The notes beneath the pieces were generated by a model. It saw nothing but the letters and a program-made list of their open reading frames with translations. It ran no database searches and was not told where the DNA came from. Both the position numbers and the translations under genes were made by a program. Below are positions 1 through 64,000 of a stretch of 64,000 nucleotides of DNA, piece after piece (the first letter of the stretch is position 1; each line of letters starts with the position of its first letter). The stretch is from an uncultured delta proteobacterium. GTDB taxonomy: Bacteria; Desulfobacterota; Binatia; JACPRU01. Location of the stretch: assembly GCA_963745025.1 (NCBI GenBank), contig CAVUWD010000019.1, positions 224,001-288,000 on the forward strand. The letters run 5' to 3'.

Positions 1-1000
1 CGAGGAATGCGAGCAGCTCGCCGGCGGAGAATCCACGGTCGAGCGCGTTCATCAGCGAGTCCCACGTGATCGCGAACGCCGTGTAGATGTCGACCGAGCG
101 CAGATCGCCAAGCCGGGCGAGGTTCAGGTAGACACCCGGGTCGAGGTCCGGCGGCGCGAGAATCTCGAGATTCGGCTGCAGCGTCACACGGGCCGCGGAA
201 TCCGAGAGCGCGGTGCCGAAGCTCTGGATGATCCCCGGCCAATTCTCCGTGAGCACCAGTCGGCCGAGCGGTGAGACGCGAAACGCTTCCGCCTCCGAGA
301 CGGCCGGCGGACGCCGTACCAGCGGTTCCACCAGTCCGAGCCAGGCGAGCGGACCAGCGAGCATTCGCCGCAGCAGCGTTGCCGGCGAGACGCGTCCGCC
401 GTAGCGCGACATGGCGCCGTCGTCGGCGCCGCGACCGCGCGCCTGGAGGCTTCGGTCGAGTCGAGACAGCAGCGTGCCGATCTCGATCGATTCGCCTTCT
501 GGTGCGGCGAGCAATTCTTCGCAGAGGCGGCGGCGTCGTGCCTCTAGCCCCGGGTCGGCCGAGATGTATTCGCGCCGGACGAGTGACAGCACGTCGGGAT
601 CGGCGAGCGATTCGTTCCAGAGCGCGGTGCGCAGCCAGAAATGGTGGACCGAGCGGAGCAGGCGCTCCGGCTGCCAGAGCCGGATCAGATTCGGCCGGCT
701 GATTTCCCAGCGATCCTCGCCCTCGAAGAGCACGCGGCGATCGATGAGGAAGACGCCGAGGAAGCTCGCGTACTCCTCGTCGCTTCGGCGCAGGAAGGGC
801 GCGATCCGTTGGGTCGTCTTCTTGCCGATGCCACCGGTCGCGACCCGCTTCGTCGAGACGCGCTCGAAGTGGCCGGCAAACGTCAAGAGATCCCGGGCGA
901 AGGTGTCGAAGGCCTCGCTGCGCTCGCGCAGGACGGCCGCGGCGGACGCCGCGACCGGCCGTGCCGGCTTTGCCTTGATCGTCTTGTTCGCGCGAGGCAT
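1..1000 (-). CDS. Helicase-associated (Helicase_C_3 / XPB-partner) domain protein, partial, runs off left edge
   Basis: Manual translation from ATG at 1000 (MPRANKTIKAK...), open to the window edge; distal part VTLQPNLEILAPPDLDP...LARLGDL...FAITWDSLMNALDRGFSAGELLAFL resembles Helicase_C_3; starts 7 bp after the XPB stop. Absent from the ORF track. Confidence 0.75.
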   Translation of the reverse strand, partial: MPRANKTIKAKPARPVAASAAAVLRERSEAFDTFARDLLTFAGHFERVSTKRVATGGIGKKTTQRIAPFLRRSDEEYASFLGVFLIDRRVLFEGEDRWEISRPNLIRLWQPERLLRSVHHFWLRTALWNESLADPDVLSLVRREYISADPGLEARRRRLCEELLAAPEGESIEIGTLLSRLDRSLQARGRGADDGAMSRYGGRVSPATLLRRMLAGPLAWLGLVEPLVRRPPAVSEAEAFRVSPLGRLVLTENWPGIIQSFGTALSDSAARVTLQPNLEILAPPDLDPGVYLNLARLGDLRSVDIYTAFAITWDSLMNALDRGFSAGELLAFL

Positions 1001-1007
1001 GTCCCGC

Positions 1008-2735
1008 TCAGCCCGTGTCCGAGGAGCGCCGGTCACCCGCGGCGTCCGCGGTTTGCGCCAGCGGCGTCCAGGCGCGGATCTCGTACTGGTAGCCCTGTTC
1101 GGTGAGGAAGCGCTGGCGGTTCTGCGCGAACTCCTGATCACGCGTGTCGCGTGTCACCAGCGCATAGAAGCGCGCCTGGTTCGCATCGGCCTTGGGGCGC
1201 AGGATGCGGCCGAGCCGCTGCGCCTCCTCCTGCCGCGATCCGAACGTTCCGGAGACCTGAATCGCCACGTTGGCGTCGGGCAGATCGATCGCGAAGTTGG
1301 AGACCTTCGAAACGATCAGCAGGTTCAGCTCCGATCCTCGGAACTTCTCGTAGAGAACGTCGCGCTCGGCCTGTGGCGTCTTTCCGGTGATGAGGGGTGC
1401 GCCCGTGTCGGCGGCGATCGCTTCGAGCTGATCGATGTACTGCCCGATCACCAGCACCTTGTCGCCGCGGTGTTCTGCGAGGAGCGCGGCGAGGAGTTCC
1501 CGCTTCAAGGGGTTGGTGGAGGAGATGCGGAACTTGGCGCGCGCATCGGCGACCGCGTATTGGCGACGCGACTCCGCAGTCAACGGGATGCGGATCTCGG
1601 TGCAGCGGGCAGTGGCGATCCACCCCTGACGCTCCAGATCCTTCCACGGAACGTCGTAGCGCTTAGGACCGATCAAGGTGAAGACGTCGTCCTCGCCGCC
1701 GTCCTCGCGGACGAGCGTCGCGGTCAAGCCCAGCCGGCGGCGCGCCTGCAGGTCGGCGGTGGCGCGGAACACGGGCGCCGGCAGAAGATGGACTTCGTCG
1801 TAGATGATGAGGCCCCAGTCCCGCTCGGCGAAGAGCTTGAAGTGAAGGAACTCTTCGTTCTTGCCGCGCCGGTAGGTGAGCAGCTGGTACGTACTCAGCG
1901 TCACGGGACGGATCTCCTTCTCGTGGCCGCTGTACTCGCCGATTTGATCGGCGGTCAGGTCCGTCTTGTCGAGAATCTCGTCACGCCACTGGCGCAGGGC
2001 GCTGACGTTCGCCGTCAGAATCAGCGTCTGGGTCTGGAGCTTCGCCATCACGCCGAGGCCGACGATCGTCTTGCCCGCGCCGCACGGCAGCACGATCACC
2101 CCCGAACCGCCGCGGTTCGAGCCGTCGGCGTGGAAGAGACGCACCGCCTCCTCTTGATAGTGGCGCAGGAGGAATGGCCGGCCGGCGATCGTGTCGTTGC
2201 GAAGCTCGATCGTGAGCGGCGCACCATCGACGTAGCCGGCGAGGTCTTCGACCGGAAAGCCGGCCTTGATCAACGCTTGCTTGAGCGTGCCACGCACCCC
2301 TGGCTTGACCGCCAGCGAGCGGGCGTCGATCGGCGCGTCGAGGCACGGCTCCACCGCCTTGAGCCGCGAGATCTCCTCCAGCAACCACGCTTCATCGGAC
2401 TCGAGGACGAGCCGGTCATCCGCGCCGCGCACCAGCCGAAGCTTGCCGTAGCGGCCGACGATGTCCTCGACGTCGAAGCGCACGTTTTGCGGCACGGGGT
2501 ACTTCGAAAGCTCGTCGAGCGCGGTTAGAATGTGCGCTGCCGCGAGTCCTGCGGCCGCCGCGTTCCATAGCGAGAGCGGCGAGAGCCGGTACGTGTGGAT
2601 GTGTTCCGGGCTCTTCTCCAGCTCCGCGAAGCGGGAAATCGAGTCGCGCGCCTCCTCGTAACTAGGATGGGCGGTTTCGAGGAGAATCGTACGATCGGAC
2701 TGGACGATCAGTGGGCCTTGGGAGCGTTCTGGCAA
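1008..2735 (-). CDS. XPB/Rad25-family DNA repair helicase
   Basis: N-terminal PLIVQSDRTILLE...AELEKSPEHIHTYRL, Walker A LPCGAGKT, DEVH, LGLTAT and GSRQEEAQRLGRILR; TTG start at 2735 with GGAGG upstream. Confidence 0.92.
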   Translation of the reverse strand: MPERSQGPLIVQSDRTILLETAHPSYEEARDSISRFAELEKSPEHIHTYRLSPLSLWNAAAAGLAAAHILTALDELSKYPVPQNVRFDVEDIVGRYGKLRLVRGADDRLVLESDEAWLLEEISRLKAVEPCLDAPIDARSLAVKPGVRGTLKQALIKAGFPVEDLAGYVDGAPLTIELRNDTIAGRPFLLRHYQEEAVRLFHADGSNRGGSGVIVLPCGAGKTIVGLGVMAKLQTQTLILTANVSALRQWRDEILDKTDLTADQIGEYSGHEKEIRPVTLSTYQLLTYRRGKNEEFLHFKLFAERDWGLIIYDEVHLLPAPVFRATADLQARRRLGLTATLVREDGGEDDVFTLIGPKRYDVPWKDLERQGWIATARCTEIRIPLTAESRRQYAVADARAKFRISSTNPLKRELLAALLAEHRGDKVLVIGQYIDQLEAIAADTGAPLITGKTPQAERDVLYEKFRGSELNLLIVSKVSNFAIDLPDANVAIQVSGTFGSRQEEAQRLGRILRPKADANQARFYALVTRDTRDQEFAQNRQRFLTEQGYQYEIRAWTPLAQTADAAGDRRSSDTG

Positions 2736-2949
2736 GCGACCTCCGGACGTAGGAGGAAAAACGTATCTTATAGCAATACTTTCGGCGCGCTGCACGTCCG
2801 GTGACGCGGTTCCGTCGAGGCACGATCGTGGCCGCCCCGGCCCCTCCTCCCGCCATCGCCCCGCCCCTCCGGCAAAGCGGGGTGTCGCTTCCCTCCGCGC
2901 CACGAGAGGATTCCTGAAGCCGTGGGCGGGGGACGCGGGAAGACGCACG

Positions 2950-2980
2950 TTGACTGGTTTTCAGGCAGTCGTTATACGAT
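2950..2980 (+). promoter_or_regulatory. Possible sigma70-type promoter for argS
   Basis: TTGACT at 2950-2955 and TATACGAT at 2973-2980 in the divergent intergenic region; spacing imperfect. Confidence 0.3.
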
Positions 2981-3074
2981 CGTGAACTCCGTAGCGGGAA
3001 GCCATCGTGAACGCATCGTCCGAGAAACTCTGGCGCAGATCGTGGAGGCGCTCGGCTCACCCCCCAGGAGGTAG

Positions 3075-4733
3075 ATGAAGGAATTCATCCATTCGCTCCT
3101 GAGCGAAGCCTTCGTAAAGGCCAAAGAGGGGGGAGAGCTGAAAACATCGGATCTCCCCCCTCTTGCTATCGAGGTCCCGAAGGATCCAGCTCACGGTGAC
3201 CTCGCGTCGAACGTAGCGCTCGTTCTGGCACGCTCCGAAGGGCGCCCGCCGCGGCAGATTGCCGAGACGCTGCAGAGGCATCTGCGCCAGACGGACGATG
3301 TCGCGAGCGTCACGGTCGCGGGCCCGGGCTTCCTGAACTTCAAGCTCGCGCGGGAATTCTGGTGGAAGCGGCTCGCGGGGGCACGTTCGGCCGGAGCGCG
3401 CTTCGGCAGGCCGACCGTGGCACGGCGGCTCAAGATACAGGTCGAGTTCGTAAGCGCCAATCCGACCGGCCCGCTCACCGTCGGGCACGGGCGCAATGCC
3501 GTGCTCGGCGACTCGATCGCGCGCCTGCTCGAGGCGTGCGGTCACGAGGTCGTGCGCGAGTATTACTTCAACAATGCGGGTCGGCAGATGCAGGTGCTCG
3601 GCGAATCGGTGCGTGCCCGCTACCTCGAACATCTCGGTCTGCCATCGAGCTTTCCGGAGGACGGCTACCAGGGCGACTACATCCGCGAGATCGCCGCCGA
3701 CCTCGAGGCGAAGCACGGCGCCACCCTCGCCGGCGCGACCGATCACAAGCCGTTCCAGCAGCATGCCGAGCGGGCGATCTTCGCCGACATTGCGGCGACG
3801 CTCGAGCGCATGCGCATCCGCTTCGACGTGCACTTCAACGAGGATTCGCTCTACCGCGACGGCTCGATCGAGCGCGTGCTCGCCGACCTTCGCGCCGCCG
3901 GCGTGGTCTACGACAAGGACGGTGCGCAGTGGCTCCGCCTGACGGCGCTCGGGCTCACCGATGACAAAGTGCTCGTCAAGAGCTCCGGCGAGCCCGCCTA
4001 TCGCCTTCCCGACATCGCCTATCACAAGAACAAGCTCGAACGGGGCTTCGATCGAATCGTCGACGTGCTCGGCGCGGACCACATCGCCGAGCACCAGGAG
4101 GTGAAAGCGGCTCTGCGCGCGCTCGGGCTCGACGACTCGCGCGTGCACGGCATCATCTATCAGTTCGTCACGCTGCTGCGCGCCGGGCAGCTGGTGAAGA
4201 TGTCGACCCGAAGGGCCGAATATGTAACGCTCGACGAACTCGTCGCCGAGGTCGGGGCGGACGTCGTGCGCTTTCTCTTCCTCACTCGCAAGGCGGACAC
4301 GCACCTCGAGTTCGATCTCGATCTGGCCAAGCAGCAGTCGATGGAGAACCCCGTCTACTACGTGCAGTATGCGCACGCGCGGATCGCCAACATCCTGCGC
4401 AAGGCGGAGAGCGAGGGGATTCACGAGGCCGCGTCCGATGGAACGCCGCTCCACCGGCTGGTCCAGGAGGACGAGATGACGATCATCCGGCGCCTGGTCG
4501 AATTCCCGGATCTCGTCGCCGAAGCGGCCGCGGAGCTCGAACCGCACCGCGTCACCTTCTACTTGCTCGACCTCGCCGCGGCGTTTCACGGCTACTACAA
4601 TCGTCGGGAGAACCGAGTGGTGAGCGAGGATCATGAGCTTTCTCGAGCGCGCCTTTACCTGGTCGGGGTTGTCCGCCACGTGCTGGCGAGCGGCCTCGCG
4701 CTGCTTGGCGTGGGCGCCCCGGAGCGGATGTAG
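3075..4733 (+). CDS. argS: Arginine--tRNA ligase
   Basis: VEFVSANPTGPLTVGHGR (HIGH-type), KMSTR, NPVYYVQYAHARI, C-terminal APERM; AGGAGG RBS. Confidence 0.97.
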   Translation: MKEFIHSLLSEAFVKAKEGGELKTSDLPPLAIEVPKDPAHGDLASNVALVLARSEGRPPRQIAETLQRHLRQTDDVASVTVAGPGFLNFKLAREFWWKRLAGARSAGARFGRPTVARRLKIQVEFVSANPTGPLTVGHGRNAVLGDSIARLLEACGHEVVREYYFNNAGRQMQVLGESVRARYLEHLGLPSSFPEDGYQGDYIREIAADLEAKHGATLAGATDHKPFQQHAERAIFADIAATLERMRIRFDVHFNEDSLYRDGSIERVLADLRAAGVVYDKDGAQWLRLTALGLTDDKVLVKSSGEPAYRLPDIAYHKNKLERGFDRIVDVLGADHIAEHQEVKAALRALGLDDSRVHGIIYQFVTLLRAGQLVKMSTRRAEYVTLDELVAEVGADVVRFLFLTRKADTHLEFDLDLAKQQSMENPVYYVQYAHARIANILRKAESEGIHEAASDGTPLHRLVQEDEMTIIRRLVEFPDLVAEAAAELEPHRVTFYLLDLAAAFHGYYNRRENRVVSEDHELSRARLYLVGVVRHVLASGLALLGVGAPERM

Positions 4734-4738
4734 GAGGA

Positions 4739-5410
4739 ATGGTGATGCGCAGTCGAGACGGCATCGATCAAAGCGGCAAGTTCGAAATTTCCGCCACCGG
4801 CGTTCTGCTCCTCGCCATTGCCACGATGGTCGCGAGCGGGATCGTCTTCCTGCTCGGGATCTACGTCGGTAAGAGCATGGTCGAGCAACGCCTCGCGCAG
4901 GAAAGCCGCGTGGTGCGCTTGCCGGTACCGACGCCCAGCGCCGGCGGTAGCGGGAAAGGAGACGAAGTCGACGTCACGTTCTGGGACAAGCTCGGCAAGG
5001 GCGAAGCGACGCCTCCACCGGCGGCCGCGCCGAGCCCGACGGCCGCCGAGACGCCGCTGCGCGTCTCGCCGCTCGGCGCCACGCCGACGCCGCCTCCGAC
5101 GGAGCGCAAGGTGGAGGCCCCGCCGACGCCCGCGCCGACCCGCCCGCCGCCGGCCGTCGTCGAAGGGGGTAGCTTCCAGGTCCAGGTCAATGCGATGGCC
5201 GACAAGGCGCGTGCCGACGAGCTCGTCCAAGACCTGAAGAGTCTCGGTTACGTTTCCTTCATTTCTCCGGCGCGGGTCGGCGACAAGACGCTCTATCGCG
5301 TGCGGGTCGGGAATCTCCCATCGGTGGAAGCGGCCAAGCAGGCGGTCACGCGATTGCGAGAGCAGGGCTATCCGAATGCCTTCTTGGCCGCCGAGGTGAA
5401 CGACCGTTGA
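4739..5410 (+). CDS. SPOR-domain cell division protein (FtsN/DedD-like)
   Basis: N-terminal TM helix, Pro-rich linker, C-terminal FQVQV...YRVRVG...A SPOR pattern; typical position after argS. Confidence 0.85.
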   Translation: MVMRSRDGIDQSGKFEISATGVLLLAIATMVASGIVFLLGIYVGKSMVEQRLAQESRVVRLPVPTPSAGGSGKGDEVDVTFWDKLGKGEATPPPAAAPSPTAAETPLRVSPLGATPTPPPTERKVEAPPTPAPTRPPPAVVEGGSFQVQVNAMADKARADELVQDLKSLGYVSFISPARVGDKTLYRVRVGNLPSVEAAKQAVTRLREQGYPNAFLAAEVNDR

Positions 5411-6918
5411 GCGCGATGACCGGCACGATTCGCCCGACCTACGACGACTTCGTCGGCCTCGCCGCGCGGGGCAACGTCGTGCCGATCACCTGTGAGATTC
5501 TCGGCGACCTCGAGACTCCCGTCTCGGCCTTCCTCAAGCTCCACCGCGGGCGCCACGGGTTCCTACTCGAGAGCGTCCAGGGCGGAGAGAAATGGGGGCG
5601 GTATAGCTTCCTCGGGACCGAGCCCGACAGGGTGTGGACCGCTCGCGGTCATTCGATCGAGGTGTGCACCCGAAGCGGCGAGGTAGAGCGGCGCGAGGTT
5701 CCGGACGTGCTCGGCGCGCTGCGAGAATGGCTCCACTCCTATCGCACCGTATCGCTGCCCGACCTGCCCCGATTTTCGGGGGGGGCCGTCGGCTACCTCG
5801 GCTACGATCTGGTGCGTCACTTCGAGCGTCTGCCGGCGCGCGCCGTCGATGATCTCCAGCTGCCGGACGCGATGCTCGTCCTGGCCGACCGGTTGCTGGT
5901 CTTCGACAACGTCACGCAGAGAATTCGTCTGATCGCCAACGTCTTCCTCGAGGAGGACTCCGACCTGCGGGCCAGCTACGACGCCGCCGTGGCGGCGATC
6001 GAGGAGTGGCTCGAGCGCCTGCGCGGGCCCGTTCCGGGAAAAGGGTCTGGTCCCTTCTCCTGCGCGGGAAAGAGGCCTGGTCCCTTTCCCGAGCTGCGCT
6101 CGAATCTCAGCCAGGCCGAGTACGAGGCGATGGTCCGGCGCGCCAAGGAATACGTCCATGCGGGCGACGTCATCCAGGTGGTGCTCGCGCAGCGCTTCGA
6201 AGGCGCGCTCGGCGCCTCGCCGTTCGACGTTTATCGGAGCCTGCGCTCGATCAATCCGTCTCCGTACCTCTTCTTTCTCGATCTCGGCGAGTTCTCGCTG
6301 GCGGGCGCGTCGCCGGAAGTGATGGTGCGCGTCGAAGGCGGTGAAGTCACCGTGCGTCCGATCGCCGGCACGCGTCCGCGCGGCACCGTGGAGAGTGACG
6401 ATCTCGCGCTCGAGCGGGAGCTCTTGAACGATCCGAAGGAGATTGCCGAGCACGTCATGCTGGTGGATCTCGGTCGCAACGACGTCGGGCGGGTCGCCGC
6501 GATCGGCTCGGTGGAAGTCACCGAGCGGCTGGTCGTCGAGCGTTACTCGCACGTCATGCACATCGTCTCCAACGTGCGCGGCCGGCTGGAGGCGGGCAAG
6601 GATGCGTTCGACGCGTTTCGCGCGACGTTTCCGGCGGGCACGCTCTCGGGGGCGCCGAAGATTCGCGCCATGGAAATCATCGAGGAGCTCGAGCCCGTGC
6701 GGCGCGGGGTCTACGGCGGGGCCGTCGGCTATTTCGACTTCTCCGGCAACATGGACACCGGGATCGCGATTCGCACCGCGCTCTGCAAGAACGGGCGCGT
6801 CTACGTGCAGGCGGGTGCCGGCATCGTCGCCGATTCGGTCCCCGAGCGGGAGCATCTGGAGTGTTTGAACAAAGCGCGAGGGATGTTTCAGGCGTTACGA
6901 TTGGCGGAAGAGCTGTGA
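5407..6918 (+). CDS. trpE: Anthranilate synthase component I
   Basis: [13 protein letters not shown]...[35 protein letters not shown] motifs; first gene of the trp cluster. Confidence 0.95.
6035..6091. repeat. Two tandem ~26-bp imperfect palindromes inside trpE
   Basis: CGGGAAAAGGGTCTGGTCCCTTCTCC (6035-6060) and CGGGAAAGAGGCCTGGTCCCTTTCCCG (6065-6091), period 30, frame preserved. Confidence 0.75.
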
Positions 6919-6938
6919 AGAGTATGAAGAAGAAGAGG

Positions 6939-7023
6939 GGCTACCGGCTACCGACTCCCGGCTACCGCCAAAGACTTCACGGGGTCTTTTGCGGAAGCCG
7001 GAAGCCGGCAGCCGGCAGCCGGC
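6939..7023. repeat. Heptamer-array hairpin (GGCTACC-like ... GGAAGCC/GGCAGCC)
   Basis: Degenerate 7-mer tandem arms in inverted orientation around AAAGACTTCACGGGGTCTTT. Confidence 0.75.
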
Positions 7024-7030
7024 TGTGCCT

Positions 7031-7600
7031 ATGATCCTGATGATCGACAACTACGACTCCTTCACCTACAACCTCGTCCAGTATCTTGGCGAGCTCGGTG
7101 CGGAGGTCGTGGTGCGCCGTAACGACGCGATCGGGCTCGACGACGTCGAGGCGCTACGGCCGGCGGCGGTGGTGATTTCGCCGGGCCCGCGCACGCCGAA
7201 CGAGGCGGGGATTTCGGTGCCGCTGTTCCAGCGCTTCGCCGGCCGCTTCCCGATTCTCGGCGTTTGCCTCGGGCACCAGTCGCTCGGCGCGGCCTTCGGG
7301 GGCGAGATCGTCCTGGCCGCGCGCATCATGCACGGCAAGACGTCGCCGATCGAGCACGACGACAAGACGATCTTCAAAGACCTGCCGAATCCGTTCGACG
7401 CCACGCGCTATCATTCTCTGGTCGTCCGGCGCGAGACGTTGCCCGCGTGTCTGGAGATCAGTGCGTGGACCCGCGAGGGCGAGATCATGGGACTCCGCCA
7501 TCGCAGCCAACCGCTCGAGGGCGTCCAGTTTCACCCCGAATCGATTCTGACCCTCGAGGGTAAGCGCTTGCTCCGAAACTTTCTGAACCGTCTCGGCTGA
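7031..7600 (+). CDS. trpG: Anthranilate synthase component II (glutamine amidotransferase)
   Basis: [37 protein letters not shown]. Confidence 0.93.
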
Positions 7601-7606
7601 CCTGAC

Positions 7607-8632
7607 GTGACGATCCGCGACGCCATCCCTCGCCTGCTCGAGGGCCGGAATCTCTCCGAGGACGAGACTGCGGAGGTCATCGGCGAGGTCATGGAGGGCC
7701 AGGCCACGCCGGCTCAAATCGGCGCCCTTCTAGTTCTGTTGCGACGCAAAGGCGAGACGGTCGAGGAGATCACCGGCGCGGCACGCGCGATGCGGGCGAA
7801 GGTCACCGCCGTGCATTGCGAGGACGCGACCGTGCTCGATACCTGCGGCACCGGAGGAGACGGTTGTCGTACGTTCAACGTCTCGACCGCAGCCGGGCTG
7901 GTCGCAGCGGCGGCGGGATGCGCGGTGGCCAAACACGGCAACCGCTCGATCTCTGGCGCCGTCGGGGGCGCAGACGTGCTCGAGCGCCTCGGCGTTTGCA
8001 TCGATGTGGGAGTCGAGCAAACCGAGACGATGCTGCGCGAGACCGGCTTCGGCTTCCTCTTCGCCCCGCTCCTCCACGGAGCGATGCGGCATGCCGCAGG
8101 ACCACGGCGGGAGATCGGAGTTCGCACGATCTTCAACCTCCTCGGGCCACTGACGAACCCGGCGGGTGCGCGCCATCATCTGCTCGGTGTGTTCGATGCG
8201 CGCTGGGTCGAGCCCCTGGCGCACGTGCTCGGCCGTCTCGGATCGGCGCACGCGCTCGTGGTCCACGGCGACGACGGCCTGGATGAGCTCACCACCACCG
8301 CGGCGAGCGAGGTGGCCGAGCTTCGCGGGGGCGAGGTCCGACGGTTCCGGGTCGATCCCGAGGCATTCGGTCTGAAGCGCGCTCGCCTCTCGGACCTGCA
8401 GGTGGAGACCGCCGACCAGAGCGCAGAGATCATCCGGGACGTGCTTGCGGGCGAAACCGGACCGGCGCGCGACGTGGTGCTCTTGAACGCGGGCGCGGCG
8501 ATCTACGCCGCCGATCGCGCGACGACGATCGAAACCGGGATAGCGGCGGCACGCGCCGCGATCGATACGGGACGTGCGCGCGAAACGCTTGAGCGGGTGG
8601 CGCGCACGAGCCATGGGGGAGGGCGCACGTGA
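7607..8632 (+). CDS. trpD: Anthranilate phosphoribosyltransferase
   Basis: DTCGTGGDG, FNVST, KHGNR, RTIFNLLGPLTNP. Confidence 0.96.
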   Translation: MTIRDAIPRLLEGRNLSEDETAEVIGEVMEGQATPAQIGALLVLLRRKGETVEEITGAARAMRAKVTAVHCEDATVLDTCGTGGDGCRTFNVSTAAGLVAAAAGCAVAKHGNRSISGAVGGADVLERLGVCIDVGVEQTETMLRETGFGFLFAPLLHGAMRHAAGPRREIGVRTIFNLLGPLTNPAGARHHLLGVFDARWVEPLAHVLGRLGSAHALVVHGDDGLDELTTTAASEVAELRGGEVRRFRVDPEAFGLKRARLSDLQVETADQSAEIIRDVLAGETGPARDVVLLNAGAAIYAADRATTIETGIAAARAAIDTGRARETLERVARTSHGGGRT

Positions 8633-9399
8633 TCCTCGACGACATCGTGGCGGCCAAGCGCGACGAGATTGTCGAGCACAAGCGTCAGCGACCGCTCGCG
8701 GCGTTGGTGGATGTCGAGTTCTACCGCGCTCCCCGCCGAGGCTTCGCGGCCGCCCTCGCCGAGACGGGTCGCGCCATCATCGCGGAAGTGAAGAAGGCTT
8801 CGCCTTCGCGAGGCTTGATCCGGGCCGACTTCGATCCGGTGGCGATCGCGCGCGGTTATCAGAGAGCCGGCGCGCGGGCGATCTCGGTGTTGACCGACGC
8901 GCCGTTTTTCCAGGGGAGCCTCGCCTATCTGGAGGCGATCCGGCGCGTCGCGGATTTGCCGCTGCTGCGCAAGGACTTCGTTCTCGACCCGTACCAGCTC
9001 CACGAGGCGCGCGCCTTCGGCGCGGACGCGGTGCTGCTGATCTGCGCGATCCTCGGTGACGGCTCCCTGCGGGAGCTGCTGGCGCTTTCAGATCGCCTCG
9101 AGCTCGACGCTCTCGTCGAGGTCCACTCGCGCGAAGAGCTCGAGCGAGCGACGCGATCGGGCGCCTCGCTCATCGGCATCAACAACCGCGATCTCCGCAC
9201 GTTCGTGACCCGCTTGGAGGTCGCCGAATCGCTCGCTCCGCTTGCACCACCGGGGGCGACGGTCGTCGCTGAGAGCGGCCTCAAGACGACCGCTGACCTT
9301 GAGCGTCTCGAGGCGGCCGGGGTGCGCGCCTTTCTCATCGGTGAGACGCTGATGGCCGCGTCCGATCCGGAAGTCGCGCTGCGCGAGCTCTTACCTTGA
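8629..9399 (+). CDS. trpC: Indole-3-glycerol phosphate synthase
   Basis: IIAEVKKASPSRG, LRKDF, GINNRDL, VAESG. Confidence 0.96.
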   Translation: MILDDIVAAKRDEIVEHKRQRPLAALVDVEFYRAPRRGFAAALAETGRAIIAEVKKASPSRGLIRADFDPVAIARGYQRAGARAISVLTDAPFFQGSLAYLEAIRRVADLPLLRKDFVLDPYQLHEARAFGADAVLLICAILGDGSLRELLALSDRLELDALVEVHSREELERATRSGASLIGINNRDLRTFVTRLEVAESLAPLAPPGATVVAESGLKTTADLERLEAAGVRAFLIGETLMAASDPEVALRELLP

Positions 9400-9404
9400 G
9401 CGAG

Positions 9405-9590
9405 TACGGTAGGAGGTCGGGTTTCGCACGAAGATATGGGATACGAGGCATCGTCACCCTCGCGCGCTTCGGTTGCGGTCGCGAGGCTGCGTTGCGTGAA
9501 CTACGGTAGGAGCTCGGGTTCCGCACGAAGGTATGAGATACGAGGCATCGTCGCCAGCGCGCGTCTCGGTTGCAGTGCGAAGCTTCGTTG
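9405..9590. repeat. Diverged ~97-bp tandem direct repeat (2 units) between trpC and trpF
   Basis: Units start TACGGTAGGAG at 9405 and 9502 and share CGCACGAAG, GATACGAGGCATCGTC and CGGTTGC blocks. Confidence 0.85.
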
Positions 9591-9598
9591 AGGAGATC

Positions 9599-10216
9599 GT
9601 GTCGGTTCGGGTGAAGATCTGCGGCGTGACCACGGTGGAGGACGCGCTCCTCTGCGCGGACGCCGGCGCCGACGCCATCGGGCTCAATTTCTGGAGCGGC
9701 TCGAAGCGTCGAATCGACGTCGAGCGCGCCGCGGCAATCGCCCGCGCGCTGCCGCCGTCCGTGTTGAAGGTGGGGGTGTTCGTCAACGCCGAACGGGCCG
9801 CGATCGAACGAGCGATTGCCGGCGCATGTCTCGATGCCGTTCAACTCCACGGCCACGAGGCCCCGGAGCACTGTCGCGGGTTCGCCGTCCCGGTGATCAA
9901 GGCGATCCGCGTGACGCTCGGAGGCGAATCGCCTTCGGTGATCGCAGAACGCTTCGCCGTGGATTACATTCTGCTCGATGCCGATTGTGGCGGGGAATAC
10001 GGCGGCAGCGGACGCTCATTCGATTGGCAGCGAGCGGCAGGCGTGGCGCCGGGGCGTCTGTTTCTGGCCGGCGGCCTGCGCCCGGAAAACGTGGCGGCGG
10101 CGATTCGCATGGCGGGCCCCTACGGCGTCGACACCGCAAGCGGCGTCGAGAGCACGCCTGGGCGCAAGGACCCGATGCTGGTGAGGGAGTTCATTCACAA
10201 TGCCAAGCATGCCTGA
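9599..10216 (+). CDS. trpF: Phosphoribosylanthranilate isomerase
   Basis: [37 protein letters not shown]; GTG at 9599 after AGGAG. Confidence 0.94.
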
Positions 10217-11394
10217 CCGCAGCGGCCACTACGGAGAGTTCGGCGGGCGCTACGTGTCGGAAACGCTGATGCCCGCGCTCCTCGAACTCGAGGCGGCATA
10301 TCGGGAGTCGCGGCGCGATGCGGGCTTCCAGGCCGAGGTGCGCGAGCGTTTGCGTCACTACGTCGGCCGCCCGACGCCGCTCTACTTCGCCGAGAATCTG
10401 ACGCTGCGGCTTGCCGGCGGGCGGATCTACCTGAAGCGCGAAGACCTCTGTCACACCGGCGCGCACAAGATCAATAACACGATCGGCCAGGGTCTACTGG
10501 CCCGGCGGATGGGCAAGCGGCGAATCATTGCCGAGACCGGCGCGGGCCAGCACGGCGTCGCGACCGCGACCGTGGCCGCGCTGCTTGGAATGGACTGCGA
10601 GATCTTCATGGGCAGGGAAGACGTCCACCGGCAGTCGCTCAACGTCTTCCGCATGAAGCTGCTCGGCGCGAGGGTGCGCGTCGTCGAGTCCGGAACCCAG
10701 ACGCTCAAGGACGCGATGAACGAAGCGCTCCGCGATTGGATCGCGACCGTCGAGACGACGTTCTACTGTATCGGCTCGGTGGCCGGCCCGCACCCCTATC
10801 CGCAGATCGTTCGTGACTTCCAATCGGTGATCGGGCGAGGAGTCGCGCCGGCAGATCCTGCGCGCGGCTGGGCGGTTGCCCGACGCGCTGGTCGCCTGCG
10901 TCGGCGGCGGCAGCAACGCGATCGGACTCTTCCATCCTTTTCTCGACGAGGCCACGGTGACGATGTACGGTGTCGAGGCGGCCGGTCGCGGTCTCGACAG
11001 CGGCCAGCACGCGGCGACGCTCGCGCGCGGTCAGATCGGCGTCCTGCACGGCAACAAGACCTACCTCCTGCAAGACGAACTCGGTCAGATCCGCCCGACG
11101 CACTCCATCTCCGCCGGGCTCGACTACCCGGGCGTCGGACCCGAGCACAGCTACTTGAGGGATACGGGACGCGTGGAGTACGTCGTGGCCACGGACGAGG
11201 AGGCGATCGCGGCGCTGCAGCTCTTGACCGAGACCGAGGGAATCATTCCGGCGCTCGAGAGCGCGCATGCGGTGGCGTTCGCCGCCCGCCTCGCTCCCAA
11301 GCTCGACAAGGACAAGATCGTGATCGTCAATCTCTCCGGCCGGGGCGACAAGGACATGGCGACCGTCGCGGATCACCTCGGGGTGACGCTGTGA
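10209..11394 (+). CDS. trpB: Tryptophan synthase beta chain, split by one +1 frameshift near 10833-10835
   Basis: [15 protein letters not shown] and AETGAGQHG in the first frame; [21 protein letters not shown] and NLSGRGDKD in the second; removing one G from GGG restores [10 protein letters not shown]. Confidence 0.93.
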
Positions 11395-11400
11395 AGGGAA

Positions 11401-11478
11401 GGTTACGGGCTACCGACCACCCGCTGCCGGCAAAGACATCACGGAATGTCTTGCGCAAGCCGGACGCCGGTAGACGGT
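11401..11478. repeat. Heptamer-array hairpin between trpB and trpA
   Basis: GGTTACGGGCTACCG... left arm, loop AAAGACATCACGGAATGTCTT similar to that of the 6939 element, right arm ...GCCGGTAGACGG. Confidence 0.6.
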
Positions 11479-11483
11479 TCTCG

Positions 11484-12311
11484 ATGTCGCGCATCGCAGA
11501 AAAATTCGCCGAGCTCCGCTCGCGCGGAGAGGCGGGATTCATTCCGTTTCTGACCTTCGGCGATCCGGAGGCCGAGTTGACCGTTCCGCTCCTCGAAGCG
11601 CTCGACCGCGCCGGCGCCGATCTCATCGAGATCGGGGTGCCGTTCAGCGATCCGATGGCCGACGGGCCGGTACTGCAACGCGCGGCCGAGCGCGCGCTCG
11701 CGGGCGGCGCCTCGCTGCGCGGCTGCCTCGATGCGGTCGTCGAGTTCCGCCGCGGATCCGACGTGCCGATCATCTTGTTCGGGTACTACAATCCGATCTT
11801 CCGTTACGGCCTCGAGCGATTCGCGGCCGACGCCCGGACGGCCGGGGTCGACGGGGTTCTCTGCGTCGATTTGCCGCCCGAGGAGTCCGTCGATCTCGAT
11901 CGCCTGGCCCGCGCTCAGGGACTCGACGTCATCTATCTACTCGCCCCGACGAGCACGCTCGGTCGCATGCGCAAGGTGCTCTCACGCGCTCGTGGCTTCG
12001 TCTACTTCGTCTCGGTTGCCGGTGTGACGGGAGCCCGCGCCGCGCTGCCGCAGAATCTCGAGACGCTCATTCGCTCGGTCAAGCGGTTGACGTCGATGCC
12101 GATCGGCGTCGGCTTCGGCATTTCCACCCCGGAGCAGGCCGCCCGCGTGGCGACCTTCGCGGACGCGGTGATCGTCGGCAGCGCGATCGCTCGCGTGGTC
12201 GAAGAGTGCCCGCCGGACGGGGATCTGGTCGGCGAGGTCGAAGCGTTCGCCGGGTCGCTGGCCGCGGCCGTGCGCGGTGCGCGAATCTACGGTGCGGAGG
12301 GTCGGCGATGA
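11484..12311 (+). CDS. trpA: Tryptophan synthase alpha chain
   Basis: [46 protein letters not shown]. Confidence 0.96.
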
Positions 12312-13132
12312 GCCCGCAGGCCAGGAAATCCCGATCCGCCGGCGCGGCGCCTGCGGATCATCCCTGGGTGAAGTGTCCGGGCTGCCAGGAGATCCTGTTT
12401 CGCAAAGAGATCGAGCGCAAGCTTAACGTGTGCCCGAAGTGCGGTCACCACTTGCGCCTGACCGTCGACCAGCGCCTCGTGCTGCTCGCCGATCGGGGCT
12501 CCTTCGAAGAGACCGACGCCGCGATGGCGGCGGCCGACCCGCTCGGCTTTCACGACTCGATGCCCTACCCGCAGCGCATCGGCGATGCCAGAGCGCGCAC
12601 CGGCAAGAACGAAGCGCTGCTCACCGGCTTCTGTACGATCGGGGGACAGCGGATCGCGCTGGCGCTGTTCGACTTCGGCTTTCTCGGTGGCAGCATGGGC
12701 TCGGTGGTGGGTGAGAAGCTCACACGCCTAGCGGAGCGGGCGCTCGCCGAGCGGGTTCCGCTCGTGGTGGTCGCAGCATCGGGCGGCGCGCGGATGCAGG
12801 AAGGGATTCTCTCGCTGATGCAAATGGCCAAGGTGAGCGCCGTGCTGGGGCGTCTGCGCGACCAGGGTGTGCCGTACGTCTCCGTCCTCACCGATCCGAC
12901 CACCGGTGGCGTAGCTGCCTCGCTGGCGATGCTCGGTGATCTCAACGTCGCCGAACCCGGCGCGCTGATCGGTTTCGCCGGTCCGCGGGTGATCGAGCAA
13001 ACGATCGGCCACACGCTCCCCGAAGGGTTCCAGACCTCCGAGTTCTTGCTCGCGCACGGTATGGTCGATCTGGTGGTGGAGCGGCGCGCGTTGAAGGCGA
13101 CGCTGGCGAAGATCCTTTCGTGGATGACCTAA
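12308..13132 (+). CDS. accD: Acetyl-CoA carboxylase carboxyltransferase beta subunit
   Basis: WVKCPGC...VCPKC zinc finger, [37 protein letters not shown]. Confidence 0.96.
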
Positions 13133-13138
13133 AGAAGA

Positions 13139-13202
13139 CGGCTGCCGGACACCGGCTACCGCAGAAGACACCGCGATGCCGGTAGACGGTAGCCGGTAGC
13201 CG
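13139..13202. repeat. Heptamer-array hairpin between accD and folC
   Basis: CGGCTGCCGGACACCGGCTACCG ... CGGTAGACGGTAGCCGGTAGCCG. Confidence 0.75.
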
Positions 13203-13209
13203 ATCGCGA

Positions 13210-14481
13210 ATGACCTACGCAGAGACCCTCTCGTGGCTTTACCGCCTGGAGGTGAGCCGCGGTTGGGACTTGAAGCTCGAATCGGTGCGGGCGGCGCTCG
13301 AGAGGCTAGGCTCGCCGGAGCGAAAATTCCCTTCGCTTCACGTCGCGGGCACCAACGGCAAAGGCTCGACCGCGGCGATCGCACACGCGGTGCTCTCGCG
13401 ACATGGACTTCGCGCCGGCCTCTTCACCTCGCCGCATCTCAGCGATTTTCGCGAGCGGGTCCGAGTCGGCGACGAATGGATCCCCGAGGCCGGGGTGGTC
13501 GAGCTCGTGGAGGAGATTCGCGAGCGGCTCTTCGAATCGGGCGTGGAGCTCACGTTCTTCGAGCTGATCACGGTCCTGGCGTTCCTTTACTTCGCTCGGG
13601 CTCGGGTCGATGCGGCGGTGGTCGAAGTCGGGCTCGGCGGCCGTCTCGACGCCACCAACGTGCTCATGCCGCGCGCGACGGCCGTGACCACGATCGGCTT
13701 CGACCACGAGCGCTACCTCGGCACGACGATCGCTTCGATCGCCGCCGAAAAGGCGGGGATCTTCAAGCCTGGCGTCCCGGCGATCGTCGGCCGCATGGAT
13801 CGCGAAGCGGAGGCGGTGCTCGCGCGCATCGCCGCGACACAGCCATGCCCGTATCATCTCTACGGCCGTGAGTTCCGCGCGGAGATTGCGGCGGCGGGAT
13901 TCGACTACCACGGGCGGCGCACGATCCGTGATCTCCGCCCGGCGCTCGCCGGCCGCTTCCAGGTCGACAATGCGGCGGTCGCGCTGGCAGCGCTCGAGGA
14001 AGGGGGATGGCTCGAGGGGATCGCCGAAGAGACGATCCGCACGGCAGTCGGAACCGTGCGCTGGCCGGGCCGCCTCGAGGTGATCCGCGAGCGGCCACGC
14101 GTCGTCCTCGACGGCGCGCACAATCCGGCGGGCGTTGCTGCCCTGGTCCGCGAGCTGCCGAGGCTTGCAGGCGGCCGGCCCGTGCATCTCGTGTTCGGCG
14201 TGCTCGCCGACAAGCGCTGGTCGGAGATGGTCGAACGGCTGGCCCCAGCCGTGGTCGACGTCGCCGTCGTTCCGGTGGTCGAGCGGCGCTCGGAGAGTCC
14301 CGCACGCGTGGGGGAGCTCTTTCGTCGGTTCGTGCCGACCCGGATCGAGCGCAGCGCGACGACAGCCATCGAACGGCTGCTCGAGGATCCGGGCAATCGT
14401 GACGACGTCATCCTCGTCGCCGGATCGCTCTTCTTGGTCGGCGAGGCGCGTGCCCATCTCGAGGCGCCCGTAACCGCCTAA
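13210..14481 (+). CDS. folC: Bifunctional folylpolyglutamate synthase/dihydrofolate synthase
   Basis: HVAGTNGKGS, FTSPHL, EVGLGGRLDATN, WPGRLE, LDGAHN, GSLFLVG. Confidence 0.96.
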   Translation: MTYAETLSWLYRLEVSRGWDLKLESVRAALERLGSPERKFPSLHVAGTNGKGSTAAIAHAVLSRHGLRAGLFTSPHLSDFRERVRVGDEWIPEAGVVELVEEIRERLFESGVELTFFELITVLAFLYFARARVDAAVVEVGLGGRLDATNVLMPRATAVTTIGFDHERYLGTTIASIAAEKAGIFKPGVPAIVGRMDREAEAVLARIAATQPCPYHLYGREFRAEIAAAGFDYHGRRTIRDLRPALAGRFQVDNAAVALAALEEGGWLEGIAEETIRTAVGTVRWPGRLEVIRERPRVVLDGAHNPAGVAALVRELPRLAGGRPVHLVFGVLADKRWSEMVERLAPAVVDVAVVPVVERRSESPARVGELFRRFVPTRIERSATTAIERLLEDPGNRDDVILVAGSLFLVGEARAHLEAPVTA

Positions 14482-14789
14482 CCTCGATCCAAAATTCGCG
14501 CGGGTGGCGTCGGCGTCGGGCACCCGCGCCGCGCGCAGCGAGTGCGGGGCGAAGTCCGGAGGCTACTCCAGCGGCATGCCCCTCGATGGGAGATGAGTCG
14601 CAACCGACGCGAGCGACCGGAAGGACCCCGGAGCGGCTAGGAGGGGCGCCCAGCGAGCACGGCGCGGGCTGCGCCGACGGCAGGACCCGGGCAAATTTCC
14701 GATCGACGGCGCATCACGGCAAATTCGCAGCGGGGCCAACTTCCCTTCGCCCCGATCTTCGTGGTACGACGCGCCCGCGTCGTCGGGGG

Positions 14790-17700
14790 ATGATGAGGGC
14801 AGTTCGGACACTTGTGCTGATCGTAACGCTCGCGCTTGCCGCGACGTGGCTTCCGACCTCGGCAGAGGGAGGCAGCGAGCGCTCCCCGTTCGGTGACCTG
14901 CGGGTGCGCTCCCAAACCGATGCGACCGAGATCTCGCTCGAGATTCCGAAGGCGATCGTCGAGCAAGACAGAACGCAAAGGCGCCCGGGTTTGTCGCCGT
15001 TGGGTCAGCCCGCTCGCGTGACGCAGCGGCCCGAGCGGACCACGACGCCGGGGGTGGCCGCAAAGCCGGAAGCGATCGAAACCCCCGAGCCGATGCCCAC
15101 GCCGCCAGCCGAGGCGACACCTGCCGCGGGCGCGGTCCGGCCCAAGTCGACGCCCAAGCCAGAGCTTCGTCCGGGCGCTGTGACGGTGAACGAGATCCAT
15201 CTCTTCTTCCCCGGTGTGACGATTCCACGGGCGCGACTGATCACGATCGACGATCATGTCGTCCAAGAGGCGCGGCTCTTTCCCGACGAAGGCGGCGTCA
15301 GCATGACGGTCGTGGCCCGGCGGCCGATCTATTACGTGGTATCGCGCGACGGTGGCGAGCTGCACATCCGCGTCGAGCCGGGTACGCTCCTCGCCGCGGA
15401 GCCGACGGGACCCGTCGTCGTGCGAGCCCCGGAGGTGACGGGCGGGGTGAAGGCACCGAAAGCCCGTGGGCCCAGGGGCGAATCGGCCTCTCCGATCCAA
15501 GGCGAGCAGCTGATGCCGAAGGTCTCGATGCCGGCGCTCCGCAAGGGAGAGGGGCTCACCGTCGATGCAGAGCATCTCAGTACGGACGAGGAAAAGAACG
15601 AGCTCGTCGCCCAAGGGCACGTGACGATCGCGCGTGCCGGCTCACTGCTCACCGCCGACGAGGTGCGCATCAACCGCGACACACAGCGAGCGGAAGCGAA
15701 GGGCAACGTTCAGTTCACCGACCCGCAGGGAACGATTCAAGCCAGTGGCTTCGCCGGCAATCTGGAGGACGAGACCGGCGAACTGACCGACGGCACCGTC
15801 TACTTGAGCTCGAATCACCTCACGATCTCAGGCGAGAAGATCGAGAAGTCGTTTGGCCAGACGTATCACATCGAGAACGGGGAGTTCACGACGTGCCAGT
15901 GCGGCGCGGGAGCGCCGAGTTGGTCGATCGCCGGCAAATCGGTGGACATCACCCTCGACGGCTACGGGCTCGTCGACCGGCCGAAGCTCAAGGTGCTGGA
16001 CACCCCGATCCTCTATCTTCCCTACTTCAGCTTCCCGGCCAAGAAGACGCGTCAGACCGGCCTGCTCTCGCCGCTCTACGGCTACTCGAAGAAGCGGGGC
16101 TTCACGTACCTGCAACCCATCTACGTGGCGCTCAACAAGAGCGTAGACTTCACCGTGGCCCCGGACATCGCGACCTCCGCGCGTCTGGGCGTCATCGGCG
16201 AGGTTCGCTACGCAATCGACGAGCGCTCCAAGGGCATCGTCGACGTCTCGTACTTCAACGAGTTCCTTCGCAACAACGCGAACCAGGACGTCGTCGATAC
16301 GAGCGTCGCCAACCCGACGATTCCGCAGAACCGCTGGAGCGTCACGGCAGACATTCGTCAGGACCTGCCGTTCGAACTGCGCGGCTTCGTCGATGCCCTG
16401 GCGGTCTCCGACGACTTCTTCCTGCGCGAGATCCCGACAGCCTCGTTCGATCCGGAATATGCGCGATCGCTGCGCACTAGCCTCTTCGATACGACGCGCG
16501 GCGGGCTCTACCGCTACTGGGACCACGCCACGCTGATCACCCAAGTCCAGTATTTCCAGGACTTCGTCCAGCCGCAGGACCAGACGTTTCAGAAGTTTCC
16601 GCAGCTACAGTTCTTCACCTCGGATCGCTTCCTCGATCGTCATCTGAAGCTCGGCATGGTCGACGACTTCACCAATTTCGTGCGCAAGCAGGGCTTCGAC
16701 GGGCCACGGCTCGACCTCAACCCTCAAGCCGAGGTGCCGTTCCGCTGGAAGGAGTATTTGAACGGCAGCATCGGCCTCCAGGGGCGCGAGACCGCCTATC
16801 ACATGAACAACACGGATCTGCTGCTGCCGGCCACGACCCCGACCCCGGGGTCGAGCGGCGGGCCGACGCCGGCGCCGACACCGCTCGGAAAGAATCCGAC
16901 CCGCGAGCTCTACGCGGCGTCCGCGACGCTCGGCACGCAACTCTCTCGTACCTTCGACATCGGCGGCGAGCACCTCCAGAAGCTCAAGCACACGATCGAG
17001 CCCGAAGTGGACTACCTCTACATTCCGGACGTCAACCAGAACGATCTCCCGACCTACGACTTCGTCGACAAGATCGACCGCCGGAACCTCATCACCTACG
17101 GGTTCACGAGCCGTCTGCTCGCCAAGCTCGACCGTGCCCCGCCGGTCGACACGCGACGGCCGCTGTCCTACGGCGATCTCAATTCATTCAGCGGTGTGAC
17201 GCCCTCACCGTTCGGTGACGAGGACCAGCGCGGCGGGCTCGCCGCGCTCGGAAACCCGAGCCTGTCCGGGCCGACCCCGAGCGGGATCGGCGTCGACACG
17301 GAGGAGACGCAGAAGGAGGGCGTCGAGGGGATGCCCACGACCGACCAGAACCAGAGCGCCGAGGAGCGCGCGGCTCAGCGCGCCGAGGAGAAGTCGGCGG
17401 TCTCGAACGTCGTCGAATGGGCCCGACTGCAGATCTTCCAGAGCTACGACATCCGCGACAGCCTGCAGTCGTCGACGGGGCCCGACGCGAACGATCACTT
17501 CTCCGACGTCGACGTCCACATGCGGCTGCGTCCACACGAGGCGTTCGACTTGATCTACGATTCCACCGTCAACGCCCGAGATGCCCGCTTGACGTCCGCC
17601 AACGTCGGCGTGGTGCTGCGCGATCCGCGGGAGCGGTCCACGGAGGGTTTCCTCCGCTCCGCGGGGCGCGCGTCGCTCGGCGTGTCGTACCGCTTCATCT

Positions 17701-17954
17701 CGGACCAGACGTTGCAGGAAGTGGACGGCGGGATCGTGGTGCCGCTGGCGGACACGCTGTCCACCTTCTATCAGACCCGCTACGACGCGCTCGCAGGAAT
17801 CTTCCTCGAGAAGACCGGCGGCTTTCGCCTGACGTCTCAGTGTCAGTGCTGGATCGCCGACCTGTCGGTAACCGATCTCATCAATCCTCCGGAAACCCAG
17901 CTTCGCTTCCAGGTGACGCTCGTCGGGCTCGGGTCGATCGGCCGCACCCGTTGA
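14790..17954 (+). CDS. lptD: LPS-assembly protein LptD with long N-terminal extension
   Basis: Signal peptide, OstA-like beta-jellyroll (LTADEVRIN...AEAKGNV), FTTC..C, P.LYLPYFSFP...RQTGLL, KHTIEP, C-terminal SQCQCW...FQVTLVGLG; follows folC. Confidence 0.88.
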   Translation: MMRAVRTLVLIVTLALAATWLPTSAEGGSERSPFGDLRVRSQTDATEISLEIPKAIVEQDRTQRRPGLSPLGQPARVTQRPERTTTPGVAAKPEAIETPEPMPTPPAEATPAAGAVRPKSTPKPELRPGAVTVNEIHLFFPGVTIPRARLITIDDHVVQEARLFPDEGGVSMTVVARRPIYYVVSRDGGELHIRVEPGTLLAAEPTGPVVVRAPEVTGGVKAPKARGPRGESASPIQGEQLMPKVSMPALRKGEGLTVDAEHLSTDEEKNELVAQGHVTIARAGSLLTADEVRINRDTQRAEAKGNVQFTDPQGTIQASGFAGNLEDETGELTDGTVYLSSNHLTISGEKIEKSFGQTYHIENGEFTTCQCGAGAPSWSIAGKSVDITLDGYGLVDRPKLKVLDTPILYLPYFSFPAKKTRQTGLLSPLYGYSKKRGFTYLQPIYVALNKSVDFTVAPDIATSARLGVIGEVRYAIDERSKGIVDVSYFNEFLRNNANQDVVDTSVANPTIPQNRWSVTADIRQDLPFELRGFVDALAVSDDFFLREIPTASFDPEYARSLRTSLFDTTRGGLYRYWDHATLITQVQYFQDFVQPQDQTFQKFPQLQFFTSDRFLDRHLKLGMVDDFTNFVRKQGFDGPRLDLNPQAEVPFRWKEYLNGSIGLQGRETAYHMNNTDLLLPATTPTPGSSGGPTPAPTPLGKNPTRELYAASATLGTQLSRTFDIGGEHLQKLKHTIEPEVDYLYIPDVNQNDLPTYDFVDKIDRRNLITYGFTSRLLAKLDRAPPVDTRRPLSYGDLNSFSGVTPSPFGDEDQRGGLAALGNPSLSGPTPSGIGVDTEETQKEGVEGMPTTDQNQSAEERAAQRAEEKSAVSNVVEWARLQIFQSYDIRDSLQSSTGPDANDHFSDVDVHMRLRPHEAFDLIYDSTVNARDARLTSANVGVVLRDPRERSTEGFLRSAGRASLGVSYRFISDQTLQEVDGGIVVPLADTLSTFYQTRYDALAGIFLEKTGGFRLTSQCQCWIADLSVTDLINPPETQLRFQVTLVGLGSIGRTR

Positions 17955-18683
17955 TGAAGGGCGTCGTTCTCGCCGGCGGCCTCGGCACCCGGCTCGATCC
18001 GCTGACGCGGGTGACGAACAAGCACTTGCTGCCGGTCTACGACCGGCCGATGATCTTCTATCCGCTGTGGACGCTGATCAACGCGGGGATCGAGGAGATC
18101 CTCATCGTCACCGGCGGCAGCAACGCGGGAGATTTTCTCCGACTGCTCGGCAATGGCGCGGAGTTCGGCCTCAAGCACTTGAACTACACGTACCAGCAAG
18201 GAGAGGGCGGCATCGCCGCGGCACTGTCGCTCGCGGAGCATTTCGCCGAGGGCGAAAAGGTCTGCGTGATCCTCGGCGACAACATCATCGAGCGCAACAT
18301 CCAGCGCGCCGCCGCCGCCTTTCGCAGTCAAGCGCGCGGCGCGAAGATCCTGCTCAAGCGGGTGCCGGACCCGCAGCGCTTCGGGGTGGCGGTGCTACGC
18401 GGCAAGACGCGTCGAGCGAATCGTCGAGAAGCCGCGCCGGCCGCCGAGTCGCTACGCGGTGACGGGCATCTATTTCTTCGATGGCGCGGTGTTCGACTAC
18501 GTGCGCGATTTGAAGCCATCGAAGCGGGGCGAGCTCGAGATCACCGACGTGAACAATCGGTACATCGCAGCGGGCACGATGACGTACGAGATACTTCGCG
18601 GCTGGTGGACCGACGCGGGGACGTTCGAGTCACTGCACCGTGCCAGCCGCCTGGTTGCGCGCGGAGGGGCGAATAAGATGTAG
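17954..18683 (+). CDS. rmlA: Glucose-1-phosphate thymidylyltransferase (short form), one +1 frameshift near 18406
   Basis: MKGVVLAGGLGTRLDPLT..NKHLLPVYDRPMI; after the shift RIVEKP...AVTGIYFFD, KPSKRGELEITDVN, WTDAGT. Confidence 0.88.
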
Positions 18684-18685
18684 GG

Positions 18686-18794
18686 GATGGGACGTTCCTG
18701 ACCTTCGTAACCTTCGTCGCGTCCTTGTCCTCAGTGCTCCATTTCATGAATACGGTGACGTATTCTGTGCCATTGCGACGCGGAACGTCCCATC
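18686..18794. repeat. 109-bp element bounded by perfect 13-bp inverted repeats
   Basis: GATGGGACGTTCC (18686-18698) and GGAACGTCCCATC (18782-18794); interior more AT-rich than the flanks. Confidence 0.75.
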
Positions 18795-18842
18795 GGGGCG
18801 GTGGAACCGCCGCATGTTTTCTGACATCTTTGCCCCCGCCGC

Positions 18843-18986
18843 ATGATCCGCGACGTCCACGTCAGGAAGCTCGCCGTCCACAACGATGACCGAGGCACGT
18901 TGATGGAGGTGCTGCGCGCCGAGGCCCTCCTCTTCGAGAGCACCACCTGGGCCATTCCCGTCGACGAAGAACCGATCGAAGCATGA
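18843..18986 (+). pseudogene. rmlC: Truncated RmlC-like (dTDP-4-dehydrorhamnose 3,5-epimerase) remnant, 47 aa
   Basis: MIRDVHVRKLAVHNDDRGTLMEVLR carries the RmlC N-terminal DxRG motif; lies between rmlA and rmlB and overlaps the rmlB start (ATGA). Confidence 0.7.
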
Positions 18987-19992
18987 AGCTCTGCGTGACG
19001 GGTGGAGCGGGCTTCATCGGCTCGAATTTCGTGCGCTACATGCTCGGTCGCCATGCCGACGTTCAGGTGACGACCCTCGATTGGCTGACGTATGCCGGAA
19101 ACCTCGCAAACCTCGAGTCGGTGCGCGACGATCCGCGCCATCGGTTCGTGCGCGCCGACGTCGCCGATCCCGCGGCCGTCGACGACGCGCTCGACGAGGG
19201 TGTCGACGCGATCGTTCATTTCGCCGCCGAGAGTCACGTCGATCGCTCGATCGGCGATGCCGCCCCGTTCCTTCGCACCAACGTGGCGGGGACCGGCGCG
19301 CTGCTCGAAGCCGCCCGTCGGCGTGGGGTGGCCCGCTTCCTGCACGTCTCCACCGACGAGGTTTACGGCAGCCTCGGGCCCGACGACCGCGCGACGGAGG
19401 ATGCCCCGCTGCGCCCGACGAGCCCGTATGCGGCCAGCAAGGCGGCGTCGGATCTGCTCGCGCTCTCCTACGCGCGGACCTATGGTCTCGACGTCGTCGT
19501 CACGCGTTGCTCGAACAACTTCGGTCCGTTCCAATTTCCCGAGAAGATGATTCCACTGTTCATCACCAACGCGATGGCGGACCAGGCGTTGCCGCTATAT
19601 GGTGACGGCGGAAACGTTCGCGATTGGATCTACGTCGAAGATCACTGCGCGGCGCTCGACCGCGCGCTCGTTCGCGGACGCAGCGGAGAAGTCTACAACA
19701 TCGGCGCGGGAAACGAGTGGACGAACCGCGCGCTCACCGACGAGATTCTTCGCCGCCTCGGCAAGTCGAGCGACCTGGTGCGCTCCGTGGCGGACCGTCC
19801 TGCGCACGACCGCCGCTACGCGCTCGATTCGACGAAATTCCAGCGCGAAACCGGCTGGGCTCCTGCGCACGCGTTTTCGGCGGCGCTCGACCGCACGATC
19901 GACTGGTACCGGCAGAACGAACACTGGTGGCGGACGATCAAGAACGGAGAGTACCAACGCTTCTATCAACTCTGGTATGGAGAGCGCCTGAA

Positions 19993-19996
<4 letters not shown>
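18983..19996 (+). CDS. rmlB: dTDP-glucose 4,6-dehydratase
   Basis: VTGGAGFIGSNF, HFAAESHVDRSI, VSTDEVYG, PYAASK, RCSNNFGP, DRPAHDRRY. Confidence 0.95.
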
Positions 19997-21404
<1,408 letters not shown>

Positions 21405-21423
21405 GCGGTGGGCCCGACGAAGA

Positions 21424-22395
21424 ATGAGATTCTTCATCACCGGCATCTCCGGGTTCGCGGGGTCGCATCTCGCGCGCTTCTTGCTCGACCGCGGGCACGT
21501 CGTCACGGGCGCGGCGCGCGAGCCGGGCTCGTTGGCCGCGCTCCATCGCCGCTACGGCGAGCGGTTCCCGCCGAGCGCCGTGGGTCTCTTTGACATCCGC
21601 GATGGCGCGGCGCTGCGCGCGGCGCTCTCGCGCGCCGAGCCCGACGGCGTCTATCACCTGGCCGCGTTGAGCTTCGTTCCGAGGACCTTCGAGCGCCCCG
21701 AGCTCGCCTACGAGGTCAACTTTCTCGGCTCGATCGAGCTCCTGGCGGCGGTCCGGGACGTCGCCCCCCGCGCGCGTGTGGTGCTCGTGACCTCCGGGGA
21801 AGTCTACGGTTGGATCGATTCCGCGCGGGACCTTCCGCTGGCGGAGAGCCAGCCGCTACGGCCGCTGTCGCCCTACAGCGTGGCGAAGGCGGCGGCGGAT
21901 CTCGCCGGGTTCCAATTCTTCTGGTCCGATTCGCTCGATGTCGTGCGCGCTCGACCGTTCAACCACACGGGACCCGGCCAGACGGCGGAATTCGTCTGCT
22001 CCGAGTTCGCCCGAGCGTTGGCGGCCGCCGAGTCCGGATGCGGCCCGAAGCGGCTGCAGGTCGGGAACTTGGAGGTCGAGCGCGACTTCAGCGACGTCCG
22101 CGACGTGGTGCGCGGCTACCTGTCGCTGTTCGAGAAGGGCAGGGCGGGCGAGGCGTACAATCTCGGCTCGGGCCGAACGACCCGCTTGCGGGCCGTGCTC
22201 GACGAGCTTCGGGCTCAATGCCGCGTTCCCGTCGAGGTGGACGTCGATCCGCAGAAGCTGCGCCCCCGTGAGGTGACTCGCGTGGTCGGCTCGATCGAGA
22301 AAATCGGCCTTGACACGGGTTGGCGGCCCGAAATTCCGCTGCGGCAGACCCTCGCCGATCTGCTGCAGTACTGGCGTCAGGAGCTGAACCGGTGA
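21424..22395 (+). CDS. rmd: GDP-4-dehydro-6-deoxy-D-mannose reductase (GDP-D-rhamnose synthesis), extended SDR
   Basis: ITGISGFAGSHL, HLAALSFVP, YSVAK, RPFNHTGPGQ, VGNLEVERDFSDVRDVVRGY; directly after gmd. Confidence 0.8.
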   Translation: MRFFITGISGFAGSHLARFLLDRGHVVTGAAREPGSLAALHRRYGERFPPSAVGLFDIRDGAALRAALSRAEPDGVYHLAALSFVPRTFERPELAYEVNFLGSIELLAAVRDVAPRARVVLVTSGEVYGWIDSARDLPLAESQPLRPLSPYSVAKAAADLAGFQFFWSDSLDVVRARPFNHTGPGQTAEFVCSEFARALAAAESGCGPKRLQVGNLEVERDFSDVRDVVRGYLSLFEKGRAGEAYNLGSGRTTRLRAVLDELRAQCRVPVEVDVDPQKLRPREVTRVVGSIEKIGLDTGWRPEIPLRQTLADLLQYWRQELNR

Positions 22396-23087
22396 AACGC
22401 TGCTCGGGTCTCTCGCTGGTGATGCCTGCGTACAACGAGGAAGCGAACGTCGCGGCGGCCATCCGTGCATGCGCGGCGGCCGGCGAGACGTTCGCCGAGG
22501 ACTACGAAGTGATCGTCGTCGACGACGGCAGCCGGGACCGCACGGCCGATTGCGTGCGCGAAGAAGCGCAGGCGAATCCGCGTGTCCGGCTGATTTCGCT
22601 GCCGCAGAATCGCGGATTCGGCGGCGCGCTCAAGACGGGACTCAACGCGGCCGAGAAGCCGCTCGTCTTCTACACGGATTCCGACCTGCAGTTCGACCTC
22701 CAGGAGATCGCTGGGCTGCTCGAGAAGATCGACGAATGCCCGGTCGTGGTCGGCTACCGGGTGAACCGCCAGGACCATTTCGTTCGCAAGTTGAATGCGT
22801 GGGCGTGGGGCCGCCTGCAGTGGGTGCTCTTCGGCCTCGACGTCCGCGACATCGACTGCGGCTTCAAGCTCTTCCGCCGCGAGGTCCTGCAGGCGATGCC
22901 GATGCGCTCGGACGGCGCGTTCATCTCCACCGAGATCTTGCTGCGCGCCCGGGCGGCGGGACATCGCATCGGCGAAGTTCCCGTGCGGCACTATCCCCGC
23001 AAGGCCGGCGCCCCCACGGGCGCCAACCTGTCGGTGATCCGCAAGGCCTTCCGCGAGCTCTGGGACCTGCGGAAGGAGCTTCGCTAG
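22392..23087 (+). CDS. GT2 glycosyltransferase (DPM1/ArnC-like, polyprenol-phosphate type)
   Basis: VMPAYNEE, VVDDGSRD, NRGFGGA, DSDLQF, DIDCGFKLFRR. Confidence 0.88.
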   Translation: MKRCSGLSLVMPAYNEEANVAAAIRACAAAGETFAEDYEVIVVDDGSRDRTADCVREEAQANPRVRLISLPQNRGFGGALKTGLNAAEKPLVFYTDSDLQFDLQEIAGLLEKIDECPVVVGYRVNRQDHFVRKLNAWAWGRLQWVLFGLDVRDIDCGFKLFRREVLQAMPMRSDGAFISTEILLRARAAGHRIGEVPVRHYPRKAGAPTGANLSVIRKAFRELWDLRKELR

Positions 23088-23923
23088 TGGCGGTCTCCGT
23101 CTCGCAGCGCGTGGCCAGCCGCGCATCCGGTCCGTCGTTCGCCGCCCTCACCATGGTGGCGGACCTCGTGCGCCACCGCTCGCTCGTGCTGGCGCTTCTT
23201 GAGCGTGAGCTGAAGGCTCGCTACCGCGGGTCCATCCTCGGCTTCGTCTGGACCTTCCTGAATCCCTTGCTGTTGATGGCGGTCTACGCGCTGGTGTTTC
23301 GCTTCTACATGCGGATCGCGGTGCCGAACTACGCGCTCTTCTTGCTCGCCGGCTTGCTGCCGTGGACGTGGTTCTCGTCTTCGCTCGCCGACGGCACCAA
23401 CGCCATCGTCGGCGGCAGCTCGCTCGTCACCAAATCGTTGTTTCCCACCGAGATCCTGCCGGCCGTGGTCGTGCTCTCCAACATGGTGAACTTCGCCCTG
23501 AGCATCCCGCTCCTCGCCCTCGCCGGCTGGGCGTACGGCGTCCCGTTCAACCCGGTCGCCTGGCTGTGGCTCGTGCCGGTGATGGTACTCCAATGCGTGT
23601 TCACGCTCGGCCTCGTGCTGTCGCTCGCCGCGCTGAACGTGCACTATCGGGATGTGCAGCACGTGGTGGCAAATCTGCTCCTCTTGTGGTTTTTTTTGAC
23701 CCCGATCGTCTACCCCGCCTCGCAAGTTCCCGAGCGGCTGCATCTGCTCCTCTGGGCGAACCCCGTGGCGCTGTTCACCGCAATCTACCGCGACATCTTC
23801 GTCACGCCGGCATGGCCGAACCTCGAAGCCTTCGGCGCGCTGACGATCTACGCACTCGCCTCGATCCTCGTGGGAGCGAAAATCTTCGATGGCTACCGCG
23901 ACACCTTCCCCGAGCTCGTCTGA
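23087..23923 (+). CDS. wzm: ABC-2 polysaccharide exporter permease
   Basis: RELKARYRGSILGFVWTFLNPLL, YRDVQH, FFLTPIVYP, NP; six hydrophobic segments. Alternative start at 23153. Confidence 0.92.
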   Translation: MAVSVSQRVASRASGPSFAALTMVADLVRHRSLVLALLERELKARYRGSILGFVWTFLNPLLLMAVYALVFRFYMRIAVPNYALFLLAGLLPWTWFSSSLADGTNAIVGGSSLVTKSLFPTEILPAVVVLSNMVNFALSIPLLALAGWAYGVPFNPVAWLWLVPVMVLQCVFTLGLVLSLAALNVHYRDVQHVVANLLLLWFFLTPIVYPASQVPERLHLLLWANPVALFTAIYRDIFVTPAWPNLEAFGALTIYALASILVGAKIFDGYRDTFPELV

Positions 23924-25151
23924 CGCCGCGCCGGCGCTGGCGCGGGCGCGCGGCGCGGCTCCGAGCGGCGTCGCCTCGGCGCCGCAGCCGCCGGCAATCC
24001 GCCTGGCGGGCGTGCGCAAGCGCTTTCGCAAATACACGGTGCGCGGCGGCTACACCACGCTCAAGACCTCGCTCGTGAAGCGCATGTTTCGCGCGAAGTT
24101 CCCGGTCGGCAACTACCTCGACGTGTTGAACGGGATCGATCTGGAGATCCCGGCCGGGCTCACGCTCGGCATCATCGGGCGCAACGGGTCCGGGAAAAGC
24201 ACGCTCCTGAAGATCATGGCGGGGATCATCCGGCCGGATCAGGGCGAGGTCGAGGTGCGGGGGCGGGTGTCCCCGCTGATCGAGCTCGGCGCCGGCTTCC
24301 ATCCGGAGTTTTCGGGACGGGAGAACGTGTATCTCAACGGGTTGGTCATCGGCATGAGCAAGGCCGAGACCGAGGAACGCTACGATTCGATCGTGGAGTT
24401 CGCGGGGCTCGCCGACGTCATCGACGATCCGGTACGCACGTACTCGTCGGGGATGTACATGCGTCTCGCCTTTTCGGTCGCCGTGCATGCCGACCCCGAG
24501 GTGTTGTTGATCGACGAGATCCTCGCGGTCGGCGACGAATCGTTCATCGGCAAGTGCTACGAGCGGATCGCGGCCTTTCAGGAAGCCGGCAAGACGATCG
24601 TCATGGTCTCGCACGGCCTCGAGTCGATCGAGCGGTGGTGTCACGAGGCCATCTGGATCGACGAGGGACGCATCGCCGCACGGGGCTATCCGGCCGAGGT
24701 GGTACGTCTCTACCACGCGGCCATCACGCCGGCACAGAAGGGCCCCCTGCGCGAGCGATCGCTGCGCGACAGCCTGACGCCGGGAAGGCTCGCCGCGACG
24801 ATCCGCGTGGTGGATCCTCCGGTACGCACGTCCGAGCCGTGGCACTACGTGATGCGAGCCCTTCTCGAGGTCGAGAACGTCGGCGACACCGTGTGGCGCG
24901 CTCTGCCGCCCACCCGACGCGGTACCGTCATGGTGGGCGGTCGACTCCACTCGGGCGAGCGTTTTCTCGGCGAGATCCTGCGGGCGCTGATCCCGCGTGA
25001 CGTCTATCCGCGGGAACGCGCCTCTGTGGAGCTCAAGTTCAAGCTGCCTGGGCCCGGACGCTACTTGGTGGACGTCGATCTCGTCGACGAAGGAATCTGC
25101 TGGTTCGTCGAGCACGGGTCGCAGACGCTTCGGCTTGAAATCACGATCTAA
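23889..25151 (+). CDS. wzt: Polysaccharide ABC exporter ATPase with C-terminal Ig-like domain
   Basis: GRNGSGKST, ELGAGFHPEFSGREN, YSSGMYMRLAF, IDEILAVGD; start uncertain. Confidence 0.92.
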   Translation: MATATPSPSSSDAAPALARARGAAPSGVASAPQPPAIRLAGVRKRFRKYTVRGGYTTLKTSLVKRMFRAKFPVGNYLDVLNGIDLEIPAGLTLGIIGRNGSGKSTLLKIMAGIIRPDQGEVEVRGRVSPLIELGAGFHPEFSGRENVYLNGLVIGMSKAETEERYDSIVEFAGLADVIDDPVRTYSSGMYMRLAFSVAVHADPEVLLIDEILAVGDESFIGKCYERIAAFQEAGKTIVMVSHGLESIERWCHEAIWIDEGRIAARGYPAEVVRLYHAAITPAQKGPLRERSLRDSLTPGRLAATIRVVDPPVRTSEPWHYVMRALLEVENVGDTVWRALPPTRRGTVMVGGRLHSGERFLGEILRALIPRDVYPRERASVELKFKLPGPGRYLVDVDLVDEGICWFVEHGSQTLRLEITI

Positions 25152-25157
25152 GTGCCG

Positions 25158-25429
25158 ATGTACCCGTTCAGTCTTCGTAGCAACGCCGCGAACTCCGAGG
25201 AGCGCTGGAGTTTCCCGCCGGGCCGTACTCGGCCCGACAGGAAACTCCAGCCACCGCGCGGAGGCGTCCCCTCCTGCGTAGCGCGGAACGCAACAACCCT
25301 CGGCGCTGGTCTATTGCCTTCCGCGCTCCGCGCGGTTGCGGTCGGTCGTGATCGACCCGAGTACGGGCCGATCATGACCGACCGCGCTCTCCGCCTTGCC
25401 GAAGGGTCGTGCGAAAACTGAGGGGGTAC
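25158..25429. mobile_element. Three-hairpin non-autonomous repeat element, copy A
   Basis: Core 25202-25390 homologous to three other copies; outer imperfect inverted repeat GTACCCGTTCAGTCTTCG/CGAAAACTGAGGGGGTAC; GTGCCG direct repeats at 25152 and 25430. Confidence 0.8.
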
Positions 25430-26458
25430 GTGCCGGTCCGTATCGAAGAGATCATCGAGCGTATCCGACGGGAGATCGCCGACGAGGCAAACGCCGCGCC
25501 GACCGATCGTTCCGCTCCCTCCGACGTCGACCGATTGCCGGCGATCGCCACGCGGCCGGAGCTCGACTACCTGAATCGGAACTGGCACCTCTTCGATCCG
25601 CTCTCGGAGATGCGCTCGCATCGGCGCTGGTTTGGCCCGCTCGTGGTGAGCTTGCGTTGGAAGCTCCGCCGGGTGGTGCTCGGGGTGCTCGATCGCTACT
25701 TCGAGAAGGAGCGGCTGTTTCTGATCGAGCTCGTGCGCTTCAACAATGCGCTCGCCGAGCGCAGCGACCGGCTGCTTCGCGAGGTGACGGAGCGCACGAA
25801 AGCGGTCGCGGAGCGAAACGACCTCTTTCTCGGCGCCCTCGACGTTCGCCTCGAGGCGCTCGAGGCGCGGGAGCAGTTGCGCCGGGTGCTCGTGGATTCG
25901 CCCCGGGGGCTCGCACCGCAGGCCGGCGACGCCGAGGAGTCCGTGCTCGCGGAGATGGCGATCGCGGTCGGCGCCGGTCTCGGGGAGCGCGTCCGGCCGT
26001 TCGGCGACTATCTCCGTTCCCCGGGGTCCGTTCTCTTGCTCGGTTGCGGCGACGGCGAGGTCTTCGAGGCGCTCGACGGAATCGCCGCGACGGGCGTGGA
26101 GGCGAGTGCGTCGCTGGTCGACGAGTGTCGCTCGCGGGGATTCGCGGCCGAGGTCGCGGCGCTGCGCTCCTACCTGGAGGCGGTGCCGGAGGGCTCGCTC
26201 GGGGGTCTGGTGATCACGCGGGTCGTCGATCGCCATCCACTCGCGGCGTGGCCGCGCCTCGTCGCAGCGGCATGGCGGTCGCTGCGGCCCGGGGGAATGG
26301 TCCTGTTCGAGGGGCTCGCGGACGAGGGCGCCGCCGCCCGGCTGCGCTGGCTCGCCGGGCGGCAGCGGTTCACGGTCGTCGATGCCCGCGAGTTCCCCGG
26401 TGATGGACGCGCGCCGCGGGAGCGCGTCCTCGTCTGTCGGCGTGTCGAGGCGACGTGA
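25430..26458 (+). CDS. Coiled-coil plus SAM-methyltransferase-like protein (putative glycan chain terminator)
   Basis: Helical N-terminal half, then VLLLGCGDGE (motif I-like), GVEAS, SLRPGG; lies after wzt. Confidence 0.65.
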   Translation: MPVRIEEIIERIRREIADEANAAPTDRSAPSDVDRLPAIATRPELDYLNRNWHLFDPLSEMRSHRRWFGPLVVSLRWKLRRVVLGVLDRYFEKERLFLIELVRFNNALAERSDRLLREVTERTKAVAERNDLFLGALDVRLEALEAREQLRRVLVDSPRGLAPQAGDAEESVLAEMAIAVGAGLGERVRPFGDYLRSPGSVLLLGCGDGEVFEALDGIAATGVEASASLVDECRSRGFAAEVAALRSYLEAVPEGSLGGLVITRVVDRHPLAAWPRLVAAAWRSLRPGGMVLFEGLADEGAAARLRWLAGRQRFTVVDAREFPGDGRAPRERVLVCRRVEAT

Positions 26459-28101
26459 GCGCGCAAAGAAGACGGCTCGCCTTCGTCGGCCCGCTTCCGC
26501 CGGTGCGCAGCGGGATTGCCGATTATGCCCGCGACCTGCTGCCCCACCTCGTCGAGGATTTCGAGGTCGAGGTCTTCGTCGACGATCGGCATCCCCTCGT
26601 GGCGGAAGGCGCGTACGGCACACTTCGCCTGCATCCGGGCGCGGAGCTCGGGCGCCGCTTCGCCGACTTCGACTGCGTCGTTTACCAGATGGGCAACAAT
26701 CTCCATCATCGCTTTGTGCTCGAGCTCGCCCGCGAGTTGCCGGGGATCGTCGTTCTGCACGACCTCGTTCTTCATCATCTCTACGAGGAGATCGCCGGCC
26801 TCGAGGACGAGTGGGAGCCTTATGGCGAGGCGCTGCGCGAGGGCTACGGCCCGATCGGTGGCGCGGTCGTGCAATGGAAGCGCTGGCGTCTCGCCTCGGA
26901 GCGCGAGAACTTCGCGTTGCCGCTCTTCGAGCCGATCGGCGCGCGCAGCCGCGGAGTTCTCGTGCACAGCCGCTCGGCCGAAGCCGAGGTGCGCCGTCGC
27001 TTGCCGCAGACGCCGGTCGAGCGGATTCCGATGGGCATCCCGCGCGAGCCGGAGCTCGACCGCGAGGGCGCGCGCCGCCGCCTCGGCGTATCGCCCGAGC
27101 AGGTGTTGATCGGCGCCTTCGGGTTCCTGACGCCGATCAAGCGGCTCGACGTGCTCGCTACGGCGTTGCGCGCCGCCTGGCGGCATTGTCCGGAGCTCCG
27201 GTTGGTCCTCGTCGGTGAGGCCAGCTCCGGTCTTCGATTGGAAGAGATCGTCACGCCGAGCGAGCTCGCCGGCGGTCGCGTCGAGCACCGCGGATACGTG
27301 GCCGCGGACGAGTATCGTGACTGGATGGCGGCGACCGACGTCGCCGTGAACCTGCGGTTTCCGTCCGCCGGCGAGACCTCGGCGAGCCTGCTCCGCCTTC
27401 TCGGCGACGGAAAATGCACGCTGGTCTCGGCCTACCGGCAGTTTCTCGAGATCCCCGCGGAGGCGGCGGTGCGAATTCCGCTCGGTGCGGAGGAGGAGGG
27501 GACGCTCGTGCGCGAGCTCGTCGCGCTCGCTCGCGATCCCCAGCGCCGGATGCGCATCGGACGGGCGGCCCAGGTGTTCGTCGCCGCCGAGCATTCGATG
27601 GAAGCGGCGGCCGGTGGTTTTTGCGCTGCCGTGCAAAGGATCGCGGTGTCGCGACCGTCGCCTCGGCCGCGCCTGCCGATCTGGCGACCCCCAGCGACGA
27701 GCCGCGGCGCGGCGGTTCATGCGACGGTCCGAGCGTCCGAGCCGCCGGCTCTCCGTTCGCAACCGGGCTCGGCCGTCGAGCTCGAGCTGTCGATTCGGAA
27801 CGATGGAGCGTCTCGCTGGATCTCGACGCCGGAGCGGTTCGGGGGGCACGTCGCGATCGCCGCCGACCTGCTCGGGGCGGGGGGCGAGCTCGTCGCGCGG
27901 CTGCGGCCGACCGCTCTGGTGCGGGACTTGGGCCCGGGCGAGGACGAATCCGTGCGGCTTCGCTTCACCGCCCCGCCCGATCGCGGCGAATACCTCGTCC
28001 AGCCGACGATCGTTCACTTCGGCCGCGGCGGGTCTCGGCCGGCCGGGAATCCGATCCCCCTCCTGGTGGCTCCGGACGCCGCCGGATGCTCTCCGCGCTG
28101 A
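26455..28101 (+). CDS. GT4 glycosyltransferase with C-terminal Ig-like domain
   Basis: GPLPPVRSGIADY, YQMGNN.HH, VVLHD, FGFLTPIKR, VNLRFPSAGETSASL. Confidence 0.85.
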   Translation: MSAQRRRLAFVGPLPPVRSGIADYARDLLPHLVEDFEVEVFVDDRHPLVAEGAYGTLRLHPGAELGRRFADFDCVVYQMGNNLHHRFVLELARELPGIVVLHDLVLHHLYEEIAGLEDEWEPYGEALREGYGPIGGAVVQWKRWRLASERENFALPLFEPIGARSRGVLVHSRSAEAEVRRRLPQTPVERIPMGIPREPELDREGARRRLGVSPEQVLIGAFGFLTPIKRLDVLATALRAAWRHCPELRLVLVGEASSGLRLEEIVTPSELAGGRVEHRGYVAADEYRDWMAATDVAVNLRFPSAGETSASLLRLLGDGKCTLVSAYRQFLEIPAEAAVRIPLGAEEEGTLVRELVALARDPQRRMRIGRAAQVFVAAEHSMEAAAGGFCAAVQRIAVSRPSPRPRLPIWRPPATSRGAAVHATVRASEPPALRSQPGSAVELELSIRNDGASRWISTPERFGGHVAIAADLLGAGGELVARLRPTALVRDLGPGEDESVRLRFTAPPDRGEYLVQPTIVHFGRGGSRPAGNPIPLLVAPDAAGCSPR

Positions 28102-28310
28102 TTCTCGCCTCGCTCTTTGGCGTGCCCGGTCTGGCGCTGCTGGCGGGCGGCCGCGCGCGCGGAGAAGCACCGCGAGGGATGGAACACGATCGAGCTCGAC
28201 GCCGACGGCTCGACCGGCGGACCGCCCGGCGCCTCGGCGCGCTCCGCGCGGGGCAGGATACCGCATTCTTTCTCTGGCAGGTGAGCGTGACGGCGGCGCA
28301 CGCTCGATGA
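28086..28310 (+). pseudogene. Short membrane-protein-like ORF or remnant
   Basis: MLSALILASLFGVPGLALL hydrophobic start coupled to the GT4 stop, followed by non-protein-like sequence. Confidence 0.3.
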
Positions 28311-28317
28311 TCCCCTG

Positions 28318-29837
28318 TTGACGCAGAGCGGCCCGCCGATTACTGCCGCGGCTGTGCCGCAGAGCGATCCGAGAAACCACTTGCTGTGGCCGCTTCTTGC
28401 GAAGAACCTGGTGCGCGGCAGGGCCGAAGAGACCGCGCTGGCGGCGGGCGAGCGCGCGATCTCGTACGGCGAGCTCGCCGCCGCAGTCCGGCGCGGCGGC
28501 GACGAGATCGACGCGCAGTTCGCAGCGGGTGCACGGGTACTGGTCGCCGCTCGCAATCAGCTTCACGTCGGCGTCGCACTGCTCGCGGCGCTCCAGTCGC
28601 GCGCGACTCCGTTGCTCGCGGACCCGACGTCGGTCGAACGGCTGCGTGGGATCGCTCGCGAGTGGCGACTTTCCGGAGCGATCGGCGAAAGTGAGGTCTT
28701 AGAAGCGACTGGCTTGCCGATCATCGGAACGTCGCGCATCGAATCCTGGCTCGGGGCGGCGCACGGCTCGCCACCAGACCTTCTCCCCCCTGCGGTCGCC
28801 GGCGGCGAGCCCAGTTTCTGGACGTTCACCTCGGGAACGATGGGAGAGCCCAAGGCCGTCGTCCATTCGCATCGCGGGCCGTCGGCCGCTTACGCGGCAT
28901 TCGCTAGCGGGGTCGTCCATCTCGGACCCGAGGATGTGACGATCGCGACTGCGGGGCTGCCGTTCGTCTATGCGCTCGGCAACAACTTCTTCTTCCCGCT
29001 GATGGCGGGCGGCACGGCGGTACTTCCATCGGACCTCCTGCTGCCCACGGTTCTCGGCGAGCTCGCGCGCCATGGTGCCAGCGTGCTCGTCGCCGGCCCG
29101 TGGTCGCTGTCGGGCATCGTGCGCCTGGTGCGGCGTGCGCGGTGGGTCGAGGCGATCCGCCGGTTGCGCTGCGTGCTGTCCGCCGGGGAACCGCTGCCGG
29201 AGCGCGTGTTTCTCGAATGGAGGAAGCGATTCGGCAAGGAAGTGCTCGACAACCTCGGCTGCACGGAGATGTTCAACTCGTTCGTGAGCAACACGATGGG
29301 ACGGGCACGGCCGGGATCGCTCGGGGAAGGGGTCCCCGGCTTCGAGATTCAAGTGGGCGGCGAGCCACCCCTGTCGGGCGCGAAGGGCGAGCTTCGCGTG
29401 CGCGGCGACAGCCGCGCGATCGCCGTCGGCCGCGCGGGGAAGCTGGATCCACCCGAGGGCGAGTGGTGCGATACCGGCGACGAGGTGGAAGTCCGCGACG
29501 ATGGAACGCTCGCGTTCCTGGGTCGTCGGGACGACCGTTTCAAGGTGAAGGGGCAATTCCTTCATCCCGTCGAGGTCGAGCGTTCGCTCGCCGAGGTGCC
29601 GGGCGTCGCGGAGTGCCTCGTCGTGGCCGAGCCCGACGCGGACGGCCTGGCCGTGGTCGTTGCCAAGGTCGTCGCCCACGAAGAAGTCACGGGAGGAAGA
29701 GCTGGTGTGCCGCCTGCTCCGGCATGCGCGTGCCCGGCTCCGAGCCGTTCGCGGTGCCGGAGCGCATCGACGTCGTCGAATCGTTGCCGAGGAGCGAGCG
29801 CGGCAAGCTCGTCCGCCGTGCGGCGGTCGACGGCTGA
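28318..29837 (+). CDS. Benzoate-CoA-ligase-like AMP-dependent ligase; two frameshifts near 29690-29742
   Basis: FTSGTMGEPKAVVHSH, FVYALGNNFFFPL, SAGEPLP, LDNLGCTEMFNSFVSN, TGD, GRRDDRFKVKG; tail LPRSERGKL in a shifted frame; start uncertain. Confidence 0.78.
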
Positions 29838-30202
29838 GCCCGGGGCCTGCTCGTGATGCGAGGCATGGCCAGCGGGCAGCCGGCATTGTCTTTGCCGCCA
29901 CTCTTCTCTGGTCCGCGCTCGCTCGCGCGGCTGGAGCGTACTGGGGCGACGGAAGCGGGAACGGCGGGCTGGCCGGCCCTGAGCGCTCCCCCATCGTTTG
30001 TCTTGGACCGACAACCAGCTGTTCGGCTCGTTCCGCGGCGCCCGTCATGGACCCCATTCTACGGTGGCCCACGCCGCTCGACCTCGCTGATGACGCTGTG
30101 AACGGGCGCCGCGGGACGGAGGATTGCCGCGCTCCGAGAATGAGCATCGACCCCGCGCCCGGCTCTTTACTTGACGGGCCCGCACCGATATCTCCGGCGC
30201 CA

Positions 30203-30883
30203 ATGAAAATCTCCGTGGTCATCCCGGTCTTCAACGAGCGAGACACGATCGCCGAGATCCTGTCTCGAGTCCGCCGCGCCCTCGACGGAAAAGACTCGGA
30301 GCTCGTCGTCGTCGACGACGGCTCGACCGACGGGACGCGCGAAGCGCTCCGCTCGATTGCGGGAATCCGGCTGATCGAGCACGAGCAGAACCAGGGTAAA
30401 GGAGCGGCGTTGCGCACCGGTTTCGCCGCGGCCAACGGCGACGTCGTGATCGTCCAGGACGCCGACCTCGAATACGACCCGCGGGACTATCCGAAGCTCC
30501 TCGAGCCCATCGAAGACGGCCGCGCCGACGTCGTATTCGGCTCGCGCTTTCTCGGCGGCCCGCACCGGGTGCTCTTCTTCTGGCACTACTTGGCGAACAA
30601 GCTGCTCACCTGGCTGTCGAACGTGTTCACGAACCTGAACCTCTCCGACATGGAGACGGGGTACAAGGTCTTTCGCCGCCCGGTGCTCGAGCGTATCCAC
30701 ATCCGCTCCGACCGCTTCAATTTCGAGCCGGAGATCACGGCGAAGGTGGCCAAGACGCGTTGCCGCGTCTACGAGGTGCCGATCTCGTACAGCGGTCGCA
30801 CCTACGACGAGGGCAAGAAGATCGGCTGGCGCGATGGTCTCTCCGCGCTGTGGACGATCATCAAGTTCCGATTCGTGGATTGA
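30203..30883 (+). CDS. GT2 glycosyltransferase (DPM1-like)
   Basis: MKISVVIPVFNE, VDDGSTDGT, NQGKGAA, QDADLEYDP, DMETGYK, FEPEITAK, EGKKIGWRDG. Confidence 0.92.
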   Translation: MKISVVIPVFNERDTIAEILSRVRRALDGKDSELVVVDDGSTDGTREALRSIAGIRLIEHEQNQGKGAALRTGFAAANGDVVIVQDADLEYDPRDYPKLLEPIEDGRADVVFGSRFLGGPHRVLFFWHYLANKLLTWLSNVFTNLNLSDMETGYKVFRRPVLERIHIRSDRFNFEPEITAKVAKTRCRVYEVPISYSGRTYDEGKKIGWRDGLSALWTIIKFRFVD

Positions 30884-31058
30884 GATAGGGCTCGAGCGCG
30901 GCTTGCCAAGGTCTCATGTCGTCGAGACCGAGATGCTCGAGGTGCCGGCGGGCGCCCACCCGAGCTGGCCGCGCGCGCCGGTGGTCATGATCGGCCCCAC
31001 GCGACGAGCCTTAGCGGAACGCCGGCAATCGATGCTACAGGAAGCGTCGTTTGAAGAT

Positions 31059-31309
31059 AATGCCTCAGTCTTTGCCTCCGGCGCTCGAGATCGCGAAGCG
31101 CTGGATTTTCCGGTCGGCCCGTACTCGGGTCGACCGGAAAATCCAGCGACCGCGCGCTAGCGCGGAAGGCAATCGACCAACTCGCGGGTTATTGCCTTCC
31201 GCGCTTCGCGCGGTTGCGGTTGGTTGTGATCGACCCGAGTACGGGCCGATCACAACCAACCGCGCTCTCAGGTTCCGAAGCGCTTGAGGCGAAGACCGAG
31301 GCGCTCCCT
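31059..31309. mobile_element. Three-hairpin non-autonomous repeat element, copy B
   Basis: Core 31098-31269; outer inverted repeat GCCTCAGTCTTTGCCTC/GAGGCGAAGACCGAGGC; TTTGAAGAT direct repeats at 31050 and 31310. Confidence 0.85.
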
Positions 31310-31310
31310 T

Positions 31311-32396
31311 TTGAAGATCCTCCACGTCGATCCCGAGACCTCCTTTGGCGGCGGGGAGCGCCAAGTCGCGGGATTGATCCGCCATCTTGCGAAGCGCGGT
31401 CACGAGAGCATTCTCGCCGCCCCCGCCGAGTCGCGGCTCGCCGCGATCGTTCCCGCTGCGGATGCGCGTCTGCGGCCGCTCGCGATTCGGAGCGACATCG
31501 ATCTGGTCGCGGCTCTCCGGCTGCGGCGGCTGGCTGCGGTCGAGAGCCCGCACATCGTTCATTTCCACACGTCTCGGGCGCACGCGATGAGCCCCTGGCT
31601 TCGGCGGTATGCCGGGCGAGCGATCGTGACTCGGCGCATGGATTATCCGCTCCACCCGGGGCCCTGGACGAACCTTCTCTACAACCGGTCGGTCGCGGCC
31701 GTGGTTGCGATCTCCGAAGAGGTGCGCCGCCGCCTGCTCGCTGCCGGAGTGCGCTCGGAGCGCGTTCGCGTCATCCACAGCGCGGTCGAGCCACCGGCAG
31801 GTTTGCCCGGCCGCGCGGGCCGTGCGGCCGCCCGCAAGCGCTTCGGCATCGACGACGAGCTGGCGATCGGCGTCGTCGCGGCGCTCGAACGACGCAAGGG
31901 ACACGACGTGCTCTTCCGTGCCCTCGCGCGCCTCGCGCCAGCGGGCGGGCTGCGGTTTTGCTGCGTGGTCTGCGGTGCTGGCTCGGAGCGGGCGGCCCTG
32001 GAGCGCCTCGCCCGAGAGCTCGGCATCGCGGGCTCCGTGCGCTTTCTCGGCGAGCAGCGGCAGGTCGCCGACGTGCTCGCCGCGCTGGACGTCTTCGTGC
32101 TGCCCTCCCGTCACGAAGGGCTCGGCGTGGCCGTCCTCGAGGCCATGGCGGCGGCCCTGCCGGTCGTCGCCTCCGCCGTGGGCGGCATCCCAGAAGCCGT
32201 CGCGGCCGGCCGCACGGGTCTTCTCGTCCGTGCCGAAGATCCCGACGCGCTCGCGGCGGCGATCGTTGAGCTCGGTCGGGACCGCGAGCGTGCCCGCCGC
32301 CTGGGCTCCGCGGGCCGCGATCGAGTGCTCGCGGAGTTCTCGATGGAGGTGATGGCGAGCCGCTACGAGCGCCTCTATGACGAGGTGAGCAGCTGA
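31311..32396 (+). CDS. GT4 glycosyltransferase
   Basis: MKILHVD...GGGERQ, RKGHDVL, FVLPSRHEGLGVAVLEAMAA.PVVASAVGGIPE. Confidence 0.92.
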   Translation: MKILHVDPETSFGGGERQVAGLIRHLAKRGHESILAAPAESRLAAIVPAADARLRPLAIRSDIDLVAALRLRRLAAVESPHIVHFHTSRAHAMSPWLRRYAGRAIVTRRMDYPLHPGPWTNLLYNRSVAAVVAISEEVRRRLLAAGVRSERVRVIHSAVEPPAGLPGRAGRAAARKRFGIDDELAIGVVAALERRKGHDVLFRALARLAPAGGLRFCCVVCGAGSERAALERLARELGIAGSVRFLGEQRQVADVLAALDVFVLPSRHEGLGVAVLEAMAAALPVVASAVGGIPEAVAAGRTGLLVRAEDPDALAAAIVELGRDRERARRLGSAGRDRVLAEFSMEVMASRYERLYDEVSS

Positions 32397-32444
32397 TCCG
32401 AGCCGGTTGCGTGCCTTTCCGGCATGAGAGATAACGGGCGCTCC

Positions 32445-32720
32445 ATGGACCGCGACGAGATCAAGCGCAGCCTCAAGCGACTGCTGATCGACGGGCTTCG
32501 CCTGCAGGGCCTTCGCGCCGACGACATCGAAGAAGCCGCGCCGATCTTCGTCGAAGGGCTCGGCCTCGATTCCGTCGATGCGCTCGAGTTCGTCGTGCTG
32601 GTCGAAGAGAAGTTCAACATCCAGATCCCCGACGAGGACGTCGGCAAGCGGGCCTTCGCCTCGATCGAGGCGCTGACCGATTACGTGTCTGCGGAGCTCT
32701 CTCGGGTTAATGGAACGTGA
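32445..32720 (+). CDS. Acyl carrier protein (aryl-polyene-type signature)
   Basis: PIFVEGLGLDSVDALE with phosphopantetheine Ser; C-terminal FASIEALTDYV. Confidence 0.92.
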   Translation: MDRDEIKRSLKRLLIDGLRLQGLRADDIEEAAPIFVEGLGLDSVDALEFVVLVEEKFNIQIPDEDVGKRAFASIEALTDYVSAELSRVNGT

Positions 32721-32917
32721 ACGCGGATCGAGCTGAGGGGCACGCGGCACGGTTTCTCGACCGTGGTGTGCTCCGCCCACAGCTCATCCGCTCGCACGCG
32801 GATGGATCCGCCAATGGCGGCTCATCCGTTGCGGCCTCGACACGGCTTCGACCGCTGCTGTCGGAGCGAAGAAGCGTCCACCTGCAACGAGTCTCCGAAA
32901 ACCGGTAGTCTCGGTGC

Positions 32918-34132
32918 ATGCGTCGCGTGGTGATCACCGGCATTGGCAGCTGGAACGGCTTCGGCGCCGGAGTGCCGGCGTTCCTCGATGCGCTGCGCGC
33001 AGGGGCGTGCGCGATCGGTCAGATGACCGTGTTCTCGACCGAGGGGTTTCGCACGCACCGCGCGGCAGTCGCGCCGGCCGCGAATGTAGGCGGCTGGGTG
33101 TCCACGCCGCTCGAGTTCCGGTTGTCGCGTTCCGACCGAATGGCCGTGGCGGCGGCGCGTGAGGCCTGGCTCGCCTCGGGGATTGCGGAAGCCGGGCTCG
33201 CAAGCGAGCGGATCGGAGTCGTCATGGGAGGGACCACCGGCGGGATGCTCGAGGCCGAGGACATTCTTCGCCGTCGCCAGTCGGGCGAGCTCGAGCGCAT
33301 GCCGGTGCGCGGTCTGGTGGCGATGCCGGTCTGCTCCACGGCGGACGTACTGGCCGCCGTGTTCGGCTGCGGGGGCCCGCGGTTCACCGTCGTGACCGCG
33401 TGCTCGTCGAGCGCCAACTCGCTCGGGCTCGCGGCCGATCTCGTCCAGGAAGGGCGTGCCGACGCGTTGCTCGCCGGTGGGACCGATGCGCACTGCAAGA
33501 TGACGTACGCGGGCTTCAATGCTCTGCAGGCGCTCGCTCCGGACGTGTGCCGCCCGTTCGATCGGCGCCGCGCCGGACTCTCGCTCGGCGAGGGGGCGGC
33601 GATGTTCGTGCTCGAGGAGGAACGACACGCGCGCCGGCGCGGAGCGGACATCCTGGCGGAGTTCGCCGGGTATGGCACCAGCGCCGATGCGCACCACATG
33701 ACGGCTCCGGACCCCGAGGGTCGGGGCGCGGTCGCGGCGATGCGGCGGGCTCTTGCGGAGGCCCGTCTCGCGCCGGAAGCGATCGATTACGTCAACGCGC
33801 ACGGCACGGGAACTCCACAAAACGATCCGATCGAGACGCGCGCGATCAAGGCCGTGTTCGGAGCCCACGCGCGGCGATTGGCCGTCAGTTCCACGAAGTC
33901 GCAGACCGGCCACTGCCTCGGCGCGGCCGGCGCGATCGAGATCCTCGCGACCGTGCTCGCGCTGCGCCACGGCTTTCTGCCGCCGACCGTCAACCTCGAA
34001 GAGCCCGATCCGGAGTGCGATCTCGACTATGTCCCGCGCCTCGCGCGTGCGCGTGATCTGCGCGCGGCCATGTCCAACTCGTACGGCTTCGGCGGCAACA
34101 ACACGAGCGTCGTGCTGAAGGCGTATTCATGA
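32918..34132 (+). CDS. Beta-ketoacyl-ACP synthase (active KS, FabF/type II PKS-like)
   Basis: Catalytic Cys in TACSSS, NAHGTGT, STKSQTGHCLGAAG, SNSYGFGG. Confidence 0.93.
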   Translation: MRRVVITGIGSWNGFGAGVPAFLDALRAGACAIGQMTVFSTEGFRTHRAAVAPAANVGGWVSTPLEFRLSRSDRMAVAAAREAWLASGIAEAGLASERIGVVMGGTTGGMLEAEDILRRRQSGELERMPVRGLVAMPVCSTADVLAAVFGCGGPRFTVVTACSSSANSLGLAADLVQEGRADALLAGGTDAHCKMTYAGFNALQALAPDVCRPFDRRRAGLSLGEGAAMFVLEEERHARRRGADILAEFAGYGTSADAHHMTAPDPEGRGAVAAMRRALAEARLAPEAIDYVNAHGTGTPQNDPIETRAIKAVFGAHARRLAVSSTKSQTGHCLGAAGAIEILATVLALRHGFLPPTVNLEEPDPECDLDYVPRLARARDLRAAMSNSYGFGGNNTSVVLKAYS

Positions 34133-35328
34133 GCGAGGCGGTGATCTCCGGCATCGGCGTGGTGAGCCCGCTCGGCATCGGTGCGACGGCCTTCTGGGAC
34201 GCGCTCTGCTCGGGCCGGACGGCGATCGCAGAGATCCGCCGATTCGACCCCGGTCCGACGCCGCCCCGCCTGGCCGCCGAGGTGCGCGAGATTCCGGCCC
34301 GCGACGTTTTCCCCGCGGCTCTGGTCCGCCGCATGGATCGTGTCTCGCAAATGATCGGCGCCGCCGCCGTGCTGGCGGTGCGCGACGCCTGCCTCGGGCG
34401 GAGCGCGCCCGACGACGATCTGGCCGTCGTCGTCGGCTCGTCGCTCGGCAACCTCGGCGAGGCGGCGCAGTTTCTCGAGCGCGTCTTCACCAAGGGACCG
34501 TCACTTGCCAGCCCGATGTTGTTTCCGAACCTGGTGATGAACGCGCCCGCGAGCCAGGTGGCGATGGCGCTCGGCTGGCACGGACCCAACCTGACCGTGT
34601 CTGCGGGTGAGATTTCGGGGGAGAGCGCCCTCGACGTGGCGATCGATCTTCTGCGCCGCGGCAGGGCGCGAGCCGTCGTGGTGGCGGCGGGCGAAGAGCT
34701 TTCGGCGGTGCTCTTCCGGGCGCTCCGGGACTTTCGGCATCTCTCGCCGCGCCGCCGCGGACGCGAGCGCTCGAGCCCCTTCGACGTCGAAGCCAACGGA
34801 CCGGTGCTCGGCGAAGGGGCTGCGGCCGTCGTCGTCGAGACGCCGGAGTCGGCGACGCGTCGCGGCGCCCGCGTGCACGCGACCATCGAGCGGATGATTC
34901 GCTTTCAGCTCGCCGTGAAGAATCCCCACGTCTGGCCCGCTCCGGGTGCAGCGCTGGAAACCGGTGATCTGCCGACGCTCTCCGCCGACCTCGTCTTTTC
35001 CGGCGCGGATTCCTCTCCCGAGCGCGACCCGCTCGAGCTCACGCTGCTCGCGCGGATGGTGCCGGCCGACCCGCCGGTGTACTCGCTGGCCGGAGCGGTC
35101 GGCAGTCACGCGGCGCAGGGGCTCACGACCCTGTCCGCGGCGGCGCTCGCGCTGTCTTCCGGAAGCCTCCCGCCGGTTGTCGGTCTCGAGCGACCGCGTC
35201 CGGAGTTTCCGTTCCACTTTCCGAAGGAGGCGCTCTCGGGTTCGTGGGCGAGCGGCTTGGTGCTCGGCGTGGCGCGCGGCGGGGCGGGGATGGCGATCGG
35301 GATCACCCGCGAGGCGCGGAGACCGTGA
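34129..35328 (+). CDS. Catalytically incomplete KS homologue (chain-length-factor-like)
   Basis: KS fold N-terminus (GIGVVSPLG, RRMDR, SPMLFPNLVMNAPA, GEGAAAVV), but VSAGEISG has Glu at the Cys position and HGTGT is absent. Confidence 0.82.
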   Translation: MSEAVISGIGVVSPLGIGATAFWDALCSGRTAIAEIRRFDPGPTPPRLAAEVREIPARDVFPAALVRRMDRVSQMIGAAAVLAVRDACLGRSAPDDDLAVVVGSSLGNLGEAAQFLERVFTKGPSLASPMLFPNLVMNAPASQVAMALGWHGPNLTVSAGEISGESALDVAIDLLRRGRARAVVVAAGEELSAVLFRALRDFRHLSPRRRGRERSSPFDVEANGPVLGEGAAAVVVETPESATRRGARVHATIERMIRFQLAVKNPHVWPAPGAALETGDLPTLSADLVFSGADSSPERDPLELTLLARMVPADPPVYSLAGAVGSHAAQGLTTLSAAALALSSGSLPPVVGLERPRPEFPFHFPKEALSGSWASGLVLGVARGGAGMAIGITREARRP

Positions 35329-35975
35329 GCGCGCGGCGAGGTCGATTCCCAGTGCTGCTGGTGCGGGCGCTCTTCGTTCCGGTCATCTGCTCCGCTGCGG
35401 CGACGACTCCCGAGGTCGTCGAGAGGCTCCGGGAGCTCGGTCGTGCGAGCGCGGCCGTCACCACGCTGCGCGCGCATTTCGTGCAGGAAAAGCACGTGAC
35501 GATCGTCCGCGACGTGCTGCGTTCGTCCGGAACGTTCTTGCTCGACAAGCGCGGCCGCATCGCCTGGGAGGTCGCCGAGCCGGATGCCGTGCGCATCGTC
35601 ATCCGCGAAGACGGGGTGTTCGCTGCCGGCAAGCGCGTGGGGGCGGAAGCGCAGGGGCGAAGCGGCGAGAGCGCTACGAATGCCAAGCTCTCGCCGCTGC
35701 CGATGCTCGAGGGCCTGAACGGGATCTTCGCCGGCGTGTCGGAAGAGACGGCGCGGGACTTCGAGGTGACGTTCCGCGACCGCGATCGTCTGCGCCTCGT
35801 GCCCCGCGCGCGCTCGCTTTCGGCCTGGCTCTCCGCGATCGAGATCACGCTCGGCGGCGAGGCGCAGACACCGCAGCGCGTCCGGCTCGAGGAGCCGGGC
35901 GGCGACGTGACGGAGATCACGTTCAGCGACGTGACGGTGAATCCGTCGCTCGACGACGCGGCCTTCGCGCCATGA
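35325..35975 (+). CDS. LolA-like outer-membrane carrier protein
   Basis: Signal peptide, LRAHFVQEKH...SSGTF...IAWE..EP, EPGGDVTEITFSDVTVNPSLDDAAF. Confidence 0.8.
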   Translation: MSARRGRFPVLLVRALFVPVICSAAATTPEVVERLRELGRASAAVTTLRAHFVQEKHVTIVRDVLRSSGTFLLDKRGRIAWEVAEPDAVRIVIREDGVFAAGKRVGAEAQGRSGESATNAKLSPLPMLEGLNGIFAGVSEETARDFEVTFRDRDRLRLVPRARSLSAWLSAIEITLGGEAQTPQRVRLEEPGGDVTEITFSDVTVNPSLDDAAFAP

Positions 35976-36697
35976 CGCGGCCGGGGCGCCTCGCGCTGGC
36001 TCTCGGCCTCCTCGCCGCGCTCGGCTGCCACCGAACGGCCCGCCCGCCGGCGCCCGGCGAGACGGTCGTCAGCGACGCGCAGGCAATCGCCGTGGTCGCG
36101 CGCCGCGAGGCCGAGACGCCGACGATGACCGCGACCTTCCAGCTCACCGTGCACCGGCCGGATGGCAGCGAGGAAGGCAGCCGGGGAGCGGTCGTGGTCA
36201 CTCGACCGGATCGGCTGCGCCTGCAGATCTTCTCCTTCGGCGTGATGACGTCCTACGACTACACCGTGAACGGCAACCGCTACCGAGTGCGCCGGCCGCT
36301 CGACGGCAGCGAAACGATCGGCCGTTTCGACGATGCGGAAGCCTCCGAGACCGGCGCATTCGGCCCGGACCTCCGACCGCTGTTTCTACCCGCTGCGGCG
36401 GCCGGCTCGGCGAGCGCGCGCGACGCCGGTGATCACTTCGTGGTGGCGGTCGCCGAGCAGCGGGGGCGAAGGGAGATCGACGTGTCGAAGCGCGATGGCT
36501 CGGTCACGCGCGAAGCCCTCTATCAGGACGCCGGGCCCCGCGTCGTCATCGACTACGGCGACTACCGGTTCGTCGACGGCGCCGCCCTCCCCTTCGTCGT
36601 CGAAGTGACCTACCCGCAGACGAGCTTGCGACTGACGATTCGCGTCGCGCACTATACGCGAAATCAGCCCGTCGATCCGCATCTGTTCGAGTTCTGA
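35972..36697 (+). CDS. Lipoprotein, LolB/DUF4292-like fold
   Basis: Lipobox LAALGC; RPDRLRLQIFSFG; IDYGDYR..DG..LP; C-terminal NQPVDPHLFEF. Confidence 0.6.
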   Translation: MTRPGRLALALGLLAALGCHRTARPPAPGETVVSDAQAIAVVARREAETPTMTATFQLTVHRPDGSEEGSRGAVVVTRPDRLRLQIFSFGVMTSYDYTVNGNRYRVRRPLDGSETIGRFDDAEASETGAFGPDLRPLFLPAAAAGSASARDAGDHFVVAVAEQRGRREIDVSKRDGSVTREALYQDAGPRVVIDYGDYRFVDGAALPFVVEVTYPQTSLRLTIRVAHYTRNQPVDPHLFEF

Positions 36698-39213
36698 TGG
36701 AGCGGCGGTTCCCTTACGACCGGCTGGTTGCGGCCGTCGACCGCCGTCATCGGGCGATCCTGCTGGTCGCGGCCGGCTTGCTTGTGGCTTCCGGTCTGTC
36801 GCTGCTCCGGCTCCGCCTCGACATGGACGTGCTCTCGCAGCTCCCGTCGCGCTCGCCGGTCTTCCGCGATTACCGCGAATTTCTACAGACGTCCGGCGTT
36901 TTCGACAGCCTCGTCGTGCTGGTGACGGGCGAGCGCGACTCCATCGTGTCGTTCGCCGAGGCGCTGGCGGAGAAGCTCGCGCGGAGTCCTGACATCGGCT
37001 CGGTTCGTTACCGCATCGATCTCGACGACGTGCGGCGGCGCTTCCTCGTGCCGTTCCGTTACGAGCTCCTGAGCGACGACGACCTCGAAGAGCTCGCCCG
37101 TCGGCTCGAGCCCGCCGCGATCGAGGCGCGCGTGCGGAACCTGAGGCGCGCATTGGCGATGCCGATGAGTCTCGGCGCCCGGCGTTGGATCCTCGAGGAC
37201 CCGCTCGGAGACGAAGAGCTGGTCGGGCGCTCGATCGAGCGCCGCTACGCCGATCCCCTGTTTCGTCCGTCGAGCGAGAACTTCCTGGCGCCGGGGGGCG
37301 ATGCGCTTCTCCTCGTGGTGCGGCCGGTGGGATCGGCCTTCGATACGATCTTCGCCGAGCGGCTGCTCACGGAGGTGAAGAGCGCCGAAGCGGAGCTCCT
37401 CGCGGACCGCTTTCGGACGAGCGGCGTGCGTGTGGGCCACACGGGCAGCTACGTTTATGCCCTCGCCGACAAGCAAGTGCTGCAGAGCGACCTGCGCATC
37501 TATTTTCTGTTCGCGCCGCTCGCCGTGCTGATGATTTTTCACCTCGGCCTACGGACGCTCCGCATCCTGCCGTTCGTGACCTTTCCCTTGCTGGTGACGA
37601 CCGCGGTGACGTTCGCGCTGTCTCTCGCCTTCTTCCGCAGCCTGAACATGATCTCGATCGCGTTCGCGGGCATCTTCTACGGGCTCGGCATCGACTCGGC
37701 CATCTATTTCTACAGCCTGCTGCGGGATAAGGCCGCCGCGCGGGGAGACCTCGACCGCGGAGTGGTGCGACTCCTGGTCACGGAGACGCTGAGCGAGATC
37801 GGCCTGGCCAACGTCGTCGCATCGACGACCACCGCGGTTGCCTTTCTCGTCGTCGGATTCTCCGACTTCTCCGGCGTGAGCCAGCTCGGCATCTTGACGG
37901 CGCTGGCGATGCTCCTGAACGTGGTCGCGACGTTCGTCCTCTTGCCGGCGATGGTGTTCGCCTGGGGGCCGCGCGCGATTCCCGTACAGCCTGCGCGGCC
38001 GAGCCGCTTTGCGGCGGGCTGCGCTCGCGCAAGCGCCCGACTGGCCGAGCGGCGAACCGCCGTGCTCGTGCTGTCGGCGGTCGTGGTCGGCGCCGCGGGT
38101 CTCGCGCTCCCGCGCGTGCGCTTGGACACCGATTTCACGCACCTCAGGCCCGGCGGCGGCGAGGCGGAACGGGTCGAACGGATGATTCACGACAAGTTCG
38201 GCCACGTAGCCGCGCAGGGAGTCGCGCTGGTGCACGCACCGGACGTCGATGGCTGCTTGCGTACCACGGAGCAGTTGGCTGCGGCGCTCGACCGCTACCG
38301 GGAGCAGGGGCTCGTGGCGTCGTACTCGTCGCTCTCGGCATTTTTTCCCTCCGCGGAAAACGCCTCGCGACGACTGGCGCGTTTTCGTTCGCTCCCCCGA
38401 GCGCGGGCGGCAGAAGCGCTGCGGCGCTCGCTCGGCGAAGCGGGCTTCGATCCCGCCGCGTTCTCGGGCTTCTTGGAGGATCTCGTCCGCGACGAGCGGC
38501 CGCGCATCACGGTCGAGGCACAGAGCGAGGGCCCGCTCGCGGGTCTCCTCGAGCAGCATCTGCGGCGCTCCGCGCAAGGATTCGTGGTCTCGACGTATTT
38601 CGTTCCCGCCGCAGGCGTGTCGATTGCGACGATCCGCGACCGGCTCCGTGTCGACCTGCCGGGCGTGCCGCTGACCGTGACCGGGCGCGAGCTGGCCGAA
38701 GCCGAGTTCGCCCGTCTGCTCGAGCGCGAGCTCGCGTGGTTTCTCGGCGGCGCGCTGCTGCTGAATCTGCTGCTCGTCTTCGCCGCCGAGCGGCGGATCG
38801 TCACGACGCTCGCGTTGCTCTCACCGACGCTCACCGCCCTCGTTCTCTACCTCGGCCTGATCGGCGCATTCGGCGTGGCGATCGATCCGATCAATTTGGT
38901 CGTCTTGCCGTTGCTGATCGGCCTCGGCGTCGACGACAGCGTGTACCTCGTCGCTCACATGCGCTACGGCGGCGGCTTGGTGCCGGGCGTCCGACGGGGC
39001 GCGACGCCGCTCCTCCTCGCCGTCGCCACCACGGTTGCGGGATTCGGTTCGCTCGGCCTGTCGCGGTTTCCGGCGCTGCGCCGGCTGGGGTGGCTGGCGG
39101 CGCTCGGCCTTTCGCTTTGCATGGCCGCGAGCCTGCTGCTCGTTCCGGCGCTGGCGCGTGCGCTGGTTGGCCGGGAACGGGCGACTCCGATAGCATCCAA
39201 CGAGCGCCGATGA
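36697..39213 (+). CDS. MMPL/RND-family lipid exporter
   Basis: Two TM bundles with GLGIDSAI and GLGVDDSV, TTAVAF/TTVAGFGSL, and two large extracytoplasmic domains. Confidence 0.9.
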   Translation: MERRFPYDRLVAAVDRRHRAILLVAAGLLVASGLSLLRLRLDMDVLSQLPSRSPVFRDYREFLQTSGVFDSLVVLVTGERDSIVSFAEALAEKLARSPDIGSVRYRIDLDDVRRRFLVPFRYELLSDDDLEELARRLEPAAIEARVRNLRRALAMPMSLGARRWILEDPLGDEELVGRSIERRYADPLFRPSSENFLAPGGDALLLVVRPVGSAFDTIFAERLLTEVKSAEAELLADRFRTSGVRVGHTGSYVYALADKQVLQSDLRIYFLFAPLAVLMIFHLGLRTLRILPFVTFPLLVTTAVTFALSLAFFRSLNMISIAFAGIFYGLGIDSAIYFYSLLRDKAAARGDLDRGVVRLLVTETLSEIGLANVVASTTTAVAFLVVGFSDFSGVSQLGILTALAMLLNVVATFVLLPAMVFAWGPRAIPVQPARPSRFAAGCARASARLAERRTAVLVLSAVVVGAAGLALPRVRLDTDFTHLRPGGGEAERVERMIHDKFGHVAAQGVALVHAPDVDGCLRTTEQLAAALDRYREQGLVASYSSLSAFFPSAENASRRLARFRSLPRARAAEALRRSLGEAGFDPAAFSGFLEDLVRDERPRITVEAQSEGPLAGLLEQHLRRSAQGFVVSTYFVPAAGVSIATIRDRLRVDLPGVPLTVTGRELAEAEFARLLERELAWFLGGALLLNLLLVFAAERRIVTTLALLSPTLTALVLYLGLIGAFGVAIDPINLVVLPLLIGLGVDDSVYLVAHMRYGGGLVPGVRRGATPLLLAVATTVAGFGSLGLSRFPALRRLGWLAALGLSLCMAASLLLVPALARALVGRERATPIASNERR

Positions 39214-40076
39214 CCCCGATCTCGAACGCGCTGACGATTGACGTCGAGGACTGGTATCACGATGCCGACGGGCTCGGCGGCTCGGAAACGCCGGATCCCG
39301 AGCCGCGCGTCGAGCGCAACGTCCATCGTCTTCTCGATCTGCTCGATCGACAGGGCGTGCGCGCCACGCTCTTCGTCCTCGGCGAGGTCGCCGAGCGCTC
39401 TCCGGCGCTCGTCCGCGAGGCGTTCGCTCGGGGTCACGAAATCGCCAGCCACGGGTATCGCCATCGGCCGATCGGCACGTGGCTGCGGCGCGAGTTCCGT
39501 GACGACGTCGAGCGCTCGCTCGCGCTGCTCCAAGATGTTACCGGAGCCCCCGTGCGCGGCTATCGAGCGCCGTATTTCTCGATCCGGGCGGACGTCCATT
39601 GGCCGGGCGACGTGCTGGCGGAGCTCGGAATCGCCTACGACTCGAGCGTGCTGCCGATCGATCGCGCCCCCGGCCTCGAGCTGGTTTCGCCGCGCGCTCC
39701 GTATCGCCTCGGCAGCGGCGTGTGGGAAGTGCCGGTGGCCATCAACCGGTACCTCTTCTGGAATCTGCCGCTGCTCGGCGGCTTTGCGCTGCGCATGCTG
39801 TCGCTCGGCTTCGTCGAGAGGCGGCTGGCCGAGTTCAATCGCGAGGTCGGTCCGGCGGTGGTTCACCTTCATCCGTGGGAGATCGACGCGATGGGGCCCG
39901 AAGCGCGGTCGATCTCCGTCGTCGTCCGCGGCCTGAAGCGGGTCGGTCGGAGCGGTCTCGCGACGAAGCTCGAGCGACTGTTCGGCGCTCACTCCTTCGG
40001 CTCGATCGCGGCGGTGTTTCCCGAAGTGGGCGGCGCCTCCGTCGCGAGGGAGCGCCACGACAAGCCTTCGACGTAG
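39210..40076 (+). CDS. Polysaccharide deacetylase (DUF3473/PEP-CTERM-locus type)
   Basis: NALTIDVEDWYH, ATLFVLG, GHEIASHGYRH, GYRAPYFS, YDSS, HLHPWEID. Confidence 0.88.
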   Translation: MTPISNALTIDVEDWYHDADGLGGSETPDPEPRVERNVHRLLDLLDRQGVRATLFVLGEVAERSPALVREAFARGHEIASHGYRHRPIGTWLRREFRDDVERSLALLQDVTGAPVRGYRAPYFSIRADVHWPGDVLAELGIAYDSSVLPIDRAPGLELVSPRAPYRLGSGVWEVPVAINRYLFWNLPLLGGFALRMLSLGFVERRLAEFNREVGPAVVHLHPWEIDAMGPEARSISVVVRGLKRVGRSGLATKLERLFGAHSFGSIAAVFPEVGGASVARERHDKPST

Positions 40077-41014
40077 AGCACGGCCAGACCGACGAGGATC
40101 CACAGCGTCTCGCGCACGCGCACGACGAGCCCGACGACGAGCCCGAGAGACGCGCTGCCTCCCGCGAGCGTGAGCACGCCGACCTCGGTCGCCTCGAGCG
40201 AACCGATCGCTGCCGGAATCGGCAAGAGCTGGGCGATTCCCATGCCGACCATCACGCCGAGCAGGGTGGAGGGCGAGATCGGCAACGCGAAGGCGGCGGT
40301 GAGCGTCCAGAGCTCGGCGATGATGAGCCCTTCGGCGAGGAACGAAAGGGCGAGCGCGACGAGAAAGCTCCGCGTGCGCAGGAATTCCGTGAGCTGCCGG
40401 TCGATCGACTCGAGCGAGCCGCGAGCCCGCGGGAAGAAGCCGCGGCGGGTGAGGAGCAAAATCACCGTGCCCCTCCGGTAGGAGAGCAGATAGAAGCCCG
40501 CTAGCGCCACGAAACAGGCGATCATCCCGCCCACTACCCAGGGTGCCGCCCAGGCGGAACCGTCGTTGGCGAGAAAGAACACCACGACGTAAGTCGGACC
40601 GAGAATGGAGCTCGCCGTCAGGTCGAGCATGCGGTCCATGGCGACGCTCGCGATCGCCCGCGTCCACCCGTGCCGGCGCCGGCGCAGCAGAAAGGCTCGC
40701 ATCGGCTCGCCGCTCAGATGGGCCGAGGGGAGAAGCGTGCTCACCGCGTGCTCGGCGGCGCGGAAGCCGAGGAGCGTGTGGATCGCGGGTGGCGGCCGGG
40801 CGCCGCCCATCGCCACGAGGACGATGCTCCAGCGCTTCGCGTAGGTGAGGAAGACGGCCGCGCTGAGCGCGAGGAAAACCACGAATCGCCAGGGATCGGC
40901 GCGCCCGACAGCCTGGCCGAGCTCGCTGAGACCGAGATGTTGGCAGAGGAGGACGAAGAGGGCCAGGCCGGCGACGAGGAAAACGATGCGCAACGGCTGG
41001 AGGGGACGCTTCAC
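39989..41014 (-). CDS. Lysylphosphatidylglycerol-synthase TM / UPF0104 flippase-like membrane protein
   Basis: RW..VL, LLPSAHLSGEPMRAFLL, DRMLD, PIPAAIGSLEA; about 8 TM segments. Confidence 0.8.
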   Translation of the reverse strand: MKRPLQPLRIVFLVAGLALFVLLCQHLGLSELGQAVGRADPWRFVVFLALSAAVFLTYAKRWSIVLVAMGGARPPPAIHTLLGFRAAEHAVSTLLPSAHLSGEPMRAFLLRRRRHGWTRAIASVAMDRMLDLTASSILGPTYVVVFFLANDGSAWAAPWVVGGMIACFVALAGFYLLSYRRGTVILLLTRRGFFPRARGSLESIDRQLTEFLRTRSFLVALALSFLAEGLIIAELWTLTAAFALPISPSTLLGVMVGMGIAQLLPIPAAIGSLEATEVGVLTLAGGSASLGLVVGLVVRVRETLWILVGLAVLYVEGLSWRSLATEAPPTSGNTAAIEPKE

Positions 41015-41087
41015 GCTTTCTTCGCGTAGACGCTTCGTGTCGCTCCAACCGCTGCGAAGCGAAAAACGCGTGAAACGCCCCCTCCGT

Positions 41088-41684
41088 TCATCCCTGCTGG
41101 ACGCCCTCGACGTCGATCTCGATCGTCACGTCGTCGCCGACGAGCAGGCCGCCGCTTTCCAGAGCCTTGTTCCAGGTGAGGCCGAAGTCCTTGCGGTTGA
41201 TCGTGGTCGTGCCGTGGAATCCGGCGCGCTCGTGGCCTCCCGGGTCCTTGCCTTTGCCGAGGAAGCTCGCGTCGAGGACGACGGGCCGCGACACGCCGTG
41301 GAGCGTCAGAGTGCCTTGCATCTTGCCCTTCTTGCCGGTCGAGTCGAGGTCGGTCACGCCCGTGCTCTCAAACGTGACCTTGGGAAACTTGGCCACGTCG
41401 AAGAAGTCGGCCGAGCGCAGGTGGTCGTCGCGCTTCTTGACGTTGGTGTTGATGGTCGCGGCGTCGATCGAGCCCTCGACGCGGGTTTTCGCCGGCTCCT
41501 TCTCGTCGAAGGTGATCTTGCCGTCGAAATTCTCGAAGCGGCCGGCCACCGTGGTGAAGAGGTGCCGGATGCGAAACACCACCGACGTGTGGGCGGGATC
41601 GACGTCGTAGACCTCCGCGAGCGACGTCGATGCCCAAAGCAAGGTAACCGCCACTGCAAACCACGGCTTGGTTCGATCCATCAT
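41088..41684 (-). CDS. YceI-family lipid/polyisoprenoid-binding protein
   Basis: Signal peptide, YDVDPAHTSVVF.IRH, RDDHLRSADFFDV.KFP, INRKDFGL; GGAGG RBS. Confidence 0.93.
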   Translation of the reverse strand: MMDRTKPWFAVAVTLLWASTSLAEVYDVDPAHTSVVFRIRHLFTTVAGRFENFDGKITFDEKEPAKTRVEGSIDAATINTNVKKRDDHLRSADFFDVAKFPKVTFESTGVTDLDSTGKKGKMQGTLTLHGVSRPVVLDASFLGKGKDPGGHERAGFHGTTTINRKDFGLTWNKALESGGLLVGDDVTIEIDVEGVQQG

Positions 41685-41744
41685 CGATCCTCCCTTCTCA
41701 CTCAGGGAGGCACAGCCAAGCACAGAGACGACGACAACGAAAGT

Positions 41745-41774
41745 AGTTGCTCCTTCAGCAGTTGCTCCTTCAGC
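41745..41774. repeat. Perfect 15-bp tandem duplication AGTTGCTCCTTCAGC x2
   Basis: Directly visible in the divergent intergenic region. Confidence 0.9.
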
Positions 41775-41872
41775 GCTCGATTGCGTGCCGCCGTCACCGC
41801 AAGCGCCTTGCGAGTCGACGGCGGACGGGCAATGAAGGCACTAGAGCTCGCTCGAAGGCGGAGGGCCCTCAC

Positions 41873-42301
41873 GTGAGAAATGCGAACACGAGAATTGTCC
41901 GCGGGGCATCCGCGCTGGCGGGGCTAGCTCGGCAGAATGGTCGGGGGCGGCAAGTCGCGACCAACGGGAGCGACCTGTGGCTCACGCTCCTGGTGCTTGC
42001 CTGCCTCGTCTGCGTCTCGTCCGCGAGGGCGCACGGGAGCCAGAGGCACGTGCTCGGCACGGTCAGCGAGCTCGACGCGACCCATCTCGTCGTCAAGACG
42101 AATGACGGAAAGACCGAGTCGATCCTGCGCAACTCGGCCACGAAATACCTTCACGGCGAGAGCGCCGCGACGGCCGACGATCTGAAAGTCGGCGACCGCG
42201 TGGTCGTGCACGCGAGCCCGTCCGGGAATCTGCCGACGGCCACGACCATTCGCTTCTCGACACCGAAGGGCCAGGGCGCGCCGAGCTCGCCGGCTCCCTG
42301 A
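41873..42301 (+). CDS. Small exported OB-fold protein (DUF5666/CusF-like); start uncertain
   Basis: Signal-like LLVLACLVCVSSARA, then HGSQRHVLGTV...DLKVGDRVVV. Confidence 0.6.
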   Translation: MRNANTRIVRGASALAGLARQNGRGRQVATNGSDLWLTLLVLACLVCVSSARAHGSQRHVLGTVSELDATHLVVKTNDGKTESILRNSATKYLHGESAATADDLKVGDRVVVHASPSGNLPTATTIRFSTPKGQGAPSSPAP

Positions 42302-42305
42302 GAGC

Positions 42306-43028
42306 TCAGACGGATCGGGCCAGCTCAGCGACGAAGGGCGTCGCCGGTCGCTCGCGCAGGTCTCTCAGCGTGCCCCGCTGAATCAGGCGACCGGCCTCGA
42401 TGACGGCGATGTCCTGGCCAAGGGCCGCGGCGTCGGCTGGATCGTGGGTGACGACGATGGCCGGGAGCTTGAGCATGGCCAGGCGCGAGGGAAGAAACTC
42501 GCGGAGTTGGCGACGAACGGAGGCATCGAGCGCCGCCAGCGGCTCATCGAGGAGGAGCGCCCGCGGCTCGGAGGCGAGCGCACGCGCGAGCGCCACCCGC
42601 TGTCCCTCGCCGCCGGAAAGCGAGCGGGGCAGCCGATCGGCGAGATGCCCCACGTCCAGCGCTTCGAGCAGCGCCAGCGCGCGCTCGCGTCGCTCTGCGC
42701 GCCGCAGTCGATGGCGACACTCGAGGCCGAAGGCGACGTTGCCGATCGCGGTCATGTGCGGGAAGAGGCCGTAATCCTGGGGTACGTAGCCCAGGCCGCG
42801 CTCCTCGGGCGCCAGATCGATGCGACGCTCGGCGTCGAACAGCACCTCGCCATCGAGCTCGACGCGCCCGCGCAGCGGCCGCAGAGCGCCGAGCACCATG
42901 AGGAGAACGCTCGTCTTGCCCGCGCCGTTCGGACCTACCAGCACGAGCGGGCGGTCGCCCGTCTCGAGGTGAACCGCGAGATCGAGCGAACCGATCCGCC
43001 CTTCGAGATCGAAGCCGAGGCGATTCAC
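42306..43028 (-). CDS. modC: Molybdate ABC transporter ATPase
   Basis: GPNGAGKT, GYVPQDYGLFPHMT, LSGGEGQRVALARAL, LLDEP; no TOBE tail. Confidence 0.85.
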   Translation of the reverse strand: MNRLGFDLEGRIGSLDLAVHLETGDRPLVLVGPNGAGKTSVLLMVLGALRPLRGRVELDGEVLFDAERRIDLAPEERGLGYVPQDYGLFPHMTAIGNVAFGLECRHRLRRAERRERALALLEALDVGHLADRLPRSLSGGEGQRVALARALASEPRALLLDEPLAALDASVRRQLREFLPSRLAMLKLPAIVVTHDPADAAALGQDIAVIEAGRLIQRGTLRDLRERPATPFVAELARSV

Positions 43029-43900
43029 CGCCGCCGGTCCTCCGTGCGGCTCGACGCGAGCGGCCGGAAGCCGAAGGCCGCTCCGGCCGAAGCCGCCGCA
43101 CCGCGGCGGAGCACGAGCAACAAGCCGAAGGCGATGACGACGAGAACGATCGAGATCGCCTGCGCCGCGCGCAGATCGGACTCGAGTGCGGTGTAGACGG
43201 CCAGCGGGAGCGTCTGGGTGCGGCCGGTCAGATTGCCCGCGAACATCAACGTCGCCCCGAATTCGCCGAGCGATCGCGCCCAGCTCATCGCGGCGCCGGA
43301 AATCAGGCTCGGCGCCGCGCCCGGCAGCGCGACGCGAACGAAGGCCCGTAGCGGCGAGGCGCCGAGGCTGCGCGCGACGATCCACAGATTCGGGTCGAGG
43401 CGCCGGAACGCAGCGGTGGCCGCGAGCACGAAGAACGGCGCCGACACGAAGACCTCGGCGAGCACGACGGCGATCGTGGTGAAGGGAACGGCGATGCCGA
43501 AGCGCGCGAGCGAGGCGCCGAGCAGGCCCTTGCGGCCGAACGCCAGGAGCAGCGCCAGGCCGCCGACCGCCGGCGGGATGACGACGGGAAGCTGAACCGC
43601 GGTCTCGATCCACTGGCTGACGGTGCCCTCGCGCCGCACCAGCAGCCAGGCGAGCGCCGTGCCGGGAAGCACCACGAGCACGAGGCTCACGCTCGTCGTC
43701 AGCAGGCTCAGACGCAGCGCCGGCAGTACGAGCGGATGGCGAAGCCCGGCGACGAGGTCTGCGATGCCCGTGGTGACCACGAGCGCAACGATCGGCAGCA
43801 GCAGAAAGCCGAGCAATGCGAGCGCGGCGATGACGGAGAGCGCATGACCCAGAGCGCCCCTGCGCGAACCCGACCCGAGCCACCCCCCGCGCGCGCTCAC
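43025..43900 (-). CDS. modB: Molybdate ABC transporter permease
   Basis: LPVVIPPAVGGLALL, ARSLGAS, ARSLGEFGATLMFAGN, TQTLPLAVY. Confidence 0.92.
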   Translation of the reverse strand: MSARGGWLGSGSRRGALGHALSVIAALALLGFLLLPIVALVVTTGIADLVAGLRHPLVLPALRLSLLTTSVSLVLVVLPGTALAWLLVRREGTVSQWIETAVQLPVVIPPAVGGLALLLAFGRKGLLGASLARFGIAVPFTTIAVVLAEVFVSAPFFVLAATAAFRRLDPNLWIVARSLGASPLRAFVRVALPGAAPSLISGAAMSWARSLGEFGATLMFAGNLTGRTQTLPLAVYTALESDLRAAQAISIVLVVIAFGLLLVLRRGAAASAGAAFGFRPLASSRTEDRRR

Positions 43901-44697
43901 CTGGAGTCGCCGCGAGATACCGACTCGCCACCGGCGAGGAAGCCCGCCGCGGCAAGGGCGGCTTGACCCTCGGGACCCGACACCGCCTCGACCCATGCGT
44001 CGGCGAGCGTACGGTCGGGAGCGGCTTTGAGCACCGCAATCGAATACTCGGCGATGACGTTCACTCCGGGAGGAATTTCGACGACGACGACGTTCCCCCC
44101 GACGCTGGTCACGTCCGTGCGGTAGACGATTCCGGCATCGGCTTCGCCGAGCCGGACCTTGGCGAGTACCTGCCGAACGTTCAGCTCGTTCGAAACCACG
44201 CGCTCCTCGACTCGCTTGCGAAAGTCTCGGCCGTATCGTTCGGATGCGCGCTCGAGAATCTCGCGCGAATAGCGGCCGATCGGTACCTCCGGGCCGCCGA
44301 GCACGATGCGAGCCGCGCGGGGCAGGTCTTCGAGAGAGCGGATCGGTGCGGGGGAATCGGGGGTGACGACGAGAACCGGCGCGTTGCGAGCGAAGAGCCG
44401 CGGTCGCTCGACGAGCCCGAGCTTCACGAGCTTCGCCATGTTCGCCGGGTCGGCCGATGCGAAGACGTCCGCAGCCGCTCCGTTGAGAATCTGCGCGGCG
44501 AGCTCCTGGCTGCCCGCGAGATTGACGACGACGTGCACGCCGGGATGGCGCGTCTCGAAGCGTTCGGCGATCGTGCCGAAGGCTTCGCGAAGCGAGGCGG
44601 CGGCGAACACGACCATTGTACGCTCGCCCGCCTCGGCGGCACCGGCGTGAACGACCGACGCCAGCAACGCGACGACGACGGCGACCCGGCCCTTCAT
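43897..44697 (-). CDS. modA: Molybdate ABC transporter substrate-binding protein
   Basis: Signal peptide, VFAAASL, AGSQ.L..QI..GA.ADVFASA, VPIGRY, NVRQVL, GEADAGIVY.TD. Confidence 0.92.
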   Translation of the reverse strand: MKGRVAVVVALLASVVHAGAAEAGERTMVVFAAASLREAFGTIAERFETRHPGVHVVVNLAGSQELAAQILNGAAADVFASADPANMAKLVKLGLVERPRLFARNAPVLVVTPDSPAPIRSLEDLPRAARIVLGGPEVPIGRYSREILERASERYGRDFRKRVEERVVSNELNVRQVLAKVRLGEADAGIVYRTDVTSVGGNVVVVEIPPGVNVIAEYSIAVLKAAPDRTLADAWVEAVSGPEGQAALAAAGFLAGGESVSRGDSR

Positions 44698-44752
44698 GAC
44701 TCTTCTTTCGCGCGTTTGCGGGCCAAAGATCAACGTGCCATCACTCCGCTGG

Positions 44753-45808
44753 ATGAAGCGTCCGCTGCAGAACGATCGGTTTCTGCGCGCCTGCCGGCGC
44801 GAGGCGGTCGATGCCACCCCGGTTTGGTTCATGCGCCAGGCCGGCCGCTACATGGCGGAATACCGCGCGGTACGGGCGCACCACTCGCTGCTCGAAATCT
44901 GCAAACGGCCCGAGCTCGCGGCGGAGGTCACGCTGCAGCCCGTCGAGCGGCTCCGCGTCGATGCCGCGATCCTCTTCGCCGACATTCTGCTGATCCTCGA
45001 GCCGCTCGACGTCGGGCTGGAATTCGTGGCTGGGGATGGGCCGAGTCTCCGCCGGCCGGTGAGGAGCGCGAGCGACGTCGACCGGCTGCCCGGGTTCGAC
45101 GTCGAGACCGAGCTCGGCTTCGTCGCGGAGTCGGTTCGCACGATCGTCGGGCGACTCGACGGTCGTGTTCCGCTCATCGGCTTCGCTGGCGGGCCCTTCA
45201 CGGTCGCGAGCTACCTCGTCGAAGGGGGGCACTCGCGGAGCTTCGTCGCCACCAAGCGGTTGATGTACGGCGAGCCCGAGGTGTGGCACCGGCTGATGTC
45301 GCGTCTGGCTTCGCTCACCGCCGCCTACCTGCACATGCAGATCGAGGCGGGGGCCGACGCGGTGCAGCTCTTCGACAGCTGGGCCGGCGCGCTCGCGCCG
45401 GAGGATTACCGCCGCTTCGTGCTGCCGCATTCCCGAGCGGTGCTCGAGCCGCTCGCGGCGTCAGGCGTGCCCGTCATCCACTTCGGGACGCAGACCGCGG
45501 GGCTCCTCGCCGACATGCGGCGCGCCGGCGGCAGCGTCATCGGCGTCGATTGGCGGATCGAGCTCGCCGACGCCTGGGACCGGCTCGGTCCCGACGTCGC
45601 CGTGCAGGGAAACCTCGACCCGGTGGCGCTGCTCGCCCCTTGGCCCGTCACCGCGGAAGCGGCGCGAGGCATTGTCGCGAGCGTCGCCGGACGCGCCGGG
45701 CACGTGTTCAACCTCGGCCATGGCATCCTTCCGGAGACCCCCGTGGAGGCCGCGACGGACCTCGTGCAGCTCGTGCACGAGGAAAGCGCGAGACTTCTTG
45801 CCGGATAG
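44753..45808 (+). CDS. hemE: Uroporphyrinogen decarboxylase
   Basis: PVWFMRQAGRY, LIGFAGGPFTVASY, QLFDSWAG, QGNLDP, FNLGHGI. Confidence 0.97.
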   Translation: MKRPLQNDRFLRACRREAVDATPVWFMRQAGRYMAEYRAVRAHHSLLEICKRPELAAEVTLQPVERLRVDAAILFADILLILEPLDVGLEFVAGDGPSLRRPVRSASDVDRLPGFDVETELGFVAESVRTIVGRLDGRVPLIGFAGGPFTVASYLVEGGHSRSFVATKRLMYGEPEVWHRLMSRLASLTAAYLHMQIEAGADAVQLFDSWAGALAPEDYRRFVLPHSRAVLEPLAASGVPVIHFGTQTAGLLADMRRAGGSVIGVDWRIELADAWDRLGPDVAVQGNLDPVALLAPWPVTAEAARGIVASVAGRAGHVFNLGHGILPETPVEAATDLVQLVHEESARLLAG

Positions 45809-46003
45809 CCCGTAGAGGCCAAGTTCGGGTTTGCTCTGACAGGTAGAACGGAGTCGCGCACGGCCGCGAGGCGGATGAGCGGCGGCCCAGGATGCGCGAT
45901 CGAGGCAGCGCACGACTGCCGTCCGCTCGATCCGCGTTCGCGTCGGGCACGACTCGGGTGACGGAACCGAACGATTGACTGCCGCGCGGCCTCGGGTCAT
46001 GCA

Positions 46004-46339
46004 TTGGGTGTGGGGCTGACGTCGGGGTCGCTGCCGCGGTTCCTCTTCACCGGGAGAGCGCTGCAAGTCGTTGCGCACCTGCCCGACTTCGTCCGACTCT
46101 ACTGGCGCCTGTTCCGCGACTCGCGCGTCTCCGTCCTCGCCAAGGCCGTTCTCGTGCTGAGCTTGACCTACGTCGTCTGGCCGCTCGACTTCATTGCGGA
46201 CGTCGTGCCGGTGGTGGGCGAGTTGGACGATCTCGGCGTCGTGTTGGGCGGCCTGTGGCTCTTCATCCGCCTCTGTCCAGCGGACGTCGTCCGAGAGCGT
46301 GTTCGCGAGATTTCGACGAGGGCAAGGCCAGGTGGGTAG
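46004..46339 (+). CDS. YkvA/DUF1232 family membrane protein
   Basis: D.RV...AK, YVVWPLDFIADVVPVVGELDD; start uncertain. Confidence 0.85.
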   Translation: MGVGLTSGSLPRFLFTGRALQVVAHLPDFVRLYWRLFRDSRVSVLAKAVLVLSLTYVVWPLDFIADVVPVVGELDDLGVVLGGLWLFIRLCPADVVRERVREISTRARPGG

Positions 46340-49061
46340 ACGAATCGCCGTGGCGGTTGCGGTACTCGTGGTGCTCGGCCTGCTGCTCCTCGGCGCCGGC
46401 AGCGAGATCTTCGTCGATGCGCTGTGGTTTGCCCATCTCGGCGATCTGGTCGTGTTCCGCACGGTTCTCGGAGCCAAGATCGCGTGCTTCGCAGTCGCCG
46501 CGGCGATCGTGTTCGCGGTTGTGGCGGCGGTGGGGTTGTACGTCGTCGCCCACGTGCGCGACCGCGGCGTGGTTCGTGTCGTGCTGCGGCGGGGCAACGG
46601 CGCCGAGACCCTGCCGGAGCTGATCGCCCCATTCAGCGACCGGATTCCGTGGCGTGCGCTCGTGCTCGCCGTCTCGGCGCTGATCGCCTTCCTCTTCGGG
46701 CTCGGGCAGTCGGGCAACTGGGAGACCTACCTCCTGTGGCTCTACGGCGGACGCTTCGGCTCGGTCGAGCCCTTCTTCGGTCGCGATGTCGGCTTCTACG
46801 TGTTCGCGCTGCCCGCGTACCGCGCCATCGTCAACGCGCTGCTCGGTACGATCGTCTTGGCGGCCCTCGTCGGTGCGGCACTCTTCTGGCTTCAGGGGGC
46901 GATCGACTTTCGCCGACCCAGCGAGCCGCTGCCGCCGGCGGTGATGCGCTTCGTGTCGCTGGTGCTCGGTCTCTTTCTCGCGGTCAAGGGCTTCGACTAT
47001 TGGCTCGGGCGCTACGAGCTCTTGCTCGAGCCCTACGGCGCGGTGTTCGGACCGGGCTACACGGTGAGCCACGTGCGGTTGCCGCTCCAGTGGCTGCTCT
47101 GCGCGGCGGCGTTCGCCGGCGCGGCGCTCGCGCTCGCGAACTGGAGAGTGCGGGAATGGCGGCTGCCGGTCGGCGCCGTGGTTCTCGTGTTCGCCACCTC
47201 GCTGCTCTGCAGCGTGTTTCCCGATTTCTACCAGCGCTTGCGCGTGCGCCCGGACGAGCTCCGCCTCGAGCATCCCTATCTGCAGCACAACATCGATCTC
47301 ACGCGTCGCGCCTACGGTCTGGACAAGATTCAGACGCGAGCGTTCCCCGCCAAGACCCGGCTCGACCCGTCGGCGGTCGAGCGCAACCAAGCCACCTTCA
47401 AGAACATCCGTCTGTGGGATCCCGGGCCGCTGCTCGATACGTACCGCCAGCTCCAGGTCATCCGGCTCTACTACGACTTTCACGACACCGACGTCGACCG
47501 CTACGACCTTCCCGATGGCCGCCGACAGGTCATGCTCGCCGCGCGCGAGATCATGCCGTCGCTGCTGCCCGCCAACGCGCGGACCTGGGTGAACCAGCGC
47601 CTGCAGTTCACGCACGGCTTCGGCGCCGTGATGAGCCCCGTCACGGAGGTCGAGGGGGAGGGGCTGCCCGTTTTCTTCGTGAAGGACATTCCGCCGAACT
47701 CGCCGGTCGGTCTGCGGATCGACGAGCCGCGCATCTACTTCGGCGAGCGCACCGACGAGTACGTGCTCGTCGGCGGCGCCGCCGAGGAGTTCGACTATCC
47801 GAAGGGCGATGAGAACGTGGCCAACCGCTACGCCGGGCGCGGCGGCGTGCCACTCGGCTCCTTGCTTCGCCGTCTCGTTTTCGCGTGGAGCTTCCGAGAC
47901 CTGAACCTCTTGATCTCGGGTAACATTCGTCCCGAGAGCCGGATTCTCTTCCGCCGCTCGATTGGACAGATGCTGTCGCGGCTCGTGCCGTTCTTGAGGC
48001 TCGATCACGATCCCTACGTCGTCATCTCGCGCGGCCGGCTCTACTGGATCCAGGACGCGTACACGACGAGCGCGACGTTCCCGTACTCGGAACCCGTGCC
48101 GAATCTCGGCTTCAACTACATTCGCAACTCGGTGAAGGTGGTGATCGACGCATACGACGGCACGGTCGATTTCTACGCGGTCGACGAATCCGACCCGATC
48201 CTCGCCGCCTATGCCCGCATCTTCCCCGGCCTCTTCCACCCGTTCGCGGCCATGCCCGAGGACCTGCGCCGCCACGTTCGCTACCCGGAGGGCCTCTTTC
48301 TCATCCAGGCGGAGATGTATCGCACCTACCACATGACCAGCCCCGACGTGTTCTACAACAAGGAAGACTTGTGGAGCTTTCCGAGCGAGTCGGCGGCGGG
48401 CACGCGATCGGCCGTAGAGCCCTACTACATCATCATGAAGCTACCGGGCGGCGAGAACGAGGAGTTCCTGTTGATGCAGCCGATGACGCCCTCGAACCGC
48501 AACAACATGGTGGCCTGGCTGGCCGCGCGCTGCGACACGCCGAACTACGGCGAGCTGATCGAGTATGCATTTCCGAAGGAGCGCCTGATCTACGGGCCGC
48601 AGCAGATCGAGGCGCGCATCGATCAGGATACGGTGATCTCGCAGCAGCTCTCGCTCTGGAATCAGATGGGGTCGAAGGTGATCCGCGGGAACTTGCTGGT
48701 CATCCCGGTCGAGGATGCGATCGTCTACGCCGAGCCGCTCTATCTGCGATCGGAGCAAGGACAGATTCCGGAGATGAAGCGCGTCATCGTGGCCTACGGC
48801 GACCGGCTGGCGATGGAAACTTCGCTCGAGGCGGCGCTCGGCAAGGTGTTCGGGGGGGGCGCGCCGACACCGCCGCCGAGCGTGGAGACGCGTCAGCCGC
48901 CGGTCGAGGCCGCCGTGGAGTCGGTGAGAGACCACTACCGGGCGGCGCTCGACGGGCTGCGCGGTGGCGACTGGGCGACGTTCGCGCGCGAGATGGACGC
49001 GCTCGGCAAAGCGCTCGAAAGCGGGGCCGCGCGTCCTCCGCCGACGCCCACCGGCCACTAG
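46332..49061 (+). CDS. UPF0182 family membrane protein
   Basis: DVGFYVFALP, NIRLWD, DVDRY, FTHGFG, PRIYFGE, FNYIRNSVK, VIRGNLLVIP. Confidence 0.93.
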   Translation: MGRRIAVAVAVLVVLGLLLLGAGSEIFVDALWFAHLGDLVVFRTVLGAKIACFAVAAAIVFAVVAAVGLYVVAHVRDRGVVRVVLRRGNGAETLPELIAPFSDRIPWRALVLAVSALIAFLFGLGQSGNWETYLLWLYGGRFGSVEPFFGRDVGFYVFALPAYRAIVNALLGTIVLAALVGAALFWLQGAIDFRRPSEPLPPAVMRFVSLVLGLFLAVKGFDYWLGRYELLLEPYGAVFGPGYTVSHVRLPLQWLLCAAAFAGAALALANWRVREWRLPVGAVVLVFATSLLCSVFPDFYQRLRVRPDELRLEHPYLQHNIDLTRRAYGLDKIQTRAFPAKTRLDPSAVERNQATFKNIRLWDPGPLLDTYRQLQVIRLYYDFHDTDVDRYDLPDGRRQVMLAAREIMPSLLPANARTWVNQRLQFTHGFGAVMSPVTEVEGEGLPVFFVKDIPPNSPVGLRIDEPRIYFGERTDEYVLVGGAAEEFDYPKGDENVANRYAGRGGVPLGSLLRRLVFAWSFRDLNLLISGNIRPESRILFRRSIGQMLSRLVPFLRLDHDPYVVISRGRLYWIQDAYTTSATFPYSEPVPNLGFNYIRNSVKVVIDAYDGTVDFYAVDESDPILAAYARIFPGLFHPFAAMPEDLRRHVRYPEGLFLIQAEMYRTYHMTSPDVFYNKEDLWSFPSESAAGTRSAVEPYYIIMKLPGGENEEFLLMQPMTPSNRNNMVAWLAARCDTPNYGELIEYAFPKERLIYGPQQIEARIDQDTVISQQLSLWNQMGSKVIRGNLLVIPVEDAIVYAEPLYLRSEQGQIPEMKRVIVAYGDRLAMETSLEAALGKVFGGGAPTPPPSVETRQPPVEAAVESVRDHYRAALDGLRGGDWATFAREMDALGKALESGAARPPPTPTGH

Positions 49062-49125
49062 AGTCAGCCATGCGCGGCGTTCGTAGTGGACCCATCGAAA
49101 AGTACACGAAGCGGGGGGCTCGCGC

Positions 49126-49539
49126 ATGAGCCGTCCGGTCAACGACGAAGTCGTCCGCAGCTCGATCGTTCGCTCGCCCCTCGGCGGGTTGCTCGGCATG
49201 CAGGTCGAAACCATCGATGCCGATCACGTGCGCGTTCGGCTGCCGTTTCGCGCCGACGTCACCACCGGCGGCGGCATCGTCCACGGCGGGGCAATCTCGG
49301 CGCTCGTCGATGCCGCCGCCACGGGAGCGGCGTGGTCCGCCGCCGATCTCTCGGCGAACCCGCGCGGCACGACCATCGCTCTCGCCGTCAACTTCCTTGC
49401 CGCGGCGCGCGGTCAGGACATCGTGGCCGACGCGCGGGTGATCCAGCGGGGGCGTACGATCACGGTCTGCGAGGTTGCCGTGGAGGATGCAAACGGCCAG
49501 CGGGTCGCGAGCGCGCTCGTGACGTACAAGTTGGGCTAG
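49126..49539 (+). CDS. PaaI-family hotdog thioesterase
   Basis: GIVHGGAISALVD motif, 137 aa. Confidence 0.88.
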   Translation: MSRPVNDEVVRSSIVRSPLGGLLGMQVETIDADHVRVRLPFRADVTTGGGIVHGGAISALVDAAATGAAWSAADLSANPRGTTIALAVNFLAAARGQDIVADARVIQRGRTITVCEVAVEDANGQRVASALVTYKLG

Positions 49540-49568
49540 CCGTTTCGGGCGTTCGAAATTCCTGAAAT

Positions 49569-49737
49569 GCTGAATTTTCCGGTTGGCCCGCACTCGGGTC
49601 GACCGGAAAATCCAGCCAGCGCGCGCGAGGGCGGAAAACAATAGACGAATCCCGAGAGTTATTGCTCCCGCGCTCCGCGCGGTTGCGGTCGGTCGTGATC
49701 GACCCGAGTACAGGCCGACCACGACCGACCGCGCTCT
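49569..49737. mobile_element. Three-hairpin repeat element, copy C (core only defined)
   Basis: Same three arms as copies A, B and D with a few mismatches; lies between convergent genes; no clear flanking direct repeat. Confidence 0.8.
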
Positions 49738-49769
49738 TCGCGAAGCACGCGAACGCGAATACTTGCGGG

Positions 49770-51143
49770 TTACGTCCCGCGGAGCTCTGAAAACACTTCG
49801 CGGGCGTCGCGCTGATGCTCGAGCGAGAGCACGAGATGCTCGAGGCGGTCGGCCCGCTCGCTCGGCAGGGCGAGCCGAGCGTTCTTGCGAAATTTGACGG
49901 CGATCTCCTCGGAGCTCATCGGATTCTCAGGCCCGCCGCGCTGATTCGCAAGCTCGGCCTCGAGCACTCGACCGTCGCGGAGAACGATTCGAGCACCGCC
50001 CGGCAGCGCCTTGGGAAACGTCGGGAACGGTACGACCTCGTAGCGGACCTTGCGAGCGAGCTCGAGCACCCGCTCGTCGCCCATGGCCTCTTCCCGGTAC
50101 GAATCGAGGTCGACGGCTCCGTGGACGAGCATCGCCGCCGCGCTGAAGGGCAGGCTGAACTTGGCGTCGTAGGGGGTGCGCGGGCGCGCCTTGGCGTCCG
50201 CTGGCTCGAGAACCAGCGATACGGCAGGCTCCGGGACACGCAAGACGACGTCCGCGATCTCGTCGGCGGAGACACCTCGCGCGCCGACCGCCCGCGCCAC
50301 GGCATCGATCGGCGCGTGAATGTAGTGGCAGGCGGGGTAGGGCTTGAAGGCGATGCGCGGCGTCTCCCAGCGTCGGCCGAGATCTGCGAGGGCGGGCTCG
50401 AGATCGATCCGATGGACGTCGGCGAAGGCCGCAAAGAGTCCGAAGCGTCCCTCGAAGACCGACGCCGGCCCCGTCGCCCCGTGTGCCGCCAGGCTCGCGG
50501 CGACGAGTCCTGACTGTGCCGCCGCGCCGGCGTGCACCGGCTTGGTCTCGGAGCCGTCGGCGAGATACTCGAAGATGCCGCAGGCGAGGCTTCCGGCGAT
50601 GCCGAGTGCCTGAGCGATCGCCGGACGGTCGAGCCCGCGAAGCCGTGCAGCCGCCGCGGTGGCGCCGAAGACACCGCAAACGGAGGTCGGGTGGAACCCG
50701 CGGCGATGGAAGACTGCCGGGGCCGCCATGCCGATCCGGGTGATGATCTCGTTTCCGGCGACGAGGGCAACGAGAAGATCGGCTCCGCTCGCACCCCTTG
50801 CCTCGGCGGCTGCGATCGCCGCGGGTGCCATCACCGCGCTCACGTGACACACGGCATCGGTGTGCGTGTCGTCGAAGTCGAGCCCGTGACACAGCATGCC
50901 GTTGGCGAAAGCCGCGTGCGCCGCCGGCCATCGCTCCGCGACGCCGATGACCGAGGCTTCGGCCCGCCCGCCGCTCTCGCGCATCGCCTCGCGCCCGGCG
51001 GTGGCGATTCCGAGCGCGTGCGCGGCGAGGCCGCAGCCGAGCGCATCGAGGAGATGGAGCTTGGCCGCCGCGACGACTTCGGGCGGGATCGCTTGCAGCG
51101 AGAGCGACCGGGTCCAGGCGGCGAAGCGTTCGGCGGCGGTCAT
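49770..51143 (-). CDS. MmgE/PrpD family protein
   Basis: LLDALGC, NG..CHGLDFDDTH, GFHPT, K..HAG, KPYPACHYIH, AKFSLPF, RGGPENP. Confidence 0.92.
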   Translation of the reverse strand: MTAAERFAAWTRSLSLQAIPPEVVAAAKLHLLDALGCGLAAHALGIATAGREAMRESGGRAEASVIGVAERWPAAHAAFANGMLCHGLDFDDTHTDAVCHVSAVMAPAAIAAAEARGASGADLLVALVAGNEIITRIGMAAPAVFHRRGFHPTSVCGVFGATAAAARLRGLDRPAIAQALGIAGSLACGIFEYLADGSETKPVHAGAAAQSGLVAASLAAHGATGPASVFEGRFGLFAAFADVHRIDLEPALADLGRRWETPRIAFKPYPACHYIHAPIDAVARAVGARGVSADEIADVVLRVPEPAVSLVLEPADAKARPRTPYDAKFSLPFSAAAMLVHGAVDLDSYREEAMGDERVLELARKVRYEVVPFPTFPKALPGGARIVLRDGRVLEAELANQRGGPENPMSSEEIAVKFRKNARLALPSERADRLEHLVLSLEHQRDAREVFSELRGT

Positions 51144-51146
51144 GAG

Positions 51147-51471
51147 AGGCCACAGGCTACAGGCTTCCGGCTACCGGTTCCATGGTGTCGTAATACCTCA
51201 AGTCGCTGCCTCGAACGCTGGGGGTTCCTGAGCGCTGGATTTTTCGGTCGGCCCGTACTCGGGGCGATCGGAAAATCCAGCTCCCGCGCGGAGCGCGGAA
51301 TGCAGCTCTTCCGCGCTCCGCGCGGTTGCGGGCGGTTGTGGTCGACCCGAGTACGGATCGACCACAACCGCCCACGCGTTCCGTCTTGCCGAAACGTTTC
51401 GTAGCCAGAGACCCATGGTGTCGATGGCTTCTCTTGTCGGGCGGTAGCCGGTAGCCTGTAGCCGGTAGCCG
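51147..51471. repeat. Heptamer-array hairpin whose loop contains element copy D
   Basis: Left arm GGCCACAGGCTACAGGCTTCCGGCTACCGG (~51148-51178), right arm CGGTAGCCGGTAGCCTGTAGCCGGTAGCC (~51442-51470). Confidence 0.8.
51191..51412. mobile_element. Three-hairpin repeat element, copy D
   Basis: Core 51232-51372 with shortened middle arm; CCATGGTGTCG direct repeats at 51180-51190 and 51413-51423. Confidence 0.82.
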
Positions 51472-51478
51472 TTTCCCC

Positions 51479-52516
51479 ATGCCTGCCTCCGATCTCGCCT
51501 ACTCGAATCGAGTGCCCGACGCCCCGCAAGCGGTGGTTGCCGATCGCGCGATCCGTCTGCGCGCCGGCACGATCTCGCTCGTCGCCGCCGTCCTGATCTT
51601 CGCGGCCAAGTTCGTCGGCTATCAGCTCACCGGCTCGACGGCGATCCTCTCCGATGCGCTCGAGTCGGTCGTCAACATCGTCGCGGCGCTGTTCACGCTC
51701 GCGAGCCTCGCGATCGCCAGCCGTCCCGCCGACGAGTCCCACCCCTATGGCCACGGCAAGGTCGAGTTCCTCTCCAGCGGATTCGAGGGCGGCCTGATCG
51801 CGTTCGCGGCGCTGGTGATCGTCTACCAAGCCGGACAGGCGCTGTGGTTCGGCCAACGGATCACGTCGATCGAAGAAGGGCTCGTCTTGGTGATCGTCGC
51901 CGGCTTCGCCAACGCCTTGCTCGGCTATTTCCTCGTCCGGGCCGGACGGCGAATGCACTCGCCGGCGATCGAGGCCGACGGCCTGCACGTGCTCACCGAC
52001 TTCTGGACGAGCGCGGGTGTCGTCGTTGGCCTGGGCCTCGTCCGCATCACCGGCTGGCAAGCGCTCGATCCGCTCGTCGCCATCGCGCTCGGTGGCAACC
52101 TCGCGATCATCGGCGCGCGATTGCTGCGTCGGGCCGTGGGCGGGCTGCTCGACGAGTCGGACCGCGGGCTTCTCGCCAAGCTCACCTCGGTGATCCAGGC
52201 GGTGCGGCACCCGGGGGGCATCGCCATTCACCGGCTGCGCGCGATCCGCTCCGGCGGCGTGGTGCACGTCGATGCGCACGTGGTCGTGCCGCGCTTCTGG
52301 TCCGTGTCCGATGCACACGATTTTTCCGACGGTTTCGAGCTCGAGATCGTCAACGGAATCGGTCAGGTTGCCGAGTGCATCTTCCATCTCGACCCCTGCC
52401 GCTCCGTCTATTGTCGGAGCTGCCGGGTGCAGGACTGCCCGGTGCGTGCCCACGGGTTCGTCGGGGATCGGGATTGGTCGCTCGAGACGCTGACCAGCGA
52501 GGCTCAGGAAGAGTGA
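51479..52516 (+). CDS. Cation diffusion facilitator (FieF-like) with Cys-rich tail
   Basis: SDALES, PADESHPYGHGKVE, ADGLHVLTD, DPLVA, C-terminal dimerisation domain. Confidence 0.92.
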   Translation: MPASDLAYSNRVPDAPQAVVADRAIRLRAGTISLVAAVLIFAAKFVGYQLTGSTAILSDALESVVNIVAALFTLASLAIASRPADESHPYGHGKVEFLSSGFEGGLIAFAALVIVYQAGQALWFGQRITSIEEGLVLVIVAGFANALLGYFLVRAGRRMHSPAIEADGLHVLTDFWTSAGVVVGLGLVRITGWQALDPLVAIALGGNLAIIGARLLRRAVGGLLDESDRGLLAKLTSVIQAVRHPGGIAIHRLRAIRSGGVVHVDAHVVVPRFWSVSDAHDFSDGFELEIVNGIGQVAECIFHLDPCRSVYCRSCRVQDCPVRAHGFVGDRDWSLETLTSEAQEE

Positions 52517-52595
52517 CGGAGAGGAACGGTCGACGTTGCCAACGTTCCCCATTTTGGCAGATCATCAGGCTGACCCCAACCGCGAGGAGAGTCGT

Positions 52596-53519
52596 ATGAC
52601 CGAACGAGTGCGAGAAATTCTCAGCTGGTATGCAAGCGACAACCCGGGAACGCGGGCGAACTTGGCGCGCCTCCTGAACCACGGGCGTCTCGGCGGCACC
52701 GGAAAGCTCGTCATCTTGCCCGTCGACCAAGGCTTCGAGCACGGTCCGGGCCGAAGCTTCGCGGCGAATCCGGCCGGCTACGATCCGAACTACCACTTCC
52801 AGCTCGCGCTCGACGCCGGCTGCAACGCGTACGCCGCTCCGCTCGGCTTCATCGAGGGGGGCGTCGCGCAGTTTCCCGGTGCGCTTCCGCTGATCCTGAA
52901 GCTCAACAGCCACGACGTGCTCTACGACGAGAAGGACCCGTGCTCGTCGGTCACTGGCAGCGTGAAGGAAGCGCTGCGGCTGGGATGCGCGGCCGTCGGC
53001 TTCACGATCTATCCGGGCTCGTCGCGCATCCGCGAGATGTACGAGCAGCTGCGCGAGATCGCCGAGGAGGCGAAGAGCGTCGGCCTGGCCGTCGTCGTGT
53101 GGTCGTACCCGCGCGGCTCGAGCCTCAGCAAGGAAGGCGAGACCGCGATCGACGTCGTCGCCTACGCCGCGCACATCGCCGCCGAGCTCGGCGCGCACGT
53201 CGTCAAGGTCAAGGTGCCGACCGCGCACATCGAGCTCGCCGAGGCCAAGAAGGTCTACGAGAAGGAACGAATCCCCGTCGGCACGATCGCCGAGCGCGTC
53301 CGCCACGTGGTGCAGAGCGCCTTCGATGGCCGCAGAATCGTCATCTTCTCGGGTGGCGCCACGAAGGGCGACCAGGACATCTTCGAGGAGGTGCGCGGCA
53401 TCCGCGACGGCGGCGGCTTTGGCTCGATCATGGGCCGAAACTCCTTCCAGCGGAAGAAGCCTGACGCGATCAAGTTCCTCGACACGGTGATGCGGATCTA
53501 CTCCGGGGAGCTCAAGTAG
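52596..53519 (+). CDS. fbaB: Class I fructose-bisphosphate aldolase (DhnA type)
   Basis: ILPVDQGFEHGP, GFTIYPGS, WSYPRG, AELGAHVVKVK, IMGRNSFQR. Confidence 0.92.
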   Translation: MTERVREILSWYASDNPGTRANLARLLNHGRLGGTGKLVILPVDQGFEHGPGRSFAANPAGYDPNYHFQLALDAGCNAYAAPLGFIEGGVAQFPGALPLILKLNSHDVLYDEKDPCSSVTGSVKEALRLGCAAVGFTIYPGSSRIREMYEQLREIAEEAKSVGLAVVVWSYPRGSSLSKEGETAIDVVAYAAHIAAELGAHVVKVKVPTAHIELAEAKKVYEKERIPVGTIAERVRHVVQSAFDGRRIVIFSGGATKGDQDIFEEVRGIRDGGGFGSIMGRNSFQRKKPDAIKFLDTVMRIYSGELK

Positions 53520-54997
53520 CCCTCTCGTTTCACAATACTCTGACCGGCCGGGTCGAGCCCTTCGAGCCGCTCGCTCCGGGCAAGGTCGGCATCTACGTCT
53601 GCGGGGTCACGGTCTACGACCGTTGCCACGTCGGCCATGCCCGCGTGTTCGTCGCCTTCGACGTGCTGCACCGGTATCTGCGCGCGCGTGGTTACGACGT
53701 CACGTTCGTCCGCAACATCACGGACGTGGACGACCGGATCATCGATCGCGCGCAGGCGTTGGGGATCGCGGCAGGCGAGCTTGCCGAGCGGAACATCGCC
53801 GAGTTCCACCGCGACGTCGTCGCGCTCGGCTGCTTGGCGCCGAGCCACGAGCCGCGCGCCACCGAGTGGATCGACGCCATGGTGGGGCTCATCCAGCAGC
53901 TCCTCGACAGAGGGCTCGCCTACGTCGTCGACGGTGACGTGTGCTTCTCGGTGCGCGACTTTCCGGGCTACGGAAAGCTCTCCAAGCGCCGCCTCGAAGA
54001 CATGATCGCCGGGGCGCGTGTCGAGGTCGACGAGCGAAAGCGCGATCCGATGGATTTCGCGCTCTGGAAGTCGGTCACGCCGGAGCGGGAGGCGGCCGGC
54101 GAGCCCGCGTGGGAGAGCCCTTGGGGAAGGGGACGGCCGGGCTGGCACATCGAGTGCTCGGCGATGAGCACCTCGCTCCTCGGACAACCCTTCGATCTCC
54201 ACTGCGGCGGCGAGGACCTCATCTTTCCGCATCACGAGAACGAGATCGCCCAATCCGAGGGGGCGGCGGGCATGCCGTTCGTGCGGGCGTTTCTGCACAA
54301 CAGCTTCGTGCGCATCCACGAAGAGAAGATGTCGAAGTCTCTCGGCAACGTGTTCACGATCCGCGAGCTCGTCGAGCGATTGCCCGCCGAGGCGCTGCGC
54401 CTGTTCCTGGTCTCCACGCACTACCGGAGCCCGATGGATTTTTCGCTGGAGAGCGTCGAGGAGAGCTTTCGCGCGCTCGTTCGGCTCTACGAGACGCTGG
54501 CGCGCGCCGATTGCGCGGGAGCGCAGGCGCCCGCGGCGCCCGTATCGCTGTTTCCGCCGACGGAGCGCCTCGAGGCGTTGGTTGCCGCCATGGACGACGA
54601 TCTCAACACGGCCCGCGCGATCGCCGTGCTCTTCGATCTCGTGCGCGAGATCAATCGCCTGCTCGATGCCGGCGATGTAGCGGGCGCCACGGCGGTGCGG
54701 CGCGATCTTGCCGCCGCCGTGACCGTCCTCGGTATCGGCGAGCGACGCGCCGAGGAGTTCCTCGACGCCGAGCGGGCGCGCGCTCTCGCGGCGGCGGGGC
54801 AGACGGCCGCCGACGTCGAGCGCGCGATCGCCGAGCGCGCGGCGGCGCGGGCCGCCAGAGATTGGCCGCGCGCCGACGCGCTTCGTCGCGGTCTGCTGCA
54901 GGCGGGCATCGCGCTCGAGGATGGCGCCTCCGGCACGACGTGGCGGCCGGCGAGCTGGGGCCTGGATCCGTCGGGGCGGAAGGGCGGTCGGCGATGA
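53516..54997 (+). CDS. cysS: Cysteine--tRNA ligase (no canonical start codon visible)
   Basis: LSFHNTLTGRVEPF, YVCGVTVYD.CHVGHAR, NITDVDD, DFALWK, GRPGWHIECS, FPHHENE, KMSKS; conserved sequence starts at 53522, upstream of the ORF-track start. Confidence 0.95.
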   Translation, partial: VALSFHNTLTGRVEPFEPLAPGKVGIYVCGVTVYDRCHVGHARVFVAFDVLHRYLRARGYDVTFVRNITDVDDRIIDRAQALGIAAGELAERNIAEFHRDVVALGCLAPSHEPRATEWIDAMVGLIQQLLDRGLAYVVDGDVCFSVRDFPGYGKLSKRRLEDMIAGARVEVDERKRDPMDFALWKSVTPEREAAGEPAWESPWGRGRPGWHIECSAMSTSLLGQPFDLHCGGEDLIFPHHENEIAQSEGAAGMPFVRAFLHNSFVRIHEEKMSKSLGNVFTIRELVERLPAEALRLFLVSTHYRSPMDFSLESVEESFRALVRLYETLARADCAGAQAPAAPVSLFPPTERLEALVAAMDDDLNTARAIAVLFDLVREINRLLDAGDVAGATAVRRDLAAAVTVLGIGERRAEEFLDAERARALAAAGQTAADVERAIAERAAARAARDWPRADALRRGLLQAGIALEDGASGTTWRPASWGLDPSGRKGGRR

Positions 54998-55230
54998 GCA
55001 CCGAGCTCCACGAGCGGATGCTGTCGATCGAAACGCAGCCGCTCGACGGCGATCGGCTCGCCGTTCATGCCGAGCTGCGCGACGTTCGCCACGTCGACAT
55101 GCCCAGCGTCTGGTCGGGCCGGAGGTTCAGCCGCGCGAGCAACGCTCAGGTGGGGAGCTGTCACATGTGGCGGGCCGATGGCCCGTTGGCGAGCGTGGAA
55201 GGCTCGCCTAACCCGCGCGAATCGGTGTAA
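54994..55230 (+). pseudogene. Probable truncated DUF2889-like remnant
   Basis: MSTELHERMLSIETQPLDGDRLAVHAELRDVR recalls the DUF2889 N-terminus (LH.R...L.D.K/R); coupled to the cysS stop; loses coding character after ~38 codons. Confidence 0.4.
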
Positions 55231-55266
55231 CCTGGTAGCCGGGCGAAGTGCCAAGGGGAGGAACGC

Positions 55267-55893
55267 ATGAGCAGGAGCCGACAGGGTTTCGCAACGCTCG
55301 TCCTGGGTCTGGCCTGGCTATCGTTCTCGGCCGGGCAAGTGGTCGCACAGAAGGTCTACAAGTGGACCGACAAAGACGGAAAGGTCCATTTCTCCAACGT
55401 GTCGCCGGGTGGCGAGAGCACCACCGAGGACACCGGGGCGGTCAAAGGGATCGAGGCGCAGAGTCCCGAGGCGCAGAGTCCTCCTGTCGCGCAAGCCGAA
55501 ACCACCGCGCAGGCTGACCGCGAGGCCGCGGCTCCTGCCGAGAGCTCCAGTTCGTCCGCCATCTCCGAGGAGGCGTTCTCCTCGAACGCCAGCATGACGC
55601 GCATGCGGCTCAAGCGCGAACTCGCGGACGCAAAACAGCAATCGGCCGATGCCGAAACCAAGCTCGCCGCGCTGAGAAAGATGGATACGCAGGCTTCGCA
55701 GGTCGGGATCGAGATGCTGCAGAAGGCCTACGGTCCGAACGCGAACGACACCGGCGAGGAAGACGCGCTACGCAAGCAGAAGCAGAACGCCGACAAGCGG
55801 ATCGAAGAGATTCGCAAGCAGTATGCCGATCTCCACGACGAGGCCGTCAAGCGCTTCGGGCACCAGCCGAGCTGGTGGCTGCCGATCGAATGA
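55267..55893 (+). CDS. DUF4124-domain exported protein
   Basis: Signal peptide, then VYKWTDKDGKVHFSN, low-complexity linker and coiled coil. Confidence 0.85.
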   Translation: MSRSRQGFATLVLGLAWLSFSAGQVVAQKVYKWTDKDGKVHFSNVSPGGESTTEDTGAVKGIEAQSPEAQSPPVAQAETTAQADREAAAPAESSSSSAISEEAFSSNASMTRMRLKRELADAKQQSADAETKLAALRKMDTQASQVGIEMLQKAYGPNANDTGEEDALRKQKQNADKRIEEIRKQYADLHDEAVKRFGHQPSWWLPIE

Positions 55894-55895
55894 GA

Positions 55896-55955
55896 GGCTA
55901 CAGGCTACGGGAAAGGACTCAGAAAATCGTTGCCCGTAGCCTGTAGCCCGTAGCT
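55896..55955. repeat. Heptamer-array hairpin between convergent genes (may act as terminator)
   Basis: GAGGCTACAGGCTACGGG ... CCCGTAGCCTGTAGCCCGTAGC. Confidence 0.8.
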
Positions 55956-55959
55956 CTCC

Positions 55960-56856
55960 TCAAGCGACTCGAAACGGCACCTCGCGTCCTTCCTTCAGCG
56001 CCCGCACCGCCTCGACGACCCCTTCGGCGATCTTGGTGGCGAGCCCCGGGTGCCATCCTGCCGCGTGCGGCGTGACCAGGACGCGCGGCCCGGCGTAGCG
56101 TGACAGATCCGTCGGCTCCTCGGGAAAGACGTCGAGCCCGAGGCCCGCAAGGTGACCCTCGTGCACCGCATCGATGGCGGCCTCGACGTCGAGGAGCGCG
56201 CCGCGGGCGGTGTTGACGAGGACGGCACCGCGCTGCATCGCGCGGATCTCTGCTCGACCGATCATGCCGCGGTTGGAAGGTGTAAGCTCGCAGTGGAGCG
56301 TCACCACGGTACTGTCGCGCAACAGCTCCGGGAGCGAAACCCCGCCAGCGAGGACGGGGTCGCAGCGAAGCACCCGGCCACCGAGCGCCTCGAGCAGCTC
56401 CGCCATTCGTGAGCCGATCACGCCGACGCCGACTACGCCGACCGTCCCGAGCAGAGTCGCCCCGTAGTCGGCCAGCCGGGGCCGTTCCCAGCGCCCGGCT
56501 CGCGCCGCTTCCTGAAAACAGCCGAGGCGGCGGGTGAGAGAGAAGACCATGCCGAGCGTCGTCTCGACCACCGCATCGCGGCGGACGAGCGGCAAACGAG
56601 CGCAGAGAATTCGGGCTCGGCGCAGCGCCGCGAGATCGATCTGGTCGAAGCCCGACGTCGTCGTCACGACGAGCTTGCAACGCCGAAGTCGTTCCGTGAC
56701 GGTCGCATCGACCCGCACGGTGCTCGGCACGACCAGGACGTCGGCTTCCTCGAGCGGCGCCGCGGGCCCGGCCCGTGCGACCGCCTCGACCCCTGCAGGC
56801 AAACCCGGCAGCTCGGGCGACTCGTACTCCGACCATCCCCAACGAAGAACCTTCAT
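55960..56856 (-). CDS. D-isomer-specific 2-hydroxyacid dehydrogenase
   Basis: SGFDQID, GVVGVGVIG, LVNTARG, LDVFPEEP, TPHAAG. Confidence 0.9.
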   Translation of the reverse strand: MKVLRWGWSEYESPELPGLPAGVEAVARAGPAAPLEEADVLVVPSTVRVDATVTERLRRCKLVVTTTSGFDQIDLAALRRARILCARLPLVRRDAVVETTLGMVFSLTRRLGCFQEAARAGRWERPRLADYGATLLGTVGVVGVGVIGSRMAELLEALGGRVLRCDPVLAGGVSLPELLRDSTVVTLHCELTPSNRGMIGRAEIRAMQRGAVLVNTARGALLDVEAAIDAVHEGHLAGLGLDVFPEEPTDLSRYAGPRVLVTPHAAGWHPGLATKIAEGVVEAVRALKEGREVPFRVA

Positions 56857-56909
56857 GGCGCCGTTATAGCCCCCTTTCCATCTCCGACGTAGGCTCCTAG
56901 AGTCGGGGC

Positions 56910-58043
56910 GTGCGCCTGGAGGTGAAGCAACGGATCGCCGAAGTCTCGCCGGGGGATTGGAACGCGCTCGTCGGTGACGGCTCGCCTTTCCTCGAGTGGG
57001 AATGGCTCGCCTCACTCGAGGAAGCGGGCTGTGTTTCTGCGGGCACGGGGTGGCTGCCCCAGCATCTGACGCTCTGGGAGGGCAAGGAGCTCGTCGGCGC
57101 CTGTCCGCTCTATGTCAAGGCGCACAGCATGGGCGAGTTTGTCTTCGATCACGGCTGGGCGGAAGCCGCCGAACGCGGCGGCATCGCCTACTATCCGAAG
57201 CTGCTCGTCGCCGTGCCGTTCACGCCGGCGAGCGGTGCCCGCTTCCTCAGCCGCAGCCCGGCGGATCGCTCCGGCGTGATTCGAGCGCTCGGCGAAGGGC
57301 TGAAGCAGATCTGCCGCCAGAACGATTTCTCATCGGTGCACGTCAACTTCTGTCTCCCGGACGAGGTCGAAGGGCTCTCCTCGGTCGGCTTCGAGCACCG
57401 CGCGGGCTATCAGTACCAATGGGAGAACCCCGGCTGGCGGAGCTTCGAGGAGTATCTGGCGGCGCTCAAGAGCAAGCGCCGTACGCAGGTGCGCCGCGAG
57501 CGCCGGGAGATCGCGGCGCAGGGGATCGAGCTCGAGGTGCTCGTCGGCGACGAGATTCCCGACGCGCTCTTCCCGCTCATGTTCCGGCTCTACCACTCGA
57601 CGATCGATAAGCTCTACTGGGGCCGGCAGTACCTGAACCGGACGCTCTTCGATCTACTGCGCGAGCGCTGGAAACAGCGGCTCTGTTTCGTGGTGGCGCG
57701 CCGCGGCGGGAGCATCATCGCCGGCACGTTCAACGTCCGCAAGCACGACGTGCTCTATGGACGCTACTGGGGCAGCTTCGAGGAGATCCGTTTCCTGCAC
57801 TTCGACGTGTGCTACTACGCGGCGATCGAATACTGCCTGGAGACCGGAATCCGCCGCTTCGAGCCGGGCGCGGGCGGTGAATTCAAGCATCTTCGCGGCT
57901 TCGATGCGCGGCCGACCGACAGCATGCACTACCTCGCCGATCCGCGGCTCGCGCGCGCCATCGCCGACTATCTCGCCCGCGAGCGCCGTGCCGTCGAGCA
58001 TCACATCGCGCAGATGGACGAGCGCAGCGCGCTGCGGCGTTGA
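56910..58043 (+). CDS. DUF482 / FemAB-like GNAT protein
   Basis: PFLEWEWL..LE, YVKAHSMGEFVFDHGWA, YYPKLLVAVPFTP, LYGRYWG, FEPGAGGE.K. Confidence 0.9.
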   Translation: MRLEVKQRIAEVSPGDWNALVGDGSPFLEWEWLASLEEAGCVSAGTGWLPQHLTLWEGKELVGACPLYVKAHSMGEFVFDHGWAEAAERGGIAYYPKLLVAVPFTPASGARFLSRSPADRSGVIRALGEGLKQICRQNDFSSVHVNFCLPDEVEGLSSVGFEHRAGYQYQWENPGWRSFEEYLAALKSKRRTQVRRERREIAAQGIELEVLVGDEIPDALFPLMFRLYHSTIDKLYWGRQYLNRTLFDLLRERWKQRLCFVVARRGGSIIAGTFNVRKHDVLYGRYWGSFEEIRFLHFDVCYYAAIEYCLETGIRRFEPGAGGEFKHLRGFDARPTDSMHYLADPRLARAIADYLARERRAVEHHIAQMDERSALRR

Positions 58044-58128
58044 CCCGCGTGCGCGTGATGACGAGCGCGGAATCGGCGAGGGCAAATTCGCGTTGGTCAC
58101 GGGGGATCGGGAATCGGCCGGTAGCCGG

Positions 58129-58719
58129 TCACAGGGCGAGCCCAGCTTCTCGCAGCCGCTGCTCGAGGAGCGGTAGTCGGTCGTGGCCCCAGAAGGGCTC
58201 GCCGTGGAAGACGAACAGCGGCACGCCGAAGACGTGATCGGCGGCGGCCTCTTCCTGCGCGCGCTGGTATTCGCGCGCGCCGCCTGCGGAAAGGTACTCG
58301 CCAAACGCGGCGGCGGACAAGCCGAGGCCGGCCAGCACCTCGCCGATGTCGGCGGCCTGATCCAACTCCAGCTCGCGGCGAAAGAACCGCTCGTAAACCG
58401 TGCGGCTGTAGTCGAGCAGACGCCCATGGGCCTCCGCGAAGAGGCCGCCGATCAGCGCCGGCGTCGTATCGTAGACTTTCAACGGCCCGCGAATCACCAG
58501 GCCGCGCGGCTTCGCGAACCGCCGAGCATCGAGATACGAGTATCGCGCCTTGTACTCGGAATAGACGCTGCGCTCCCCCTTTCCCTTGATGCGCAGCTGG
58601 AAGGGAATCCAGCGCAGGCAAATCCGGTAGCGGTCGCCGAGCGCGAAGGCGGGATCGAACGCGAGATACGCGAACGGGCTCTTGTAGTCGGAGTACATTT
58701 TCACTTCCGTGAGCGACAC
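58129..58719 (-). CDS. 2-hydroxychromene-2-carboxylate isomerase / DsbA-like (kappa GST) protein
   Basis: DYKSPFAYLA, VFGVP.F, GEPFWGHDRL. Confidence 0.88.
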   Translation of the reverse strand: MSLTEVKMYSDYKSPFAYLAFDPAFALGDRYRICLRWIPFQLRIKGKGERSVYSEYKARYSYLDARRFAKPRGLVIRGPLKVYDTTPALIGGLFAEAHGRLLDYSRTVYERFFRRELELDQAADIGEVLAGLGLSAAAFGEYLSAGGAREYQRAQEEAAADHVFGVPLFVFHGEPFWGHDRLPLLEQRLREAGLAL

Positions 58720-58872
58720 CGTATAACCTCTCGGTAGGACGTCCTCATCCTCTCGATTCTTGCTGATTCTCACCGCCGCGGCAGGTTGGCGGGAATTGGC
58801 TGGAATTCGCTCGTGTCAGCGATGCGATCCATGCCAACCGTGCGATGGGAGCCGCTGTCGGCTCCTACTCCG

Positions 58873-60141
58873 CTACGCCATGTCCGCCGCCGACTCACGG
58901 TCAGTCCCCCAGGAGCGTCGAAGGATCTCGTCGAGAGCCGGCTTCACCTCGCGCATGAAGAGGCGAAGGTCCTCGATGACGCTCTCCTTCGGCTGCTGCG
59001 CGTAATGGTAGATGAGCACCGCGTACTCGGCAGGGAGCTCCCGCCACTGTCGTACGAACTCGTCGCGGACGTCCGCCGCGCCACCGGCGATGAAGAGGCC
59101 CGAGGCGAGCATCGGCGCGACCGTGTCCTCGCGCGTGGCATCGCTCGCCACCCCCGCTTGACTGCCGATGCGGGACAGGAAGGGCCCGTAGAAGTGCTTG
59201 AAGATGTCGCCGTCGTAGAGTGCGAGCTTTTCGAGCCCCTCTTTGCGGCTCGCGCCGATCCGAGGCCAGCGGACGATCGCCTGGTTCTCGCCCAGGGCAA
59301 ATCCCCGGCCGGCCGCGGCAGCGGCGGATACGTAGGTCGGTCCGTAGCTTCCCGCGCGGCCGATGCTCGAGAAGTACGTCGGAACGAAGCCGTGTCGCGC
59401 GGCCCACTCGATCGTCTCGAGGCTCGCGTTGCTCGACACGAAGACGGGCGGATGCGGCCGTGTGAACGGCGCGGGGACGACGCTCACGCGCCGGATCGCT
59501 CCCTGTCCATCGATCTCGCCGGGGGCGCCGAGCACGCGCGTCCATTCGACCATCGGCCATTCGCGGCCGCCCGTTTCGTACGGATACGGGATCTGCCAGA
59601 CCCGGGAGTGATGCTCGATCGAATCCTCGGTCCACGCGCGCAGCACGAGGTCCACCTGCTCCTCGAAGAGCTTGCGGTTTTCCCGGTCGGCGGGCGATCC
59701 GTCGGAGAGCGCCGCGACGCCGCCGAGGTGCTGACCGAGCACGTCGGTCCAGCGGGACTGATAGCCTCGCGCGAAGCCAACGAAGCAGCGGCCGCGGGAC
59801 AGATGATCGAGGATCGCGGTCTCCTCCGCCACGCGAATCGGGTTTTGGGCGCTCATCACGTAGCCGAGCTGGCCGACGCGCACCTTGTTGGTGATTGCTG
59901 CCCAATACGCGTTCAGCACGCCGGGGTTCGGCCCGACCTCGTAGCCCTCGGAATGAAAGTGATGCTCGATCGTCGCCACGCCCCACACGCCGAGGTCGTC
60001 CGCCGCCCTCACGATGTCGTGCCAGCCCGCGAGCGTCTCCTGATAGCGGGCAGCGTTGCGTCCGATCGGCCGCAGGCGGCGCCGCTCGTCCTCGTCGGCG
60101 GCGGGGATCACGGGATAGAGTTGGACGATGACCTTCAGCAT
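58873..60141 (-). CDS. LLM-class flavin-dependent oxidoreductase
   Basis: EHHFHSEG, PIRVAEE.AILDHLSRGR..VGFARGY, PHPPV, LFMREV.P. Confidence 0.9.
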   Translation of the reverse strand: MLKVIVQLYPVIPAADEDERRRLRPIGRNAARYQETLAGWHDIVRAADDLGVWGVATIEHHFHSEGYEVGPNPGVLNAYWAAITNKVRVGQLGYVMSAQNPIRVAEETAILDHLSRGRCFVGFARGYQSRWTDVLGQHLGGVAALSDGSPADRENRKLFEEQVDLVLRAWTEDSIEHHSRVWQIPYPYETGGREWPMVEWTRVLGAPGEIDGQGAIRRVSVVPAPFTRPHPPVFVSSNASLETIEWAARHGFVPTYFSSIGRAGSYGPTYVSAAAAAGRGFALGENQAIVRWPRIGASRKEGLEKLALYDGDIFKHFYGPFLSRIGSQAGVASDATREDTVAPMLASGLFIAGGAADVRDEFVRQWRELPAEYAVLIYHYAQQPKESVIEDLRLFMREVKPALDEILRRSWGTDRESAADMA

Positions 60142-60349
60142 GGCTCTTCCTCCGTCGCGCGAGAGACGAGTCGGTCGTATCGTCGTCGCGCGGCGCTCGT
60201 CAACGGCAGATCGCTCGCGATGAAGGCCGGGCAAAATGCGAGCATTAGCGAGGTCGACGCTGCGGGGCGCCGTTCCGGACGGCTTCAGGAAAGGCGGCGT
60301 TCAGGCGACGCCTTCCTTCGGATCGCGGGGATCGAAGTGGTCGCGTTGG

Positions 60350-61795
60350 TCAGGCAGAGAGGGGTGGCTTGCGGCCCGCCCAGGGCGCCGCGTGCTCGAG
60401 CTGCGCCGCCACACGGATGAGCAGGTCCTCCCGAGCGTATGCCGCCACCAGGTGCACGCCGACTGGCAGACCCTCGCGCGTCCAGTGAAGCGGCAGGGAG
60501 ATCCCCGGCTGCCCGGTGACGTTGAACGGAGGCGTAAAGGGGATGACCTCGAGGTTGCGCAGCCATCTCTTCCGCGGGTCGCCGCCCGGCCCTCCGAGGT
60601 CGCCGAGCACGGGCGGCGGCTCGGAGATGGTGGGCGTCACCAGGAGATCGTGACCCTCCGCCCACCACGACGCCATCCGGCGGCTCCAGCTCTGGAGCCA
60701 CTCCGCGGCGGTGATGTACTGCCGGGCCGTCACCTTGCGACCCTCCTCGACGAAGTTCCAGGTGTACGGTTCGACGTCCTCGGGCCTCACCTCGCGGCCG
60801 ACGAGCGCTCCGATCATGTCGATCGCCTGCGCGGAATGACCGTCGACGAGCGTCATGAAGTGGCTCGTCATCTCGGCCTCATCGTACGCCGCGGGGTAGG
60901 AGAGCTCCACGCGGTGGCCGAGCGACTCGAGGAGCCGGCCGGCGCTCTCGACGGCCCTCACGCACTCGGGATGAAGCGGCCGGCGGTTGTTGGGCTCGCG
61001 GGTCATGAGCCCGATGCGGAGCTTTCCCGCATCCCGCCCAACCTCCGCGGCGAACGGCCGCTCCGGCGGCGGCGCGAAGTAGGGGTCGCCCGTCATCGGA
61101 CCGGAAACGACGTCGAGGAGCGCCGCCGAATCGCGCACCGAGCGGCTCACCACGCCCTCGGTCGCGAGTCCGTGCCAGAACTCGCCGGCCACTGGACCGA
61201 GCGAGATCCGGCCGCGAGTCGGCTTGAGGCCGACGATGCCACACTCGCTCGCCGGAATGCGAATCGAGCCGCCCCCGTCGCTCGCGCTTGCCGCGGGCAC
61301 GAGGCGCGCGGCCACGGCTGCGGCGCTCCCACCGCTCGACCCGCCCGTGGAGTGAGCCGGGTTCCAGGGGTTGCGCGTCGGTCCATAGGCGAGCGGCTCG
61401 GTAGTCCCGGCGAGCCCCAGCTCCGGAGTGTTGGTCCTGCCGACGATCACGAGCCCCGCCAGCCGAAACCGCGTGATGATGAAGCTATCCGCCGGCCCGA
61501 CGAAACCGAGCTTCTTCAGGAACTGCATGCCGTTGTGGTTGGGATCGCCGGCGCTGGTCGACACCAGATCCTTCAGCAGGAAAGGCACCCCGCGGAATGG
61601 TCCGTCGGGAAGGTCGGGCGAGTCGGCGAGTGCGCGCGCCTTCTCGAAGAGGGGGATGATGACGGCGTTGATCTTCGGGTTGAGCGTCTCGATGCGCGCG
61701 ATCGCGGCGTCGACGAGTTCCCGCGGCGAGATCTCCTTCCGGCGGACCAGATCGGCCTGGCCGGTGGCGTCGAGGTCGGAGTACGGGTCGCTCAT
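60350..61795 (-). CDS. Amidase-signature family amidase
   Basis: [54 protein letters not shown]. Confidence 0.95.
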
Positions 61796-62056
61796 CGAGG
61801 ACCTCCCATCTAACGTTGCCCCGCGGTTCTTCGGCGCGCCATATGTCGAAGCGGGGCGGCCGTCAATCTGCTTGTCGGCTAGAGATCCATGGCCATCAAG
61901 CTGTGTCCCTGGGTAACCGCGTGGATCGGAGCCTCGAGACAGAGGAGGGGGAAGACCCTTGAGCGAATCCGCGGGCCGCAAGGCGAGCGAATCCTGAGCA
62001 GGCGTCGAAAAGGGACGTCGTGGACGTTTTCTGCCAGGCGAAAGGTAGAGCTCGAC

Positions 62057-62452
62057 TCAACCCCGCGTCACGAAGCGCTCGACCAGGCCGAGGAGCCGCA
62101 CGATGTCGATCGGCTTTTCGACGTAGGCGTTGCAGCCTGCGTTCAGCGCGTTGGCCCGATCCGATGGAAACGCGTGGGCGGTGACGGCCACGATCGGCAA
62201 GCTCTTCCATCGTTCCTGCTGGCGGAGAGCTCGCGTCAGCTCGAGCCCGTCTTCCGCGCCCTTGAGGGAAAGGTCCATCAACACGAGACGCACTCGACCG
62301 CCATCGGATTCGAGCAGCCGCTGCAGCTCGTCTCCCGAGCTCGCCAGGAGAACGTCGTAGCGCTTGCCGAGGAGCACGCCCATGAATCGCTGGGTCTCGA
62401 CGTCATCCTCGACGACGAGCACACACGGGCGGGTCGGTCCTTCCGAGCTCAT
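62057..62452 (-). CDS. Single-domain response regulator (DivK-like)
   Basis: VLVVEDD, LVLMDLSL...DG, PIVAVTAHA, GC..YVEKPID. Confidence 0.9.
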   Translation of the reverse strand: MSSEGPTRPCVLVVEDDVETQRFMGVLLGKRYDVLLASSGDELQRLLESDGGRVRLVLMDLSLKGAEDGLELTRALRQQERWKSLPIVAVTAHAFPSDRANALNAGCNAYVEKPIDIVRLLGLVERFVTRG

Positions 62453-62499
62453 TGGATCCTTCGACTCTCGGCGCGGGGCTGACTGCTTTCCGCTTCCGT

Positions 62500-62666
62500 C
62501 CGGAGAACGAATCGCGAACAGCGGCCCCTTCCGCTTCTCCACGATCAGCCAGGCGCCGCTCCCCACATAGTTCTTCATGAGCGCCAGGCCAAGCCCCGAG
62601 CCTCCGAATCGGCGGCTGTAACCGGAGCCTTGCAAAGAGCGCCGCTCGGAGGGGTCCGGAAGAAAT
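62500..62666 (-). pseudogene. C-terminal remnant of a histidine kinase HATPase_c domain
   Basis: FLPDPSERRSLQGSGYSRRFGGSGLGLALMKNYV retains the G2 box (GxGLGL); N, G1 and H boxes absent. Confidence 0.6.
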
Positions 62667-62805
62667 CGACTGCAAACACCGTGGGCGGCGAGGGCGGGGT
62701 ATGGTTCAACGCTGCGAAGGTGGTATTTGACTCTCGATCGCGAGCCCTGACCATTTGTGCAAGATGGCGGGCCGACGGGTCGGGGACTATTAAGGAGGTT
62801 CGATC

Positions 62806-64000
62806 ATGACCGGGCTGAAGGAATTGACCGTCCACGGAGCGAAGAGCCTCGCCGACGCGCACGCGCGTCATCGCTGGCAAATTTCATCGGACTACAACGT
62901 CGCGGTCGACTGCCTCGACCGGCCGTTCCACAAGAAGGATGCCGTCGCGCTCTACTACGAGGACGACGAAGGCCACACGGCGACCTACACCTTCGGGCAG
63001 ATGCGCGAGGCGAGCTGCCGCATGGCGAATGCGCTGCGCGGCCTCGGGATCGGACGCGGCGACGTCGTCGCCGTGCACACGCCGCAGCGTCCCGAGACCG
63101 CGATCCTGCACATGGCGCTCTATCGCCTCGGCGCGATCGGCCTGCCCATCTCCAAGCTCTTCGGCCCCGACGCGATTCGGTACCGGCTCGAGAACAGCTC
63201 GGCGAAGGCGATCCTCATGGAGCCCGAGACGGTCGCCAAGCTCGACGGCGTGCGCGACTCCGTCGCGACGCTGCGACAGGTGATCGTCTGCGGCGGCAAG
63301 GCGGCCGGTCTCGGCGGCGCCAAGGTGGACGGTCTCGATTTCGACGACCTGCTCGCCAAAGGCGCCGAGCAGTTCACGCCGGATCGCGCGTCACAGGCCG
63401 AGGATGCGCTGCTCCTCATGTACACCTCGGGCACCACCGGGGATCCCAAGGGCGTCTTGCATGCGCATCGCTACGTGCTCGGCCACAACGGCATCGACTA
63501 CTCCTACAACTTCCTGCGCGACGGTGACCTCTACTACAGCCCCGCAGACTGGGCATGGGCGGGAGGGCTCCTCGACGGCCTGCTCGCCATCTGGCCCTAC
63601 GGCATTCCGGTGCTCGCCTATCGCAGCAAAGCGCGCTTCGATCCCGACGTGACGCTGCGCCTGCTCGAGAAGTACGGCGCGAGCGTCGGGCTCTATCCGC
63701 CGACCGCGCTGAAGACGCTGCGCGAGGTCAAAAAGCCGCGCGAGAAGTACAAGAGCTTGAAGCTTCGCTGTATCGTCAGCGGCGCCGAGCCAGTCTCGCC
63801 CGAGCTCTCTCGCTGGGTCGACGAGGAGCTGAAGGTCGAGTTCAATCAGGGATTCGGCCAGACCGAGGCCAACTACTTCATCGGCACCTGCGGTGCGCTC
63901 GAGCCCTACAGGCTCGAGCCGCTCGGCAAGGCGTTTCCGGGGCACCGCGTGGAGGTCGTCGATGCCGAAGGCAAGCCGGTCAAGCACGGGGAAATCGGCG
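62806..64000 (+). CDS. Acyl-CoA synthetase (AMP-binding), partial, runs off right edge
   Basis: TAAGGAGGT RBS, ATG 62806, YNVAVDCLDR, YTSGTTGDPKG, SPADWAWAGG, SGAEP, GFGQTE. Absent from the ORF track. Confidence 0.92.
   Translation, partial: MTGLKELTVHGAKSLADAHARHRWQISSDYNVAVDCLDRPFHKKDAVALYYEDDEGHTATYTFGQMREASCRMANALRGLGIGRGDVVAVHTPQRPETAILHMALYRLGAIGLPISKLFGPDAIRYRLENSSAKAILMEPETVAKLDGVRDSVATLRQVIVCGGKAAGLGGAKVDGLDFDDLLAKGAEQFTPDRASQAEDALLLMYTSGTTGDPKGVLHAHRYVLGHNGIDYSYNFLRDGDLYYSPADWAWAGGLLDGLLAIWPYGIPVLAYRSKARFDPDVTLRLLEKYGASVGLYPPTALKTLREVKKPREKYKSLKLRCIVSGAEPVSPELSRWVDEELKVEFNQGFGQTEANYFIGTCGALEPYRLEPLGKAFPGHRVEVVDAEGKPVKHGEIG

Follow-up and report, generated by a model that had tools for sequence, protein, structure and literature searches.

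The repeated element in the window analysed here (the whole stretch of 64,000 nt) is very probably an IS66-family MITE, and its interior modules may have been kept in part by selection. This non-coding MITE of about 250 bp occupies 97 loci in the source genome; three pairs of these loci each represent one element that a nested insertion has cut in two. As a MITE, the element is ordinary; it stands out only by its internal DNA hairpins, which have been conserved better than the ends that serve for jumping.

An earlier note on this DNA had described four copies of a cloverleaf of three hairpins, and checking of the sequence confirmed their positions and their one shared orientation (Table 1), as well as the claim that, in copy B, each of the two cores is the exact reverse complement of the other. 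The stem changes quoted as evidence of covariation are also present, with the qualification that the arm-3 pairing given for copy A includes a G.T wobble. The copies are real, but the cloverleaf is not the unit that is conserved: the four copies form the inside of the MITE, the conserved unit is the module described below, and the "extra closing stem" of copies A and B consists in fact of two terminal inverted repeats (TIRs) of the IS66 type, with 8-bp target duplications outside. The number of four holds for the window, but not for the genome. Copy C sits between convergent thioesterase and MmgE/PrpD genes, and copy D is inserted within a heptamer-repeat element.

Table 1. Coordinates of the MITE copies, their target duplications and their hairpins in the window
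Feature	Position	Strand	Remarks
Copy A, full-length MITE, 270 bp	25160..25429	+	degenerate IS66-type ends
Copy A, left target duplication	25152..25159	+	matches 25430-25437 at 7/8 bases
Copy A, left 22-bp hairpin, TACT loop	25204..25251	+	
Copy A, left mini-hairpin			loop holds 17-nt insertion
Copy A, right module	25321..25385	-	22-bp hairpin 25338-25385 and GGA mini-hairpin 25321-25335
Copy B, full-length MITE, about 252 bp	31058..31309	+	
Copy B, left target duplication	31050..31057	+	exact repeat at 31310-31317
Copy B, left module	31100..31165	+	22-bp hairpin 31100-31147 and GCTA mini-hairpin 31150-31165
Copy B, right module	31199..31263	-	22-bp hairpin 31216-31263 and GAA mini-hairpin 31199-31213
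Copy C, decayed	49542..49773	+	left TIR gone, right TIR a remnant
Copy C, hairpins	49569-49616, 49685-49732		both mismatched
Copy D, 225 bp, short-centre subfamily	51190..51414	+	right TIR truncated
Copy D, left target duplication	51182..51189	+	exact repeat at 51415-51422
Copy D, hairpins	51234-51281, 51328-51375		
Copy D, mini-hairpins	51284-51298, 51311-51325		

An end score of at least 6 was reached at one end or more by 73 of the 97 loci, compared with 6 of 400 random windows, and at both ends by 26 loci. The consensus left and right MITE ends, built from 39 and 33 clear ends, respectively, differ from the IS66 end at a single one of the first 15 positions (14/15 identical). The source genome contains three copies of an intact IS66-family element of 1,882 bp, in which an ORF with a DUF6788 match just under the Pfam cut-off precedes the IS66 DDE transposase (domains PF03050 and PF13005), and two of the three copies are flanked by 8-bp duplications. 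When the MITE was compared with this resident IS66 by blastn, the longest matches (16-22 nt) were confined to the ends, and the interior showed nothing beyond chance words. Exact flanking repeats of at least 8 nt were present at 10 of the 26 two-ended copies, in contrast to none of 650 shuffled pairs; with the ends held fixed, the flanks matched at length 8 in 6 of 13 cases, but at lengths 6, 7, 9 and 10 in 0, 0, 0 and 1 (control 0/156). Thirteen of the 26 two-ended copies have no duplication. The congeneric genome G001 has an empty orthologous site for copy B with one copy of the duplication sequence, and the target-duplication sequence of copy A is also present there as a single copy at the orthologous site.

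Taken together, the IS66-matching ends, the 8-bp duplications and the empty site of copy B imply movement in trans by a DDE transposase, in line with the prediction of a non-autonomous element mobilised in trans. The ends and duplications point to the transposase of the resident IS66, and not to the HUH or RAYT enzyme acting on ssDNA that the earlier note had suggested. The transposase of the resident element, or of a close relative, would bind the TIRs of about 16 bp in trans, and the MITE would insert by an 8-bp staggered cut; the ends, the duplication and the empty site are observed, and from these we infer the action of the enzyme. The MITE-type end motif was also present on four of six related IS66 transposases from other genomes. 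The IS66 of G001, which is 31% identical, carries different ends, and no IS66 matching the MITE ends was found in G001 (82% complete, with many MITE copies) or in G005, a genome of another genus with the element. An autonomous element carrying the module was not found among the six related IS66 loci, the resident IS66 and three IS66 loci of G001. The sampled IS66 elements do not support a derivation of the MITE interior by deletion from an IS66: the interior shares no homology with the resident IS, and no module is present in the sampled loci. An ancestor outside this sample may yet be the source.

The module consists of a 22-bp hairpin and, starting 2 nt past it, a mini-hairpin of the type GC-G(N/NN)A-GC, a known ultra-stable DNA fold (PMC13037366). 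Each element has two modules placed head-to-head, one per strand, and thus the same capped hairpin is indeed presented on each strand, as had been noticed earlier. The following counts overstate conservation, since similarity was used to find the copies and only modules with 17 or more of 22 pairs were kept: the mini-hairpin sequence GC-GNA-GC or GC-GNNA-GC was present in 116 of 123 modules, 78 of 84 three-base mini-loops were GNA and 36 of 39 four-base mini-loops were GNRA, the long stem had a mismatch at positions 3-5 from the loop in 112 modules, and the distance from the loop to the mini-hairpin was 24 nt in 113, though the outer 14-mers come in 62 versions. Among GC-palindromes of the mini-hairpin type, a G..A loop was found in 113 of 118 inside elements versus 4 of 45 outside. 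The spacing of the two long hairpins is 116 nt in 17 copies out of 49 and 114-117 nt in 37, too variable for a claim of helical phasing. Shortened MITEs that lack one long hairpin, namely, two copies of 200 bp and copies of 142 and 148 bp, have intact ends, so that transposition does not require two long hairpins; one-hairpin forms occur also in G005.

The head-to-head hairpins, one per strand, might indicate that the module pair serves, or once served, an HUH nuclease (RAYT or IS200 type) as a REPIN-like substrate and was captured between IS66 ends. The mismatch in the long stem is an irregularity that distinguishes the strands, as in REP/REPIN elements, and recalls the bulge needed by group 2 TnpA-REP (PMC8266576), and there are two Y1_Tnp genes in the source genome, along with one Y2_Tnp match. 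Nevertheless, such an origin is very unlikely, since a GTAG/GTGG/CGTC tag precedes the long hairpin in 2 of 123 modules and the mini-hairpin in none, there is no module at the Y1 loci (the nearest copies are 5.3 and 26.8 kb away), all well-preserved module pairs lie inside IS66 ends, from which their distance hardly varies, and the long-loop sequence differs in G005. In the genus of G005, the GTAC core is not kept. Copies flanking an HUH/RAYT or reverse transcriptase gene, which had been proposed as something to look for, were not found: none of the two Y1_Tnp genes, the Y2_Tnp match and the seven IS110 matches (five over the cut-off) comes closer than 5 kb to a copy, and no reverse transcriptase was found in the source genome (93% complete).

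The claim that structure is maintained was borne out. The fold of copy B has z scores of -16.1 as DNA and -15.2 as RNA, with none of 200 shuffles as stable, and the outer stems contain 55 double changes in 28 disjoint pairs, with 3-9 expected. Energy minimisation favours the long middle arm, yet its basal part has no compensatory double change, as opposed to seven in the two local mini-hairpins; its inner 9 bp have 13, nine of which come from one young subfamily. The double changes of the outer stems, which were scored by comparing existing copies pairwise and therefore have no direction, comprise 25 transitions and 30 transversions, similar to the linkers (128/139, p = 0.77; this and the later p value overstate the significance, because pairs share ancestry and copies recombine). 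Distinct outer-stem mismatches include 15 G.T and 13 A.C, without wobble or strand bias, and three of the 123 modules have flipped cores. Copies with decayed ends have kept 594 of 630 stem pairs versus 708 of 728, a comparison that is circular given the detection filter. Template switching has been described as repairing stems and inverting spacers (PMC8794818; PMC8604942; PMC7202029). Thus, the covariation is real, and its pattern, with flipped cores and without wobble or strand bias, is the one that template switching predicts; the long stems would stay paired mostly via template switching during replication, one arm being copied onto the other.

It should be noted that such self-repair of palindromes, together with gene conversion between copies, could mimic selection in the same MITE with a functionless interior. 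Double changes without transition bias, the absence of strand bias, the flipped cores, the known ability of template switching to fix stems and invert spacers, and the existence of one-hairpin and deleted forms all agree with this. However, arm-to-arm copying can neither keep the unpaired G and A of the mini-loop, which show 4/111 differences, while the loop middle varies (19/67), nor hold the stem length fixed (113/123), and it leaves unexplained that, in the 10 closest pairs, the mini-stem differs at 2 of 231 positions versus 31 of 523 in the linkers (p = 0.0008). A functionless interior is therefore unlikely. Overall, differences amount to 22/660 in the mini-stem, 267/1413 in the linker and 61/352 in the TIR core. 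The lower divergence of the mini-hairpin compared with the TIR core suggests selection at the DNA level. If the interior is selected, selection on folded single-stranded or extruded DNA would additionally preserve the mini-hairpin and the constant length of the stems. Within the best explanation, this step is a hypothesis to which we give somewhat less than an even chance. The most likely benefit would be to the element's own spread: for example, a stiff 250-bp piece could fold so that its ends meet, or the single-stranded element could be shielded from SSB and nucleases. It is possible, though doubtful, that the module is a selected ssDNA signal (for instance, for priming, SSB exclusion or end synapsis) that was acquired from outside the parent IS and raises the copy number. 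The role at the ssDNA level proposed earlier thus survives as a hint for the interior, through the G(N)A mini-hairpins, but not for the mobilising enzyme.

Alternatively, the interior might work as RNA for the host: in transcripts, it could provide a terminator, a stabiliser or an RNase III site, functions known from Correia and ERIC elements. The RNA fold of copy B is very stable, the 22-bp stem corresponds to about two A-form turns, and the four-base mini-loops are mostly GNRA. In addition, MITE transcripts are known as RNase substrates (PMC10969869). The three-base GNA loops, however, form a fold typical of DNA, the RNA counterparts of which are reported to be much less stable (PMC13037366). 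Furthermore, there is no G.U enrichment, and neither the orientation (29 same, 30 opposite) nor the gene-pair class is biased; 96 of the 97 loci are intergenic according to rough gene calls, with classes like the background and 22 between divergent genes. The Rfam covariance models gave no match in the window at gathering score. A structured RNA, which the earlier note had considered, is thus not supported, and an RNA function is decidedly improbable. Five RNA runs had 5-6% of words, and in the four examined, coverage was confined to gene fragments, with none over the element.

In all collections searched, the element was found only in the family of the source organism. Of 60 further genomes, a DNA search detected it in 4, with a marginal single match in two of them; a pattern search detected it in none of 400 genomes of the phylum, and a covariance model scan in 2 of 149 genomes of the class, both from that family. 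The seven matches from a species-genome collection come from a single assembly and cannot be treated as independent of the search of relatives. Metagenomes gave eight matches, none with a tblastn match to the IS proteins, and viral contigs and plasmids gave none.

The element clearly illustrates that strong covariation need not indicate a structured RNA, and it provides about 120 natural replicates for the study of template-switch repair in palindromes. The mechanism of IS66 transposition is poorly characterised (PMC12898284). If the mini-hairpin module were needed for mobility, this would imply a folded-DNA step in IS66 transposition, which the three intact IS copies make testable, and if the module were an ssDNA signal, the MITE, as a parasite of a double-strand transposon, would rely on such a step. 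No description of a folded-DNA step for IS66 elements or bacterial MITEs was found in the literature searched, and no IS66-derived MITE in the openly accessible full texts that were searched or in a 2024 review (PMC10969869), from the main text of which IS66 is absent.

Several known systems resemble parts of the element. The mini-hairpin DNAs d(GCGNAGC)/d(GCGNNAGC) of the phage G4 origin, RSF1010 ssiA and the N4 vRNAP promoters (PMC13037366) share the heptamer or octamer, in which the middle base is free and which forms part of a longer stem beside a larger hairpin; here, by contrast, the motif belongs to a chromosomal transposon and occurs once on each strand. With REP/REPIN/BIME elements and their RAYTs, the MITE shares the inverted pair of short GC-rich hairpins, the conserved stem irregularity and intergenic sites (PMC8266576; PMC3733652), but it is without the tetranucleotide tag or an adjacent RAYT, and its borders are formed by TIRs of the DDE type and 8-bp duplications. 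Within the IS66 family, including the ISDge4/ISBst12 group (PMC12898284), 8-bp duplications are described for ISPpa5 and ISPpa7 (PMC3281130) and GTAA ends for ISPsko1 and ISPa75 (PMC12888890); the MITE shares the GTAA/GTGA end starts and the 8-bp duplication but encodes nothing, and the resident partner IS has the DUF6788 ORF before the transposase in place of TnpA/TnpB. Prokaryotic MITEs, such as Chunjie of Geobacter uraniireducens, QMITE2, Correia/NEMIS and RUP, are alike in their size of 50-500 bp, TIRs, target duplications faded with age, intergenic sites, many truncated copies, stable stem-loops and mobilisation in trans by a related IS (PMC10969869; PMC3733652). In contrast to those described in these sources, the present MITE has IS66-type ends, is GC-rich instead of AT-rich, and has an interior that does not come from the resident IS and is less divergent than the TIRs.

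The four MITE copies in the window carry the three-arm cloverleaf described in the earlier note and fold far better than shuffled sequences. The element is larger than the cloverleaf; the copies reach ~45 bp further on each side. In the 5.65-Mb source genome, a profile search with the four-copy model yielded 91 loci and one with the full-length model (E <= 0.01) 97, of which 60 cover both long hairpins; the comparison with Rfam gave no match within the window. According to rough gene calls made for the analysis, 96 of the 97 loci are intergenic. Their gene-pair context (59 tandem, 22 divergent, 16 convergent) matches the background (59, 26 and 16% of intergenic bases), their orientation is balanced (29 versus 30), and the genes around the window copies are unrelated to mobility.

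The ends form an imperfect inverted repeat with the majority sequence GTAA(T/C)GCCTCAGTCTT as judged from 39 left ends and 33 right ends. An end of this kind was recognised on one side or both at 73 of 97 loci, and on both at 26, compared with 6 of 400 random windows. Exact flanking direct repeats of at least 8 bases lie within 2 nt of the ends in 10 of the 26 two-ended copies and in none of 650 mismatched pairs; 13 of the 26 have no flanking direct repeat. With the ends fixed by pattern in 13 copies (up to one mismatch allowed, left end mis-called in two), six matched at length 8, none at 6, 7 or 9, and one at 10. Window copies B and D have exact 8-bp target duplications, copy A agrees at 7 of 8 bases, and copy C has lost its left end. 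In a congeneric genome (G001), the site of copy B is empty and contains the 8-mer once, the site of D is diverged and has no element, copy C and the greater part of the adjacent gene are missing, and the site orthologous to A holds another small element, of ~170 bp, bounded by inverted ends of its own. It should be noted that intergenic regions occupied in the source genome contain different MITE versions in a genome of another genus of the family (G005) and in one metagenome contig, which suggests hot spots or few tolerated sites.

These ends point to an IS66-type transposase. PF03050 matches at four places in the source genome, and three of these hold the same 1,882-bp element, with 1,881-1,882 bases identical between copies and 8-bp duplications around two of them. 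The element encodes a DUF6788-like ORF, scoring 27.0 bits against a cut-off of 27.2, and a transposase in which both PF03050 and PF13005 domains are recognised. Of the first 15 positions of the IS end, 14 agree with the MITE end, and blastn matches between the two elements (16-22 nt) are confined to the ends. The match is specific, because a distantly related IS66 element of G001 has different ends. Among 250 class and 400 phylum genomes, six related transposases (50-72% identity) were found, four of them accompanied by the MITE end motif and two without a clear end. For the MITE copies of G001, which is 82% complete, no matching IS66 partner was detected. GTAA/GTGA ends and 8-bp duplications are described for IS66 members in the consulted parts of PMC12898284, PMC3281130 and PMC12888890. 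In nine copies that form a young subfamily, the right end is rearranged and lengthened and terminates in TCACA; 8-bp duplications are still present, so the transposase can work with a right end that departs strongly from the usual one. As other candidate mobilisers, Y1, Y2 or IS110 genes were not found near MITE copies in the source genome, nor was a reverse transcriptase found in that genome. Separately, two IS66 copies stand in direct tandem; the 8 bp between them match the sequence to the right of the pair but not the sequence to the left of the first copy.

On either strand an end is followed by a linker, a 22-bp hairpin whose loop has 4 nt, a gap of 2 nt, a 6-bp mini-hairpin and an A-rich tail. 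Among 123 modules (hairpin plus mini-hairpin, admitted at 17 or more of 22 stem pairs), the long-hairpin loop is TACT in 83, 112 have a single mismatch within stem positions 3-5, and the loop to mini-hairpin distance is 24 nt in 113, while the outer 14 bp of the stem occur in 62 versions. In 116 the mini-loop has the form G-N-A or G-N-N-A, and every base occurs at its second position. This heptamer/octamer is the mini-hairpin DNA motif, which the consulted part of PMC13037366 describes as exceptionally stable, resistant to nucleases and only poorly bound by SSB, as occurring at priming sites of phages and plasmids and in N4 promoters, and as much less stable in its RNA form.

In 33 modules picked to be diverse, pairing holds in 97.2% of cells, and two-sided changes occur in 160 cells, a count that none of 500 shuffles and none of the slid controls reached. 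In a 60-copy alignment, the local mini-hairpins have seven compensatory double changes and the long-range pairing of their bases, in the middle arm of the cloverleaf, has none; the inner 9 bp of that arm have 13, nine of them from one young subfamily. Energy models favour the middle arm over the mini-hairpins. Across 28 disjoint copy pairs (29 formed, the most distant left out), double changes in the outer stems number 55, against 3-9 expected, and single ones 53. These doubles (25 transitions, 30 transversions) resemble the changes seen in linkers (p = 0.77). Distinct outer mismatches include 15 G.T and 13 A.C, and in three modules the core is inverted. This pattern fits one-step template switching, a copying process described in the consulted parts of PMC8794818, PMC8604942 and PMC7202029, better than stepwise RNA compensation via G.U pairs. 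Template switching does not explain the conservation of the mini-stems, that of the loop G and A, or the fixed 24-nt distance. Differences per site amount to 22/660 in mini-stems, 267/1,413 in linkers and 61/352 in the TIR core, and in mini-loops to 4/111 for G and A and 19/67 for the middle, with conservation inflated by similarity-based detection and shared ancestry and biased oppositely by pairing on linker, centre and TIR columns. The low mini-hairpin divergence and fixed spacing suggest selection on a DNA fold.

Copies without one long hairpin or without most of the interior still possess their ends, and some also the target duplications; of the four elements inspected in G005, three contain just one long hairpin, and its loop sequence differs. 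A spread family with MITE ends and a plain interior was not found among 104 end matches in the source genome (56 in MITE loci, 6 IS ends, 22 in another repeat, 20 scattered).

Several other repeats accompany the MITE. Tandem heptamers (GGCTACC-like) in inverted arrangement form a second dispersed repeat, with 336 tandem matches in the source genome; copy D lies inside one such element, and the repeat occurs within 60 bp of 8 of 97 MITE loci versus 93 of 5,000 random intergenic points. Two REP-like 75-nt direct repeats, 97 nt apart and 87% identical, start near a GTAG tetranucleotide. A ~83-bp repeat with one sharp end holds an IS66-end look-alike and is concentrated on contigs of island-like character. 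A motif resembling a XerC half-site comes after three of its copies. The central spacer of two young MITE copies has received a short palindromic footprint accompanied by a separate duplication, longer inserts split three elements, and a G001 spacer contains a coding fragment presumably resembling an IS1595-type transposase end.

Positions of repeats, insertions and related loci (G000, source genome; G001, same genus; C, contig; L, locus)
Feature	Location
Heptamer repeat	window 6935-7015, 11397-11477, 13139-13176, 51144-51476
75-nt direct repeats	window 9405-9479, 9502-9576
~83-bp repeat	G000:C11:246957-247039 and ~21 other places (C3, C4, C6, C8, C15-C17, C19)
Nested insertions in MITE spacer	G000:C5:173245-173512, C16:85416-85685, C11:484572-484928, C2:32013-32514; L116:1183-1660
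Nine-copy young subfamily	G000:C14:220177, C14:32322, C13:321962, C10:163445, C11:346677, C5:173245, C16:85415, C2:195181, C6:327148
Tandem IS66 copies	G000:C6:484414-488185
~170-bp element at site of copy A	L127, G001:C9:69640-69826

The module is present in the source genome, G001 and G005 (150 class genomes searched) and in eight metagenome contigs; a pattern search of 400 phylum genomes gave none, and none was found in viral contigs or plasmids, or at any IS66 or Y1 locus examined.

Compared with known systems, the element has the testable defining features of MITEs (PMC10969869). It shares stem irregularity with REP/REPIN sequences, as characterized in parts of PMC8266576 and PMC3733652, but lacks their tag and adjacent RAYT. 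Ends and duplication length are common to it and the IS66 family, whereas no sign that its interior derives from an IS66 was found at the IS66 loci examined; the literature searched yielded no description of an IS66-derived MITE. The element is an IS66-type variant of a MITE, and the conserved mini-hairpin module is its testable point.

Follow-up and report, generated by a model that had tools for sequence, protein, structure and literature searches.

Our analyses suggest that the gene block at 28318–41014 of the window (the whole 64,000-nucleotide stretch of DNA analysed), from an uncultured sediment bacterium, represents a reduced form, restricted to one family, of the widespread APE/APEL-type (aryl-polyene-lipid) pathway for envelope lipids, combined with an amino-sugar synthase-deacetylase-flippase module, a reading to which we assign a probability of about 0.5. 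Since a reduced APE relative is joined here to amino-sugar head-group genes, the cluster product is probably an envelope glycolipid not described before.

The canonical APE cluster is reported to make an APE-GalNAc-phosphate-glycerol glycolipid, and APE lipids are exported by ApeM/L/N (bioRxiv 10.1101/2020.12.19.423268). A glycosylated aryl lipid is therefore a known paradigm. Thus, of the new glycolipid pathway proposed in the initial annotation, the co-occurrence of APE-kind ACP, KS/CLF, LolA/LolB-like and MMPL genes with glycosylation genes stands, while a glycosylated aryl lipid as such is not new. The window KS groups with ApeO, whereas the CLF, ligase and lipoprotein are unlike their APE counterparts.

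Gene content and conserved order

All the genes of the first reading are present in 28318–41014 (Pfam, NCBIfam and six-frame reading), and Pfam recovered the lptD, NDP-sugar and ABC-export genes described upstream.

14586–17954, lptD, upstream of the block (Pfam search)
18983–22395, NDP-sugar dehydratases/epimerase, upstream of the block
Further upstream genes: GT2, ABC-2 permease, ABC ATPase, methyltransferase and a 548-aa GT
28318–29837, +, benzoate-CoA-ligase-like, aryl-acid-type adenylate-forming ligase (AMP-binding 3.1e-38)
30206–30883, +, GT2, 225 aa (Glycos_transf_2 5.4e-41)
30864–30971, −, rmlD-like reductase remnant, last 37 residues (tblastn with L002 RmlD)
31060–31270, no strand given, ~200-bp genome-wide repeat, REP/MITE-like (blastn)
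31284–32396, +, GT4 glycosyltransferase (Glycos_transf_1 5.7e-40, Glyco_transf_4)
32424–32720, +, ApeE-like ACP with GLGLDSVDALE (PP-binding 7.2e-9)
32918–34132, +, active ketosynthase (KS; both KS domains by Pfam)
34129–35328, +, chain-length-factor (CLF)-like, inactive KS partner, full length (N-terminal KS domain only)
~35328–35975, +, LolA-like periplasmic carrier (LolA 1.3e-11)
35972–36697, +, lipoprotein of predicted LolA/LolB fold (lipobox LGC; fold from model)
36697–39213, +, MMPL/RND lipid exporter, HpnN-like and ApeM-like (MMPL 7.5e-13)
39210–40076, +, CE4/DUF3473 deacetylase (Polysacc_deac_1 1.3e-21, DUF3473 1.2e-19)
39989–41014, −, LPG_synthase_TM, MprF-flippase-like, HpnL-like membrane protein (PF03706 1.1e-28)
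41088–41723, −, YceI-like periplasmic protein, possible accessory (YceI 9.7e-53)

From the KS to the deacetylase, the genes are tightly coupled through ATGA/TGATG overlaps in an operon-like arrangement (six-frame reading). The CLF start overlaps the KS stop, the lipoprotein gene overlaps the upstream gene by ATGA and the downstream gene by TGATG, and the CE4 gene, in the frame of ORF 38736–40076, starts at an ATGA overlap with the MMPL gene. The LolA-like ORF opens at 35244, with a likely start near 35328, and the true start of the GT2 is MKISVVIP rather than that of the long ORF from 29660. The flippase-like gene is convergent with the operon and overlaps its end by 88 bases. The ORF at 30834–31160, whose C-terminus matches many contigs, was rejected as a gene, being an artefact of the ~200-bp repeat element.

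The order ligase, GT2, GT4, ACP, KS, CLF, LolA-like protein, lipoprotein, MMPL and CE4, with the flippase-like gene convergent, is shared by four of 31 related loci (L001, L002, L003 and L017) at 53–96% amino-acid identity (87–96% for the GT2).

A KS/CLF pair without dedicated reductive enzymes

The ACP shares 38% identity with E. coli ApeE and reaches 63.6 bits against PRK09184 (NCBIfam cut-off 70); tblastn across the genome found no second copy of it. The KS keeps the catalytic residues Cys162/His295/His332, as well as Lys327, and falls with E. coli ApeO in a 13-row clade (SH-aLRT 100), apart from the genome's own FabF-like genes in the same tree. In the CLF, the catalytic positions are replaced by Glu161/Gly292/Ser326/Ala321, and Glu161, at the position of the cysteine, is invariant in 19 homologues. 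Judged by these residues, it is a full-length, catalytically dead KS partner, in agreement with the Cys-less KS recognized earlier. The best PDB matches, 9s5h_B for the KS (1.6e-99) and 9s5h_C for the CLF (3e-44), come from a solved KS/CLF heterodimer of the fatty-acid type, probably amxFabF2/amxFabFmut of anammox. The CLF gave no blastp match to ApeC.

Pfam and NCBIfam searches found no ketoreductase, dehydratase, acyltransferase or ammonia lyase within 28318–41014, just as the initial annotation had stated, and no thioesterase or methyltransferase was found in the block either. Elsewhere in the 92.65%-complete genome, no dedicated ketoreductase or dehydratase copy was detected, and the sole FabA/FabZ-like match is the housekeeping fabZ beside lpxA. 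Given that the block has none of these enzymes and dedicated copies were not found, the cluster is not predicted to make a conjugated polyene, the hallmark of APE chemistry. Of a split system, only two parts turned up: contig C13 carries an ApeD/ApeJ-like acyltransferase-GT2 operon, and B12 radical-SAM genes are scattered through the genome.

The ligase and the nature of the starter

Assembly indels at about 29691–29694 and at 29740 split the ligase of the window over three reading frames. Contigs of four independent runs from four studies add two bases and drop one, restoring a single ORF, and the C-terminus matches the intact L002 and L003 orthologues only across three frames. The two apparent frameshifts are assembly errors.

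In NCBIfam, the ligase scores 209.8 bits against TIGR02262 (cut-off 375), with HbdA and FadD22 next, and stays below the cut-off of every curated model. In the PDB, benzoate-CoA ligases match it best (4e-48), and its top-scoring families and structures are ligases for benzoate, 3-hydroxybenzoate, 4-hydroxybenzoate and anthranilate; the first ~150 residues matched no solved structure in the PDB search. ApeH gave no blastp match, which sets the ligase apart from the APE type.

One alternative, which we regard as rather unlikely, is a special fatty-acid pathway, in which the ligase would activate a fatty or other aliphatic acid, the ACP and KS/CLF would elongate it with housekeeping FabG/FabZ/FabI, and the chain would be placed onto an amino-sugar lipid. 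NodF/NodE and AcpXL/FabF-XL carry out elongation with housekeeping FabG/FabZ/FabI, and a block that is conserved and selected without its own ketoreductase or dehydratase fits FAS-II enzymes acting in trans. FabF models give the KS its highest scores (TIGR03150, 413 bits; PRK07314, 397 bits, cut-off 387), its best solved relative belongs to a fatty-acid-type pair, and models of long-chain fatty-acid ligases are among the matches of the ligase too (for example NF004837, 118 bits). An aryl-acid source was not found in the genome either: chorismate lyase was not detected, and the one gene of the aromatic ammonia-lyase family, far from the block, may be HutH. However, each of the seven PDB structures that the ligase matches at 1e-25 or better is an aromatic-acid ligase, like its best families, and in the tree the KS sits with ApeO, away from the FabF-like genes of this genome. 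Flavin halogenases, typical of aryl tailoring, also argue for an aromatic starter: one lies with methyltransferases beside the 54% ligase orthologue of L024, and the L018 and L030 clusters likewise contain halogenases.

Putative export proteins

The fold and family of each export protein could be assigned. The LolA-like protein matches LolA2_flexi at 5.8e-20 (71.5 bits, cut-off 125) and ApeL weakly, at 22% identity, while the MMPL protein matches HpnN TIGR03480 at 1.8e-49, below its cut-off, and is 21% identical to ApeM (5e-11). The lipoprotein has an LGC lipobox whose Cys19 is invariant in eight homologues. It matches DUF4292 and LolB1 weakly, and unlike its APE counterpart it has no match to DUF3261. 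In Foldseek, its predicted model (pLDDT 77.9) matched LolA3 9tp6 (7.6e-10, TM 0.66) and LolB chains (TMt 0.68–0.72), and DUF4292 clusters made up nine of the 30 matches in an Atlas search. On the basis of this model, we propose that the lipoprotein has a LolA/LolB fold and serves as the outer-membrane acceptor.

A proposed amino-sugar head-group module

The GT2 is of the polyprenyl-phosphate-sugar-synthase/ApeJ N-terminal kind, with 27% identity to the N-terminal half of ApeJ and matches under the cut-off to the AglJ, PpgS and ArnC models. For the GT4, the best NCBIfam match is stp2 (178.7 bits, cut-off 409), and the GlcNAc-PG synthase model NF053787 gives 70.6 (cut-off 480). The CE4 deacetylase scores 216 bits against TIGR03006 (cut-off 276); it and the GT4 both stay far below the cut-off of every equivalog in NCBIfam, which counts against the proposed reading. 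The TIGR00374 flippase-like domain is found in the LPG_synthase_TM protein at 50 bits (cut-off 43.2). The flippase-like gene is kept in L001, L003 and L017. GpgSDF (PMC12713373) and HexSDF (PMC10128005) are precedents for amino-glycolipid synthase-deacetylase-flippase triads, whose logic the window GT4, deacetylase and flippase appear to share, although the window deacetylase is of another family than GpgD. By this analogy, the GT4 is proposed as the synthase and the CE4 as the deacetylase of an amino-sugar lipid triad.

Between GT2 and GT4, all four close relatives (L001, L002, L003 and L017) have a full-length rmlD, and the L002 product matches RmlD_sub_bind at 1.5e-89. In this genome, the ~200-bp repeat occupies that position; positions 30884–31283 gave 211 blastn pieces genome-wide, with up to 90% identity over about 207 bases. 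What is left of rmlD corresponds to L002 RmlD residues 256–292 at 68% identity (C19:254864–254971, tblastn).

It is also conceivable, but improbable, that two separate envelope systems are neighbours here, one for a polyprenyl-phosphate amino sugar and the other for an unrelated ACP-KS-CLF-LolA-MMPL lipid. The GT2, CE4 and flippase-like protein, with a GT-C encoded elsewhere, would then make and flip an amino sugar that decorates LPS or another glycan, following the pattern of the ArnC/ArnD/ArnT or PpgS routes. This would fit the best GT2 models (AglJ, PpgS, dolichyl-P hexose transferase and ArnC), the weak ArnD match of the CE4 (8e-4) and the surroundings of two 61% GT2 paralogues: one immediately precedes a PMT_2 GT-C gene on C8, and on C16 the other is 1 kb away from a further LPG_synthase_TM gene. 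It would also fit L003, where a PMT_2 GT-C gene immediately precedes the ligase. However, no GT-C gene was found in the window cluster, L017 or L002, the deacetylase is translationally coupled to the MMPL gene, and the GT4 directly precedes the ACP. Moreover, 10 of 27 more distant loci also combine this KS/CLF family with CE4, whether or not the flippase-like gene is there.

Proposed route

We then propose a route for the reduced APE-type pathway. From family resemblance and gene order, the ligase would adenylate an aromatic (or other) carboxylic acid and load it onto the dedicated ACP, and the KS and its dead CLF partner, presumably as a heterodimer, would extend this starter with malonyl units. 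Since neither the cluster nor the genome has a dedicated ketoreductase or dehydratase, the beta-keto groups would be processed by housekeeping FabG/FabZ in trans or stay unreduced after only one round or a few. Following the GpgSDF and HexSDF precedents, the GT4 and GT2 could build a head group containing N-acetyl-hexosamine, which the CE4 would deacetylate to a free amine before LPG_synthase_TM flips the lipid. The best candidate for the acyl transfer joining chain and head group is the C13 operon, outside the block. As in APE clusters, the MMPL pump, LolA-like protein and LolB-fold lipoprotein would carry the lipid to the outer membrane.

Relation to the exported glycan

The first reading tied the lipid to the neighbouring exported glycan and named loss of this linkage in relatives as evidence against its own proposal. 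In three close relatives, each compared over 3.1–4.1 kb of upstream DNA, none has wzt, the methyltransferase or the 548-aa GT adjoining the ligase; the linkage is not kept, so a link to the exported glycan is unsupported. It is therefore very improbable that the lipid anchors or caps the polysaccharide that the neighbouring wzm/wzt ABC transporter exports, even though both gene sets are contiguous in the window, on one strand with a 217-base gap. The left flank is not conserved among relatives whereas the right flank is (YceI and DUF5666 in L003 and L017, hemE in L001 and L003), and the cluster has its own exporter.

Selection and distribution

Across 301 genomes, CLF orthologues with at least 63% identity are confined to the family of this bacterium, where four of the seven other genomes sampled have one. 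Distant relatives have larger clusters with additional FabG, FabA-like, B12 radical-SAM genes and a second KS/CLF pair, which makes the window type a reduced offshoot. Every block gene is under purifying selection (dN/dS 0.12–0.44, window versus L001 and L002), which, together with the conserved order in four relatives, bears out the stripped-down system of the initial annotation. A decaying remnant of a larger cluster whose product is no longer made, as the genes missing relative to distant clusters, the loss of rmlD to the repeat and the ligase frameshifts might suggest, is hardly credible, given that the frameshifts are assembly errors, selection acts on every gene, catalytic residues are kept and the reduced set is common to five species-level genomes.

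The YceI gene adjoins the flippase-like gene in L003 and L017 but not in L001 (two of the three relatives with DNA there). One RNA run contained 0.06 of the sampled words.

Gene content of the cluster

Genes were picked by third-position G+C and profile scans were run against Pfam and NCBIfam across the window (64 kb, ~68% G+C, G000:C19:224001-288000 in the source genome). These scans recovered every gene that the initial annotation had named, and its statement that the cluster lacks ketoreductase (KR), dehydratase (DH), acyltransferase and ammonia lyase genes was borne out as well: neither set of profiles detected a KR, DH, acyltransferase, thioesterase or ammonia lyase domain in 28318-41014.

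Genes of the cluster and its upstream neighbours
28318-29837, ligase, benzoate-CoA-ligase-like
30206-30883, GT2 glycosyltransferase, 225 aa
31284-32396, GT4 glycosyltransferase
32424-32720, acyl carrier protein (ACP)
32918-34132, ketosynthase (KS)
34129-35328, CLF, the Cys-less second KS, 399 aa
~35328-35975, LolA-like protein
35972-36697, lipoprotein
36697-39213, MMPL transporter
39210-40076, CE4/DUF3473 deacetylase
39989-41014, minus strand, convergent flippase-like LPG_synthase_TM gene with a 341-aa PF03706 match
Upstream of the cluster: lptD, three NDP-sugar dehydratase/epimerase genes, a GT2, an ABC-2 permease, an ABC ATPase, a methyltransferase and a 548-aa glycosyltransferase (GT)

ATGA or TGATG overlaps link neighbouring genes from the KS through the deacetylase, which suggests one translationally coupled operon. 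In all four close relatives (loci L001, L002, L003 and L017), a whole rmlD-like gene lies on the minus strand between the GT2 and GT4 genes. The window retains only its last 37 codons (30864-30971, minus strand), beside a ~200-bp repeat that gives 211 blastn pieces across the genome. The rmlD-like gene has been lost in this genome and one copy of the repeat occupies its place; a 39% paralogue is left on contig C2.

Two open reading frames were rejected as genes: 39238-39936 (orf232) is the wrong frame of the deacetylase, and the 3' part of 30834-31160 (orf108) is the repeat element. Intergenic copies of the repeat in the window lie at 25201-25391, 31060-31270, 49545-49737 and 51191-51377, and the element is partly self-complementary, matching itself on both strands.

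The KS/CLF pair

The KS keeps Cys162, His295, His332 and Lys327; at those positions the CLF has Glu161, Gly292, Ser326 and Ala321, and Glu161 is invariant in an alignment of 19 sequences. In aromatic type II PKS systems, the CLF carries Gln at the position of the active-site Cys, whereas the window CLF has Glu161 there; a Pfam scan found no cyclase or aromatase domain in the block.

In a tree of 35 rows, E. coli ApeO and the window KS share a clade of 13 rows (SH-aLRT 100), with ApeR and the genome's own FabF-like genes outside this clade and the CLFs in a separate one; the tree comes from a quick search in which ApeO sits on a long branch and the only outside references are two E. coli proteins, ApeO and ApeR, and the other KS genes of this genome.

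The best PDB match of the pair is the two chains of 9s5h (336.9 bits for the KS and 154.9 bits for the CLF), followed by FabF structures, and the actinorhodin KS/CLF pair ranks below the FabF-type structures. Entries 9s5h and 9s5i are probably the anammox amxFabF2/amxFabFmut heterodimer (bioRxiv 10.64898/2026.05.19.726425), judging from the molecule names, the chain pair and a Val that aligns with Glu161; the code is absent from the main text of that preprint, and full-text searching for it turned up unrelated papers only. The anammox 'Cluster I' resembles the window in placing an active FabF-like subunit and a full-length dead partner side by side with a dedicated ACP. However, the dead subunit amxFabFmut has Val or Thr at the Cys position (bioRxiv 10.64898/2026.05.19.726425) where the window CLF has Glu, and the gene order is reversed, with mut upstream in anammox. 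Furthermore, 'Cluster I' contains FabZ, a phytoene-dehydrogenase homologue and a B12 radical-SAM gene, all three absent from the window block, and lacks the ligase, the GTs and the LolA/MMPL genes that the window has.

Comparison with the aryl polyene cluster

The E. coli CFT073 ape cluster (L041:33728-48749) was used as the reference for aryl polyene (APE) systems, known as apeA-R from E. coli CFT073 and Xenorhabdus doucetiae.

Window proteins compared with Ape proteins
ACP and ApeE: 38% identical, 1e-13 (with ApeF only 4e-4)
KS and ApeO: 35% identical (with ApeR 33%)
GT2 and the N-terminal half of ApeJ: 27% identical
LolA-like protein and ApeL: 22% identical
MMPL and ApeM: 21% identical, 5e-11
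Ligase and ApeH: no match
CLF and ApeC: no blastp match at 1e-3
Lipoprotein and ApeN: no match; not DUF3261

The two systems share a dedicated ACP, an ApeO-type elongating KS, as judged from the clade with ApeO, with an inactive CLF partner, and a GT2. They also share export genes, namely those for an MMPL/RND pump, the counterpart of ApeM, and for its LolA-like carrier and LolB-like lipoprotein partners, and the LolA-MMPL/lipoprotein order is the same. By contrast, 28318-41014 contains neither the dedicated KR ApeQ nor the DHs ApeI and ApeP, and the block also lacks ApeR, the ApeK thioesterase, the ApeB methyltransferase, ApeD and ApeG. APE systems have a second KS (ApeR) and two ACPs, whereas a single KS/CLF pair and a single ACP are encoded in the block. 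The window CLF is full length (399 aa, against 240 aa for ApeC) and would be only a functional analogue of ApeC. As for ApeH-type activation and ApeD/ApeJ attachment, the ligase is benzoate-CoA-ligase-like rather than of the ApeH type, no LPLAT gene is present in the block, and the GT2 corresponds to the N-terminal half of ApeJ without the C-terminal half. The window adds the GT4, the CE4 deacetylase and LPG_synthase_TM.

The lipobox Cys of the lipoprotein is invariant, whereas at the sequence level its DUF4292/LolB1 signals are only weak. Its structural model, built from eight homologues (pLDDT 77.9, pTM 0.73), matches P. gingivalis LolA3 (E 7.6e-10, TM 0.66), other LolA superfamily proteins and LolB chains (TMt 0.68-0.72), and the protein is thus predicted to have a LolA/LolB fold. 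Together, the LolA-like protein, the lipoprotein and MMPL appear to reproduce the ApeL/ApeN/ApeM arrangement, a set proposed to move lipid to the outer membrane (10.1101/2020.12.19.423268). The APE product is an amino-sugar glycolipid of the outer membrane, and in Xenorhabdus it consists of the APE esterified to GalNAc-phosphate-glycerol with two acyl chains (10.1101/2020.12.19.423268). Since the known APE lipid carries a sugar, a sugar-bearing product is to be expected for such clusters.

The starter ligase

All seven PDB matches of the ligase at or below 1e-25 are benzoate- or anthranilate-CoA ligases, and the NCBIfam models that score highest are those for benzoate, 3-hydroxybenzoate and 4-hydroxybenzoate ligases, none of which reaches its cut-off. 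For TIGR02262 the score is 209.8 bits against a cut-off of 375.25 and covers residues 158-455 only, a value somewhat lowered because the query was the frameshifted reading of the window. Benzoate-CoA ligases (BadA, PDB 4eat) are the best family and structures for residues 153-452, that is, the core and part of the C-terminal subdomain, whereas the N-terminal ~150 residues have no match. In the distant locus L024, a 54% orthologue of the ligase adjoins a flavin halogenase and lies near methyltransferases. These matches, together with the L024 context, favour an aryl starter but are not proof, and from the gene context we infer that the ligase loads the ACP rather than CoA.

In the search for an aryl-acid source, the genome gave no chorismate lyase, and its one gene of the aromatic ammonia-lyase family lies far from the block (C16:24935); since the genome is 92.65% complete, the absence of such a source is not proven.

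The sugar module

Two reports describe GpgSDF of Pseudomonas aeruginosa, which makes GlcN-phosphatidylglycerol and in which GpgS is a GT4 (PMC12713373), and HexSDF of Clostridioides difficile, which makes an aminohexosyl glycolipid (PMC10128005). In both, a GT adds an N-acetyl-hexosamine to a lipid and a deacetylase frees the amine, and an MprF-flippase-like COG0392/LPG_synthase_TM protein is encoded alongside (PMC12713373; PMC10128005). The GT4, CE4 deacetylase and LPG_synthase_TM of the window would repeat this synthase-deacetylase-flippase logic, although in the window the GT4 lies on one side of the ACP-KS-CLF-export genes and the other two lie on the opposite side. The window deacetylase is CE4 plus DUF3473, with Polysacc_deac_1 and DUF3473 both recovered; HexD is likewise annotated as a polysaccharide deacetylase (PMC10128005), whereas GpgD is assigned to a different family, COG3233 (PMC12713373). 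The flippase-like protein matches PF03706 (1.1e-28 over 341 aa) and scores above the cut-off of TIGR00374, with no synthase domain. The GT4 reaches 70.6 bits against the GlcNAc-PG synthase model NF053787 (cut-off 480). With scores this far below the equivalog cut-offs, the module would at most work like GpgSDF/HexSDF, without being a member of that kind.

In a rival reading, the GT2, the CE4 deacetylase and the flippase would make a lipid-linked amino-sugar donor. In its favour, the GT2 resembles polyprenyl-phosphate sugar synthases; of its two 61% paralogues in the genome, one neighbours a GT-C gene and the other lies close to a further flippase-like gene.

Of these paralogues, the one on contig C16 (221985-225679; L037:985-4679) is fused to a methyltransferase domain and clusters with another LPG_synthase_TM gene, an epimerase and a PAP2 gene. 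The one on contig C8 (250582-254570; L039:9582-13570) is followed by a PMT_2 GT-C glycosyltransferase.

Conservation of the cluster and its flanks

With the CLF as query, 543 of 8000 scored candidate proteins matched at E <= 0.001, and the best 50 of the 120 listed matches are 53-100% identical and nearly all metagenomic. With an alignment of 19 homologues, 31 related loci were found in species-representative genomes, mostly annotated as Candidatus Binatia or uncultured delta-/Deltaproteobacteria, and a few as other phyla or just 'bacterium'. The window gene order, from the ligase to the flippase-like gene, is kept in the four close relatives (CLF 61-86% identical). Among 301 genomes of the class, CLF matches of at least 63% identity are confined to the window's own family, where four of the seven other genomes have one (G019, G001, G037 and G055, probably the same genomes as L001, L002, L003 and L017); the three without are 65-84% complete. 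The best match outside the family is 41-49% identical. Four of the genomes in this tally are unpublished (G182, G212, G207 and G086), and all four lie outside the window's family.

Nei-Gojobori dN/dS is 0.12-0.44 for every gene against L001 and L002; these ratios are approximate, since dS lies at 0.56-1.1 and the G+C content is high. Values against L003 for the GT4, KS and CLF are unreliable because of frameshift errors in that locus. One RNA run contained 0.06 of the sampled words and does not bear on expression. The kept gene order and the dN/dS ratios show that the stripped-down system, which the initial annotation had inferred as one option, is real and conserved.

The initial annotation had further proposed, as one of two options, a tie of this system to the neighbouring exported glycan. 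With tblastn at 1e-8, the wzt, methyltransferase and 548-aa GT genes were not found upstream of the ligase in any of the three close relatives with upstream DNA (3.1-4.1 kb). Upstream of the ligase there is a PMT_2 (GT-C) gene in L003 and a different GT4 in L017. The right flank is conserved, with YceI and DUF5666 genes in L003 and L017 and hemE further along in L001 and L003; the left flank is not. The linkage to wzt, the methyltransferase and the 548-aa GT is thus not conserved, which contradicts the proposed tie, and on this comparison the cluster appears not to be tied to the adjacent glycan exporter.

Within the upstream region, the LptD homologue (14586-17954) is unusually long, with 1122 aa. 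Its first ~320 residues have no Pfam match at 1e-4, and LptC/LptA-like segments precede the LptD barrel.

Larger clusters in distant relatives and the missing genes

The distant set comprises 27 loci with CLFs 36-44% identical to that of the window; Pfam was run on 68 ORFs of five of these loci and 18 ORFs of L024. Larger clusters (L004, L005, L013, L015, L018 and L030) share with the window an orthologous ACP-KS-CLF core (KS 55-61%, CLF 40-44% identical), followed in some loci by LolA-like, lipoprotein and MMPL genes and accompanied in several by a CE4 deacetylase and LPG_synthase_TM. In contrast to the window, they lack the GT2, the GT4 and the benzoate-type ligase (tblastn, 1e-8). FabG lies directly upstream of ACP-KS-CLF in L004, L005, L018 and L030, and in L015 the LolA-like and lipoprotein genes flank a FabA-like gene. 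L005 and L015 carry a B12 radical-SAM gene and a second KS/CLF pair; L004 has the B12 radical-SAM gene and, where its contig starts, just the end of a second CLF. PaaK/ApeH-type ligase, ICMT and LpxL-like acyltransferase genes also occur in distant clusters, and flavin halogenases in L018, L030 and L024. A CE4 deacetylase, with or without a flippase-like gene, stands beside KS/CLF in 10 of the 27 distant loci, an undercount because many loci end early. By content, the six larger clusters look 'ladderane-like'. Their existence suggests that the window type is a reduced offshoot in which tailoring genes were swapped for the GT2, the GT4 and the benzoate-type ligase.

As a group, the clusters of L005, L015, L004 and L013 combine two KS/CLF pairs with a B12 radical-SAM gene, FabG and an ACP, after which come the deacetylase, the flippase-like gene, ICMT and a second radical-SAM gene. 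These four ladderane-like clusters come from non-anammox organisms.

The initial annotation had left open whether the system is stripped-down or split, with the missing genes elsewhere. None of the genome's four other KS loci qualifies as a partner cluster supplying KR and DH: they are a lone KS (C16), acpP-KS (C6), a 2886-aa type I PKS (C12) and SDR-KS-FabH (C2). Genome-wide, ApeI and ApeP have no tblastn match, and ApeQ matches just generic SDRs on other contigs (at most 41% identity). The relatives' FabG matches 59-62 generic SDRs (at most 45% identity), and their FabA-like protein matches only the housekeeping fabZ in the bamA-skp-fabZ-lpxA region. Their accessory genes have only scattered, unclustered copies in this genome, including a B12 radical-SAM gene 64% identical to the relatives' that lies alone at C19:175435, ~48 kb upstream of the window start, and a second at C16:566335 (68% identical), next to an LPG_synthase_TM paralogue. 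The operon at C13:411700-415600 (L042:7708-11576) encodes an LpxL-like acyltransferase, a B12 radical-SAM protein, a PlsC-type acyltransferase and a GT2, the latter two being the genome's best matches to ApeD (23%) and ApeJ (40%), respectively. This operon is a possible candidate for the missing attachment module of the window cluster. The system is hence better described as stripped-down, and as split at most for the attachment enzymes, for which C13 provides ApeD/ApeJ-like candidates; for KR and DH, no dedicated genes were found in the genome, which is 92.65% complete.

The type I PKS on C12 (45388-54048; L034:1889-10549, minus strand) is a single protein with the domains KS-AT-DH-MT-ER-KR-ACP-TE.

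Interpretation

Together, our comparisons show that the cluster is real and conserved, a stripped-down system of the aryl-polyene-lipid kind to which an amino-sugar module has been added. This part of the initial interpretation stands, and the part that bound the cluster to the neighbouring glycan exporter falls away. The variant keeps the ACP, the KS/CLF pair and the genes for export to the outer membrane, drops every reductive or tailoring enzyme and gains the amino-sugar module. It is not a new principle. The acyl part may be aryl or fatty, and it may be reduced in trans or left as a beta-keto chain.

One specific product, which we regard as improbable, would arise if the ligase, ACP and KS/CLF extended an aryl starter by one or a few rounds without reduction, and the resulting aryl-beta-keto(poly)ketide were joined to the amine of a hexosamine lipid freed by the CE4 deacetylase; the extensions would be unreduced because the cluster has no reductive enzymes of its own. 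If true, such an aryl-ketide amino-glycolipid of the outer membrane would be a lipid class not yet described, and the conserved CLF Glu together with the missing acyltransferase would point to a new off-loading mode.

Aryl-polyene-type clusters are among the most widespread families of bacterial gene clusters and, to our knowledge, their full products have been worked out in one organism only. The reduced aryl-polyene-type cluster is conserved in an uncultured lineage of sediments and soils. If expressed, it would reveal how few genes suffice to make an exported lipid of this type, whether such a pathway can draw on housekeeping enzymes of fatty-acid synthesis, and which envelope lipids Binatia-type bacteria carry. 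It bears on lipid biochemistry and on the annotation of 'arylpolyene/ladderane' calls in metagenomes. A literature search on Binatia and such clusters found no paper on this cluster, and we do not claim its absence from print; two papers among the results mention Binatota together with arylpolyene and ladderane counts.

Reading frame of the ligase and assembly accuracy

Compared with the intact orthologues of L002 and L003, the C-terminus of the window ligase is spread over three frames. Logan contigs from four runs of four studies were compared with the window over 29300-30400, and all four have two additional bases at 29691-29694 and one base fewer at 29740, which restores a single ligase ORF. 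Apart from these changes, two of the contigs match the window with 0 or 1 differing letter. The ligase frameshifts are therefore assembly errors, and the assembly probably has scattered single-base errors.

The trpB (10200-11394) and gmd (20199-21404) genes are each split over two frames, like the ligase; we take these splits as assembly errors too, with read support shown for the ligase only. The contigs from runs X2 and X3 have an extra C at 30196, 10 bases before the GT2 gene begins; this base may reflect a further assembly error or a strain difference. At 30299-30335, contig depth rises more than 50-fold in all four runs, with many loose ends; this spike is a GT2 motif common to many organisms of those samples and not a feature of the genome.
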